A stretch of DNA of 64,000 nucleotides from Chiloscyllium plagiosum (Eukaryota). Below are positions 1 to 64,000 of this stretch, in pieces. The first letter of the stretch is position 1, and every line of letters begins with the position of its first letter. The notes under the pieces are model-generated. The model saw nothing but the letters and a program-made list of their open reading frames with translations, did not search any database and was not told the DNA's origin. Location: assembly GCF_004010195.1 (NCBI RefSeq), contig NC_057760.1, forward strand, positions 3,497,440-3,561,439, written 5' to 3'. The position numbers were made by a program, and so were the translations under genes.

Positions 1-790
1 GGATTCACTCGATCTATCCTGTCTATACCTTACATATGCTTCCTTCTTTTTCTTAACCAAACCCTCAATTTCTTTAGTCATCCAGCATTCCCTATACCTA
101 CCAGCCTTCCCTTTCACCCTGACAGGAATATACTTTCTCTCAGCCTTTTTCTCTCGAAAGAGAACAGTACCTACGTTTTCAATCTATTCTTATAACTGAA
201 GATTCTAATTCCTGGCACCATTCTTGTAAATCACTTCTTAAATCTCTCCAGTCCATTCAAATATTTCCTTTAATGGGCAGCCAACAACTGTACACAATAG
301 ACCAGCTGAGGTCTAACAGGTACAAGTTCAACATCATCTCCTGCTCTTATACTCTATGCTCCTATTAGTAAAGCTGGGAATGTTGCAAGTATTATTAACT
401 GTTCTCTTCACTTGTCCTGCCAGCTTTAGTGATCTGTGAACACATATACCCAGATCTGTCTGCTCCTGTACCAGCTTTGGAATTGTAGCCCCTAATCTAT
501 ATTGTCTTTCAACGTTCCTCTGACCAAAGTGCATCACCTCACACTCCGCTGCATTGAGCCTTGTCTGCTACCTAACTGTCCATTTCACCAACTTGTCACT
601 GTCCTTCTGAAATTCTACTCTGTCCTTATCACAGTTTATAATTCTTTCATGTTTGGTGTCATCTGCAAGCTTTGAAATTTTCCCTATATCCAGATCGTTA
701 ATATTTATCAGGAAAACCAAGAGTCCCCTGGGAAATTTGGCTACAAACCTTCCCCCATCCCAAGAAATATCTATTGGCCATGCCTCTCTG
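1..790 (-). mobile_element. CR1-clade LINE fragments
   Basis: 1-140 resembles LINE sequence at 21828-21905; 150-790 is a decayed RT/3' region. Confidence 0.65.
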
Positions 791-799
791 AGTAATTAT

Positions 800-1685
800 T
801 AAGGATTATCCATTGGGACAGGAGTAAATAGGCACCTGGAGAAATGGATTGTGCATAATGGGCATGATGTGGAAGAGAACTGGTCCAATGGAATTATGTG
901 AGGGAGTGAATAAGGAGGGATCTGGTGTGATAGTAGTTAAATAAAAGGGATCTGATTAATTAGGATTTTGTGTGATGAGAGGAAAGAGGAATCTGGTCCA
1001 CTGGGATTCTGCATGATGGGAATAAATAAGAACTTGGTTCATTGGGATTCTTTATAATCAGAGTGAAAAGAGATCTGCTCCATTGAAATTCTGAATGATG
1101 GGTATGATTGGGAACGGATCTGGTACATTCAGATTCTATCTGATGAGCAATACACTATATACAATTCTGATCCAGAGGGATTCTGTGGCATGATGTGGAA
1201 GCGTTCTGGTCTTTTCACATTCCATATGATGGGAGTGATTAGAAAGAAATCTGGTCCATTGGGATTCTTCGGATGGGCATGATTAAAAAGGAATATTGTT
1301 TGTTTTAACTCTCTATAATTGGTGTGATAAGGAAGTTATCTGGCACATTAGGATTTTGTATAATAAATGAGTAGAGATTTGGTCCATTGAGATTCTGTAT
1401 GGTGATTGTGAAGAGGGATTCAGTGCAGTGAGTGAGTGGGAAATCTATGGGTCATTGAGATTCTGTACGGTGATTGTGAAGAGGGATTCAGTGCAGTGAG
1501 TGAGTGGGAAATCTATGGGTCACTGAGATTCTGTACGGTGATTGTGAAGAGGGATTCAGTGCAGTGAGTGAGTGGGAAATCTATGGGTCATTGAGATTCT
1601 GTAGGATTATGATGAATTTGAAGGGATCTAGTCTATTGGCATTCTGTGTGATACAAGTGGCCTGGAAAGAGTTTGATCTATTGCA
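800..1685. repeat. Degenerate ~43-bp tandem array, with a near-perfect 68-bp x3.2 block at 1385-1603
   Basis: Recurrent gatctggtccattgggattctgtatgatggg; ca(t/c)tgagattctgta recurs at 1385, 1453, 1521 and 1589. Confidence 0.8.
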
Positions 1686-1689
1686 TCAC

Positions 1690-1998
1690 GGCACGATAGC
1701 TCAGTGGTTAGCACTGCTGCCTCACAGCACCAGGGTCCCAGGTTCTATTCGAGCCTCGGGCAACTGTCTGTGTGGTGTTTGCACATTCTCCCAGTGTCTG
1801 CGTGGGTTTCCTCCGGGTGCTCCGGTTTCCTCCCACAGTCACAAAGATGTGCAGGTCAGGTGGATTGTCCATGCCAAATTGTCCATACTGTTAGGTGCAT
1901 TAGTCACAGGGAAATGGGTCTGGGTGGGTTACTCTTTGGAGGGTCGGTGTGGACTGGTTGGGCCAAAGGGCCTGTTTCCACACTGTAGGGGATCTAAG
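1690..1998 (+). mobile_element. HE1-type tRNA-derived SINE
   Basis: tRNA-like head (gctcagtggttagcactgctgcctcacagc...ggttctattcg), central core gggtttcctccgggtgctccggtttcctccca, CR1-like tail. Confidence 0.9.
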
Positions 1999-2279
1999 TT
2001 TCAATTGTGTCAGTTTCACAGCAGTGCATTTTAAACGTTTAATATGACCTAAATTTTATATTATTATTGTGAACGTTTATTTTACCAGAATTGTCTTTGT
2101 TCAACAGAGAAAATACGTAGACAGGCGAATACAGAGAAGGATTCATCGCAGAAGTGCAAAGTGATGTGAGTGGTACAGAAGGCACAGGTGGAACAACATC
2201 TATTATTGAATAATGTTTCTTCGCACTGTTTTCCTGAAATATCTTTTAAAATAAATTGATTTATAAGTATAAGTTTCAA

Positions 2280-2460
2280 TTTTTGAGAAGATTTGTAGCT
2301 CAGTTTCAGGTTCAGGTTGTAAGTTTGCTCGCTGAGCTGGAAGGTTTGTTCTCAGATGTTTCGTCACCATGCTACGTAATATTATCAGTGAGCCTCCGTG
2401 TTCTGTTCCACTTTCTATTTATGTGTTTTGGTCTGTTAAAGTGGGTGATATCACTTCAGA
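2280..2460 (-). mobile_element. Penelope-like element 3' fragment with decayed hammerhead core
   Basis: Same family as 45098-45290; reverse strand reads ctgataat...gacgaaacatc. Confidence 0.6.
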
Positions 2461-3149
2461 GTAAAAAATATTAAAACAAAGGCACATCACCAACACTTTG
2501 ACAATCATAGTCCATAAGATGAAACCATTTGAATTATGTAAGGCTAGTGCTCAGGGTTTTGACCCTGCTGGGTTTTGATTGGTTCTGATGGATATCATTT
2601 TTATTTTTGAGAGGAGTCAAGTGTTATAAAATTAAGAGCCTTCTAACCTGCACGTAAATTGATTAAATTAAGCGAGACTGAATAAAAATGAAGTTAATTG
2701 CCTTTTGAACACCATTACATTGCAACATCAATCCAGGGAAGGGCTACTCTGTAAACCCTTGTGAACCAAGAAAATCCCAGAATAGCTCTGATAACTTCTA
2801 ACTTGTTACATGTTACCTCGGTGTCCTAGCACTTAAAGTTCCACTAAAGCAAATGATGCACCGTATACTAAGCAGAAATGTCTATTTCAGATTATTATCC
2901 TCTTTCCTGTTAAAACAAAAAAAAACCAAACATTTTGTTCAAAGTGAAATTTGCTGTTGCAAATGGCTGTCACCAGGATGCCTTCTGTAAATCACAATCT
3001 GGTAACCAAGCTTCAGATACAAGTCTGCAGACCCAAGTCTTCACCTGAGTTCTCTCACACAGCTTCAGATACACTAATGTATGGAGACACTCAGCAGCTT
3101 ACATAGGAACAGTCTGGATGGAACTTTATTCAAGTCAATGTTGGACGAG

Positions 3150-3450
3150 TCATGGGAGTGTTTGATGGGAACGGTGTGAAGGCTCTCTAACCTCTGGTAT
3201 ACCTGTCCTGGGAGTACCTGATGGGGATAGTGTAGAGAGAGCTTTACTCTTTATCTTATCTGTGCTGTATCTGTCCTGGGAGTGTTTGATGAAGACAGTT
3301 TTGAAGGAGTTTTACTTATTATCCAGCACTATGTTGTACCTAGAGTGAGCATTACTCTGCATCTAGCCCCGTGCTGTACCTACCTTATGAGCATTTGATG
3401 GGACAGGAAAGCTAAGTTTATCCTCTAGCTAAACACATTCTATTCCAAGT
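3150..3450. repeat. Degenerate ~67-bp tandem repeat (cctgtcctgggagtgtttgatggggacagtgtagagggagctttactct...)
   Basis: About 4-5 diverged units visible. Confidence 0.7.
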
Positions 3451-3734
3451 TGATAGTGTTTACATTAAACCTGGAATAATGTTCTCATCTAGATCAAGTT
3501 TTGTGTTGTTTGTCATGATGGTTAGAAAAATTCCTATTCTTATAAGGTATAGCATTTTGAGGAACTTTATTTGGTGTTTTCTTGGTAAAATTGTGGGGTT
3601 TAGTTTCTTACTATGACGTTTTGAAGTGTTTTGACTTGAGGGATAAACACAAACTGGTTTAGAATACAGTCACAAAAATGGAAAATAGGCAGCCTCATCG
3701 CTGCCCTGTTAGCTCTATTAGGATTCAGGTTCTC

Positions 3735-3835
3735 AAACAAAAAAACAAATTGCTGGAAAAACTCAGCAGGTCTGACAGCATCTGCGGAGAGAAAGCAGAG
3801 TTAATGTTTCAAATCCAGTGACCGTGCTTCAGACT
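3735..3835 (-). mobile_element. Older Penelope-derived short element
   Basis: ttgctggaaaaactcagcaggtctgacagcatctg...cttcag; same family as 5157-5345, 53060-53155, 55140-55260 and 58230-58345. Confidence 0.6.
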
Positions 3836-4453
3836 TGATGGTAGATGGGTTAATATTTATGCAGAAGGTGGGGTGGAGGCATGGGGTGAGAGGAAAAGGA
3901 TGAGTAGAAACAGAGCCCGAAGAGAGAGAAACACAGTTGGATAGACAAAGGAGGGGTTAAAGATAAAAAAGGAATAGCTGCTTAATGGGGCTTTTAGTGG
4001 CTGACAGTGTGGTTATATGTGGTAGCAGCCCATGTGATGACAAGGCCTGGTGTGTGGGGATAAGGTGGGCCTGGATGGTTCCGTAATCTAACATTGATTT
4101 TTATTTTAGTTCTTAATCCAAATGTTTGCTTCTTGTTGACAGATCCATACTTCAATGATGGGTCAGGATTCTAGTGCAACCTCGAAAGCACCGGTTCTCT
4201 AAGATCCTGACAAAGACGTTTGTTTATCTGTCCGAGCTATTGATAGATCTAAATATTTCCAGATATTTTTTGTTGTTTTCTGCATTTCAGAATTTTACAA
4301 GTTTTTTTTTAATGTGGGCAGGAAGAAACCTATTTCCTTTGTCATCTGTGCATTAATTGTAGGATCACACAGGGTTCCTCTCTGTGTGGTTGAGCGCTTC
4401 ATTTTGATTGCAGCTGATGGTTTTTTCAGGTGTTGTTTGTCCTCTAGATTCTT

Positions 4454-4811
4454 GGTGGCAGGGTGGCACAGTAGTTAGCGCTACTGCCTCAGCGCTGGGG
4501 ACCCAGGTTCAATTCCACCCTCGTGTGACTCTCTCTGTGGAGTTTGCACATTCTCCCCCATGTCTGTGTTGGCTTCCTCCGGGTGCTCCGGTTTCCTCCC
4601 ACAGGCCAAAGATGTGTAGATGAATTGACCAAAGCTAAATTGCCGGTAGTCTTCAGGGATTTGTAGGTTAGGTGCATTAGTTAGGGAAAATGTAGAGTAA
4701 TAGGGTAGGGGAATAGGTCTGGGTGGGATACTCTTCGGAGGGCCAGTGTGGACTTGTTGGGTCAAATGGCCTGTTTCCATGCTTTAGGGATTCTATGATT
4801 CTATTCTAATC
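4454..4811 (+). mobile_element. HE1-type SINE
   Basis: Full head, core and ttctatgattctat tail. Confidence 0.9.
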
Positions 4812-5065
4812 TGCACGTTAAAGGTCCAATAGTACTATTTGAAGACAGGCAGGTGAGTTCTCCCCTATAGTGGTCAATACTGAGCTCTTCAAAATATGGT
4901 TAAAACAGATTATCTGGTTATTAATTAATTTTTGGATGTTTGTTGTATACAAGGTGAATACACTATTTTCCTACGTAATACTACTGATTACACTTCAAAA
5001 CAAAATTCTTAATTGGCTGTGAAGTTTCTAGGAAGTCCTGAGGTTGTGAAATATGCTATAGAAAA
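4812..5065 (+). mobile_element. Ancient Deu-domain SINE (SacSINE1/AmnSINE1-like) 3' part
   Basis: Recognisable motifs actatttgaagacaggcaggtgagttctcccc, aaaacagattatctgg, acacttcaaaa, attggctgtgaag, gtcctgaggttgtgaaa; recognised from memory of the consensus. Confidence 0.6.
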
Positions 5066-5156
5066 ATCGTAAAAAGAAAAGTAGCACTCAATATTTAGGT
5101 AACACAGTTTCGGTTTTAGATTGGAGACAGAAGACAGGGCAAGTAAAGGTTCCCAC

Positions 5157-5345
5157 ACAAAAGCAGAAATTGCTGGAGAAACTCAACAGGTCTGGCAACA
5201 TCAGTGGAGAGAAAGCTGAGTTTCTGTTTTGAGAAGGATCACTGGACTCAAAATGTTAACTCTACTTTCTCTCCACAGATGCTGCCAAACCTGCAGAGTT
5301 TCTCCAATAATTCCTGTTTTGTTTCAGATTTCCAGCGTGCAGTTG
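5157..5345. mobile_element. Palindromic Penelope-derived element
   Basis: Imperfect inverted arms 5157-5222 and 5258-5322. Confidence 0.65.
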
Positions 5346-5629
5346 TTTTATTAAAGAATCCCATAGTTTGCATGAAGTGTGAGGGATTTGAGGAGTTTAG
5401 CAGTTTTAGGCAAGGCTGAGGGACAGTAGGAGTTAGCTTAAGATCCAAGCAATTATGAGCTTAATGAGGGGAATGACAATTGTAGAGTTAGTTCTTCAGC
5501 ACAAGTCTCTGAACTTACAAAATTCTAATGTTCTTATTTTGCTGTTTCTTAAATGAGTGCGGTGTCCCAGTGACAATTATCTACCCTTGCAAACCCCTCT
5601 AACCATTTGTCATTTTCATGTCAAAGATG

Positions 5630-6370
5630 CTAACTCAGAATCTTTGGTGAACATCTGCAGTGCATTTTGTAGCTAGAACACTGCTTCTCCTGAATGTCAG
5701 TGGTAGAAGGAGTGGATGCTTGTGGATGTAGTGCCAAACAACTGGGCTGTTTTGTCCTGGATGGTGTCAATCTTCTCAAATGTTGTTAAAGCTGCACTCA
5801 TCCAAGCAAGTGGGGAGTGTTCCATTACACCCCTGACTTGTGCCTTGTTGATGATGGACAGGCTTTGGGGAGACAGGAGGTGAGTTTCTCTGTGCAGGAT
5901 GTTTAGCGTGTAACCTGCTTTTGTGGTCACAGTGCTTATATGGCTAGTTCAGTTTCTGATCAATGGTAATTCACAGAGTATTGGTAGAGCAGATTCAGTG
6001 ATTGTAATGTCATTAAATGTCATGAGGTGATGGCCAGATTCTGTGTTGTTGGAGATTGTCATTGCTTGGCTCTCATGTGGTACAAATATTACTTACCACC
6101 TGACTGCCCAAATCTGATATACCAATTGCCCAGATCTTACCACATTTGGACATGGGCTGCTTCAGTATCACTTCTGTCTTTACGATGGGGAGATAGTTGT
6201 GGATGAAACAGCTGAAGGTGGCTGGGCAAGTGACTGTATCCTGAGGAACTCTGACACCAATGTTCTAGAGCTGAGATGACTGATTTCCAACAACCACAAT
6301 CATTTTTCTTTCAGCTCACCCAGGGAACAGTTTGCCTCCTGATTTGCATTTACTGTAATTTTGCTGGGGC
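5630..6370 (-). mobile_element. LINE (CR1/L2 group, second family) RT/3' fragment
   Basis: ORF 5697-5930 KAQVRGVMEHSPLAWMSA...LDTIQDK-type C-terminal RT-LINE motif. Confidence 0.75.
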
Positions 6371-6377
6371 TCATTAA

Positions 6378-6825
6378 GCTTTTGGAGTACTGCATGCAAT
6401 TCTGGATTCCCTGCTATCGGAAGGATGTTGTGAAACTTGAAAGGGTTCAGAAAAGATTTAAAAGGATGTTGCCAGGGTTGGAGGGTTTGAGCTATAGGGA
6501 TTAGATTAGATTCCCGACAGTGTGGAAACAGGCCCTTCAGCCCACCAAGTCCACACTGACCCTCCGAAGAGTAACCCACCCAGACCCATTCCCTTACCCT
6601 ATATTTACTCCTGACTGACGTACCTAAAACTATGGTCAATTTATCATGGCTAATTCACCTGATCTGCACACCATTGGATCGTTGGAGGAAACTGGAGCAC
6701 CCGGAGGAAACCCAGCAGATCAAGGGGAGAATGAGGGGCACGGATAGAGTAAATAGACAAGGTCTTTTCTCCGGGGTAGGGCAAGTCCAAAACTAGAGGG
6801 CACAGGCTTAAGGTGAGAGGGAAAA
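6378..6825. mobile_element. HER1/CR1 3' fragment (+) interrupted by a partial HE1 SINE (6499-6731, -)
   Basis: LEYCMQFW...LERVQKRF-type coding DNA resumes after the SINE. Confidence 0.8.
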
Positions 6826-8547
6826 GAGTCAGGAGGTTAGTTTCTCAGTGTGGGATTCTTAGCGTGTAACCTGCTTTTGTAGTCATAGTCCTTATATTTC
6901 CCTTCCCAACCCTGCAGTGTTCTTTCCCCTTCAACAACTCTCCCCACATATCCCAGTTCTCCAAAGTAATTCTTGTCATTCTTTAATTAGCTTCACTAGA
7001 GACTGTGATGGTCCCCTAAATCCTTCTGTTAAATAAGTTAGCATGGTGCACTCTATTTGAGTGCAGTTCCCCATTTCTCATCCAGATAATTTTTAAAAAC
7101 ATAGGTGCTTTTTTTAAAATTGCTAATATGTTAATCGAGTGTAACACAACAGTCGAACAGGGTTGGAGATGGAGAGAAACAAGATGAACATGGCTTGTGC
7201 TGTCCCTTACAAAATCAGCTCCGATTCCAATTACCACCTGTCTTATTTAATTATCTCATCGAGCACATTACATGCTACAACTGACATCTGCTCTTAGGGG
7301 AATGAATAAGAACAATTTTGGTTCCAGCTTCTCATTCCAATCCAGTGATCTTTGGTGGAAAATGTCAGATAAGGATAAGATGCCTTTAGGTGTGATATTA
7401 TCACGGTTAAAAAAACCTGATGATGCTCAGTGTTTGAGTTGAGTGATGTACTGGAGGGTATTTAATCCCTACGGATTTCTATCTATCTCCACAAGGAATT
7501 AATGCCTTCAAGAGAGATGGGAAGAGATGAAAATTACTTCATAAAGGATCTGACATTCTGTTCAAGTGGAGTTGAGGATAGGGAATCAGCCTGAAGGATG
7601 TTCACTTATTAATGAACTTGGATTTCCAATGTTATTGGACTAGAAACTGGTTGAGGAACCTGGCGTGCACCAGAAGAAAATGAGGGCAGATGCCTGTTCA
7701 AATCGCTTTTCCCCTTTGCTAAAGGATGGTGGAACTCAGGTTCGGGATTGAAGACAGCACTGTTCCATGTAAAAGAGCGGTGATTGATTTCAAAGATCTT
7801 TATATAAGCAGGATTCAACTTGAGACCTGTCTCTTTCATATTTACCAACTTTTTATTCATTTTATAATTTGGTAAACTCTGTATTCTCAAACTGTTTGGA
7901 GAATATTTCACTTCTAACCAAATAATTTTCTGGTAAATAGGATATGCTCAAATCCCATGGTATCAGTCGTCTTATCCTTTCACCAGTGGAGAGCAGGCAA
8001 AGGACAATTGAAGCTACATGTTATTTATCCATATGATAATGCACAGATGTAGCACATTGAAACTCAAAAGTACAATGAGTTATTTTATAACAGCCAATTG
8101 CAAATGATTTCCTTTAACTACATATGTCATTTCCAGTGACATGTATGAAGATTTCATCATTTTAGAAATGCTTCTTTAAAAACTTTCAAAGGTTTTGGAG
8201 ATAGTTGACTTGTCACCTCTCTGCAGAAGAAACTCCCTTGTGTTGGATTCGGATATTACTGCAGTGCCACTTAGACTGAGTTCTCCACGTATTTATCAAC
8301 GTCTGTTCTTTGGTCTGCCATCTAGACAATTATTTCACTGCATATCTCCTAATGACTTGTCTTCCTTGTTGTAGCTATTTGTTATTTGCAGAGTTGCTGC
8401 TGATCTGCATTTTGATTAGACCAACTGGTAGAAATCAAAGGGCTTTTTTCAAGGTTTTGGTCCAAAACTTTAAGCTGCTGTAGCTTTTCATTTTGGTCGG
8501 CTGCATGTCCTTCTCTGATGATTGGCTTTAGAGAATTGTGAACTGCG

Positions 8548-11500
8548 TCACGGTTTTGTAATGTTAATAAGTTGAGTTTTGTGACGGGACATATAGGGAG
8601 ACTTTGCAGAACTTTGAGAAGATAAAAAAGGCCTTCCGTTTGAAGAAAAGTAGGCAGATTTCAAAGCTCTACTAGAATTAGGAGCCTTGTTTATCTGACT
8701 GTGGGAAAATGTTTGGGGTTTCCTCATCATGGAATTAATTTTAGTGGGTTTGTGGAGAAAGTTTGGTGGCCTTCTGTATTTAAGGGTAATAGGAATAGGA
8801 TCATTAGAAGGATCTGGAGACCTGTTAGGGAATGGTATCGATAACCTTCTGTTAACAGGAGCTGTTAGAGAGAGATTACGAGGTTTTAATAAATTCCTAT
8901 TGATAAGGGTATTTGGAGAGTTAATACGAGGAATCCATGGTATTTGTTCTTTAACAGGAGTAATGTAAGGGGGTTGAACAAAAAACACCGAGGTTACTTT
9001 ATTCACAGGAGCATTTGGAGTGGGATTGTGAGAAGGTGAAATTCTCCTATGTAAGACGACAGGTGGAGTGGGCAGAGGCATAGATTTCCTATTCTCAGAG
9101 GCAAATGGACTGGGATTGTGAGAAGGGTTTGATTTCCTATTGACAGGAGTATTAGGAGTGCGACTATAAGAATGGTTATTTGTTCGCCTGTTGACAGAGA
9201 TATTTGGAGTGGGACTGTAAGAACGGTTTGTTCTCCGATTGACAGGAGTATTGGGAGTGGGACTGTAAGAACGGTTAGTTGTTCTGTTCATGGGGGTATT
9301 TGGAGTAAGATTGTAAGAATGGTTTGATGTTCTCCGATTGATAGGAATATTTGCAGTGGGATAGTAAGGACGGTTTGTTGTTCTGTTGACAGGAGTATTT
9401 GGCGTGGGACTGTAAGAANNNNNNNNNNNNNNNNNNNNNNNNNNNNNNNNNNNNNNNNNNNNNNNNNNNNNNNNNNNNNNNNNNNNNNNNNNNNNNNNNN
9501 NNNNNNNNNNNNNNNNNNNNNNNNNNNNNNNNNNNNNNNNNNNNNNNNNNNNNNNNNNNNNNNNNNNNNNNNNNNNNNNNNNNNNNNNNNNNNNNNNNNN
9601 NNNNNNNNNNNNNNNNNNAGTTGTTCGTCTGTTGACAGGGGTATTTGGCGTGGGACTGTAAGGACGGTTAGTTGTTCTATTGACAGAGGTATTTGGCGTG
9701 GGACTGTAAGAACGGTTAGTTGTTCTATTGACAGGGGTATTTGGCGTGGGACTGTAAGAACGGTTAGTTGTTCTATTGACAGGGGTATTTGGCGTGGGAC
9801 TGTAAGAACGGTTAGTTGTTCTATTGACAGGGGTATTTGGCATGGGACTGTAAGAACGGTTAGTTGTTCTATTGACAGGGGTATTGGGACTGTAAGAACG
9901 GTTAGTTGTTCTATTGACAGGGGTATTTGGCGTGGGACTGTAAGAACGGATAGTTGTTCTATTGACAGGGGTATTTGGCGTGGGACTGTAGGAATGGTTT
10001 GATGATTTTCTATTCACTATGGTTGTAGTGGGATTGTAGGAATGATTTGAAGTTCTCTTCTTAATAGAATCTGTTGGGTTGGGAATATAAGACGAATTTG
10101 AAAATCTAGTTTTAGAAGTGTTTTGGTTATGAATTTCATTAAACCCTGGAATCTGTTGACCATTTGAACCACTCAGAATTGTTGAGAATGTTCTATTCAC
10201 AGGAGTAGTTGGAATAGGATTGCCAGAAGGTATTGAAGTTTTCTTATTCACAGGGGCAGCTGGAAGTTTATTGTGGGAAGGTTTTGAAGTTTTCTTATTC
10301 ATCAATATAGTTGAAGTTGGCTTGCGGGAACCCTTTGTAGATAATCTATTCACTGGGGTAATATGAGTGAAACTGTTGGATGGTGAAAATCTATACTTAG
10401 GGACTTTTGGAGAATGAATTTGATATAAGTGTCGGGTTTTTTGATGCATGGGAGACATTTTATGGTGTTCTTGGGGAGGGGTTGAAGGTTTCCTATTTGC
10501 AACAGCAATTAAAGAGGCAACATAAGGGTTTGAAGCTTTATTTGTAAGTACTTTTGGTGAATATTCATGATGAAACTGTACGACTTGTCTATCACCCAAT
10601 GTAGGTTGAGAAAAGCTATTTGAGAACTTAGGGGTTACCATATTCACAGGTGCATTATGGCTAAAAATATGAGGGCTTATCGGAAGTCTGCTATTTTCAG
10701 CAGCAGTTGGACTGGGATAATGGGAAAGGATTGGTGAGGTATTTTTACGGCGCTTTGAAGGATGAGTGTAATGAAAACGTGGAATTTGTCTGTTTGTAGC
10801 TTGAGGAGGAACAATGGACACCTTTGGCGATACAATATTCATAAAGGCAGTCGGATTGGGATAATGTGAAGGGTTTGGTGAGCTATTTTTCTGTATATTT
10901 GGAACATGAGTGCTATGAAATTGTGGAATTTGTCTATTGGTGAGAGTATCTTGAGGAGGAAAAATGAAAACTTCTGGAGATACTGTATTTATAGAGGCAG
11001 CTTGGCTAGGATAATGTGAAGGGTTTGGTGAGCTATTTTTCTGTCTATTTGGAATATGAGTATAATGAAAGCGTGGAATTTGTCTATTGGTGAGAGTATC
11101 TTGAGGAACAATGAACACCTTTGGCGATACAATATTCATAGAGGCTGTCGGATTGGGATAATGTGAAGGGTTTGGTGAGCTATTTTTCTGTAGAGTTGGC
11201 GCATGAGTAGAATGAAACTGTGGAATTTGTACATTCTTAATATCTTGAGAAGGAACAATGAAAAACTTTGGCAATACTATATTCGTAGGGGTAGTTTGAC
11301 TGGGATTAGAAGGGCTCGGTGAGCTATTTTCCTGGATATTTGGAATATGAGTATAATGAAACTGTGGAATTTGTCTATTAACAGTATCTTGAGGAGGAAG
11401 AATGAAAATCTTTGAAGACACTATATTCATAGGGGCAATTGGACTGGGATTATGTGAAGGGTTTGGTGAGGTATTTTTGCGCATATTTGGAGGACGAATA

Positions 11501-14500
11501 ACTTGGTGCTGTGGAATTTGTCCATTCGAAACAATAGTCTGGGGAGTGACAAGGAAAACCTTTGACACTACTGCACTCGTAGGGGCAGTTGGACTGAGAT
11601 TACTTGAAGGGTTTGGTGATTTATTTTTGTGGATATTTGGAGGATGAGGAAGTTGATGCTGTGGAATTTGTCCATTGATGAGAGTATCTTGAGGCGAAAC
11701 ACTGAAGATCTTTAAGTATGTTATATTTGCAGGGGCAGTTGGACTGCGATTATGTGAAGTGCTTGGTGAACTAGTTTTCTGGATATTTGGAGTATGAGTA
11801 TAATGAAAGTGTGGAATTTGTCTACTCATAGAAGTAATTTGAGGAAGAGCATTGAAAACCCTTGTGGATACTATATTCAGGGGGGCTGTTGAAGTGGAAT
11901 TGTGTGAAGATTCTGAAGATAGTTTTTTCCCAGGGGCAGATGAGGTGTGATTATGGGAAGATTTGGAAGCTCGCTTATTCCCAGAACCAGATGGAGTGCG
12001 ATTATGGGAAGATTTTGAAGATCGCTTATTTCCAGGAGTGGATGGAGTGCGATTATGGGGAGACTTCGAAGTGCGTTTATTCCCAGAACCAGACTGAGCA
12101 CGATTATGGGAAGGTTTTGAAGATCTCTTGCTCCCAGACATGGATGGAGCACGATTATGGGAAGGTTTTGAAGATCTCTTACTCCCAGACACGGATGGAG
12201 CACGATTATGGGAAGATTTTGAAGCTTGCTTATTCCCGGATGCAAATGGCGGAGTGTGCTTTTGAGAAAGTTGTAAAGATCTCTTATATTGAGGGGCAGA
12301 ATGTATGTGACTGTGGTAAGGTGAAAATCTTGTATTTACAGTAATAGATGGTGTTGGAAAGTGGGAAAGTGAAACTCCATCTGGAGTATCGATATGAGGA
12401 AACCATGGGCTTTGTCCATCCATAGGATTACCCTGAAAAGGTCCAGGCAAAAGTGTTGAGGGTGCTGTATTCAGATGAATGTTTTGAGGAGAAGCAAGTG
12501 AAAGTTTCATGTTTTCAAGATTATGAGGATATGATGTGGGTCCTCCATTCATAGCAATATTTTGATTTAGACCGTGGGAAAGCACTGATGATCTTTTCAA
12601 GAAAGCATTTTGAAAAGCAGGATGGAAAACTCTTGATAGAATTCTGTTCCTAGAAGGATTTTGACTGGGCCCATGGAAAGTCACTGGAGAGATTCTGTTA
12701 AAAGGATCCTTATGAGGACTGAACAAAACTCTAGATTTTAAATTTTTGGATGCATCTTGAGTAGAACTGGGTGGAGATACTGAAAAACTGAAATTCATTG
12801 GTTCATCGTGTTTAAGGGCTTGGGAATAAATTGAAGAGCCCCTAATATTAGAATGAGGAGGTTCTGGAGAAGACCTTTTGCTAAGCTGAGATGTTTGATT
12901 ATGATTGTGGGAAATCATTGATGACTTTCTACTAACATATGTATTCAACTTCGGCATGTAGTGAGAAATTGAAGATTTATTATTTACAGGAACCTTTTGC
13001 ATAGGACTTTGGGATAATGTTGAAGGTTTGTTCCTGTGCAACATTGGTGTGGATATTCTTTGAGCAGGAATATGAAAGGACATTGACAGTCTTCTATTCA
13101 GAGAAGCGTGTTGGGTAGAAGTAAGGAAAATCATAAAAGATTTGCTATTCAAAGCAGAATTTGGAGTATGATTGTGAAAGGAGAATATCTGCGTCCCACT
13201 TTGGGGCACATTTTGTTTCGGCCTGTTGGAGGATGTCAGGGACCTGCTATTCCTAATGATGCTTTTCCCATTTGATGCAATTACATCAAGTTGTCTTAAT
13301 GCATTTTCAAGGATACCTACATCATTTTCATTGGGATTTCTTCGAGAAAACTCTTTTTTGGTTTCAATTAGAAGATTTTCCAGCTGCTGCACATTGGGCT
13401 CCTCTGATGTTGAGTTTGATAGCCCTTTTAACAATTTATTTGTATGTTTCAGCTCCTCTGTAACTTGTTTTTGACCTAGGATATTTTGGCTATCCAAGAA
13501 GCTCATGACTATATTACTCTGTGTCTCTCTATTAGGCAATCCCCTCTTTTGTTCAGCATGGTCATACTTGAGACTTCCATTATGAATGAAGAGACCTCTG
13601 ACTGATCCTTCATTCATTTCATTAATCAACCCCTGGCTTTGCTTTGGCTGCGTTGACCCTTGTTCTCTTTTGAAAGGTTTTTTTTCCAGTGTTACCTCTT
13701 TAGTAGTGCTTTGAGAAGTTTCTTCAGAAATTTCATTCTTTTCAGTCTTTGATAGTATTACATTCAACTGATCTAAGGCAGCTTTGATATTATTTATGTC
13801 ATTCGTGGTTGGTTTTCGTTTTGAGAACTGCTTGTCCAAATCGTTCATTAAATTTTCAAGAGAAGGTAAGTCAGAATTCTTTGTGATCTCTGGTAGACCC
13901 TGTGACAATCCCTGATTATCTTGCTGTGCTGATCTGTCTACTTTATATTGTTGCCCTAAGGATAGCTGATTATGAGAAGGAATGCTCGTTACTTGTTCAC
14001 TGATTAAAATTGGATTAAATATATGTTGATGGTGAAGATCTCCTTCAGGAATGATCAAACTCCTGAGCAGTCCTCTCTGGTGATTAGTTCTTGTATTTTC
14101 TGTGGTTGAGTCATTTTTTGGATGGATCTGTTGATTAATTTCTGTGTCATTCATGGCTAATGAGTGGCTTTTTAGAGGGTGAAGGCCTCCTGATTGAAGC
14201 AAATTTAGTGCAGTATTAATGTCACCCATGGTTACATTATGGCTTGTGGCTGGACTGTGTGAGCTATGTTTCTGAGATACTTTGGTAGTGGTGGGTGAGC
14301 CACGCCTTTGAGAAGGTTTGGTTACGGTAGATGAGCTATGATTCTGAGATTGGCTGGTTACAGTATGTAAATCATATCTCTGTGGTGATTTGGTAGTGGT
14401 AGTTGAGCCATGGTTTTGAGATGCTTTGGTTGTAGTTGGTGAACCATGTTTCTGAGGCAATTTACTTGTAGTAGGCGAGCCATGTTTCTGAGATACTTTG

Positions 14501-16307
14501 GTTGGGGTGGGTAAGCCATATTTCTGAGGTGATTTACTTGTCGTGGCTGAGCCATGTTTCTGAGATACTTTGGTTGGGGTGGGTGAGCCATGTTTCTGAG
14601 ATACTTTGGTTGGGGTGGCTGAGCCATGTTTCTGAGATACTTTGGTTGGAGTGGGTGAGCCATGTTTCTGAGATGGCTTAGTAGAATAAGGTGAACTATG
14701 CTTTGGAGATATCCCAGTTGGTGTGCCTGAACCATGTTTGTGAATTGGCTTGTTTGGAGTTGGTAAGATGTGTTTGTGAGATCCTTCTGTTGAAGTGAAA
14801 AGGTCAATTTTCTGAGATCCTTTGACTGAAGTGGATGAGACGTGTTCTTGAAGTATGTTGGTTGGTGTGTTTGAGCTACTATCTTGCTTAGATGCAGTAG
14901 TTGACATGGAAAAGGCATTTGGCTGAGGAACTGTAGCTGACATGGAGAAATCACCTTTCTGAGGAACTATGGTTGACGTGGAGAAACTACCCTTCTGAGG
15001 AACTATGGTTGACATGGAGAAATTACCTTTCTGAGGAACAATGGTTGATATGGAGAAATTACCCTTCTGAGGAACTATGGTTGACATGGAGAAATTACCC
15101 TTCTGAGGAACTATGGTTGACATGGAGAAATTACTTTTCTGAAGAACTGTAGCTGGCATGGAGAATTCACTGTGGTGAGGAACTATGCTTGATGTAAAGA
15201 CATTATTTTGCTGAGGAACAGTGTTTGACATGAAGGCGGCATTGTGCTGAGGAAATGTATTGAACATGAAGCCATTGTTGAGAGGTGCTGTGGTTGACAC
15301 GGGGAAGATATCTTGCTGAGGAGCTGTACTTGACTTGTAAAGGTTATCTGCCTGGGGAGTTTTGGTCGACTTGGAGAATTCATTTTTCTGAGGTCTTTTG
15401 GCTGAAATGGAGAAGGAATCTTTCTGAGGCGCTGTGATTAGAGAATGTGAGCCATATTTCTGAGGTTCTTTTCCAGTAGTCTTATTCAGAGTTGACAATG
15501 TTTGGGAGAACTTTGCAGTTGGAATCACATCATTACTAATGTGCTGAATGCTCTCAATTATGATTGACTCTTTCATTGAAAAGCCTGGCTTCAACTGGTT
15601 TGGGATATATTCTGTTTCTTTTTTCTGCGTGGGAGACTCTTTCGAAGCATTGGGAAGAGTATTAAGCATTGTTTTAACAAGACTTTCAAATGAAGAAAAT
15701 TCTTTTTCCTGCTTAGAAATGTTCTTGTGAATTGGGCCTGTTGACTTTTCGACCTGAGAGTGCCCACTCATGGTTTGTTCATGTGGGTAACTAGGGCTGC
15801 CTCCAGACTTTTTACTGACAGCTCCTTGGTTTTTCTTCCAAGAAGCCTCCTTTGATCCTTTTTCATTAAGTATTTTTTTACAGGTTGTTTCTATTTTGTT
15901 CCTTGTATCTGATGCTTCTTTTTGTGTCCTGTGAGCTTTAAACTTCAAATAGTCCTCAAACATTTGGTAAAAGAGCTGCAGTTCTTGTTCTACATCAGAT
16001 GGAGCATGAGGGGAATCCGCTGACTTTTCCGCATCAAGATCTGTGCCCAAAGCTTCAATGTCCAGATAAGGAAGACTATCACCTCTTATATTGCCTTTGT
16101 TTTGTGTCACATAAGGATCACTGTGCTTAGATTGATCAGATGTAGGTTGGAAATGGTCTTCCTTAGCTGTGTTATACATCAGGTCACCAGTGTCTTCTAA
16201 CATTTTTTCCAAATACAATGGCATAGTTGCATTTTTCACGTAAAAGTCAAAAATTATATCACCGAGTGATCCACTGTCACGTCTGAAGCGCCTCAAATCT
16301 TCTGGAA
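8548..16307 (-). CDS. Giant terminal exon (~7.76 kb, ~2,585 codons) of uncharacterised mucin-like/low-complexity repeat protein
   Basis: 2582-aa ORF; acceptor tatttctttctgatatag at 16308-16309, phase 1 (V-PEDLRRFRRDS); tandem arrays have periods of 36, 48, 51 and ~150 nt; no transposon insertions; 200-N gap at 9419-9618. Confidence 0.88.
9130..10016 (-). repeat. Coding minisatellite, 48-nt unit (NRTTNRSYSPTPNTPV)
   Basis: Near-identical units ggggtatttggcgtgggactgtaagaacggttagttgttctattgaca; >=14 units plus gap. Confidence 0.9.
10690..11880 (-). repeat. Coding repeat, ~150-nt/50-aa unit, 8 copies
   Basis: Consensus-like NIVSPKVFIVPPQDTLT-NRQIPQFHYTHIPNIQK-NSSPNPSHYPNPTA(S/F)M repeated. Confidence 0.85.
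11890..12240 (-). repeat. Coding repeat, 51-nt/17-aa unit (KRSSKPSHNRAPSxSG[S/N]), ~7 copies
   Basis: Direct reading of DNA and translation. Confidence 0.85.
14260..15470 (-). repeat. Coding repeats, 36-nt/12-aa units (MSTIVPQKGNFS then GSPTPTKVSQKH)
   Basis: Two homogenised blocks (~14900-15150 and ~14480-14700) within a longer degenerate 12-aa periodicity. Confidence 0.85.
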
Positions 16308-17614
16308 CTATATCAGAAAGAAATACAGGTTCAGTTTTCTGCCTCTAGATCAAGTTAAAGGTGAATCCAATTTTATTTTCAAACTAATCAACAATTAAAT
16401 ACTTGATGCCTTTCACAACTCAGGAAAATTGCATCCTTGGGTCAGTTGTTAATTTTAACTTTCATAGACTTGCTTACTCATAGACTGATAGACATTTTTA
16501 GCACAGGAGGCAGCCATTCAGTCCACCAGTCAACAAAAGATTTGACTCTACACAACCTTTTTTCCAACATTTGATCCAAAAGACCATAAGATATAGGAGT
16601 AGAGCTCGGCAATTCAGTCTATTGGGTGTGAACAGGGCAGATAGATTTCTCAACTCCATTCTCCTGCCTTCTCCATGGAATCCTTGATTCCCTTACTAAG
16701 ATTCTTGCTTAGATTTCACAGCCCTCTGCAGCAATGAAGTTCACAGATTAACCACCTCCTTGGCTGAGGAAATTCCTCCTCATGTCAGTTCCAAACAGTT
16801 GTCCCTTCACTCTGTGACTGTGCCCTGTAGTCTCTCCTATTAATGGAAACATCTTCTCCAAGTCCACTCTATTCAGGCCTCTCAGTATTCTGTAAGTTTA
16901 CAATGAGAACCACCCCCCCCCCCCTCATCTTTCTAAACTCCATTGAGTACAGACCCAGAGTTCTCAACTGCTCTTCATATGGCAAACCATTCACCCCCAG
17001 AATCATTCTTGGATACGTCCTCTGGAGCTCTTCCAATGCCAACGTGTCCTTCCTTAGATATGAGGCACAAAACTGCTCACATACATCCAAATGTGGTCTG
17101 ACTATAGCCTCTGCACCTGCGTTCTAATCCTCTTGAAATCAATGCTACCATTGCATTTGCTTTCCTAACTGCCAAGTGAACCTGAATGTTAACCTGAAAA
17201 CGACCCTGAACTAGAACACGTCTTTTTGTACTTCCAATTTCCAACACCTTTCCCAGTTTAGAAAATAGTCTCCAATTCTTTTCTTCCTACCAAAGTGCAT
17301 CTGTAAACATAGCAACAATATCCTCAGTACGTTAATCCAGATCGTTCATGTATAATGGAACTAGTTGTGGACCAACACTGACCCATGTGGAACTCTACTG
17401 GTCACCAGCTGCCATCTGAAAATGTCCTCTTTATCCCCACTCCCTGCTTTCTGCCAGTCAACTGAACTTTTATCCATGCCAGTACATTGCCCCTAACATC
17501 ATGGGCTGTTATTTTATTTAACAGCCTCTTGAGTGACATCTTGTCAAAGGTCTTCTGGAAGTCTAGATAGATCACATTCACTGGCTCTCCTTTGTCTAAC
17601 TTGCTTGTTATCTC

Positions 17615-18230
17615 ATAGAATCCCTACTATGTGGCAGCCAGGCATTTGGCCTGTTGACTCCACAGCGATCCTCTAAACAGCATTCCACTCAGACCCATTG
17701 CCCTACCTCATCTCTGTAACCCTGCATTTCCCATGGCTAACCCACCGAGACTGCATATCCCTGGACACACTATAGGGCAATTTAGCTTGGCCAATCCAAC
17801 TAACCTGCACAGGGTGGCACGGTGGCACAGCCTCAGGTGACTGACTGTGTGGAGTTTGCACGTTCTCCCTGTGTCTGCGTGGGTTTCCTCCGGGTGCTCC
17901 GGTTTCCTCCCACGGTCCAATAGATGTGCAGGCCAGGTGAATTGGCCATGCTAAATTGCCCATAGTGTTAGGTGTATTAGTCAGGGATAAATGTGGAGAG
18001 ATGAGTCTGGGGGGGTTGCTCTTTGGAGGGTCAGTTTGGATTTGTTGGGCTGAAGAGCCTGTTTCCTCACTGTAGGGAATCTAATCTAATCTATTGACTG
18101 TGGGAGGAAACCCCGCAGACACGAAGAGAATGTGCAAACTCTACACAGTCAGTTGCCCAAGGAAGCAATTGAACCTGGGTCCCTGGCGCTGTGAGGCAGC
18201 AGTGCTAAGCACTGAGTTACCCTTCCACCC
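17615..18230. mobile_element. Minus-strand HE1 SINE split by a plus-strand HE1 SINE (17812-18093)
   Basis: Minus copy halves at 17615-17809 and 18095-18230 join colinearly. Confidence 0.85.
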
Positions 18231-18994
18231 TCAAATAATTTCTTTGAAGAATTCTAACAAAAATGACGTCCCCTTAACCTAGCTGTGCTGACTCAGCCCT
18301 ATTGCCTTAATCTCATCATTAATAATGGATTCAAAATCTTACCAATGACTGAGGTCAGGCTAACCAGCCCATCTTTTCTGTCATCTGCCTCCTTCCTGTC
18401 TTAAACATGGTGTTATGTTAGCCATTTCTCCATCCTCTGGAACCCTCCCTGACTCCAATGATTTGTGAAAGAGCACCACCAATGTTTCTACAATGTCCTC
18501 AGCTATCTCCTTCAGAAATCTGGGTAGTCCATCTGGTCAGGATGATGAATCATTCAGACCTTTCAGTTTCCCCAGCACCTTCTCCAGAGTGAAGGTCACG
18601 ACACTCATCTCTGCCCCAACTCTCTTGAAGTTTATTAAAGAAAAGTCCCTATCTCTCCTCTATCATTTTTTTGTTCCCCAGTGCTGCTTCTGTAGCCTCA
18701 TTTTCCAACAGTCCAGTGTCCACTCTTGAATCTCTTTTATGTTTCTAAAACCACTCCTACAATATTCTTTTACATTACTACCTAGCTTAGCCTCATATTT
18801 CATCTTCCCCCACACCCAATTGATTTTTAGTTATTCTCTGCTGGTTTTTAAAGGCTTGCCAATCTTCCAGCTTTCCACCAATCTTCACCACACTATATGC
18901 TTTTTGTTTTGCTGTCAGGCTGTCCCTGGCTTCCCTTGTCATCCTCCCCCTTAGTATGTTTCTTCTTGCTGTGAAGGTGCCCAGTGTTTTACTG

Positions 18995-19310
18995 GGGTGG
19001 ACAAAGTCCGAGGTCACACGACACCATGTTCTTATTAGATTAGACTAGATTCCCTACAGTGCGGAAACAGGCCCGTCGACCCAACCAGTCCACACCGACC
19101 CTCCGAAGAGTAACCCACCCAGACCCATTTCCCTCTGACCAATGCACCTAACACTATGGGTAATTTAGCCTGGTCAGTTCACCTGTCCTGCACATCTTTG
19201 GACTGTGGGAGGAAGCCAGAGCACCCGGAGGAAACCCACGCAGACATACAGACCAACAGGTTTCTTTGAAATCGCAAGCTTTTGGAACGCTGCCGCTTCG
19301 TCAGGTGAAA
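18995..19310 (-). mobile_element. Penelope-like 3' fragment split by a truncated HE1 SINE (19036-19250)
   Basis: gtcacacgacacca...|...ccaacaggtttctttgaaatcgcaagcttttggaacgctgccgcttcgtcagg; matches 39150-39240 and 46800-46880. Confidence 0.7.
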
Positions 19311-20330
19311 AAACAAAATATATTCCTTCTTCCTTGGAATGAGGTTTTGCTGCGCTTTGTGAATTACCCAGAGAAACCCCTGCCATCGCTGTTCCACTGC
19401 CTTCCCTGCTAGGGTTAGGTTCCCCTTCCAATCAATTCTGGCCAGCTCCTCCTTCACATCTTTGTAGGTCCCTTTACTTCATTGTGATACCATTACATCT
19501 GATTCCATCTCCCTGTCAAACTGCAGGGTGAATTCCATCATATCATGGTTACTGTCCCCTAGGGGTTGGTTCACCTTAGGCTCCTGAATGAAGTCAGCCT
19601 ATTACATATGACCAAATGCAGAACTGCTTGATCCCTTGTGGGCTCTACCACAAGCTGCTCTGAAAAACTATCTTGTAGACATTCCACAAATTATTTTTCT
19701 TGGGATCTGCTACCAACTTGACTCTCCCAATCCACCTTCATATTGAAGTCGCCCATGATTATTATAATCTTGCCTTTCTTACATGCCTTGTTTATCTTCT
19801 GATTTATTTTCTTTCTGACTACTTTTCCATTAAGGTTCCTCAACTCTACCCGTATAGATTCTATGCATTTTGACTCTGTATCACTTCTTGCTAATGATTT
19901 AATTTCATTTCATATAAACAAGACAATGCTGCAAGCCCCCACCCATCCACTTGTCCTTTCGATAAGACTCATATCCTTGGCTATTTAGGTTCCAGCCCTG
20001 ATCTCCTTGCAGGCACGTCTTTGTGATACCCACAACATCATATCTGCCAATTTCAATCCTTGTTTCAAGCTGGTTTCATATACTGCATGCATTTAAATAA
20101 AACACCCTCAGTCCTGCATTGACCATGCCCCTTCTCATAATTGTCTCCTTATCTGTTGTGCCAGAAGTTAGACCCCTAACCCTTTCCATACGCTCTGTCC
20201 TCTTAATTGTTTTGGAAAATTTAATAATCTCTGCTGAGCCCTCCCCCTCCCCCTTTAATATTTTCCATAATTTTCCATGCGTCTAAATCTACCCCTCACT
20301 ATTTAGTTGAAAGCCCTATCCACAGCCCTA

Positions 20331-21985
20331 GAGTCATAGAGATGTACAGCATGGAAACAGACCCTTCGGTCCAACCTATCCATGCCGACCAGATATCCCA
20401 ACCCAATCTAGTCCCAACTGCCAGCACCCGGCCCATATCCCTCCAAACCCTTCCTATTCATATACCCATCCAAGTGCCTCTTAAATGTTGCAATTGTACC
20501 AGCCTCCACCACNNNNNNNNNNNNNNNNNNNNNNNNNNNNNNNNNNNNNNNNNNNNNNNNNNNNNNNNNNNNNNNATAGGAAGGAGACCAGAATTGCATG
20601 CAATATTCCAACAGTGGCCTAACCAATGTCCTGTACAGCCACAACAGGACCTCCCAACCCCTGTATTTAATACTCTGACCAATAAAGGAAAGCATACCAA
20701 CGCCTTCTTCACTATCCCATCTACCTGTGACTCCACTTTCAAGGAGCTATGAACCTGCACTCCAAGGTCTCTTTGTTCAGCAATACTCCCTAGGACCTTA
20801 CCATTAAAGTGTATAAGTCCTGCTAAGATTTATTTTCCCAAAATGCAGCACCTCGCATTTATCTAAATAAACTCCATCTGCCACTTCTCAGCCCATTGGC
20901 CCATCTGATCAAGGTCCTGTTGTAATCTGAGATAACCTTCTTCGCTGTCCACTACACCTCCAATTTTGGTGTTATCTTCAAACTTACTAACTATACCTCT
21001 TATGCTCACATCCAAATCATTTATATAAATGGTGAAAAGTAGAGGGCCCAGCACCGATCTTTGTGACACTCCACTGGTCACAGCCTCCAGTCTGAAGAAC
21101 AACCCTCCACCACCACCCTCTGTCTTCTACCTTTGAGCCAGTGTCTATGTCCAAATGGCAAGTTCTCCCTGTATTCTGTGAGATCTAACCTTGCTAACCA
21201 GTCTCCCATGGGGAACCCTGTCAAACGCCTTACTGAAGTCCATATAGATCACTTCTACTGCTCTGTCCTCATCAATCCTCTTTGTTACTTCTTCAAGCAA
21301 CTCAGTTAAGTTTGTGAGACATGATTTCCCACGCACAAAGCCATGTTGACTATCCCTAATCAGTCCTTGCTTTTCCAAATGCATGTACATCCTGTCCCTC
21401 AGGATTCCCTCCAACAGCCTGCTCATCACCGACGTCAGGCTCACTGGTCTATAATTCTCTGGCTTGTCCTTACCACCCTTCTTAAACAGTGGCACCACGT
21501 TTAGCAACCTCCAGTCTTCCAACACTTCACCTGTGATTATCGATAGAAATATCTCAGCAAGAGGCCCAGCAATCACTTCTCTAGCTCCCCACAGAGTTCT
21601 CGGGTACACCTGATCAGGTTCTGGGGATTTATCCACTTTTACGTGTTTCAAGACATCCAGCACTTCCTCCTCTGTAATCTGGACACTTTTCAAGGTGTCA
21701 CCATCTATTTCCCTACATTTTATATCTGCCATATCCTTTTCCACAGTAAATACTGATGCAAAATACTCATTTAGTATCTCCCCCATTTTCTGCGGCTCCA
21801 CACAAAGGCCGCNNNNNNNNNNNNNNACCCTCAATTTCTTTAGTCATCCAGCATTCCCTACACCTACCAGCCTTCCCTTTCACTCTGATACTTTCTCTGG
21901 ATTCTTGTTACCTCATTTCTGAAGGCTTCTCATTTTCCAGCCGTCCCTTTATCTGCGAACAGCTGCCCCCAATCAGCTTTTGAAA
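20331..21985 (-). mobile_element. Younger HER1/CR1 LINE, RT region to 3' tail
   Basis: ORFs 21145-21834 (NYRPVSLTS, QHGFVRGKSCLTNL, YMDFSKAFD), 20863-21102 and 20408-20695; gagtcataga tail; two small N gaps. Confidence 0.92.
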
Positions 21986-21999
21986 CTTAAGTGATTTGC

Positions 22000-23510
22000 C
22001 AGGACCCTGGTTCCAGCATGATTCAGCCCAGCCAGAGCCCATGGCCCTATTGATAGACAAGTGTTTAAATACTATTTAAATGCTGCAAGAGTTTTTGACT
22101 TAAGCAGCCTTTCAAAAAGTGAGTTCCATGGGACTCCCATTGTATGAGTCAAAAGTTTGATCTTCAACTCTTTGCCTATTCTACCTCTCATCTTAAAATT
22201 GTGGCTCTAAAATGGACAAAGTGCCTTTCTATCCATCTATGCCCTCATAATCCTTGATATCCCTCTCCAGCTCTCAACTTCTACTGACTCAAGGGAAACA
22301 GTACCAGCAGTACCAACCACTGAGCCACTGAGCCACTGCTATCATATGGTGACCAGAACAGCAAGTAGTATTCTAGTTGTGGCCCAACCAGCCTTTTAAA
22401 GAGTTGCAGCATAATCTTGTTGCTTTTGTATTCTATGCCACGGCTAATAAAGGAAGCTATCCCGCATGCTGTTTTAATTCACTGACCATGGTATCTTCAG
22501 AAATCTGTGGATATAAACACCAAACGTACCTTCTGTCACTAAAACATCCCACTCCCATCACCCTCTGGATCCAATGTGCCAGTCTGTCTCAGTTCCCGTG
22601 GGCTCTTTCTTACTTGACCAGTGGACCTGATGGGGAAAGCCCTGCTAAAGTCATATCAGATACATTTTCCTCATCAATACTCCTGATTACTTTTGCATAA
22701 ATTTGACCAAATCTGTGAAACAAATTAACAAATTCATGGTAACTATCTCTGATTAAACCATATCTTTCCAAGCGCAGATATATTCTGGCCCTCAGAATTC
22801 ATTCTAATAACTATGCCATGAGTACTTGACTGTCTGGTTTAATCTTGCCAGGTCTATCTCTTCCTCTCAGCTTTTTTTTAATTACTTTTTCTTTCTCTCT
22901 CTCTCTCTCTATATCGAGAAGTGCTATCATACAACCAAAAGCTTTTCCCACCAACAAATCACCTGGCAATTTCCTCTAGTGGCCACCACCATTGAGTCAC
23001 CCTTTGTTTCTAATTGATATATTTGCATGCAAAGGCCATTAAGAGCAATGCAGACCATGGAAGACAAGGGAGACAGACTCAATCAAAAATGGAGTTGGAA
23101 GGGAACATAAAACACTCTATCCCTCCATAGAAATCAAGAGTATTATAGGCACCATCTCCAAGGACACCTGGGCACAAACATAACCACAGAAGCTTCCTCC
23201 CGTGTTCAATAATGAGTCTTTAATGGTCCTCCAGTCCTCTGGCAGCTAACCTGTGACAGGGAGGATTTGAAAAAATACTGTCAGGGCCTCTAATTAAACT
23301 CCTGCCTTGGTTTCCTCAACAGCCTTGGATACACAACATGCAGCCTGTGGATTTATCCACTCTCAAGGCTGCTAAACCCAGTAGTTCCTCATTATTCTCT
23401 ATGCTAATTTCTTTTAATATTTCACAGCCTTTCTCCCTGATGTCTAAACCTGTGTCCTCCTTTTCCAATGTGACGACTGACTGATTATTGTCTCCATTAA
23501 ACAAGAGTTG
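22000..23510 (-). mobile_element. Old CR1 LINE fragments
   Basis: Decayed RT motifs (e.g. ORF 23316-23504 LRVDKS). Confidence 0.6.
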
Positions 23511-23764
23511 TTAAAGCAATATGGAACAAAAACAAAGATAGGATACAGATCAACTATAATCATTTTGAAAGGCAGAATCAAAGTGAGAGGCTAAATGACT
23601 GACTCCTGTTTCCATCCTGCCTAACTATAGTACTGTACTCTGAATTTCCCCAAGACCACAAGATTAAGCTTTAGTTAGGTTATTTGCAGTTAATTAACTG
23701 AATATGGATTACACACTCTGTAAGTTAACTGAATTGGATTGTTTAGTCCGGTAATGAGCTCAGT

Positions 23765-25400
23765 GGTGATGTTGATATTGTAGAAATGTCACTAGCCTAG
23801 TAGTTCAGAGACCTGAGACACAAGTTCAAATCTCATAACAGCAACTGATGAGATTAATTTATAAAATCACTTTGAAATCTATTCTGTGCAATTGTGATAG
23901 TAAATTACATAAAATCCTTCTGAATCACTCATGTCCTTTAGGGAAGGAAATCTGTCATTCTTACCTGTTCTGGCCTACAGGTGACTCCATACCCACTGCA
24001 ATGGTTGACTCTTAACTATCCTCTAAAATAGCCTAGCATACGACTCAAACTGCTACAGAAAAGTCATAAGGAATGGCATCAGTAGATATTGACCTAAAAA
24101 GCAGAGATGACAATGGCACACTCTATTCTGTTGATCCTGCAAATCTTCTTGCTCACATCCAGGGACTTGTGTCAAATTTGGGAGTGCTGTCCCATGTACT
24201 ATTCAAGCAAAAGCCTAACACTGTTATCCTTACAGAATCGTAACTTGAATCCATCACCAATATCCCCCTCTCCATATACCCTGACCCACCAGCAGGACAG
24301 ATCCAGCAGAGTGGCAGCACAGTAGTATACAGTCAGGAAGGAGTTGCCCTGGGAGTTCTCAACCTTGCATTCCCACTATTAAAGACATGAACTTTCATAG
24401 CATCAGACCAAACATGGACAATGAAACTTTCAGTTGATCGCCACCAGCTGATAAATGAGTATGCCTGATGGGTGGAAAGTGTATAGAATGTCCTCGAGGT
24501 GGAGAATCATAGAATCCCTACAACGTGGAAACAGGTCATTCGGCCCATCGAGTTCGCACCGATCCTCCAAAGAATATCATAAACAGGCCCACCCCTTCCT
24601 ATCCCATAACCCTACATTTCCCATGGCTAACCGACCTAGCCTTTATATCTCTGGACATTATAGACAATTTAGCATGGCCAATTCGCCCTAACCTGCACAT
24701 CTTAGGACTGCGGGAGGAAACCGGAGCACCTGAAAGAAACCCAAGCAGTTGTGTGGAGAATGTGAAAACTCCACACAGACAGTCGTCCAAAGCTGGAATC
24801 AAACCCAGGTCCCTGGCGCTGTGAGTTGGCAGTGCTAACCACTGAGCCAACATGCCACCCACTGGTTTCATACAGTGGTTCTGTCATACCAAGGATGACA
24901 CAGTTGGCCAAATCCTGAAGAATTACAGGCCAGTCTGCAGGTATTAAGAGAACCAACAAGAGTGGAGTACCTTATCGCAGATGTTTGTCGTCATGACAAT
25001 GTAGATTGGAGTGACCACTAATTAGTCCTTGTGAAAGTCAAGTCCCATCTACAAATTAAGCAAAATTGAGAGTTCTGCAGGCTTTCTCCTTAGATCTGCA
25101 GATCACATGCCAGAGTTCAGCTAATTCCGTTCACTCCACATCATATCAAAGCTGGGTGAAGGCACTTGATACTGCAAAAGCTATTAGCCCCGACATAATT
25201 CTAGGAATAGTACCAAAGACTTGTGTTTCAGAATTGTCTGTGCATCCAGCCAAGCTGTTCTCATACAGCTACAAAAATGGCTACTATCCAGCAATGTAAA
25301 AAACGATCAAACAATGCCTCAAACACAAAAGGACAACGGCAGCATATACATGGCAACCTCATCACCCAAAGGTTTCCTTCCAAACCATGCACCAACCTGC
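23765..25400 (+). mobile_element. CR1/L2-group LINE with tRNA-like SINE-type 5' head, interrupted by an HE1 SINE (24504-24859, -)
   Basis: Head similar to 46372-46715, 51635-52350 and 61518-61815, followed by endonuclease-like DNA and an RT piece (ORF 25066-25299). Confidence 0.65.
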
Positions 25401-25679
25401 CTTGGAACAAAGACATTTGTACAGAAAATTGGTGAGATCACATCTGAAGTACTGCGTAAAGTGTGCTAACTGATCTCGATCATGCAGCCAGTTAATTAGC
25501 TGAATTGCATTTTGCCCAGTTAATAAATGAAATTGGATTGTGTGGTAAATTAATTAGCTGGGGCTAGTTTCGTAGAACAATCAGAAAATGAGGTTGGTTA
25601 TTTAAGTTAAAATAGGTTAAGCAGCCATTTAATCAGGTGAACTTGATTGTGTCTTTTTAGCCGATTTGATTTGGGTACT

Positions 25680-27870
25680 CATTCTTTTAAATTCACTCAT
25701 GGAACATGGACATCATTAACTGGCCAGTATTTATTGCCCTTGAGAAGGTGGTAGTGAGCTGTCTTCTTGAATCACTGTAGTCAATGTGCTGTAGGTTGAC
25801 CCACAATACCCTCAGGGAGGGAATCCCAGGATTTTGACAACAGTGAAGGAACAGCGTTATATTTCCAAATCAGGATAGTGAGTGGCTTTGACAGATATTT
25901 GCAGGTGGTATCTGCTGCCCTTGTCTTGCTAGATGGAAGTGTTTGTGGGTTTCGAAGGTACTCTCTCATGGTGAATTTCTCCAGTGCATCTTGTAGATAG
26001 TACTGTTGCTACTGGGCATTGGTGATGGAGGGAATGGCGATTCAGAAGGTGAGTTACTTACCACTATATTCACAGCCTCTGACTTGCCCTTGTAGCCACT
26101 GGGTATATGTGATGAGTCCATTTAAGTTTCTGGTCAATGGTAACCCCTAGGATGCTGATAGCAGGGAATTCAGTGATGGTAACACCATTGCATAAAACAG
26201 GGCAGTAGTTAGATTGTCTTTTATCGAAGGTAGACAATACCTTGCATTGGTGTGGCACAAACTTTAGTTGCTACTTGTCAGCCCAAACCTGGATATTGTC
26301 CAGATCTTATTGCATGTGAACATGGAATGCTTCAGAATTTGTGTCGTCGTGAATGATTGCACATTCATTGGCGGACATTTCCACTTATGACCTATGATGG
26401 AGGGAAGGTCATTGAAGCAGCTGAAGATGGTTGGGCATCGGAAACTACCCTGAGAAACCCCTACAGAGATGAGCTGCAGCTGAGATGACTAACTTTCAAG
26501 AAAATATGTACCAGATATGATTCAACCAGTAAAGGGTTTGCCCTCTGATATCTGTCATATTCTACTAACTTGCAGGAAATTGGATGTCCGGGGCAGGTTG
26601 GGATGTCTCTGTTCTACAGGAAGAATGTAAGTGAATTTACATTGCTATCCCTTGCCATTCAGAGCCATTTACTTTGTTATCATCTCCTATTCAGAAATCA
26701 ATAAGAACATTACAGTTGGAACTCTGACTGCACCCTATACTGACAAAAGAAACGATTCACAACAGATTTGACCATTAAGGGATGATTTACCTTACACTGT
26801 TTCTGGAGATAATGTGGTCACTGCATTGTATCTTCAGTGACATGTGACTGTGGGGGAGTGACTGAGGATTGTCTTGTGGGCGTCACTGACTGTGATGTAA
26901 AGATTTTGTATAAAGGAAGGTCAGTTCCCTTTGTTCACAGACACCTCTTGACACACTTCGCAATCATGACGAAGTGTGTTACGAGTTTCTCCAAAGTTTG
27001 TACTGTATTTGCTTAATAAAACTTGGCTGTTGTTCACAGAAGTTGGCATATTGCAGTTGCATCAAGTGTGTAAGAGTCTCAAGAGAAAAAAGAACTTAAC
27101 AATCCCCATTAATTCCAGTTTTGCTAGGGCTCCTTGATGCCATACTTGGTTGAAAGCTGTCCTTGATGTCAAGTTCTGTCACTCTCACCTCCCCTCTGAA
27201 ATGTAGCTCTTTTGTCCATGTTTGAACCAAGGCTGTAATGAGACCAGGCGCTAAGTTGCCCTGGCGGAACCCAAACTGAGCAGATGCTGCTTGATAGCAC
27301 TGCTGATGACCCCTTCCATCACTTGACTGATGATTGAGTAGGTGAAGTGGTAATTGACCAGGTTGGATTTGTCCTGCTTTTTATACAGGAATATAATCTG
27401 GGCAATTTTCCAAACTGTTGAGTAAATGCCAATGTTGTAACTGAACTGGAATAGCTTAGCTAGGGGAGCAGCAATTCTGGAGTACAAGTTAGCAGTACTA
27501 ATGCTGGAATGTTGTCAGGGCCAATAGCTTTTGCAATATCCAGTGTATCCAACAGTTTCTTGATAGCATGTGGTGTGAATCGAATTGGCTAAAGACTGGC
27601 ATTTGTGTTGCTGGGGACCACTGGAAAAGGGTGAGATGGGTCATCCATTTGGCACTCTTGGTAAAGACTGCTGCAGATCTTCTGCACTGATGTGTTGGTC
27701 TCTTCAATCATTGAAGTTGGTGATATTTATGGTGCTTCCTCCTCCTCCACTGCATTGTTTAATTGTCCACTACCATTCATGACTGGATGTGGCAGGACTG
27801 CAGGGCTGAGGTTTGATTCATTGGTTGTGGGATTGGTTAGCTCTAACACTTGCTGCTTGTGTTGTTTTCA
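25680..27870 (-). mobile_element. CR1/L2-group LINE, decayed, split by a solo LTR
   Basis: ORFs 26070-26258 (ILGVTIDQKLKW) and 27251-27487 (APLAKLFQ...DKSNLVNY). Confidence 0.8.
26553..27101 (+). mobile_element. Probable solo LTR (~549 bp)
   Basis: TG...CA termini; TATAAA ~26910 and AATAAA ~27015; interrupts a colinear LINE; only ATC is shared as a flanking duplication. Confidence 0.6.
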
Positions 27871-28649
27871 GAATTGAACTGTAGACCCAGTTAATTTGCT
27901 GATTAAGGAGACTGTTAATTAACTGAATTGGTTTCTTGAGCCAATTAATTCACCGAAATAGTTTGTGGGTCTTGTTAACTTGCTGCAGAATTAGTTAGAG
28001 GGTTGAATTATCAATTTATTAGGATTATTGGCTTGTTTTCTTTTCTAAATCAGGTTTCAATTGAGATCCCAAACTGACTCCCAAGTTCATGGTTTTTAGC
28101 TGTTATAAAAAGCTGATGGTTCAGTGGGTTTAGCTATCACCCTTCATCTCTGGAATCCAATTTTCAATCAAGTCGAGATTCATTGAGTGAAAGTTTATTG
28201 TCTCTGCTGTCTGTAAATTAAATTGCTTTCGGCAACCTGAGTCAATTTCTTGTAACTATAATTTTGCAAGACAAATGTGTCCAGACCCCTGCACAAATCA
28301 CTTACTGAAGCTTACGTAAAAACAAAGAAAAATGCTGACACTGCATTGGTTCAGTACAGATGCTCGTGCAAGGTTGGGGCACAGTAGCACACAGTTGAAG
28401 GAATAGCTAAGCATTTTCATTTTGATGAGGAGGCTTTACTCTGCAAAAGTGGGAGAACTTTCTTGTCGTAGGATATTTGAAGGATGACTCTGTTTGCTCA
28501 AGGAATCCTCTCAAAAGTGCAAGCTTCAGGTTCTGACAAGGCTGCACATCTTCCATAATCATCCTGTACTGGAATTGAGACCAAACAGGTCCATTGGTTC
28601 AGCAGGACGTAATGAAGTAACCAACCAAAATACAAGTGAAGATGGAAAC

Positions 28650-29680
28650 ATACAGATGGTTGCAGAAGGCCATTCAGCCCCTTGAGCTATCCATTATTTG
28701 ATAAGATCATGGATCTTATGTCCTGTCTGTCTTCCTGTAGCTTTTGATTTCCTTGTTAATCAAGAATCAATGTAATTCTGCCTTAGAAGTAGTCAGTGAC
28801 CCTTCTTTCATTGCTCACTGGGGAAGAGACAAATGGCTTTCTGAGAGAATAAAATTCTCCCTATCTTCATCTAAAATGGGAGGCCACATCTTTTTAAAAC
28901 TGTGCCCTCTAATTCTAGTCTCTCTCTCAAAGTAACATTCTTTCAGCAATTCCCCCCCCCCCCACTTCCTTATCAAGTTTCCTGAGGATCATGTATAATT
29001 TCAATAAAATCATCTGATCCTTCTCAACTGCAATGGATACAGGCCCAATCTATTCAATGAATAAGGAACTACTTAATCTCAGAAATCAGCTGAGTGAACT
29101 CTGAACCTCTTAAATACAAAACTATACACTGTAATCTGGATATGGTCTTGCTACCATCCTGTGCAATTGTAGCAAAACTTCATTCATTTAATATTCAATT
29201 CCCCATGCAATCAGTGACAGCATTCTACTTCCCAGTCCCTAATCATTTGTAATATTTGCAGACTATCTTTTTGTAATTCATGCACAAGTTCATCCATATC
29301 TCTCTGTACCTGACAGTTCTGCAGTCTTATTCCATTTAAATAATTTGTTTTTCTATTCTTCCGGTCAAAATGGATAAGTTCACACATTGTACATGATCTG
29401 CCATTTTTTTTCTCCACTTAATCAAACTATATCTCTTTGCAGACCCCTTATGTCCTCTTCATAACTTACTCACCTATCTACTGTTTAGATTAGGTTAGAT
29501 TCCCTATAATGTGGAAATAGGCCCTTCAGCCCAACCAGTCCACACTGACCCGCCGAAGAGTAACCCACCCAGACCCATTTCCCCTCTAATGTATCTAACA
29601 CCATGGGTAATCAGCAAATTTACCTACCATATGTTCAGTCTTTTCACTCAATTCATTATATACATTAGAAATAATTGAGG
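28650..29680 (-). mobile_element. Old CR1 LINE 3' region with an HE1 3' fragment (29485-29612)
   Basis: ORF 29211-29417 CELIHFDRKN...QRD-type CR1 motif. Confidence 0.7.
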
Positions 29681-29685
29681 TCCAG

Positions 29686-29764
29686 GACTCTTTTTTTCTC
29701 TCTTCTTGTCTTCCCCCACACTACCGCCTAACTGCGGTGGTGTTTATTTTTCCCCAGCACCCAT

Positions 29765-29805
<41 letters not shown>

Positions 29806-30215
29806 GCAGGTGTGAGACACAAGGTGCACAAATCTTTATTCAGTTCCCACCACCAGGAAGAAAGGAAACACCCGAGTGGCCAGTGACAAGCAGTGCCCTT
29901 CTCAGAGGGAATTGCTGCATTACCAAACAGTGAAGGAGAGGGCAGGGATTAAATCAAAATAGAGTTGGAGGGGGAAATAATGCACTCCACTCCCTGTGTT
30001 GCCAGGGTGTCGGTGGTTACCGCGTGCTCCTTCTGCAGGAACACCCAGGCTCTAATGTAACCGCGGAAGAGGGGCAGGCAGTCGGCCCTAACGACCCCCT
30101 CCACGGCCCGCTGCCTCGACCTGTTTATGGCCAGTTTGGCCATGCCCAGGAGCAGACCCACGAGGAGGTCCTCTGACCTACCCTCCCCCTTCCACACCGG
30201 GTGCCCAAAGATCAT
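29686..30215 (-). mobile_element. Tx1/L1-clade LINE 3' end with (TG)n and A-rich tail
   Basis: ORF 29949-30248 IFGHPV...LLLGMAKLAINRSRQ resembles Tx1-type ORF2 C-termini; GC-rich body; (TG)n at 29766-29806. Confidence 0.65.
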
Positions 30216-30354
30216 ATCTCTATTACCTGCTTCCTGATAGCTAACCAATCCTCTTTAGTAACAAAGACTTTAAGCTAGTTAAAGAGGGGGAAAGCTCAGG
30301 AGAGGTTATTAATATTTCCATAACAAGTAATAGGACAAGAGTATGGAAAGGGTC

Positions 30355-30664
30355 AGGTGGCACGGTGGCTCAGTGGTTAGTACTGCTGCCTCACAGCACC
30401 AGGGCCCCAGGTTCAATTCCAGCCTCGGGCAACTGTCTGTGTGGTGTTTGCACATTCGCCCCGTGTCTGTGTGGGTTTCCGGTTTCCTCCCACACTCCAA
30501 AGATGTACGGGTCAGGTGGATTGGTCATGCTGAATTGCCCATAGTGTTAGGTGCATTAGTCAGAGGGAAATGGGTCTGGGTGGGTTACACTTCGGTGTGG
30601 ACTGGTTGGGCCGAAGGGCCTGTTTCCACACTGTAGGGAATTTAATCTAATCTAATCTAACCTA
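30355..30664 (+). mobile_element. HE1-type SINE
   Basis: Full head and (aatct)n tail. Confidence 0.9.
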
Positions 30665-31414
30665 ACTTCAGGCACACTAGTAAAGGGGGGAGTCTACGAG
30701 ACCGGGGTGGTCAACTTAGGACTGAGGATGCTAAATACACCAAGTATATGACACAAGGTAAATGAGTTTGCGGCACATATTGAAATTGGTGGGTACGATG
30801 TTGTGGGTATCACAGAGACCCGGCTGCAAAGGGTTCACGGATAAGAACTAAAGGAGTTGCCTCCTATCACAAGGAGGGGCAGAGAGGATAGGACTGCCTT
30901 GTTAGTAAGAAATTAAATCAATAGCAAGAAGTGATTTGGGGCTGGAGGCATAGAGTCTGTGTGGGTGGAGTTGAGGAACTGCAAAGTAAAAAAGACGCTG
31001 TTGGGGGTTACGTACAGGGCCCCTAGTAAAAGTCAGGATGTGGTGCAGAAAATAAATCAGGAGACAGTGCTTTTCTTACACACCTTTTCTATTACAATAA
31101 TCACGGGGGACTTCAATAAGCAGGTGGACCGGAAAAATCGTGTGGGTAACGGATCCCAAGAAAAGAAGCTCAAGGAATGTCTACAAGATGGGATTTTGGA
31201 GCTGCTTATGATGGAATTCACCACAGAACAGGCAGTTCTGGATTTATGTAATGAGACAGATTGGACTAGGGAGCGTAAGGTGCAGGAACTCCTGGGGGCA
31301 CTGACCATAACAAGACAGAGTTCACCCTGCAGTTTAAAAGGGAGAAGCTGGAATCAGATGGAATGGTATTACAATTGAGTGAAGGTGACTACAGCAAACT
31401 TTGTTTTAACCAAG

Positions 31415-31661
31415 GCCTCACAGTGCCAGGGACCCAGGTTTGATTCCAGCCTCGGGTGACTGTCTGTGTGGAGACACTGTGTGCAAACCCGTGTCTGTGT
31501 GGGATTCCTCCCACAGTCCAAAGTTGTGCAGGTCAGGTGAATTGGCCATGCTAAATCTCCTGTAGTGTTAGGTGCATTGGTCAGAGGGAAATGGGTCTGG
31601 ATGGGTTACTCTACAGAGGGTCGGTGTGGACTTGTTGGGCCAAAGGAATCTAATCTAATCA
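31415..31661 (+). mobile_element. HE1-type SINE, 5'-truncated
   Basis: Core and (aatct)n tail. Confidence 0.85.
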
Positions 31662-31815
31662 TAAAGTGTCAGACGTTTACTGCATTATCATGATCTCTGT
31701 GATGTCTGAGTGATCACTTGAAGGTGTGAGTGAGAAGGCTCACTGCTGGACATTTTTGTTTTATAAGGTACAGTTGCATTATTATTTAAGTGATTTATGC
31801 TGTAATTAAAATATT

Positions 31816-32026
31816 GAGAGTGTGGTGCTGGAAAAGCACTGCAGGTCAGGCAGCATCTGAGGAGCAGGAGAGTCGACATTTTGGGCATAAGCCTCTCATT
31901 CCTGATGAAGGGCTTATGCCCGAAACGTCAATTCTCCTGCTCCTCGGATGCTGCCTGACCTGCTGCGCTTTTCCAGCACCACACTCTCGACTCTGATCTC
32001 CAGCATCTGCAGTGCTCACTTTCTCC
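31816..32026. mobile_element. Palindromic hammerhead-bearing Penelope-derived mini-element
   Basis: Inverted arms 31816-31894 and 31911-31988; TSD-like ctgtaa(t/a)taaa(a/g)ta at 31800-31813 and 32027-32040. Confidence 0.8.
31902..31929 (+). ncRNA. Minimal hammerhead ribozyme core
   Basis: CTGATGA-a-GGGC-ttat-GCCC-GAAAC-GTC: catalytic boxes CUGANGA and GAAA, 4-bp stem II, GUC triplet. Confidence 0.75.
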
Positions 32027-33194
32027 CTGTAAATAAAGTAAACCAACAGTGATATGTACAGCCCCTGCATTACACTTCTACTATTTAGTGTGTGTGTTTT
32101 AATATTGACTATGTCTTAATCAACTGGAATATTTGATCAATCGGTACACTCCTAGTCCCACAGTTGCTGGTTAATAAAAAGTTTGCTGTCCAAGGATATG
32201 AGGGGCAGCTGGTCAGAGTTGATTGGAAGGGGAGCCTAACCCCTTGGAAGACAATGGAGCAATGGCTGAGGTTTCTGAGGGTAATTTGGGAAGCACAGCA
32301 GAAATTCATCCCAAGGAAGAAGAAACACACTAAGGAGACGATAAGGCAACCATGGGAAGCCAGGGACAGCATAAAAGCAAAAGAAAAAGCATATAATATA
32401 TTGGGGTACCTTTAAAAAACCAGCAGAGGATAGCTAAAAAAGCAATAAGTGGGGGGAGAAGATGAATTATGAGGGTAAGCTAGCTAATAATATAAAATAA
32501 TTTTGCATGAATTTTTTAGATACATATAATGTAAGAGAGAGGCAAGAGTGAACACTGGACTGCTGGAAAATGAGACTGGAAAAGTAGAATGTGGAACAAA
32601 ATTATTGCGAAGGAATTGACTGGATGCTTTGCATCAGTTTTCACAGTGGAAGACACCAGGGAGTACCAGAACTTCAAAAGAATTAGGAGGCAGAAGTGAG
32701 TGTCGTGGTCATCACTAAAGAGAAGGTTCTGGGGAAGCTGAAAGCTCTAATGGTGGATCAATCACCCAGACCTGATGGACCACACCTAGAGTTCTGAAGG
32801 AGATAGCTGAGGAAATTTCGAAGGCATCTTTCAGGAATCACCTGGTGTTGGGGAAGGTGCAAGAGGACTGAGAAATGGCACATGCTTGCCCCTTGTTTAA
32901 GGAGGGAGGGGGGCAGGCAGAAAACAAGAAATTAATAGCCAATAAGCCTGACCTTGGTCGTTGGTAAGATTTTCGAGTCATTTATTAAGGATAAGATAGC
33001 TGAGTACTTGGAAGTGCAGGGTAAAATAGGGCTGAGTCAGTTTGGCTTTATTAAAGGGAGTTACCCTGACAAATCCGTTGGGATTCTCGGAGAAGGTGAT
33101 GAGCAAGTTAGTCAAGGTGAGCCAGTGGATCTGTTTGCATTTCCAGAAGGCCTTTGATACGGGGCTGAACAGGAGATTGCTAAAAACCATAAGA

Positions 33195-33372
33195 GAGGAG
33201 ACAGTGAGGTCTGCAGATGCTGGAGATCAGAGCTTAAACATGTGTTGCTGGAAAAGCGCAGCCCTTCTTCAGGAATCAGTTTCCTGAAGAAGGGCTTCTG
33301 CCCGAAACGTCGATTCTCCTGCTCCTTGGATGCTGCCTGACCTGCTGCGCTTTTCCAGCAACACATTTTTAA
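33195..33372. mobile_element. Palindromic hammerhead-bearing mini-element
   Basis: + core ctgaagaagggcttctgcccgaaacgtc (~33284-33311); TSD AAAAACCATAA at 33182-33192 and 33375-33385. Confidence 0.8.
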
Positions 33373-33391
33373 GCAAAAACCATAACAGGCC

Positions 33392-34910
33392 TGGAAAGAT
33401 CCCACAGAGGCTGGTATCCCGTCACCAAGTCAACTTTATTTACATGTGGAAAGTCCTTGACACTGATCCAGCTCCCTCAGAACCAGGTCTGAGTGCACAG
33501 AAACTGATACTACTGTTCTTACCTGTCAGCCAGGGGGCCTTGAGTGGATTAGATTAAAGGACCCATACAAGGAAATCAGATTCTATGAGGTCCACCTGGC
33601 TGACATCCCTTCCCTTCTGAGACCAAGGGCAGAGACTGGTTCTATTTTTTTGTAGCTCCTCATGGGGCATTTTAGCACCGGGTCAGGTTCCTCCAACTCT
33701 GCCTCGGATACAGGTGGCACGTAACACACACTAGCTTGCCTCTTGCGCACGGAGCACCTTGGAAAAAAATTCATTCTCTTCTTCAGGCAGTAAAGGCCTT
33801 GAGGTAGCGACATCCGCAGTGTCCATCCAAGAATCTTCAACACTTGACAAAGAGGGAGAACCACGGGTCCTGGAGCAGTTGAAAAGGCTGTCGAGGAGCC
33901 AGGCACGGTTTTCCCTTGCATTGTTCCAGGTGCTTGTTCATGGCTGTCACATCTACCCAAACTTTATACATCATCAGGCCTGACCTCGCATCAACCATGC
34001 CTCTTACCCATGCAGGGCTGTTCCCTGTGGTACATATACCAGATTTTATCCCCTGAAATAAACTGTGTGCCTTGCTGTTTCACCCTCCCCACACAGCTCT
34101 GGGAGGATCAGATTTAGCCTTCTCTCCACCCCTTTAGTAAATCTGCTGAAGCGGTCCCTGTACTTGCATGACAGGTGATCCTTTAATCAAATAGGAACTG
34201 GGACAGTTTGGTATCTAGTCCCTTTAAACTTACCTTCAAAGTTTGGACTGCTCTTTCTGCCAGAATGTTGGATGATAAATGGTGTGGAGCTCTCCCTATG
34301 TGATGAATACCATTGAACTTTAGGAAATACTCAAATCCTTTGCTGGTAAATGAAAGCACATTATCTGTGATCAACACTTTCAGGAGTCCGTGTATTGCAA
34401 AAGATGCACTCAGTTTTTCTATTGCTTGACAAATGAACTCTATGAGCACCCAGCTGCCTTGAGTGGGGCATCCACAATGACTATGAACATTGACCCCATT
34501 AAAGGGCCTGCACAATTAACATGTGACCCAGCCATTCCCACAAATGTTGGGTAGCTACTGGTGATAAATTTTGTCCTTGTTGGTATTGTGGGCAGTGCTC
34601 CACCAACATGGTCATGTCTGAATCCAGTCATAACTTTGTGCCAACATCTTCATTTTGGAAATCCCTGGATGACCCAGCTAATGTCTGGCAGCGACCTTGG
34701 CTTGGGACAATCACTCTTGCTTCCCCTAATAATATGCCGTCCTCTACTATGATCTGGTCTCTCTGGTTCTGAAAAGGTTTAAATTCTGGCTGTTACAGCC
34801 CTTTGATCTCCCCCATCACCACCAGCTATTTAGGTTTGGCCAGGACTAGACCTTTCAGCATCCTAAACCTGATATTGTCAGCTGTGACTCGAGTGTGTCC
34901 TGAAAATTTC
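33392..34910 (-). mobile_element. Gypsy/Ty3 LTR retrotransposon 3' remnant (integrase, PPT, 3' LTR)
   Basis: ORF 34183-34515 TDN..FTS..F..FLKFNGIHH...AERAVQTLK; PPT AGAAGGGAAGGGA at 33606-33618; LTR TG...CA at 33605-33392 with AATAAA. Confidence 0.85.
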
Positions 34911-35029
34911 ACCTCAGGGCGAAAGGATGACCCTCTAGGAGTGAGATGAGGAGGAATTTCTTCAGCCAAAGGTGGTGAATCTGTGGAACTGATTGACGCA
35001 GAAGGCTGTGGAGGCCAACTGCTCCACAC

Positions 35030-36192
35030 ACACTTGCATCGCCTTCCCCCAACTCTGTCCGCATTTTGAAAATTCAGATCACAATGCTGTGTTCCTCCTC
35101 CCAGCTTACAAGCAGAAGGTAAAGCATGAGAATCCAGTAAAGGAAGTAGTGAAATGCTAGTCTGAGGCAACGAAAGGCTTAAAGTCAGCAGACTGGTCTA
35201 CATTCAAGAACTGAGCGGCCAATCTAAATGAGAATGGCACTACTGTTACTGACTTCGTTAGTAAGTATGTAGAAGACCGTGTGCCAAAGAAGTTAATCCG
35301 AATGTTCCCCAATCGGAAACCATGGGTGAACCGAGAGATCCACTCCTTACTGAAGTCCAGGTCTGAGGCGTACAAGTCGGGCAACCCTGAATACAGGAAA
35401 TCCGGACACGATCTTTGTAAGGCCAATATTGACACCAACAGGCAATACCAAACTAAGCTTGAAATTCTGAATAACCACAAGTAAGCTTCATTCCTGATTA
35501 AGGGCTTTTGCCCGAAACGTCGATTTTCCTGCTGCTTGGATGCTGCCTGACCTGCTGTGCTTTTCCAGCACCACTCTAATCTGGACTCTAATCTCCAGCG
35601 TCTGCAGTCCTTACCTTTGCCTAGTTGATTGTAACCACATGTAAACCCGTCATTTGTGGAAAGGTTTACCCAACATATCGGGTTACAAAGTGAATTCGAA
35701 CAGAATCGTGGGTGACAATACATTCCTACTTGATGAGCTCAATGCATTCTACGCACACTTTGAACAGAAGGTCAGTGAAATGATGTCACCTATCCCAACA
35801 GCCTTGGATGCAGCCGTACCCACGGTCACCATCCCAGACATTAACTCGGTCTTCTTGAGAGTGAACCCACGGAAAGTGACTGGCTCAGATGGAGTCCAGC
35901 CATGCACTCAGATCCTGTGCTTGCAGCTGGTGGGAGTATTCACAGACATCTTTAACATGTTTTTACTAGGAAATCAAACCCCCACCTGCTTCAAGAAGAC
36001 CACTATCATTCCAGTTACAAAGAAAAATGGATGTTTCAAATACTAATGTTGATATCTCTCTCTCTACACCTTCTCTGCAGCTGTGACACTGTATCCTGCT
36101 ACCCTGATGCACTTTGTATGGCATAATCTACCCGTCTAGCACATAAAACAACACCTTTCACTGTATCTCAGTACACATGACAATAAATCAAA
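35030..36192 (+). mobile_element. Rex1/Babar-clade LINE fragment
   Basis: ORFs FPNRKPWVN, WKGL..ISGYK, ELNAFYAHFE, VFTDIFN, PTCFKKTTIIPV; tail gtacacatgacaataaatc. Confidence 0.8.
35485..35630 (+). mobile_element. Hammerhead-family mini-element inserted in the Rex LINE
   Basis: Core ctgattaagggcttttgcccgaaacgtc (one mutation); TSD taaccaca(a/t)gtaa at 35472-35484 and 35632-35644. Confidence 0.8.
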
Positions 36193-36194
36193 CC

Positions 36195-37800
36195 ATGCTA
36201 ATATTACACCTTACACCATGAGTTTGTAATTTGTGTCTTATCCTTTGGTGTGGTACCTTATCAAATGCATTTTGGAAATCCAAGTACATCACATCTACAG
36301 GTTCCCATCTGCCCATGTTACTTGTTACCTTCTCAGAAAACTCTAATAAATTAGTGAAACATTATTTTCTTTCCCTGAAACCATGCTAACTTCACCCAGC
36401 TGCATTAAGATTTTCTAAGCGCCCTGCTACAACATCTGTAATAACAGATTCTAGCATTTTGGCGGTTTGGCTAATTGGCCTGCAGTTCCTTCTTTCTGTC
36501 TCCCTCCTTTTGAAAATACAGATACATTCATTCTTTTCCAATGTTGGAAATGTTGTAACTTCAGAAATAAATGAAATGACTATCACAGCTCCTTTTTGGT
36601 CCCCAGGATGAAGTCCATCGTGTCTTAGGGACCCTTCAGTGTTTCGTTCTAATAAGATTCTCAGTGCCCTTTCTCTGGTACATACAAATATGAAGTAGGA
36701 GGGGCAACACACTGTTTGGCTTTTGTTTCAAATGCTTTTAGTTCCTCCCTCTAAGCTCCTAACTTAAAGTATGTCTGGGACATTATTTATACCTTCTACA
36801 GTGAAAACGAACAAAGTATCTGTGCAGTGTATCCATCACATCCTTATTTCCCACTCTTAATTCCCCTTACACTTTGGAAGGATCAACACTCACTTTCAAT
36901 ACTATTTTCTCCTTTAAAAATCTGTAGAAACCCTTCTTTAGCAAGCCATCCTATATATCTCAATTTCTCATTTTTTCAGCCATTCTTTGCTGCTTTCTAT
37001 AGTCTGTCCAGTTTTCTGACCTACCACTAACAGAATTGTGTGCACCTTCTCTCCATTTAACATAGTCTTTAACTTCTTTGGTTAGTCACGAATGATATAT
37101 CCTTCTTCTTAAGGCTTTATTTTTCACTGGAATATATCTCTGGATGTTATGAAATATCTCTTTAAATGTCTGCCACTGTATTTCCCTTTACCTAATTTCC
37201 CAGTTCACTGTCGCTAGCTCTGTCTTCATACCCTTGTAATTGCCTTTAAGTTAAAAACACAAGTCATTGATACGCCTTTCGCTCCCTCAAACCAAATGTG
37301 AAATTAAATCACATTAAAAGCGCTGCTACCTAGGGCTCCTTTACCATGTGGTCCATTAATTAATCTTGTCTCAGTGAACATTCCCAGGCCCAGAACAGCA
37401 GCTCAGCTAAAATGTACTGCTCTAGGAAGTCAGCAAAAATAATGCGATAATCTAATCTTTCACTAATCTGGTTCAACCAACCCTTATGTAGTTTAAAACC
37501 ATCCATGATTATTGCTACCAATCTTACAAACCCCATTTATTTCTACCTGTATGCTCAATCATAATATAATTACTGTTTGGGAATTTATCAGCTACCCATG
37601 CAAGTTACTTCTGACCTCTACCCAAAACTTGACTTTACATCTTGATCTTTAGAACTAGATTATCTCTTAACTATTTTCCCAATGTCATCCTCACTTAACA
37701 GAACTCACCACACCTTTTCTTAGTCTTTAGTCCTTCCAAAGTTTGATGTACATTGAATATTCAGGTCACACCTTTGTCATCTGCATTTATCATTGCTGCC
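36195..37800 (-). mobile_element. Old CR1 LINE
   Basis: ORF 36392-36712 (RNCRPISQT..MLESVI) and further decayed motifs. Confidence 0.7.
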
Positions 37801-37812
37801 AATTTTTCTTAC

Positions 37813-37870
37813 CTCTCTCCTTGAGTATGGGCTGATGTGTCAGAATCCATTCAGTAGGTACATAAGGCAA
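37813..37870 (-). CDS. Predicted exon 3: LPYVPTEWILTHQPILKER
   Basis: Strong acceptor aacttttctccttacag, donor GAG|GTAAGA; the only open frame gives phases 0->1, bridging exon 2 and the giant exon. Confidence 0.6.
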
Positions 37871-38386
37871 CTGTAAGGAGAAAAGTTAACAAAAAGGTTA
37901 AACCTACACCAAAAACATTCTATTACACTGCATATGTCATGTGCATCAAAGCATAATTCATGTTTAGCACCAGAAGGACGATATTTTATGATGTCTCCAG
38001 AGTAATGCAACACTCCCAGCTTATTTCTCCAAACATACTTTACAAAGGTAGGCAACTGGCAACCTGTTCTTCAATCACTTCTCGTGTCCTCTTCCCAAAA
38101 GATGCCTGTTCCAGGTTTGTACGAAAACAGGGCCAGGAAGTTCTCTCTTCTACAGTTTCTCCTTGCTGCCAGGCAATGTTACCCAATCCAAAACTGCATA
38201 ACTGAGGTATTCCACCTTGAAGATTTCATACAGGTAAAGGCAATGGAAGACTAGCCCACGAGTCATTAATATGTATTTTACTGAAGCTCATTTTTGACCA
38301 TAAAATACAAGGGCAAAAGTATAGCATTTTATTCTGCCATTCAATGAGATCATGGCTGACCTGGTAATCCTACCTTTTCCCCATAC

Positions 38387-38466
38387 CCCTCAATCCCCTT
38401 AACGATTAAAAATCTTTAAATCTCAGCCCTCAATCCCCTTAACGATTAAAAATCTTTAAATCTCAG
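38387..38466. repeat. Perfect 40-bp tandem duplication
   Basis: ccctcaatccccttaacgattaaaaatctttaaatctcag x2, inside a CR1 3' fragment. Confidence 0.9.
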
Positions 38467-38522
38467 TCTTGAATATTCTTAATGACCCAGCCTTGACAGC
38501 CCTGTGTGGTAAAGAATTCACC

Positions 38523-38646
38523 ACAAGAAGGGCTTATGCCCGAAACATCGATTCTCCTGTTCCCTGGATGCTGCCTGACCTGCTGTGCTTTTCCAGCAAC
38601 ACATTTTCAGCTCTGATCTCCAGCATCTGCAGACCTCACTTTCTCC
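38523..38646 (+). mobile_element. Hammerhead-family mini-element, 5'-truncated
   Basis: TSD TGGTAAAGAATTC at 38507-38519 and 38647-38659. Confidence 0.85.
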
Positions 38647-38749
38647 TGGTAAAGAATTCCACAGAGTTACTCCCAATGGACAGAAGAAATTTCTCCTTAT
38701 TTCTGCCTTAAGTGGGTTAGTCCTTATTCTGAATATTAAATATTTTCAA

Positions 38750-39240
38750 ATAATTTGACAGAGAGACTTTTTATTGCAGTCTTATTACTGTCCTGTTTTG
38801 ACTCCGTCACCTTGATAACTTGTTATGATCTCTCTACCTTAATCAGTTGTACAGTTTTGGATTACTTGTTTAGACCCTCAGCGTGTAACTCTTATACCTA
38901 TCATGTTTTTACAGCCATTTGGTTTGTCTCCAGCACCACCATTTTTAATTTGTTTTTCTCATTATCTCTCTGCCTCAGTCAGATTATAGGTCATCCCCTC
39001 ACTTGCTATTCAGCTATTGATACTCTACTCACACCATCTGACACCATCTGCAGAGACTTATTATTCAGCTTGTTGACACCCCACTGACACCATTTGTATG
39101 ATCATTTGATTTGTCTACCTATAAATTCTGTGCCCTTGTGCTTCTCTTCACTTTACCTGACAAAGGAGCAGCGCTCCAAAAGCTTATGATTTCAAATAAA
39201 CCTGTTGGAGTGTCACCTGGTGTCATGTGGCTTCTGACCA
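38750..39240 (+). mobile_element. Penelope-like element 3' region/pseudo-LTR
   Basis: Ends cctgacaaaggagcagcgctccaaaagctt...aataaacctgttgga, a decayed hammerhead plus polyA signal. Confidence 0.6.
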
Positions 39241-39270
39241 ATTAAAGCTGATTAAGGGTTTCTAAACAAT

Positions 39271-39433
39271 CCTGAAGAAGGGCTTATGCCCGAAACATCG
39301 AGATTCCTGATGAAGGGCTTATGCCCGAATAGTCGATTCTCCTGTTCCCTGGATGCTGCCTGACCTGCTGCGCTTTTCCAGCAACACGTTTTTCAGCTCT
39401 GATCTCCAGCATCTGCAGACCTCACTTTCTCCT
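39271..39433 (+). mobile_element. Hammerhead-family mini-element with two tandem cores
   Basis: Cores at 39271-39300 and 39306-39336; AATCCTGAA duplicated at 39268-39276 and 39434-39442. Confidence 0.8.
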
Positions 39434-39758
39434 AATCCTGAAAGCCACTCAATCCTCCCTCTCTACAGCAGAAGGCCAGTCTGATGATCCTCAAACTTCA
39501 ACGTCCAGAGCTGCAGATCCACAGCATTACCCCTCCAGGTAAGCATTGTTTTACATGAGGCAAGAAACATTACAATATATTTTTTACACATGGTTTTGTG
39601 TCTATTTTAATGTTTTATATTTACCTTATGTGTATTTTCTGTACTTGTTTCTAACATAGAAATGTAACCAGAATATACACAGATACATGGATTTCGATGG
39701 GATTATGTGTTCTAAATAACTGTTTCACTTAATGCAGTGATTTTCAAGAATGTAACTA

Positions 39759-40285
39759 GAGTCATAAAGATGTACAGCAGACTCTTTGGTCCAAATTGAC
39801 CATGCCGGCCAGATATCCCAACCTAATCTAGTCTCATTTGCCTGCCCTTGGCCCATATCCCTCCAAACCCTTCCAATTCATATACCCATCCAAATGCTTT
39901 TTAAATGCTGTAATTGTACCAGCCTCCACCACATCCTCTGGTAGCTCATTCCATACACGCACCACCCTCTGCGTGAAAAAGTTGCCCCTTAGGTCTCTTT
40001 TATATCTTTCCCCTCTCACCCTAAACCTACGCCCTCTAGTTCTGGACTCCCCTCCCCAAGGAAAAGACTTTGTCTATTTATCCTAACCATGTCCCTCATG
40101 ATTTTACAAACCTCTATGAGATCGCCCCTCAGCCTCCGACGCTCCAGAAAAAACAGCACCAGCCTATTCAGCCTCTCCCTGTAGCTCAGATCCTCCAACC
40201 CTGGCAACATCCTTGTAAATCTTTTCTGAACCCTTTCAAGTCTCACAACATCCTTCAAATAGGAAAGAGACCAGAATTGCACCAG
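39759..40285 (-). mobile_element. HER1/CR1 LINE 3' end
   Basis: ORFs 39834-40019 and 40016-40369 (LERVQKRF...RRRLRGDLIEV, FFTQRVV). Confidence 0.9.
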
Positions 40286-40566
40286 AACCACCACATTAAT
40301 TAAAGACCACCTTTCTTTAACATCATTATATTTTTGATTATGTATCCAAAATGATACCTTTTCCAGCAATATGAATAATATTTATATTATGTTTGAATGA
40401 TCAAATCCATAGTTACAGTTTAGCATTTTTAGTTTAAAATTTCTTTACAAAGGCCAAGGTAATATGGTTAGTGTTATGAAGTTAGCTAACACTGCTACTG
40501 GATGAGTCAGATCCCAGAATGAAATGTGGCTCAATAGATTTATTTAACAATGGTGAACAGATGAGA

Positions 40567-40890
40567 TGCGGTGTGTGTCTCAGTGGTTAGCAGTGCCTCA
40601 CAGCACCAATGATCTGGGTTCAATACCAGCTTTGGGTGACTGTCTATATGGAGTTAGCATGTTCTCCCCGTGTTTGCATGGGTGTCCTCTGGGTATTCCA
40701 GTTACCTCCCATAGTCCAAAGATGTGCAGGTTAAGAGCATTGGCCATGCTAAATTGCTCCATTATGTCCAGAGATGTGAAGGCGAGAATTTATCATGCTT
40801 CATGTGGGGTTATGGAGATAGGAAGTGGGGTTGCTGCAGATAAGATGGGCTGAATGGGTTCTATCTACACTGTAGGGATTCTATAATTCT
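40567..40890 (+). mobile_element. HE1-type SINE, diverged
   Basis: Head, core and tail recognisable. Confidence 0.8.
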
Positions 40891-41376
40891 GAGACTGCAG
40901 ATTTTCTTTAAGTAATAAACTTCTGTTTTCTTGTTAAAATTTTAAAAACTAAATATAGAACAACATTGAAAGATCTTTAATTATAAACTATTCTCTAATA
41001 CTATCACTTGTTTTGATTTAAATGCTTCTCCACAGTTCTGTCCTGTGAACTTTGAAATTTTCTTTCATGAATATTCATGAAAGGGAAAGCTTTCATTTTA
41101 TCAAAGTGTGAAAATTTAACTTGTGAAACTTCCAAAGCAGAGGAGTTTGTCTGGAGTTTTACAGATTATTAAAACTTTTACACCAAACTGTGTTTTCCCT
41201 GCTCTGTTCTGTGCTCGTTTCTAGGGGAAAAACTATATTGTGTCCCCAGTGATATCTCCTCCAAAACTATTGTAGCAGCTTTCAATCTCTGGGATTTCTA
41301 ACCTAAAATCAATCTTTGATTATTTTAACACAATGCTTTCAATGTTTACATTTCCTCTCAAAAATCCCATAGTAAA

Positions 41377-41732
41377 CTATGAGGGGCATGGATAAGGTAA
41401 ATAGGCAAAGTCTTTTCTCTGGGGTCGGGGAGTCCAGAACTAGAGGGCATAGGTTTAGGATGAGAGGGGAAAAATATAAAAGAGAGAGCTACGGGGCAAC
41501 TTTTTCACACAGAGGGTGGTACGCGTACGGAATGAGTTGCCAGAGGATGTGGTGGAGGCTGGTACAATTACAACATTTAAGAGGCATTTGGATGGGTATA
41601 TGAATAGGAAGGGTTTGGGGGGATATGAGCCGGGTGCTGGCAGGTGGGACTAGATTGGGTTGGGATATCTGGTTGGCATAGACGGGTTGGACCAAAGGGT
41701 CTATTTCCATGCTGTACATCTCTCTGACTCTA
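41377..41732 (+). mobile_element. HER1/CR1 LINE 3' end
   Basis: ORF 41379-41603 and tail catctctctgactcta. Confidence 0.9.
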
Positions 41733-42159
41733 TAAACATTCCAGGGGAGTTGCAGTCTGCTCTCTGACACACATTGGATTAGATCACTGTTTCTCAAGGG
41801 AATCTCAGACATTTTTTTAAAAACACTTAGCAAAAATAACAAACACCAAAATGCTACTAATTTGAAATTAAACTGTAAAAATTATTTCTATATACATAAA
41901 TCATACACTTTTCATCACATCTATGCATATTAGCATTTCTTTGTGGTCCTGATGAACATAAACTTCTAAATGTTTGAGGGCCAGTAATAATCCCAGTTCC
42001 CTTTTCTACTGTCAAATGTTAGAAAAGTCACCTGCATCAATCACTATTTTAAAGGGTTTGGGGAAGTTAGGGGTGTCCTATACCAATTCATTTGTTCAGA
42101 TCGCATTTAGCTTTTCAAAAGCTGTTTAGCACTCTTGTCACTATATTATCCTTGTTTGT

Positions 42160-44040
42160 TTTATTAGCAAATGTGACTAGTTTAGTTTGGGAAATCTGGT
42201 TGGAATGGACAAGATGGACCGAAGTGTCTGTATCCATGCTATATAACTGTATGACCAACTTCCTGTATACAACCTGAACATGACATCCCAAATCAGCAAT
42301 TAAGATCAGCTAAACACCTTAACCACCTTGTCTATCTGTAATGCAACTTTCAAAGAACCACATACCACAACCCCTTGGTCTCTCTGTTCAACACCACCAC
42401 CCAGGGCCCTACTGTTAACAGTATAAATCCTGCCCTTGTTTGTTTTACCAAAATGCAATACATTGTATTTGTCCAAATTAAACTCCACCTGTCACCCCTC
42501 AGCCCATTGATTGAGATCCCCTCGTTATCTTAGATAACCACCTTCATTGTTCACGATGCCATCATTTTTGGCGTCATCCGCAACCTTTCTAACCATGCCT
42601 CCTAAATTCTCATTCAAAACGTTTATATAAATGACAAAGTAAACCCAGCGCCAATCCCTGTGGAACATTGCTGCTCACAGGCCTGCAGTCCCTCCCCCAC
42701 TACCCTCTGACTCCTCCTGTCAAGTCAATTTTGTATCCAACTGGCAAGCTCTATCTGAATCCCATGTGATCTAACTTTACTAATCAGTCTACCATGCAGA
42801 ACCTTGTCAAAGGCTTTACTAAAGTCCTTCGGCGCCTTACTCATGGCTGCGGATGATACAAACATCTCTGCTAGGGGGCCTGCAATTTCTTCCCTAATGT
42901 CCAAAAATGTCCTGGGATACCTTGATCAGGAGATCCACCTTTGTGCTTTTATGTCCTGGTTTCTGTATGCCAAGTCTGCCTTATATGCAACTCCCTATGA
43001 CACCAATAAGCACTTGTACACTAAGTTGAACAATTACGGATGATAAGAACCTAAGAAATAGGAGCAGCAGTAGGCCATTCTGCTTCTGTCATTCAAGATC
43101 ATGACTGCGCTGCCCCAGGCCTCATCTCGACCTCAACTCCTCTTTAAATACTTCCAGTGATCTATCCTTGACAACTCTTTGGGCTAGAGAATTCCAGACA
43201 TTCAGTATTCTCTCACTGAAGAAATTCCTTTACATCTATCTCCTTATTCTGTAACTATGTCCTTTAGTTTGAGATTGTCCCAACAATGGGGTTATCTTCT
43301 CAATGTCTACCCTGTCAAGCCCCTTCAAAATCTTGCATGTTTCATTAAGATCACCCCTCATTCATCGAAACTGTCATGAATGCAGACTTAACCTGTTTAA
43401 TCATTCTTGATAAGCCACTCCCTTCAACCCAGGAATTAGCCAATTAGCAATTTTAAATTGCTTCCAATTCCTGTATATACATTAAATATGGGGACCAAAA
43501 CTGTACATAATACACCAGGTGCAGCCCCAGCAACACCCCATCAAGACTTGCTAATTTCTAATTCCAACCCTCCAGTTATAAAAGTCAAAATTCTCTTTGC
43601 CTTCCTATTAATTGTTGCACCTGCGTGCTAATGTTTTGATTCCTGCACTTGTTGTGGTTTTTCTCTATTTAAACAATAGTTTGCCTTTTGATTCTTCCTA
43701 CCAAACTTCATGACCTCATATTTTCTGATATTAAACCTCAGCTGGCAGGTTATTACCTACTCACTGGACCTATCTACATCTCCTAGCTGATTCTTTATGT
43801 CCTCATCAAAATGTCTCTTCCCACCTACTTCTGTATCGTTAGCAAATTTGGATGTGTTAAACTTTGTCCCTCCTCCAAGTTATGAATGTGGATCATAAAT
43901 AACTGAGGCCCCATTATGGCAACCCATTTGCTACATCTTTCCAGTATGAAAGAGACTCATTCATCCCAACTTTGACTTATGTGTGTTAACCGATCTATCT
44001 GCATATTACATCTGATATTCATAAGCTACAAGCTTGTGCA
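42160..44040 (-). mobile_element. Cluster of CR1 LINE fragments (continues at 45460-46360)
   Basis: ORF 42306-42488 MEFNLDK..VLHFGKTN; ataagaacctaagaa tail at ~43045. Confidence 0.75.
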
Positions 44041-44229
44041 ACAACATTTTACAATAAGAGGTACAGATTTAAAAGAGTGATGAGGAGAAATTATCTCAAA
44101 GGTTCGTGAGGCTGTGGAATTCAACACCCCAGAGAGCAGTGGATTTTTAATTAGTAATGAGTACAGGGGGCTATGGATAGATACTTTTCCAAAATGGCTG
44201 CAAAGTTCCCCTTTATCAACTCTGCAAAA

Positions 44230-45345
44230 TGGCGCGGGGCTCATCCTCTCCAGTCTGCTTTCTTTCTTTTCACTTCTACTCTCGTTCCATTTTCTTTCTT
44301 TTCATTAAAGCCTGGAGAGCAGCGGGTGAAAGGTAGGCCTCCAGTGGCAGTGGCAGCAATGCCAGGACGAGTTGGATACAGCTCCACCCCCACCCTGGGG
44401 TCCCCCGGCGAGTGAGGAGTAGGTCCCGGGCTGACTTGCCAGGCTGGGACTCGTGGGCTGAGCCAAGGCTGCAGGTCCGCAGCTAGGCCTGAAAGAGTGG
44501 AAGTATTGGCGATAGGGATGAATGGTGGACTAATGGCAGCGTCCGGAGGAGTGTCAGATGGGGAGCAAGAGGTGGGGAACCCAAGCATCCCCAGGCCCCT
44601 GGCTCCACATCAGACACAGAGGTGGTGGGAGTGGTTGCAGGAGGCCTGTAATGGAGACCCTAGATCTGGCTTCAGAGACCTGGGAGTCTGTTTCAGAGAA
44701 CCTGGCCAATATCAAGCAGCAAGGAGGAACAAACATGTTGCATTGTGTTCAGTATTTCAAGATGGTGCTGAATCGTGGTGATACTATGTGTATATCATGC
44801 CAAACAAAAATACTTTTCACGGTCATAGTTGTGGGTATGTTCACCGAGCTGGGAAGTTGATTTGCAGACATATTGTCTCCTGTCTCGGTGACATGTACAG
44901 GGCGTTGGAGCCTCCTGTGAGGTACTGCTGTACTGTCTCTTCTGGAATTCGGTTCTGTTCCTGCTGCCTCTGATATTTTGTTGTACTGGCCGGTAAATTG
45001 AGACGAGAAGCATGGCACTCATCCACGGACTCCATCAACAAACACATTGACCGAGATCCAATATACCAGCCACGACAGTGAACTACCAGCACCAGCAACC
45101 AGAAGTAGCAGGAACAGAACCAAATATATTCCAAAAGAGACAGTACAACAGCACCTCACAGGAGGCTCCAAAGTACTGAAGATGTCACCGAGACAGGGGA
45201 CAAAATGTCTGCAAATCAACTTTCCAACTCGGTGAACATACCCACAACTATGGCAATCGGCACCCAAGCTACAAATCTTTACATAAACCATGAACTTGTC
45301 ACCGTATTATGTACACGTGACAATAAATCTGAATCTAATCTAATA
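44230..45345 (+). mobile_element. GC-rich non-autonomous element with Rex-type tail, split by a Penelope palindrome
   Basis: Tail ...tacttttcac|insert|tcaccgtattatgtacacgtgacaataaatctgaatctaatc resembles 36150-36192. Confidence 0.5.
44821..45296. mobile_element. Penelope-like element 3' end with inverted pseudo-LTR
   Basis: Arms 44824-44972 and 45098-45251; spacer encodes EAWHSSTDSINKHIDRDPIYQP (GIY-YIG-type C-terminus); decayed core ctgaagat...gacaaaatgtc. Confidence 0.8.
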
Positions 45346-46371
45346 ATGAACAGGAAAGTGAAGTTGAGGCCGAGATGAGATCAGCCTCTATCATATCAAA
45401 TGTCGAAGCAGATTTGAAGGGCTGAATGACCTCCATCTGCTGCTAGTTCTTATGTGGCACCTTATTGAATGCCTTCTGGAAATCCAAATACACTGTTTCT
45501 ACTGCTTCCCCTTTATCAACTCTGCTTGTTATAGCTTCAAAAGATACCTTGCAATTTTGACATAAACAAATTCTACATCGTTTTATGGAAGGGAAATAGT
45601 GTAATTACATTAAGCTGTTCTAAATGTGCTGCTGTTTATTCTTTAATAAAGGACTCCCGCATTTTCCAGCAACTATGGTAGGCTAACTGGCTTACGTATT
45701 CTTCCTTTCTGTTTCACTCCCTCTTGAAGATGGTGTTATACTAGCAGAATCCATGACTACGTTCCCAGGGTCCATTGGGTACTGGAATATTTTGACCAAT
45801 ACGTCATTCAGCTACTTCCTTTAAATCTCCTGGATGCAGGCCGTCATTTTTTGATGACCTGTCTGCCTTTAGTCTCATTCGTTGGTCAAATACTCGGTCC
45901 CTCACAAGGCCGTTACAAGAACTAAACTCCCATTTGTACTTTAATCATGTCATCTTTGGGATGTTTATGATCTCCACTGTGAAGGTCTATGCAAAATATT
46001 GGAATGATTTATCTGCCATTTCCCTGTTGCCAGTTATTAAATCCCCACACTTAATTTAGCTACACTTTTTATATACCAGTGGACAATCTTGCCTTTTGTT
46101 TATATGTTTCTTGCAAGTTTTCTTTTGCAATTAGTTTTCTCCTTCTTCATTAACTTTTTAATCATCTGCTGCTGGTTCTGAAAGAACTCCCAATACTCTG
46201 GCCTACCAGTAGTTTTTGCTACTATATATGCCTTAGTTTCTGAATGGATTCATAGCTTGACTGCTTTTTTTAAACTATAGGTGGTTCATTCATCTCCCCG
46301 AGTCCTTCTTTTTCACTGGAATAAATTTTTGCTAAGCATTATGAAGTATCTACAGTATTTGTCATGTCGGA

Positions 46372-46715
46372 GATGATGGTCTGGTGGTAATGTCACTGGA
46401 CAAGTATCCAGAAACGATGGCTATTGCTCGAGGAACATGTTCTAGTGAACATGGTTTTAAATTCCACCCAGCTGGTGGAACTGAAATACAGTTAATAAAT
46501 CTAGAACACCAGGATAATATCAATAATGGTGACCACGACAACTATCGATTGCTGTAAAAACCCACCTAATTCACTCATATCCGATCGGCAAGGAAGTTTG
46601 CTGTTATTGCCTACAAGTGACTCCAGGCTCTCAGAAATGGCTGAGCAAGCCACTCAATTCAAGGATAATTCGAGATGGCAACAATTGCTGATTTTGCCAG
46701 TAACATCCAGATCGT
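46372..46715 (+). mobile_element. Second tRNA-headed SINE family
   Basis: gtggtaatgtcactggac...ttaaattccacc head; related copies at 23765, 51635 and 61518. Confidence 0.65.
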
Positions 46716-46799
46716 CTAAAAATCATAGTGGAAGCTCCCACTAGATGGAGCTTCAACCCAAACCACAAGTTCAGAGGTCCAGTTTTTTTAAACTACATT

Positions 46800-46882
46800 A
46801 AACATCACACAACACCGGGTTACAGTCCAAGAGGTTTATTTGGAAGTACAAGCTTTCAGAGCATTTCTCCTTCATCAGGTAG
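46800..46882 (-). mobile_element. Penelope-like 3' fragment with hammerhead core
   Basis: Reverse strand CCTGATGAAGGAGAAATGCTCTGAAAGCT...aataaacc. Confidence 0.65.
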
Positions 46883-47275
46883 TTACTGGCCACTAGATTA
46901 TTCTGCTTCCACCCAAATGTGTTGTGACCTTCTTGGGGAGCTTGGTTAGATTCCTCAATGTCCTCTTGCACTTGTTTGACACTTTCACAAGTTCTCTCTG
47001 ATCTTTTATTCTTTCTGTGTGTTGTTTGGTGGCTTGGTGTATCTAGCTCATAATTAATCATGGACTCTAAATGTGCAAACGATTTTGAATCTATTACATT
47101 TTTGTGTGAACAAATGCAGCCTCTAAGAATCATTCAATACCGAAGAGGCCCGTTAGTCCATTGCGTGTACATAGAACATAGAACAATACAGTCCACAATG
47201 TTGTGCCGAGTGTGAACAAATGCAGCCTCTAAGAATCATTCAATACCGAAGAGGCCCGTTAGTCCATTGCGTGTA

Positions 47276-47620
47276 CATAGAACATAGAACAATAGAACAA
47301 TACAGCCCACCAAGTTGTGCCGAACATTTGTCCTAGCTTAAGCACCCATCCATGTACCTATCCAATTGCCGCTTAAAGGTCACCAAAGATTCTGACTCTA
47401 CCACTCCCACAGGCAGCGCATTCCATGCCCCCACCACTCTCTGGGTAAAGAACCCACCCCTGACATCTCCCCTATACCTTCCACCCTTCACCTTAAATTT
47501 ATGTCCCCTTGTAACACTCTGTTGTACCCGGGGAAAAAGTTTCTGACTGTCTACTCTATCTATTCCTCTGATCATCTTATAAACCTCTATCAAGTCACCC
47601 CTCATCCTTCGCCGTTCCAA
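47276..47620 (-). mobile_element. Young CR1 LINE 3' end
   Basis: ORF 47333-47620; (catagaa)n tail. Confidence 0.9.
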
Positions 47621-47767
47621 CTGCCAAAAATATCCCAGTACTTATACGAGTCCCACTTCCCCACATTAGGACTGCAGCCTTAAAGGCTGATATTTTAAAT
47701 ACTCATTGTGCGGTTTTCCACCTTAGCTGACCTCCCAGGAAATGCATTCCAGCTTTAGGGCTACCTT

Positions 47768-48065
47768 GGGTGACACAGTAGCTCAGTGGTTAGCACTGCT
47801 GCCTCACAGCACCAGGGTCCCAGGTTTGATTCAGGCCTCGGGCGACTGCCTGGGTGGAGTTTGCACATTCTCCCCGTGTCTGTGTGGGTTTCCTCCGGGT
47901 GCTCCGGTTTCCTCCCACAGTCACAAAGATGTGCAAGTCAGGTGGATTGGCCATGCTAAATTGCCTGTAGTGTTAGGGATAAATGGGTCCAAATGGGTTA
48001 CTCTTCAGAGGACCGGTTGGGCCGAAGGGCCTGTTTCCATAGTGTAGGGAATCTAATCTAATCTA
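47768..48065 (+). mobile_element. HE1-type SINE
   Basis: Head, core and (aatct)n tail. Confidence 0.9.
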
Positions 48066-48069
48066 TCCC

Positions 48070-48790
48070 TGACTCTCTAGCCATCACCCTCTGGGTAAAA
48101 AATATTTTCCTCAGATCCCCTCTAAACCTCCTGCCTTTCACTTTAAAATTATGCCCCTTGTTATTGACCCCTCGACTAAGGGGAACAGCTATCCATTCTG
48201 TCCATGCCCCTTATTATCTTATACACCTCAATAAGGTCCCCCTTGAGTCTTTTGTTCCAAAGAAAACAGCCTGAGCTTATCCAGCCTCTCTTCACTGCCG
48301 AAATGGTCTGTCCCAGGCAACATCCTACTCAATCTCTTTTGTACCCTCTCCAGTACAACCACATCCTTCCTACAGTGTGATGACCAGAACTGCACACAGT
48401 ATGTCAGCTGTGGCCTAACCAAAGTTCTGTACAGCTCCAACAATAACTTTCCTGCTCTAATAATCTGTGCCATAACTGATAAAGGCAAGTAGGCAAAAGG
48501 GAGGACTGCAGATGCTGGAAACCAGAGTTCAGATCAGAATGGTGCTGGAAAAGCACAGCAGGTCAGGCAGCATCCGAGGAGTAGATCTTCATCTCTATTC
48601 CTGATGAAGAGTTTTTGCCCAAAATGTCAATTTTCCTGTTCCTTGGAAGCTGCCTGACCTGCTGTGCTTTTCCAGCACCACTCTGATCTAAAATCTGATA
48701 AAGGTAAGTGTCCCGTTTGCCACCTTATCTACTCTAGTAACGTGTCCTGCTGCCTTCAGGGTTCTTTGGACAAGAGCCTCAAGAACTCGG
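48070..48790 (-). mobile_element. CR1 3' fragment containing a palindromic hammerhead-family element (48491-48692)
   Basis: ORF 48228-48488; TSD ctgataaagg(c/t)aagt at 48476-48490 and 48695-48709. Confidence 0.8.
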
Positions 48791-49037
48791 AGCATTCTAG
48801 CGTCTTCATTATTTGTAACTATGTTGAATATTTTGCCGTGTCATTTCAATTCATTGATATTCTGACAGTAATTTGGTTTGCACTCAATTTTCTTTCTACT
48901 TTATTACCAGTTCTTTGGGAGGTCGAAGGCTAGGAAGGGTGCAAATCCATTTTCCTCCTCCTTCCCAACATAATTTAAATAACTACATGCCACGGCTACC
49001 TCAAGTTTCAATTTTTACAAACTTAATTTGATGTAAA

Positions 49038-49241
49038 GATGTGTGGGTTTCCTCCGGGTGCTCCGATTTCCTCTCAGTCCAAAGATGTGCAGGTTAGGTG
49101 AATTGGCCATGCTAAATTGCCCATAGTTATAGGTGTATTAGTCAGAGGGAAATGAATCTGGGTGGGTTACTCTTCGGAGGGTCGGTGTGGACTTGTTGGG
49201 CTGAAGGGCCTATTTCCACACTGTAGAGAATCTAATCTAAT
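49038..49241 (+). mobile_element. HE1-type SINE, 5'-truncated
   Basis: Core and tail. Confidence 0.85.
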
Positions 49242-50039
49242 GTAAAGAATATAGGGAACTCAGGACTGGGAGAGTGGTTTTGAACAAATTCTACCCTATT
49301 AATATTTTATATGACTAATTAAAACTTAATTCCTTGTATTTGATCCATCTGAAATAATTCCTTCAAACTCTGAAACGGTGCCTACCTCACATCTCGTCTC
49401 TCCCCCAGTGCTGATAGACCTTAGTCAGTATATTTGTCAACTCAACTTTGGACTTTTTCACTTTGTCTAAAAATTTAAAATCTGCCTCAGACACATTAAA
49501 ATTGCATCCTGTCCCTTGCAAACAACTGGTCACCATTCTCTCCTTCACACTCCTGGTCCCTACCTTACCCTCAACACAGTTGTGCTCCTCATCCTCCCTT
49601 ACATGCATCCTGCTCCCCACGGGGAATTTGGATCCCACCGACACGTACAATCTTCATTTTCTTCATCAATTTGCTCTGTGGCATCTCACCTTCTTAAGAG
49701 TCATAGAGATGTACAGCACGGCAAGTTCGGTCCAACTTGCCCATGCCGACCAGATATCCCAACCCAATCTAGTCCCACCTGCCAGCTTCTTATTGCATGT
49801 TGCTGCCTCAATATCCACTTCTGATACCAATGAACTTCTCTAGGTCAATACCAGTTAGAAACAGAGACACAAAGACAGTATGTGAGAGAATTTTATCGAG
49901 GTACTAAAAATGAGAGATAATCATGGTCAAAATGTAATATTGAGTGAGATACTAAGAGTCACAAATTGGCTGAACTAGAAATATACAGAAACCCGGGGCT
50001 ATTTGACAGAGCATGTGCAAAATAAAGGCTTTCTACAAC

Positions 50040-50685
50040 AAAGTTGTCACCCAAATTGATAAAATTATTAAGAAGGCATATAATGTGTTGGCTTTCATTA
50101 GCAAGGAAGTGAACTTAAGAGCCACGAGGTTATGCTTCAGCTCTATAGAGCCCTGGTTAGACCACACTTGGAATATTGTATTCAGTTCTGGTCGCCTTAT
50201 TATAGGAAGGACATGGAAACTTTAGAGAGGGTGCAGAGGAGGTTTACCAGGATGCTGCCTGGACTGGAGGGCATGTCTTATGAAGAAAGGTTGAGGGAGC
50301 TAAGGCTTTTCTCAATGGAGCAAAGAAGGGTGAGAGGTGACTTGATAGAGGTGTACAAGATGATGAGAGACATAGATAGAGTGAATAGCCAGAGACTTTT
50401 TCCCCAGGGCAGAAATAGCTATCACAAAGGAGCATTATTTTAAGGTGATTGGAGGACGTTTTAGGGGAGATGTCAGAGGTAGGTTCTTTACAGAGAGTGG
50501 TGGGTGCATGGAATGTACTCCCACAGTGGTAGTAGAATCAAATACATTAAGAACATTAAGTGACTCTTGGATAGGCACATGGAAATTAGTACAATGAAGG
50601 GTATGTAGGTTAGTTTGATCTTAGAGTAGGATAAAAGGTTAGCACAACATCAAGGGCCGAAGGGCCTGTACTGTTTTATGTAACT
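50040..50685 (+). mobile_element. CR1 LINE 3' region
   Basis: ORF 50132-50443 LYRALVRPHLEYCIQFWSP...LERVQRRF. Confidence 0.9.
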
Positions 50686-51074
50686 CCTTTAAATGTACCT
50701 TTGGAGTAGGTGGAAGCCATTTGCCTTAAAAGGTCTTTTCTACTATTCAATCAGAACATGGCTAATTTGCACCTCAATTCCATCTTCCCACACTTGCATC
50801 ATGTCTTTTGCTATCTTTGTCCCCCCCAACAAAAATCTATTAACCCCAGTCCTGAAACTACTAGCTAGTTCCTAGCATTGACAATCTTTTAAGGCACAGA
50901 GTTTCCTATTTCCACAACTCTTCATGTGAAGTAGTATTTTTCCTGATTTCCCTCCTAAATGGCTGAGCCTTGTTCTGAATTACTACCAGAGGAAATAGTT
51001 TATCTGTTTATTATCAGTTTGTTATAACCTTTTGTTAAACGTTGAACAGGGCCATTGTTCCTTTTGTGTCCAGA

Positions 51075-53060
51075 GGTAAGGAAGGTAAGTGATTGCCCCT
51101 GACATCAAGGCTGCATTTGGCTGAGTATGGCTTAAGTGTAGTCTTTGGAAACTGGAATGAATAGGAGTCAGGCAGAATCCCCACTGGTTAGAGTCAAAGG
51201 AAGATGGTTGTGGTTGGTGAGGTCAACCATCTCAGCTCCAGGACATCTCTGCAGGAGTTCTTCAGGGTAGTGTCCTATGCCCAACAATCAGCTGCTTCAT
51301 CAGATGGCCTTCTCTCCATTTCAAGTTAAAGAGTGGGCATGTTAATTGATGATTGCACAATACTCAGCACCATTGTGATTCCTCAGTTACTGAACCAGAC
51401 CATGCAGCAAGATCTGGATAATATCCAATTTAGGGCTGCCAAGTGGCAAGTAACATTTGTACCACACATTTGTGCCAGGCAATGACCATCTCTAACAAGA
51501 CAGAATCTGACCATCACCCTTTGACATATTCAATGATGTTACCATCAAACAATCACTAGCTATAAACATCCCATTGACCAAAAGCTGAATTAGATTAGCC
51601 AAATAAAAATAGTGATTACAAGAGCAGGACAGAGGGGTGGTGTAGTGGTAATGTCATTGGACTAGCTTCCTGAACTCCAAGTTAATGTTCTGAAGATATG
51701 GGTTTGCGTATGCAGTTGCTGGAGGAGTTGTACAGCACAGAAATAGATCCTTTGGCCCAACTCATCCATGCTGACTCCGTTTTCTAAACCGAACTAGTCC
51801 TATTGCCTGTATTCAGCCCATAGCCTTTTATCTTTCATTACATTACATTACAGTGTGGAAACAGGCCCTTCGGCCCAACAAGTCCACACCGACCCGCTGA
51901 AGCGCAACCCACCCATACCCCTACATTTACCCCTTACCTAACACTACGGGCAATTTAGCATGGCCAATTCACCTGACCTGCACATCTTTGGACTGTGGGA
52001 GGAAACCGGAGCTCCCGGAGGAAACCCACGCAGACACGGGGAGAACGTGCAAACTCCACACAGTCAGTCGCCTGAGACTGGAACTGAACCCGGGTCTTCG
52101 GCGCTGTGAGGCAGCAGTGCTAACCACTGTGCCACCGTGCCGTCTATCCGTATAGTAAAATTTGAATCCAATAAGAATCAGGATTAAAAAGCTCGCATAA
52201 TGGTGACCATGTAACTATCGTTAATTGTCACGAAAGGATTCACCAATGTCCTTTAGGAAGGAAAGATACATGTAAGTCAGACCTGGTAAGGTAACTCCAG
52301 ATCCAGATCAATATGCTAATGTCCCCTTGCAGCAATTATGGATAGCTAACAAATAGTATGATTTTTTTTAAACTTGAAAAAAATCCTGCAGTGAGTAACT
52401 CAGCTTCTGACTCCACAAAACCTGTCCACCATCTATAGGGCACCAATCAGGACTGTGATGAAATACTCCACCTGGATGAATGCAGCTCCAAAACATTTAG
52501 GAAGTTTCACACCATCCAAAACAAAGCAGCCCACTTGTTAGGCATCTCAATCTCACCTCCGTTCCTTCCTCCATCACTGACATTCAGTAATAGCAGTGCG
52601 CACTGCAGAAATTCACCAAAAATCCTTTGACAGCATTTTCCAAACCCATGACCACTTCCATCAAAAAAAGACCAGGACAGAAGATACATGGGAACACCAC
52701 CACCACCTGCACGCTCCCCTCCAAGCCACTCACCATGCTGAATTTTACTTATTCATTTGTGGGACATGGGCATCACTGGCTGCCCATCATTTATTGCCCA
52801 TGCCCAGTTGCCCTTGAGCAGGTGAGCTATCTTCCTGAACTGCTATTGTCCACGTGCTATAGGTTGCTGCCATGCCCTTAGGGAGAGAATTGCACGAAAT
52901 TTAACCAAGCGACAGCGAAGGAATGGCAATATATTTCCAAGTCAGAATGACTGGCCAACATTTATTGCCCATCTCTAATTGTTCTTGAGAAGATGGTGCT
53001 GAACCTGCAGTCCACGTGCTGCAAGTAGATCCACAATGCCCTTATGGAGGGAATTCCAGT
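51075..53060 (+). mobile_element. CR1/L2-group LINE with nested SINE, CR1 tail and HE1 (51836-52142, -)
   Basis: RT DNA (gacatcaaggctgcatttg, ggagttcttcagggtagtgtcc) resumes at ~52380 after the insertions. Confidence 0.75.
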
Positions 53061-53807
53061 TCTGAAGAAAGGACACTAGACCTGAAACGGTGACTTTGCT
53101 TTATCTCTGCAGTTGCTGCCAGACCTGTTGGAGTTTCTCCAACAATTTGTTTTTTGGGATTAAGATGGAAGCATGGCAACAGAGGGAGAGAACAGGAGGA
53201 GGGGATGGTGCGATAGCAGGAGGGGGACAGAGGCCAGACAGTAAAGATGGGATGATGAATGAGTTAAGAATAGAGGTGGAGGTGGATGATTACAGGAAGG
53301 GACAGAAGAAGAGTGGAGATGGAAATGATGTAAAGAAGAGACAAACGAAGGAGCACAGAGATAGACTGGGATGCGGCAGAACAGGAAAAGTTTGTGATTT
53401 TAAAGGAGTGATTCATTAAGTTAGATTTGAGAGGGGAGAAGGTTAGTTTTGGAGGGAAAGCAGTTGAGTAGCCTGACAACACTCTCTCTGTATTCTCCAT
53501 TTGGGTGAGGTAGAGGGGGAGACTAGAGTCCACACAACACTGTATCTGACAGGGATAAATTGCCGAGTACCAAAAGCTGTAGTATAATGAGATTCTCGAT
53601 GTTATAATACTTAGTGGATTGTGGATACCAAAACACTTACCTAGATGGTAACTGAAATTTACAATACAAAATATTTACTGTACCTAAAGTTAGAATTATT
53701 GAAATTTGAACTTGGGATTTTCTCTCATCAGTAACTTTTAGTGAAGCCTGTCTTAGATGCACAGATGGGTGGGGACAGTGATAGGTGGGTGGTTTAAAAC
53801 TACTTAC

Positions 53808-53950
53808 CATTGGTGTTTGTGCTCTGTGTTTCATAGTAGTCTCTGCATGTTTCTTAGGATGGGACGACATGAACTCTTGACTTGGACCTTTGCTGTGCTG
53901 ATGAGGAGCGAACACAATGGAGGAAACAGCTGGACAGTTGCAGGAAAACA
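53808..53950 (-). CDS. Predicted exon 2: (V)FSCNCPAVSSIVFAPHQHSKGPSQEFMSSHPKKHAETTMKHRAQTPM
   Basis: Acceptor tctctcttactttgatgccag, donor ATG|GTAAGT; the only open frame gives phases 1->0; unique sequence between repeats. Confidence 0.6.
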
Positions 53951-54669
53951 CTGGCATCAAAGTAAGAGAGATTTGCATTTATACAGTGTCACATCAGAAC
54001 ATAAAGCATAGCTTCAAACCTAAAATCCCTTACAAAGTTTTCATTTGTATCCCCCAATTCTTACATGCCTGATCTTGGTCATTCACAACCCACTGGAGTA
54101 ACCTAAGAGGGCACACTGCAGATGTGAGCTCTGACACTGGGAGTTGGCAGACTAATTGACTTGGGGGTGGGAAGGGAGGGAGAACTGCAGTCAAACCAAT
54201 TTCTACTTATTTATCTGCAAATGTAGGTGGATTGTGACCAGGGGTATAAGTCCTGGCTGATGTGAAGCCATCTATTAGCCATTAGATTGCCAGTCTATTT
54301 ACAGCACCTCGCAACGTAGGGGACCCTATAAGTAAAATATTTTAACTTAGTACGAACTATGGAGAGAGATAGAACTGTAATTCTTTAGGTTGTGCTGGCA
54401 TGTCCCCCCTCCCCACCTCCAGACCGCATTGTAGTCGCTCACTGTGATAAGATGAAGGTACAGACCTGCATGCTTTCACACAGGTCTCCACTCCAGCAGA
54501 GATTGAGGGAGGGAACAAAATCCCTAACAGTAGTGTCTTGAATTTTCAGTAATGACCACATCCTATCAATTCTAATGCATTTTTGTTTATTTCAAATATC
54601 CACAGGATAGATGCCATTAGGTTGTTTTCCCTTTGTGGGAAGAATCTAGGACCTGAGGGCATAATCTCA

Positions 54670-54989
54670 ATCATAGAAACCCAACAGTGTGGAAACAGAC
54701 CATTTAGCCCAACAGGGTCCAAACCAACGCTTAGAGTAAGCCACCTCGACCCATTCCGCTACCCTATTACTCTAGATTTATCCCGACTAATGCACCTACC
54801 CTACACATCCCTGGACACTACGGGCAATTTAGAAGACCAATTCACTTAACCTGCACATCTTTGGACTGTGGGAGGAAACCGTGCAGACATGGGGAGAATG
54901 TGCGAACTCCACATGGACAGTTGCCCAAGGCTGGAATGGAATCCAGGTCCGTTGCACTGTGAGGCAGCAGTGCTAACCACTGAGCCACC
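54670..54989 (-). mobile_element. HE1-type SINE within a CR1 3' fragment
   Basis: Head at 54989, tail at 54670. Confidence 0.85.
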
Positions 54990-56054
54990 AGAGAGATATT
55001 GGAGGAATTTCTTCTTTCAGCAGGTAGTGCATCTATACATGTCTTTACCACAGAAGGCTGTCCGTGCTGGGTTGTTAAGCATACTCAAGGCTGAAACAGA
55101 TAGGTTATTTTTTTTTTTTAAATGTCAGGAAAGGAATAAAAGGGTCACTCAACCTGAAATGTTAACAGATTTCTCTCCACAGATACTGCCAGACCTTAAC
55201 TTTTCCAGCAATTTCTGTTTTTGTTTCAGATTTATAACATCCACAGTTCTTTCAGTTTTTATTAAAGAATCAAAGGTAATAGAGTAAAGCAGTAAAGTGG
55301 ACTTGAGGATCATCAGATCAGCTATGCTCATTAAATGGCTGAACCAACCTATTGAACCAAATGGTCTAACTAAACCAAATTAATCAAACATAATATGCAT
55401 TTAAGGCATCTGTGTTTGCTGTCCCTTGATAATCAATATTTTCCCATATTATGGTCTCAACAGATGGTGACTGGTCTGTAGCTGCCTGCTTTATCACTAC
55501 TGTTTTCTCCCAGTTGGTAATCCTGCAACTGCTCAGCCTAAGTCACACATCCAAAGAGAATTTGAAGATTTTGGCCTTTGCGATTTTCATGTTTGTTTTT
55601 CTAAAATAGAAGCATCTAAACAAACTTTAGATATTTCTTTGTTACCCTATCCGATATTGCCCTTACCTTCAATATCAACATTAACAGCATCCTCTTTCTT
55701 GTGAAGACTTGTATCACATAACTCATCTAATACTTCAGTTTTCTGCTAAAAAGAGATCTCAATCTCTGCCCCTAATTTACCTATCCTCCTTATGGCTCTC
55801 CTTTTTAAGGAAATAAAAACTTCAATGCTGACTTATAGTTTTCCGATTCTTTTTCTATCTCATTCACTTTTTCCCTTTTTTTTTCCCTTTTCAGTTCTTC
55901 TCTGCACCTGTATTCAGCTGGATTTTGTACTGTATTTTGATCCTGACATTTATTATTTATTTTCTTTCTATTTTAAACTCGGTATCTCTGTTAACTTTTG
56001 ATACACTACCTTTTCTCACTCATAGGAATATCATGCTTGTAGTCTTATCACCTT

Positions 56055-56362
56055 GGGCAGCACAGTGGCTAGCATTGCTGCTTCAAGCAAACCCAGGTTC
56101 GATTCCAGCCTTGGGCAAATGTGTAGTTTGCCTTTCCCTGTTTCTGTAGGAGTTCCCTCCCAGTGCTCTGGTTTCCTTCCAGTCCAAAGATGTGCAGGTT
56201 AGGGTGAATTCACTGTGCTAAATTGCCCAGTGTCTAGGGATGTACAGGATTAGCCATGGGAAATGCAGGGTTACAAAGTAGATCGGGGTGGGATCCTCTT
56301 CAGAGGGGCAGTGTGGATTTGGAGGGCCGAATGGCCTGCTTCAACACTAAGGATTCTATGAT
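56055..56362 (+). mobile_element. HE1-type SINE, diverged
   Basis: Head, core and ggattctatg tail. Confidence 0.8.
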
Positions 56363-56785
56363 CTTAAGATCTCCCAGCACTGGATTTATTGTTTTACCTG
56401 AACCTTTTGGATACCACCCCTTTTTAATTGCTTGAATTATCAATCTTACAGTCCAGTATCTTACCTTTCATTGCCCCTACTTTGTAAATCTATATTGTAA
56501 ACCTAAACATATTCTCAAATAAGTAACCCACAGAAAGCAAACCATTCCTCAAAACTAGATCCAGCACTCCCTCCCGCTCTGAGAGCTTGGAAATGGTGTA
56601 CAGATTTCAAGAACTGCAAGTTGTGTCTTTTTACATTAAGTTCCCCCATCAAGTCTATATTTAGATAGCGACCACTGTTTTAGTTTGCTCATAGGTTTCC
56701 TCGCAACACCCACCCCCAAATGTTTGAAGGCAGAGTTCAAGTACTGATATTATATGGGGGGTTCTTCTAAAATGCCAGGACTTAC

Positions 56786-56852
56786 CTGAGAGACAGAAAA
56801 CCAAACAAGTGAAGGTAAGGACAGAGTTAACATCATTTTGGGGTTTTCTCAT
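56786..56852 (-). CDS. Predicted exon 1 of uncharacterised giant secreted repeat protein: MRKPQNDVNSVLTFTCLVFCLS
   Basis: ATG with purine at -3 (aagATGa); consensus donor CAG|GTAAGT, phase 1; hydrophobic stretch continues into exon 2. Confidence 0.6.
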
Positions 56853-56979
56853 CTTCCTCCAGACTACAGTATTCCGGAGAGGTTTTGCCTTTGTGTGTTT
56901 TAGGTTTGGTGAGGGGGTTTCATTCGTGGTCCATGCTTGCTGTTGAGCTGTATCCTGCTCCCAGGCTCACAGCTGATGG

Positions 56980-57240
56980 CCAGTCGGTTGCCCTGGAGAG
57001 GAGTTTGAATGATACTCGTGCGCAATGCGACGCGGGACTTGGAGTTCAGTTGCACCCGGACACGTGGCCCCGAGTGCGACGCTGGACTACAAATCCCAGA
57101 CGGCACCGCGGGGTCGCACCTTGTAGCTCAGCGGCGTTGAAAGCTCATTGATCAGGAGTTCCCTCCCTGTCCATAGGCTGCTTAACCTCGGTAACATTCT
57201 GCTGTTGTACAGGCGCGAGGTGCCACAAGGAGACAAGGTG
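56980..57240. promoter_or_regulatory. Small CpG-rich promoter with ZNF143/THAP11-type motif and E-box
   Basis: Local CpG cluster in CpG-poor DNA; ACTACAAATCCCAGACGGCA at 57086-57105; CACGTG at 57061-57066; lies ~130-400 bp upstream of predicted ATG 56852. Confidence 0.7.
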
Positions 57241-57265
57241 AGGCTTTAGTTTAAACTTTTGGAAC

Positions 57266-57271
57266 TTTATT
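57266..57271 (-). terminator. Polyadenylation signal AATAAA (probable ANP32E distal site)
   Basis: TTTATT on + strand; followed on - strand by a U/GU-rich element (ccttgtctccttgtgg) at the edge of the CpG-rich block. Confidence 0.6.
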
Positions 57272-58767
57272 GTGTGCAACTTTAAATTTATAAAAACCGG
57301 CATTAAGTTTACAGCACAAAACAAACCCAGAGCTGTTCCCAGGAGGCTTTATCAATGGCTAAAATACCCCCCCCCCCCATAATTAGAATACAGGGTAAAA
57401 AGAAAAGCTATGTTTGGAGGGTGTGGAAGAGCAAAACATAGAAGGAAAGAGTTATAAATACAGAACACGTCTGTATGCATTTCTAAAAAGTTTCACAAAA
57501 TGTTGTTCATTAGTTATAATTGAGAAAAAGGAAAAAAAATTATCAGCATGAAAGGGGAACAGTTTAAGTGGGAACATAGCAGGGTGCATGTCCTGGGAAT
57601 ATCCCTAGAAAAAGCAACTTGGGAAACATTCACAGACCACCGCAGTGTAACTGCTCTGGTTCAGATATATGCTGAAGCAAAATGATGCTCCAATTAATTG
57701 TTCCAAATTTAAAAATTCTACCATGGCTTCATCCAAATACAGTATATTCTAAACCCAAAAATAAAAAACTACTATTCCAAATACAACTTAAACACAAAAG
57801 GGGACTTTTTTTAAAAAGCAGACCAAACAGACTATTTACAAATTGTCTTTTTTTTTAAAAAACGGGAGTGTTACAGTTGAAGCACTATCAGAATTTACTT
57901 ATATAGGTGGGAAAAGGAAATGGTTACACAGGCAGAACTATTAACTGGATTGACATGAGAGGAGGTACAGAATAAAAACTGCACTCACCACCAAAAAAGG
58001 GACCACGAAACAACCATTCCAGAGATGAAAATAAAAAGAAAGCACAAGACAGAGGTCACATCCTTCATTTGCTAATTAAGCTAATGCACAAAAGGTAGAG
58101 GGTGTCCAGACTACCCACCTCAGCGCTTCCCCCACTGAGCTCTCCTTCAGGAGAGAACAAAATTCAAGTACCAAATCTTGGGCACACAACACATCAAGAC
58201 CACACAATTCCCTTTGTGGGTTAAAAGCCTCCAATCTGAAACTTATTCGGATTCCTCTTTCCACAAACACTGTCAGATGTGCTGAATATTTTCAGCAGGT
58301 TCTGTTTTTATTTCAGATTTCCAGCATCCACAGTATTTTGCTTTTGCCCCAAGTCACTAACACCTTTTCTTAATCAGATTTAACCCCCAAATTTGTCAAT
58401 CTTGGAAAATAAATTCTGAAAGTGCTTATTCATAGGTATGGCTAAAAACCACAAGATCTACAAATACAAAACCCACCCCTACAAGTGAATAACTGTCTGC
58501 ATCTACAAAAAGAATTCTGAGCAATGGTTTTATAGTTAAAATGCATTTTGCTGATGGGAGTTGAAGGGAGATGACCGCATTCGTGCCAGTATCTACATTA
58601 AAAAAAAACACCCAAATTACACCCAGCTGTACATAACATCTTAACCCATTTGTAAAATCCAGTTCCATTAAAATAATTTAGTTGAATGTTGAGACAGTAT
58701 AAAGATATGTTCTGAGGTCCTTCCCTTATCCTCAAGACAGGTTGAGATGCTCCCAGCTCTTAACATA

Positions 58768-58955
58768 GTTAGAGACAAAAAGTTGCAGATGCTGGAATCC
58801 AAAGTAGACAGGCTGGAGGCTGGAGAACACAGCAGGCCAGGTAGCTTCAGAAGGTGGAGAAGTTGACATCTTGGGTGTAAACCCTTCATGTCTACTTCAC
58901 TAACTCATGATGCCACCTGGCTTGCTGTGTTCTTTCAGCTTCCTGCCTGTCTACC
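58768..58955. mobile_element. Palindromic Penelope-derived element in the ANP32E 3' UTR
   Basis: gtagacaggctggaggctggagaacacagcaggccaggtagc vs gccacctggcttgctgtgttctttcagcttcctgcctgtctac; TSD-like ccca(g/a)ct(c/g)ttaacat on both sides. Confidence 0.7.
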
Positions 58956-60119
58956 CAACTGTTAACATGGCATGATCATAAAAATACCTTCAGAAACAAA
59001 TTAAATTGAGTCACCGGATTAAAGTTTTTCAGCCACTGAAGTTATTGTGATGATTCTCACATAAACTGCAACCTATGCAGTCAGTTGTCCCCAAACTAGT
59101 GCCCTTACCACCTAACAAAAACTCCATGTTCATTTCCAGCAGTTCAGACTCTAAATCAGGGGCCTTAAGGAATAACAAAACATTTTAAACATTAGCCAGC
59201 AGGAAAATGTTAATGGAGGGATCTTATACAGGCACCAACAGAATGGTTTGGTCTAATGTCAGTCTGTTGAGCTGACCTTAGTCCCAGGGCAAATGGAGAG
59301 TATTCAACACATTCCACTTAAAGCTTCTTCAGAATGGAGGTTCTGAAATAAGAGGAATTAATTCCTGTCAACGTCCTCTTTTCATCCCTTGACATAATTT
59401 CAACCAAATTTAGAAAACTGGTAGTTGTCCCAAGAGAGGGCATCTCCGCAAGAAAAAAAAACCTGGCAGCAGAATACTTTGAAATCTTGATTCTCGTGAT
59501 GTATAAGAGGGTTAAAAAACTGAGTGCACTTTCATTAGGAATTGATGGGAAATGTATACGTCCAAAGATTACTGAAAATTTCCCATGCAGACTCATGCTA
59601 TAAATAATGTCAACAATGGACTGCAGTTCCTCCACTGATATGGAAAGTAATTACAGTATGACAAGTTTATACAAGCTTGGATGCAAATTTGAGAAATGGA
59701 AATTAGTCAATACAGAACTTTCTGGTCTATTCTTGTCCCCCTTTTTTAACCAGCTTCAAATCCCATGTGCAATATCACAGGAAATAAACTAGTTCACATT
59801 TTTCGAAAGGATCCCTGCATGCACTTCATTAAAAGTACAAATCAAGAGATTCCCATGGAAAGGAATTGTGGAAAAAAAAGGCGACATAAATGCACCTAAA
59901 ACATTCCCAGTAAAACTGGAATGGTTTCAAAAAGTACAAAATAAAATATTTCCCTTCCCCAGGACACTCCCTTCTCTCCTGTCCTTTCCTCCTCCTGTCC
60001 CCAACCATCTCCCTCCCCCTTCAACTCCCATTGTGACAGTTACATCTAAAGAATAGCAAGAATGCAACAAAGTTGTATTGTGATGAAACAAACAGGAGTT
60101 TGGTCACAGTTGGAGGGAA

Positions 60120-60187
60120 TTACTCATCATCCTCGCCTTCATCTTCTGCCTCTCGTTTTCGCTTCTGTCCTTGAGTGGCAGCATCCT
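60120..60187 (-). CDS. ANP32E: ANP32E last coding exon: (E)DAATQGQKRKREAEDEGEDDE-stop
   Basis: Acceptor ttttattttgtgcag, phase 1; contains the conserved KRKR nuclear localisation signal; TAA at 60120-60122. Confidence 0.93.
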
Positions 60188-60219
60188 CTGCACAAAATAA
60201 AAACCAACAGCTTTCAGTA

Positions 60220-60390
60220 CAGAGGAACCTCTTATCTGAACGAGATGGGCAGGCACTTTCATTCTGATAATTGAATCAATGCTTTTCCTCTGGGGTTCGG
60301 AGTTCTGTTAAGTCCGCTCCCCATTCAGGAGACTAGGCAGCGGCACACTGCGCACCAGTCCCTGCCAAACCCACCCCCAACCCTGTCCAA
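60220..60390 (+). mobile_element. Tigger/pogo-like DNA transposon end
   Basis: TA followed by CAGAGGAACCTCTTATCTGAAC, a pogo-type TIR; opposite end not found. Confidence 0.5.
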
Positions 60391-61217
60391 CACTGCAAAC
60401 TTTACACTCCCAAATCTACTGACTCAGGTTTCCACTCCTGAATAGAACACTAGTGAGCCAGTTCAATTTATACAATGATCATACAGCTTCGTGGCCACTT
60501 TACACAGACCACCTGTACTGGGCAGGTTTGTGTTAACGTGATTCAGCGGATGGTAAGTTCATGAAAAAGGCAAAATCCTGAATCCAAGTGCTTAAAAGAG
60601 CATGCAATAAGTGTTGAACACTGACAAGTAAGCACATTATATGACACTGTTTCAAATGATTCACCAATTGCGCAATTTAGCTGGTTTGCTGATACTGTAA
60701 GCAATTTCCTTCTAAACTGATGTCTGTGGTGATGGCAAGTAGTATTTGGAAATTGGCCTTGAAATATGGCTGTGCATCATTTGCAAAAATGCAAGTGATT
60801 GGCATTGCGTCTGCTTTTTATTAAAACCTAGAATTCAAATACTCAAACTGTCATGTGGGATTTGAGCTTTGTACAGAGTAGTGTAACCAAGTTAGATGTC
60901 AACAATCAGAGGACAGATTTAATGATGATAGGTGAAAGAACCAGAGAGAACACAAAGAAACATTTCCTAATCTCCCTGGAACTGTGATCTGGTGGAAGCA
61001 GATTCAATAGCAACAATTTGAAAGAATACTAGTGGCATGCTGTTTTGGGAGACGGGTGGGAAGTACAAAGTTTGAAAGAGGACCAGAGGACTGCGATTAA
61101 TTCGCAAGCCTTAGCAAAGATATGATGGTCTAAATAGACTCACCCAAACTCTATTATACACTTCTATATGCTGTCTACACAGATTTTATTCATATCCATA
61201 TAGCTTTAAAATAATAC

Positions 61218-61278
61218 CTTGCTCATCTGCCTCTTCTTCTTCTCCTTCATGAACATAATCATCATCATCGTCATCATC
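61218..61278 (-). CDS. ANP32E: ANP32E exon: DDDDDDDYVHEGEEEEADEQ
   Basis: Acceptor gtttcttttcag, donor G|GTATTA, phases 0->1; continues the EIQ-D..DDDYV motif. Confidence 0.92.
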
Positions 61279-61517
61279 CTGAAAAGAAACAATTCACCTT
61301 TGAGGTATTTGGCTGTAAAGTGTAGGAAGTATGGGAAATTCCACAAACCAAAATGTGGTACATGACCTAATCAGTTGTTTCAATAATGTAGATCTGATAG
61401 TAATGGTGTTCTTCCTTGAGTGGCAAATCACTGTCATCCACTCAAAGCTAGTTAGGAATAGGTAAAAATCCAAAGGCCATCCCCATTGACTGCATAAAAA
61501 GGAAGACACCATCAATG

Positions 61518-62075
61518 GGAGGCAGTGGTGTACTGGTAGGTGTTATTGACCTATAATCCATATCCCCAGGTTAATATTCTGAGTAGTATTAGGTTCAAAT
61601 CCCACCACAGAAGATGGTCATTTGAATTCACAAAACTTTGGAATTGAAAAGATAGTTTCATTTTTTGTTTGCAACAATTGACAGTTGTGTATTGCCATTA
61701 GACTATCTGCCCTACATGTGAGTCCAGATTTACAGCAATGCAGTAGACTCCTAACTAGCATCTGGGCAATTAGCCATGAGCAATAAATGCTGGCCTCACA
61801 AAGCAACATGCACATTCCAGGATAAATTCTCTCTGGAGTTTGCACATTCTCCCAGTGTCTGCGTGGGTTTCCTCCCACAGGCCAAAGATGTACAGGTTAG
61901 GTAAATTGGCCAAAGCTAAATTGCCCATAGTGTTCAGGGATTTATAGGTTAGGTTCATTAGTTAGGAAAAATGTAAAGTAATAGGGTAGGGGAATGGGTC
62001 TGGGTGGGATACTCTGAGGGCCAGTGTGGACTTGTTGCGCCAATTGGTCCGTTTCCACACTATAGGGATTCTATG
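61518..62075 (+). mobile_element. Second-family SINE (61518-61815) followed by truncated HE1 (61833-62075)
   Basis: Both cores recognisable; ANP32E intron. Confidence 0.75.
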
Positions 62076-62530
62076 AAAAGTTGAATTGCGACAGCTTTTC
62101 CGAATTCAGATCCAGCTTGACTTCAATCCAATCTGAAGATCTTCCTATCTTGGTGATTTTCTTTATTGACAAGTAACCCGACGGATGTGAGGATTAATCA
62201 AATTCTATCCTCTGACTAAAAGAGCTGCTTTTCCCTGTGTTTTTGTTTTATTTTGGCCTGATCTTTGCTGAGACTGTGGTCTTCCAGGTTGTGCAAGTGT
62301 ATTGGTGTTAGAGATTACAGGGAACATTTCTAATTTCAATTACAGTTTAGATATTAGCTAACATTTAAGTTGTCTTAAGAAAAAGGTTTGTGTTATAACA
62401 AACAGATTGAAGAAGCCTGATGAGTGTTTTTTGGCCATTTTGATGATTGAATCAAGTTATACTATTGGCACGATTTATGGAGTTGTGGGCTCGATTTCCA
62501 GAATATTCCTCTTCTCAAAAATAAACAAAC

Positions 62531-62673
62531 CTGAATTTCTTCTTTCAGAAGATAGGACAGTCCAACCTCCCCTGGTGGTTCACCATCCTCTTCCTCCTCT
62601 TCTTCCTCATCATCAAGCTCTTCATCATAATATTCTTCAGCAGCACCAGCTTCGTCATCATCATCCTCACCCT
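62531..62673 (-). CDS. ANP32E: ANP32E acidic-tail exon: (E)GEDDDDEAGAAEEYYDEELDDEEEEEEEDGEPPGEVGLSYLLKEEIQ
   Basis: Acceptor tttcttgtgtag, donor CAG|GTTTGT, phases 1->0. EVGLSYL(L/M)KEEIQ is the ANP32E-specific H2A.Z-interacting segment. Confidence 0.93.
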
Positions 62674-62735
62674 CTACACAAGAAACATTGAGAAGTTTGT
62701 ATATAAAGATACCATCCTGCGTTACTGAAGCACTA

Positions 62736-63835
62736 AAAAGTGCTTGATAAGGTTCCCCACAGTAGGCAATTGCAGAAAATTTGGAGGTATGGGATTGAAG
62801 CTGATTTAGTGATTTGGATCAGAAATTGGCTAGCTGAAAGAAGACAGGGTGGTGGTCGATGGGAAATGTTCATGATGGAGTTCAGTCACTAGTGGTGTAC
62901 CGCAAGGATCTGTTTTGGGGCCACTGCGGTTTGTCATTTTTATAAATGACCTGGATGAGGGCATAGAACATGGATTAGTAAATTTGCGGATGACACTAAA
63001 GTCAGTGGAGTTGGGGATAGTGACGAAGGATGTTGCAGATTAACAGGGACATAGATCAACTGCAGAGCTGGGCAGAAAGGTGGCAAATGGAGTTTAATGA
63101 GGCGATTCACTTTGGAAGGAGTAACAGGAATGCAGAGGACTGGGCCAATGGTACGATTGTTGGTTGTGTGGATGAGCAGAGAGATCTTGGTGTTCATGTG
63201 CACAGATCCCTGAAAGTTACTATCCAGGTTGATGGGTTGTAAAGGCGGCATATGGTTTGTTTGCTTTTATTAGATGGATTGAGTTTCAGAGCCATACGGT
63301 CATGTTGCAGCTGTACCAAAAACTCTGATGCATTGGAGTATTGTGTACAGTTCTGGTCACCACATTATAGGAAGGATGTGGAAGCTTTGGAAAGGGTGCA
63401 GAGGAGACTTACTAGGATGTAATTTGGTATGGAGGGAAGGTCTTGTAAGGAAAGACTGAGGGGATTTGAGAGTGTTTTCATTAGAGAGAAGAAGGTTCAG
63501 AGGTGAGTTAGAGACATACAAGATGATCAGAGGATTAGATCGGGTGGACAGTGAGAGCCTTTTTCTTTGGATGGTGATGGCGAGCACCAGGGGACATAGC
63601 TTTAAATTGAGGGGTGACATAGGACAGATGTTAGGGGTAGGTTCTTTACTCAGTGAGTAGTAAGGGCTTGGAAAGGCCTGACTGCAACAGTAGTACACTT
63701 GCCAACTTTAAGGGGCATTTAAATGGTCATTGGATAAATAGAAGGACGATAATGGAATAGTGTAGGTTAGATGGGCTTCAGATTGGTGCAACATAGAGGT
63801 CCGAAGGGCCTGTACTGTGCTGTTATGTTCTATGG
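62736..63835 (+). mobile_element. CR1 LINE RT and 3' end in ANP32E intron
   Basis: [11 protein letters not shown] and KFADDTK coding DNA; ORFs 63030-63242 and 63466-63660; gttatgttctatg tail. Confidence 0.9.
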
Positions 63836-63874
63836 AATCTGCTAGTCCATCTCCTCGAGATTCTTCCCTACTCA

Positions 63875-64000
<126 letters not shown>

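Follow-up and report, generated by a model that had tools for sequence, protein, structure and literature searches.

The semenogelins SEMG1 and SEMG2 are encoded by a signal exon and a giant repetitive exon, and their products are basic, rich in His and Ser, proteolytically processed and fast evolving; they are made in the seminal vesicle and form a coagulum. S100 fused-type proteins carry an N-terminal S100 EF-hand domain and are cytoplasmic, with no signal peptide; mucins have VWD/cystine-knot domains, or a SEA domain together with a membrane segment; and actinodins have a repeated Cys-bounded motif of 9 aa. SCPPs have a signal peptide and are expressed in mineralising cells such as ameloblasts. 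Granins are generally built from short conserved helices in a disordered chain, with a convertase site and a single large exon, and they are acidic with many dibasic sites. In excerpt, PMC5923003 describes semenogelins as forming the gel matrix of semen, and the excerpt of PMC9122587 gives SxE at ~1.8 per 100 aa for elasmobranch Scpp and phase 0 for the first three coding introns of SCPP genes.

Here we describe a gene found in a window of 64,000 nucleotides from the shark Chiloscyllium plagiosum. Its sequence supports a real, selected gene, whose product is predicted to be secreted, mostly disordered and Cys-poor, and which has no named family. It represents an undescribed protein family, so far of sharks and rays, hidden by misleading low-complexity names and incomplete models.

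Architecture and neighbourhood of the gene

Four minus-strand exons, with AG acceptors and GTAAG donors at all exons and phases of 1, 0 and 1, join into one frame of 2,675 aa that ends in a single stop. The signals and frame of this chain, which an earlier note on the window had proposed, were reproduced, but the chain is not unique, being one of three workable starts in this shark. The frame that it uses in exon 1 is termed frame A.

56950..57200, minus strand: CpG-rich stretch upstream of exon 1 (GC 0.59, 18 CpG, observed/expected 0.84)
56786..56852, minus strand: coding part of exon 1 in frame A, 67 nt (ATG 56852, phase-1 end; hydrophobic, signal-like)
53808..53950, minus strand: optional 143-nt exon, required by frame A, single copy in the genome
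37813..37870, minus strand: 58-nt exon, phase 0 to 1, putatively where the ancestral signal peptide ends and the mature chain starts
8548..16307, minus strand: last coding exon, of giant size (7,760 nt, with a gap of 200 N inside)
9106..9999, minus strand: array of 16-aa repeats (Ser/Pro/Thr/Asn/Arg), interrupted by the gap at 9419-9618
7852..7857, minus strand: first AATAAA past the stop, a candidate polyadenylation signal by sequence position

Between 9619 and 16305 none of the 2,229 codons of the coding frame is a stop, as compared with 92-181 stops in the other five frames. The giant exon is in this respect as free of stops as previously claimed, but the assembly gap of 200 N, which we read as 67 X, interrupts it, and the length of 2,675 aa is therefore only approximate. 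Since the same type of 16-aa repeat can be read to either side of the gap, the frame is probably continuous, its length not being fixed. The count of 5 Cys in this frame agrees with a description of the protein as nearly Cys-free. The CpG-rich stretch is present where a promoter had been suggested, and we infer that it likely has this role.

The proposed neighbour, ANP32E, could also be located, by an acidic exon at ~62.5-62.8 kb and a last exon at ~60120-60187; the sole PDB match of the acidic exon is ANP32E chain 4nft_E, a weak match (E 7.9) that rests on one shared motif. VPS45 is on the same contig, ~285 kb from the gene. PLEKHO1 was not found, with none of 93 PH matches on the contig and no PLEKHO1 exon recognised among long ORFs of unique sequence within the 100 kb past the 3' side of the gene. 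Two protein queries, the second with a stricter first look, returned no paralogue in the genome, and the best explanation is an elasmobranch gene in single copy, just downstream of ANP32E. Rfam gave 0 matches over 49000-64000, and a sequencing-run search with 12300-16307 listed no RNA run.

Orthologues and the overlapping frames of exon 1

Relatives with E of 2.6e-29 or better were found in five elasmobranchs, namely, bamboo shark (Chiloscyllium punctatum, GCC21657.1), whale shark (Rhincodon typus, XP_048476281.1), electric ray (Narcine bancroftii, XP_069798583.1), devil ray (Mobula hypostoma, XP_062897835.1) and skate (Leucoraja erinacea, XP_055486459.1), and in no organism outside these five among 1.84 billion representatives. 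All five are the same gene, with co-linear motifs, and it appears so far to be restricted to sharks and rays. Over the conserved first part of the giant exon, identity is 95% in C. punctatum, 78% in R. typus and 34-37% in the rays, and the ray orthologues retain short invariant blocks and repeat types over their full length, as expected from the earlier note's view of a real, selected gene. That note had recognised no family, and neither did we: none of the five relatives has been characterised, all being gene models that are either nameless or labelled automatically for their low complexity, and Pfam returned only sub-threshold matches (Med18, Mab-21, Rx_N, DUF6794). Both shark database models are cut off early (904 and 1,027 aa) and the skate model is also incomplete; our searches returned no shark orthologues beyond those named.

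No mammalian protein was present among 5 profile matches; the fifth, P0006, covers 22 positions at E 1.7e-7 and recurs 8 times, and we discarded it as a chance match arising from repeats. Likewise, VPS4B, the best profile match against PDB sequences (E 0.0098), was judged a chance match of helix pattern. ESM Atlas gave no usable feature match, with structure matches at TM<=0.43, and Foldseek with the low-confidence N-terminal model gave 0 matches at E<=0.001. The orthologue accessions occur in no paper found; literature matches listed for ANP32E and shark held nothing relevant, and of the motifs searched only the FKAHR string was matched, with none relevant among the matches listed.

The ray proteins differ from this shark in lacking the residues of the optional exon, and they match exon 1 in a second frame, termed frame B.

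56786..56836, minus strand: exon 1 in frame B, overlapping frame A (ATG 56836/56833, phase-0 end), homologous to ray signal peptides
53808..53897, minus strand: sub-exon of 90 nt that uses an inner acceptor and, by sequence, continues frame B

First, frame B comes top of 23,721 13-mers (minus strand, 16.4-64 kb) and ends exactly at the donor. Second, frame B plus the next exon matches the ray proteins with shuffle p values of <0.0005, 0.007 and 0.002. Third, local scores against ray signal peptides are 35-61 for frame B and 21-33 for frame A, so that the N-terminus originally proposed is not the one that the rays support. Frame B can join the 58-nt exon directly or via the 90-nt sub-exon; the ray signal peptides match it without gaps when it is joined straight to the 58-nt exon, and that exon has an ungapped match to skate P0005. 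Hydropathy scoring detects a hydrophobic N-terminal segment in all candidate starts: values over 11 residues are 2.22-2.50 in three ray proteins and, in this shark, 2.64 for frame A and 1.75 for frame B, weaker than in rays; a third start, beside the optional exon, gives 2.27, scored in the whale shark only. Judged by sequence, the ray-like frame B is the ancestral 5' end. We lean towards it, with or without the 90-nt sub-exon, also as the main start in this shark; frame A is a possible but less probable main start, and a start next to the optional exon is improbable.

Frame A is identical to the bamboo-shark model P0002 over 22 of 22 residues of exon 1, and this model has the same four-exon start. 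However, P0002 supports that start weakly: towards its C-terminus the model switches to a different frame of the giant exon, a switch of the kind that automatic prediction might produce. The 143-nt exon has no counterpart in three ray proteins, and its residues are identical at 44/48 positions in P0002 and 41/48 in P0003. It is tempting to speculate, although we regard it as rather unlikely, that carpet sharks swapped their signal peptide by overprinting, through a new upstream ATG and the gain of the frame-shifting 143-nt exon. Translation of exon 1 would thereby have moved to the overlapping frame A, by hydropathy now the stronger signal peptide, with the ancestral frame decaying or surviving as a second isoform, and the product would give rise to a polycationic elasmobranch biomaterial not described before. 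We entertain this reading because, when frame B is recoded synonymously 20,000 times, frame A is open and as hydrophobic in only 6.6% of cases, because the optional exon is free of indels and stops in three sharks, and because, of 12 candidate exons in the 19-kb interval, the three that keep the frame all use the donor of the 143-nt exon. If carpet sharks do start translation in frame A, the gene would offer a clear vertebrate example of signal-peptide replacement in overlapping frames after exon gain. Against overprinting, 6.6% is not rare, and the 143-nt exon also fits frame B via its inner acceptor.

The weak frame-B signal and the out-of-frame upstream ATG could also be seen as damage, and frame A with its 143-nt exon as a gene-finder artefact, in a gene that is functional in rays but, in the lineage of this shark, is decaying or seldom expressed. 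This would suit the finding that frame A without the 143-nt exon stops after 28 codons, overlapping the frame-B start, as well as the lack of further shark orthologues and the artificial frame jump in the P0002 tail. Against such decay are the long stop-free frame and the retention of the invariant blocks in three sharks; in addition, changes between the 8 copies of the 16-aa array fall on codon positions 1/2/3 as 2/1/7, a third-position bias (7/10) that is seen in one array, whereas the other three arrays lack it. We consider decay very unlikely.

The helical half, the candidate cleavage site and the basic tail

The giant exon encodes an N-half with predicted helices and a basic tail, as follows.

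15667..16269 (16269-16189, 15987-15856, 15720-15667), minus strand: three conserved helical blocks with invariant columns in 5/5 sequences
14266..15232, minus strand: two 12-aa tandem arrays, from repeat detection
13741..13866, minus strand: helix-turn-helix hairpin, copy 1, kept in sharks and rays (pLDDT 69-86)
13264..13389, minus strand: hairpin, copy 2, intact in this shark and degenerate in rays (pLDDT 60-72)
13243..13254, minus strand: RxxR↓S site at residues 1108-1111, where a convertase may cut, on the charge boundary
10696..12237, minus strand: basic tail with 17-aa Ser/Lys/His repeats and ~50-aa repeats

Three-way identity peaks at residues 101-150 (21/50), 201-300 (27/100) and 901-950 (17/50), with 0-13 elsewhere, and these peaks coincide with predicted helices, those at the N-terminus coming from a low-confidence model (pLDDT 43, pTM 0.26). 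One conserved Cys is located in block 15987-15856, and the mature shark and devil-ray chains have only 1 Cys. Homodimer prediction with the Cys-bearing hairpin scored 0.02 against a mark of 0.32. The QKHGSP-type unit of the 12-aa arrays is found in this shark and also in whale shark and devil ray (6, 9 and 4 pattern matches), with 0 in P0001. Two candidates were rejected, namely, a homologous relation between the N-terminal and the middle hairpins (hhalign probability 0.04%) and RGD at residue 163 as a conserved feature, which it is not.

The earlier note had placed a pro-protein site at RFRR (residue 96), which is absent in three of three rays. The RxxR↓S site, in contrast, is found where the helical, near-neutral N-half meets the basic tail, and there is exactly one RxxR-S-[P/L] per protein in the three full-length orthologues (1108, 802 and 829). 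Asp plus Glu per 100 residues is 12-14 just before the site and 0-6 just after. In block shuffles the chance of RxxR-S-[P/L] within 30 residues was 0.006, 0.018 and 0.026, for a pattern picked after the sequences had been seen, the chances for plain RxxR being 0.20, 0.37 and 0.49. The three sites share one column in one of three alignment modes and lie within ~60 columns of one another in the remaining modes. Among sharks a single sequence tests the site, because both shark database models stop before it.

The tail of 1,200-1,500 aa has a pI of 11.66, 11.64 and 11.77 in the three full-length proteins and is rich in Arg, Lys and His, with 14-15% Pro and few hydrophobic residues. Calling the protein basic is correct for the C-terminal 1,500 aa, but not for the ray N-halves (pI 6.1-6.5). 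The ~50-aa repeats carry an RQIP-x-FH motif, also in rays; Ser plus Thr makes up 16-37% per 200 aa, with five arrays. Past residue 100, no 19-residue stretch in the three full-length proteins exceeds a hydropathy of 1.35 (best 0.83-1.35), as a membrane segment would.

The combination of one large exon, a candidate convertase site and a variable disordered chain interspersed with short conserved helices could also point to a granin-like granule protein or peptide precursor, in which the helical blocks would be active products or sorting signals and the tail packaging filler in endocrine or exocrine granules, not an extracellular gel. This is unlikely given how the gene differs from granins, with a tail pI >11.6 (11.6-11.8), 1-2 strict furin sites per protein and no Pfam family above cut-off. 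A freed tail so rich in Arg, Lys and His, with repeats that turn over fast, might instead hit microbes or bind DNA in mucus or semen, as a cationic defence or nucleic-acid-binding polymer. However, a Pro-rich composition with few hydrophobic residues is ill-suited to membrane-lytic amphipathic peptides, and there are few internal cut sites for making short peptides; we find this reading less probable than the granin-like one.

Proposed mode of action and comparison with known families

We favour, with a probability of about 0.45, a secreted two-part matrix proprotein that would be cut to free a polycationic, gel-forming polymer. First, the N-terminal signal-like peptide would lead the chain, which has no membrane anchor, into the secretory path. 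Second, the N-half of 750-1,100 aa, near neutral in rays, may keep the chain soluble or pack it in secretory granules; it holds the short helical blocks, the conserved Cys and one or two of the hairpins. Third, a furin-type convertase would cut behind the hairpins, at the one RxxR↓S site present. Fourth, the freed disordered polycation, with recurring His/aromatic motifs, may condense with polyanions, for example sulfated glycans, into a gel or matrix. A conserved candidate cut between a helical half and a polycation of 1,200-1,500 residues offers a concrete, testable mechanism. As to tissue we can only guess: a male-tract sperm matrix and skin mucus or ampullary gel are the foremost options, each doubtful on its own, followed by some other tissue and then, on a par, by oviduct or egg case and by skeletal or dental matrix. 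The gene is also a candidate for one of the little-studied secretions of elasmobranchs, for instance the sperm matrix, the mucus, the gel of the ampullae or the egg case.

Identity as an SCPP (on phases, charge and locus), an S100-fused protein (missing S100 domain) or a mucin (missing mucin domains) was rejected. Like SCPPs, the product is predicted to be secreted, disordered and poorly alignable, and the first coding intron has phase 0 in frame B. Unlike them, the gene has phases 1,0,1 (frame A), 0,1 (frame B) or 0,0,1, is basic not acidic, is SxE-poor (0.2-1.1 per 100 aa) and is not beside sparc-L, 0 of 8 SPARC_Ca_bdg matches being on its contig. A secreted, disordered, Pro/Ser-rich and elasmobranch-restricted protein could still be a functional stand-in for SCPPs in the mineralisation of enameloid or tesserae; the excerpted value of 1.8 SxE per 100 aa for elasmobranch Scpp (PMC9122587), the non-acidic charge and the absence of a SPARC-family match from the contig make this more improbable than a defence polymer.

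With the S100 fused-type proteins filaggrin, hornerin and repetin the gene shares small exons plus a giant repeat exon and a His/Ser/Arg-rich, putatively processed tail. The human ANP32E region lies near the S100 fused-type cluster. However, the product has a signal-like N-terminus (three rays) and lacks an S100 domain, none being detected in 5 orthologues or in the window at E<=1, and 0 of 7 S100 matches in the genome are on its contig. A single large exon of long tandem repeats rich in Ser, Thr and Pro recalls mucins and PRG4, but VWD, SEA, cystine-knot and hemopexin domains (Pfam) and a membrane segment are missing, there is 1 Cys after residue 30, and the tail is strongly cationic. The single Cys of the mature chains also separates the gene from actinodins.

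The gene differs from SEMG1/2 in having no sequence match to them (Pfam, profile), in a product 5-6 times longer and in its helical N-half, and the semenogelin locus is a different one. The layout of a signal exon plus a giant repetitive exon is alike, as are the basic, His- and Ser-rich character, the fast evolution and, putatively, the proteolytic processing, and by analogy only the proposed mode of action would resemble that of semenogelin or of other giant-exon matrix precursors, without membership in their families.

Gene structure and surroundings

The giant-exon gene of Chiloscyllium plagiosum represents a real and undescribed elasmobranch protein family, whose broad kind, that of secreted, giant-exon, repetitive proproteins, is familiar. 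Most of what the earlier note had observed was upheld, with corrections needed at the N-terminus and at the processing site. The four exons that it had placed were borne out, with canonical splice sites, phases of 1, 0 and 1, and a 2,675-aa product with one stop:

56852-56786 (-), exon 1, 67 nt
53950-53808 (-), optional exon, 143 nt
37870-37813 (-), 58-nt exon
16307-8548 (-), giant exon, 7,760 nt

The coding frame of the giant exon holds no stop in 2,229 codons (9619-16305, up to an N gap), versus 92-181 stops in each of the other five frames; set beside such a frame, decay of the gene in sharks seems most improbable. A 200-N run (9419-9618) inside this exon is flanked by an identical repeat type, read on either side, and for this reason the frame is probably continuous across the gap. 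The length of the product is only approximate, with 200 N lying within the coding exon. In another frame, 92 codons free of stops (8382-8660, minus strand) overlap the gene stop and extend about 170 nt beyond it. They may represent a former C-terminus that a frameshift removed, and showed no match to ray proteins.

In the 3.56 Gb genome the gene matches once, on the contig carrying the window. ANP32E is found upstream on the same strand, and a VPS45 exon about 285 kb past the 3' end (E 6e-11); human ANP32E and VPS45 are near neighbours as well. PLEKHO1 was not located, as none of 93 PH matches fell on this contig and none was recognised among long unique-sequence ORFs in the 100 kb 3' of the gene. 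Only about 3 kb separate the ANP32E stop from the CpG stretch of the giant-exon gene on the same strand (57200-60120), so read-through transcripts are possible. Some 11 kb beyond the window end, GC-rich, Pro/Arg-coding sequence (L013:1034-1597) is probably the ANP32E promoter island. Short exon-like stretches with acceptor-like pyrimidine tracts occur at 2120-2200 and 4143-4220 (plus strand), and the introns, as read from translations, are full of decayed reverse-transcriptase (LINE-like) frames and SINE-like repeats, for example at 21145-21843 (minus strand).

Relatives and their range

Word-based searches returned one protein among 2,846 candidates, from Narcine (XP_069798583.1); two among 2,398, from Chiloscyllium punctatum (GCC21657.1, 95%) and Rhincodon typus (XP_048476281.1, 76%); and the same three among 8,000. 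The first of these overlooked the Mobula protein (XP_062897835.1) despite its being in range. An HMMER scan of 1,835,955,588 representatives (E<=0.001) gave five matches, namely, C. punctatum, Narcine, Mobula, Leucoraja erinacea (XP_055486459.1) and a repeat-derived one, which was dropped. The true relatives are five, all of them elasmobranch gene models under automatic names. Given that relatives more than 50% identical collapse to one representative and that unannotated genes cannot turn up, 'elasmobranch-restricted' means only that nothing else was detected. Pfam gave no family above cut-off, and neither PDB nor Atlas searches yielded a usable match. A description of the gene was not found in the literature searched, which largely excludes subscription journals, nor is it mentioned in the available parts of PMC11979771 or PMC13188829.

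Overlapping frames in exon 1

In the three ray proteins (Narcine, Mobula and Leucoraja), a plain signal-like segment leads directly into the 58-nt-exon region; in Narcine, we read this segment as beginning at internal Met 61. When their first 13 residues were scored against all 23,721 stop-free 13-mers of the minus strand between 16.4 and 64 kb, the best match was a second frame of exon 1 (frame B, ATG 56836/56833), which ends in phase 0 precisely at the 56786 donor. Together with the 58-nt exon, frame B aligned with the skate over 34 residues with zero gaps, and its scores with the three rays were 61, 36 and 35 (shuffle p <0.0005, 0.007 and 0.002), versus 33, 22 and 21 for frame A (ATG 56852), whose single significant score stems from the shared 58-nt exon. 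Since the ray N-termini match frame B better, this is, judged from alignment, the ancestral 5' frame, with ray exon borders taken from protein alignment with shark frame B and not from ray DNA.

If the optional exon is skipped, frame A runs into a stop after 28 codons; if it is included in full, frame B terminates within it. Use of an inner acceptor at 53897 would leave a 90-nt sub-exon, which is compatible with frame B. The workable products are 2,675, 2,622 and 2,652 aa. The N-terminus proposed in the earlier note, frame A plus the optional exon, stands as one of them and is used by the C. punctatum model, but the ray signal-like segments match frame B. Frame A is also supported by the Rhincodon model, which splices the optional exon onto the 58-nt exon. 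The optional exon is identical at 44/48 and 41/48 residues in C. punctatum and Rhincodon, compared with 229/240 and 187/240 for the giant exon start. Also in favour of frame A, its hydropathy is higher, at 2.64, than that of frame B (1.75) or of the rays (2.22-2.50), and synonymous recoding of frame B produces an equally good frame A in just 6.6% of cases, which is modest evidence for frame A. Against frame A, the C. punctatum model ends in an artificial jump, its last residues matching a different frame within the giant exon (13097-13174, minus strand); the model is therefore truncated by an artificial splice or an assembly frameshift, and it may have guided the Rhincodon model. An overlapping-frame signal-peptide switch, the boldest reading of exon 1, is doubtful.

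A third start is possible at 53978 (minus strand), where an in-frame ATG precedes the optional exon by 9 codons; the Rhincodon protein begins at its counterpart, and the signal-like segment that it has there is good. Between the coding ATGs and the CpG stretch there are two short upstream ORFs, of 4 and 7 codons (56923-56934, minus strand).

Helical modules, basic tail and known families

Over the initial 240 residues encoded by the giant exon, invariant residues, one Cys among them, form three clusters, where AlphaFold places helices at low confidence (pLDDT 43). A 42-residue helix-turn-helix is kept in all four long relatives, with two copies in this shark (pLDDT 69-86 and 60-72). The RFRR site that had been proposed for processing (residue 96) is missing from the three rays. 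Exactly one RxxR-S-[P/L] is found in each of the three full-length proteins, directly after hairpin copy 2 or its remnant, and acidic residues number 12-14 per 100 before it and 0-6 per 100 after it. The block-shuffle chance is 0.006-0.026 for this pattern, chosen post hoc, and 0.20-0.49 for plain RxxR; the sites fall in the same column under one of three alignment modes. The polycationic tail that follows (1,191-1,497 residues, pI 11.64-11.77, 14-15.5% Pro) is made up of repeats with motif types that are also present in rays, and the protein has no membrane segment. We favour, with a probability of about 0.45, a protein that would be secreted and cut by a furin-type convertase at the candidate site, the freed tail forming a gel or matrix by condensation with polyanions. 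That the tail should instead serve as a cationic defence polymer is quite unlikely.

Compared with SCPPs, as described in the available part of PMC9122587, the protein differs in intron phase, synteny and acidity, and a role in mineralisation is very unlikely. It does not fall among S100 fused-type proteins, nor among mucins, actinodins or granins by the features generally held to define them, and a granin-like granule protein is an unlikely reading of it. Semenogelin genes, too, pair a signal exon with a giant repetitive exon. Semenogelin has a gel role, according to the available part of PMC5923003, and by analogy the giant-exon protein may work like it.
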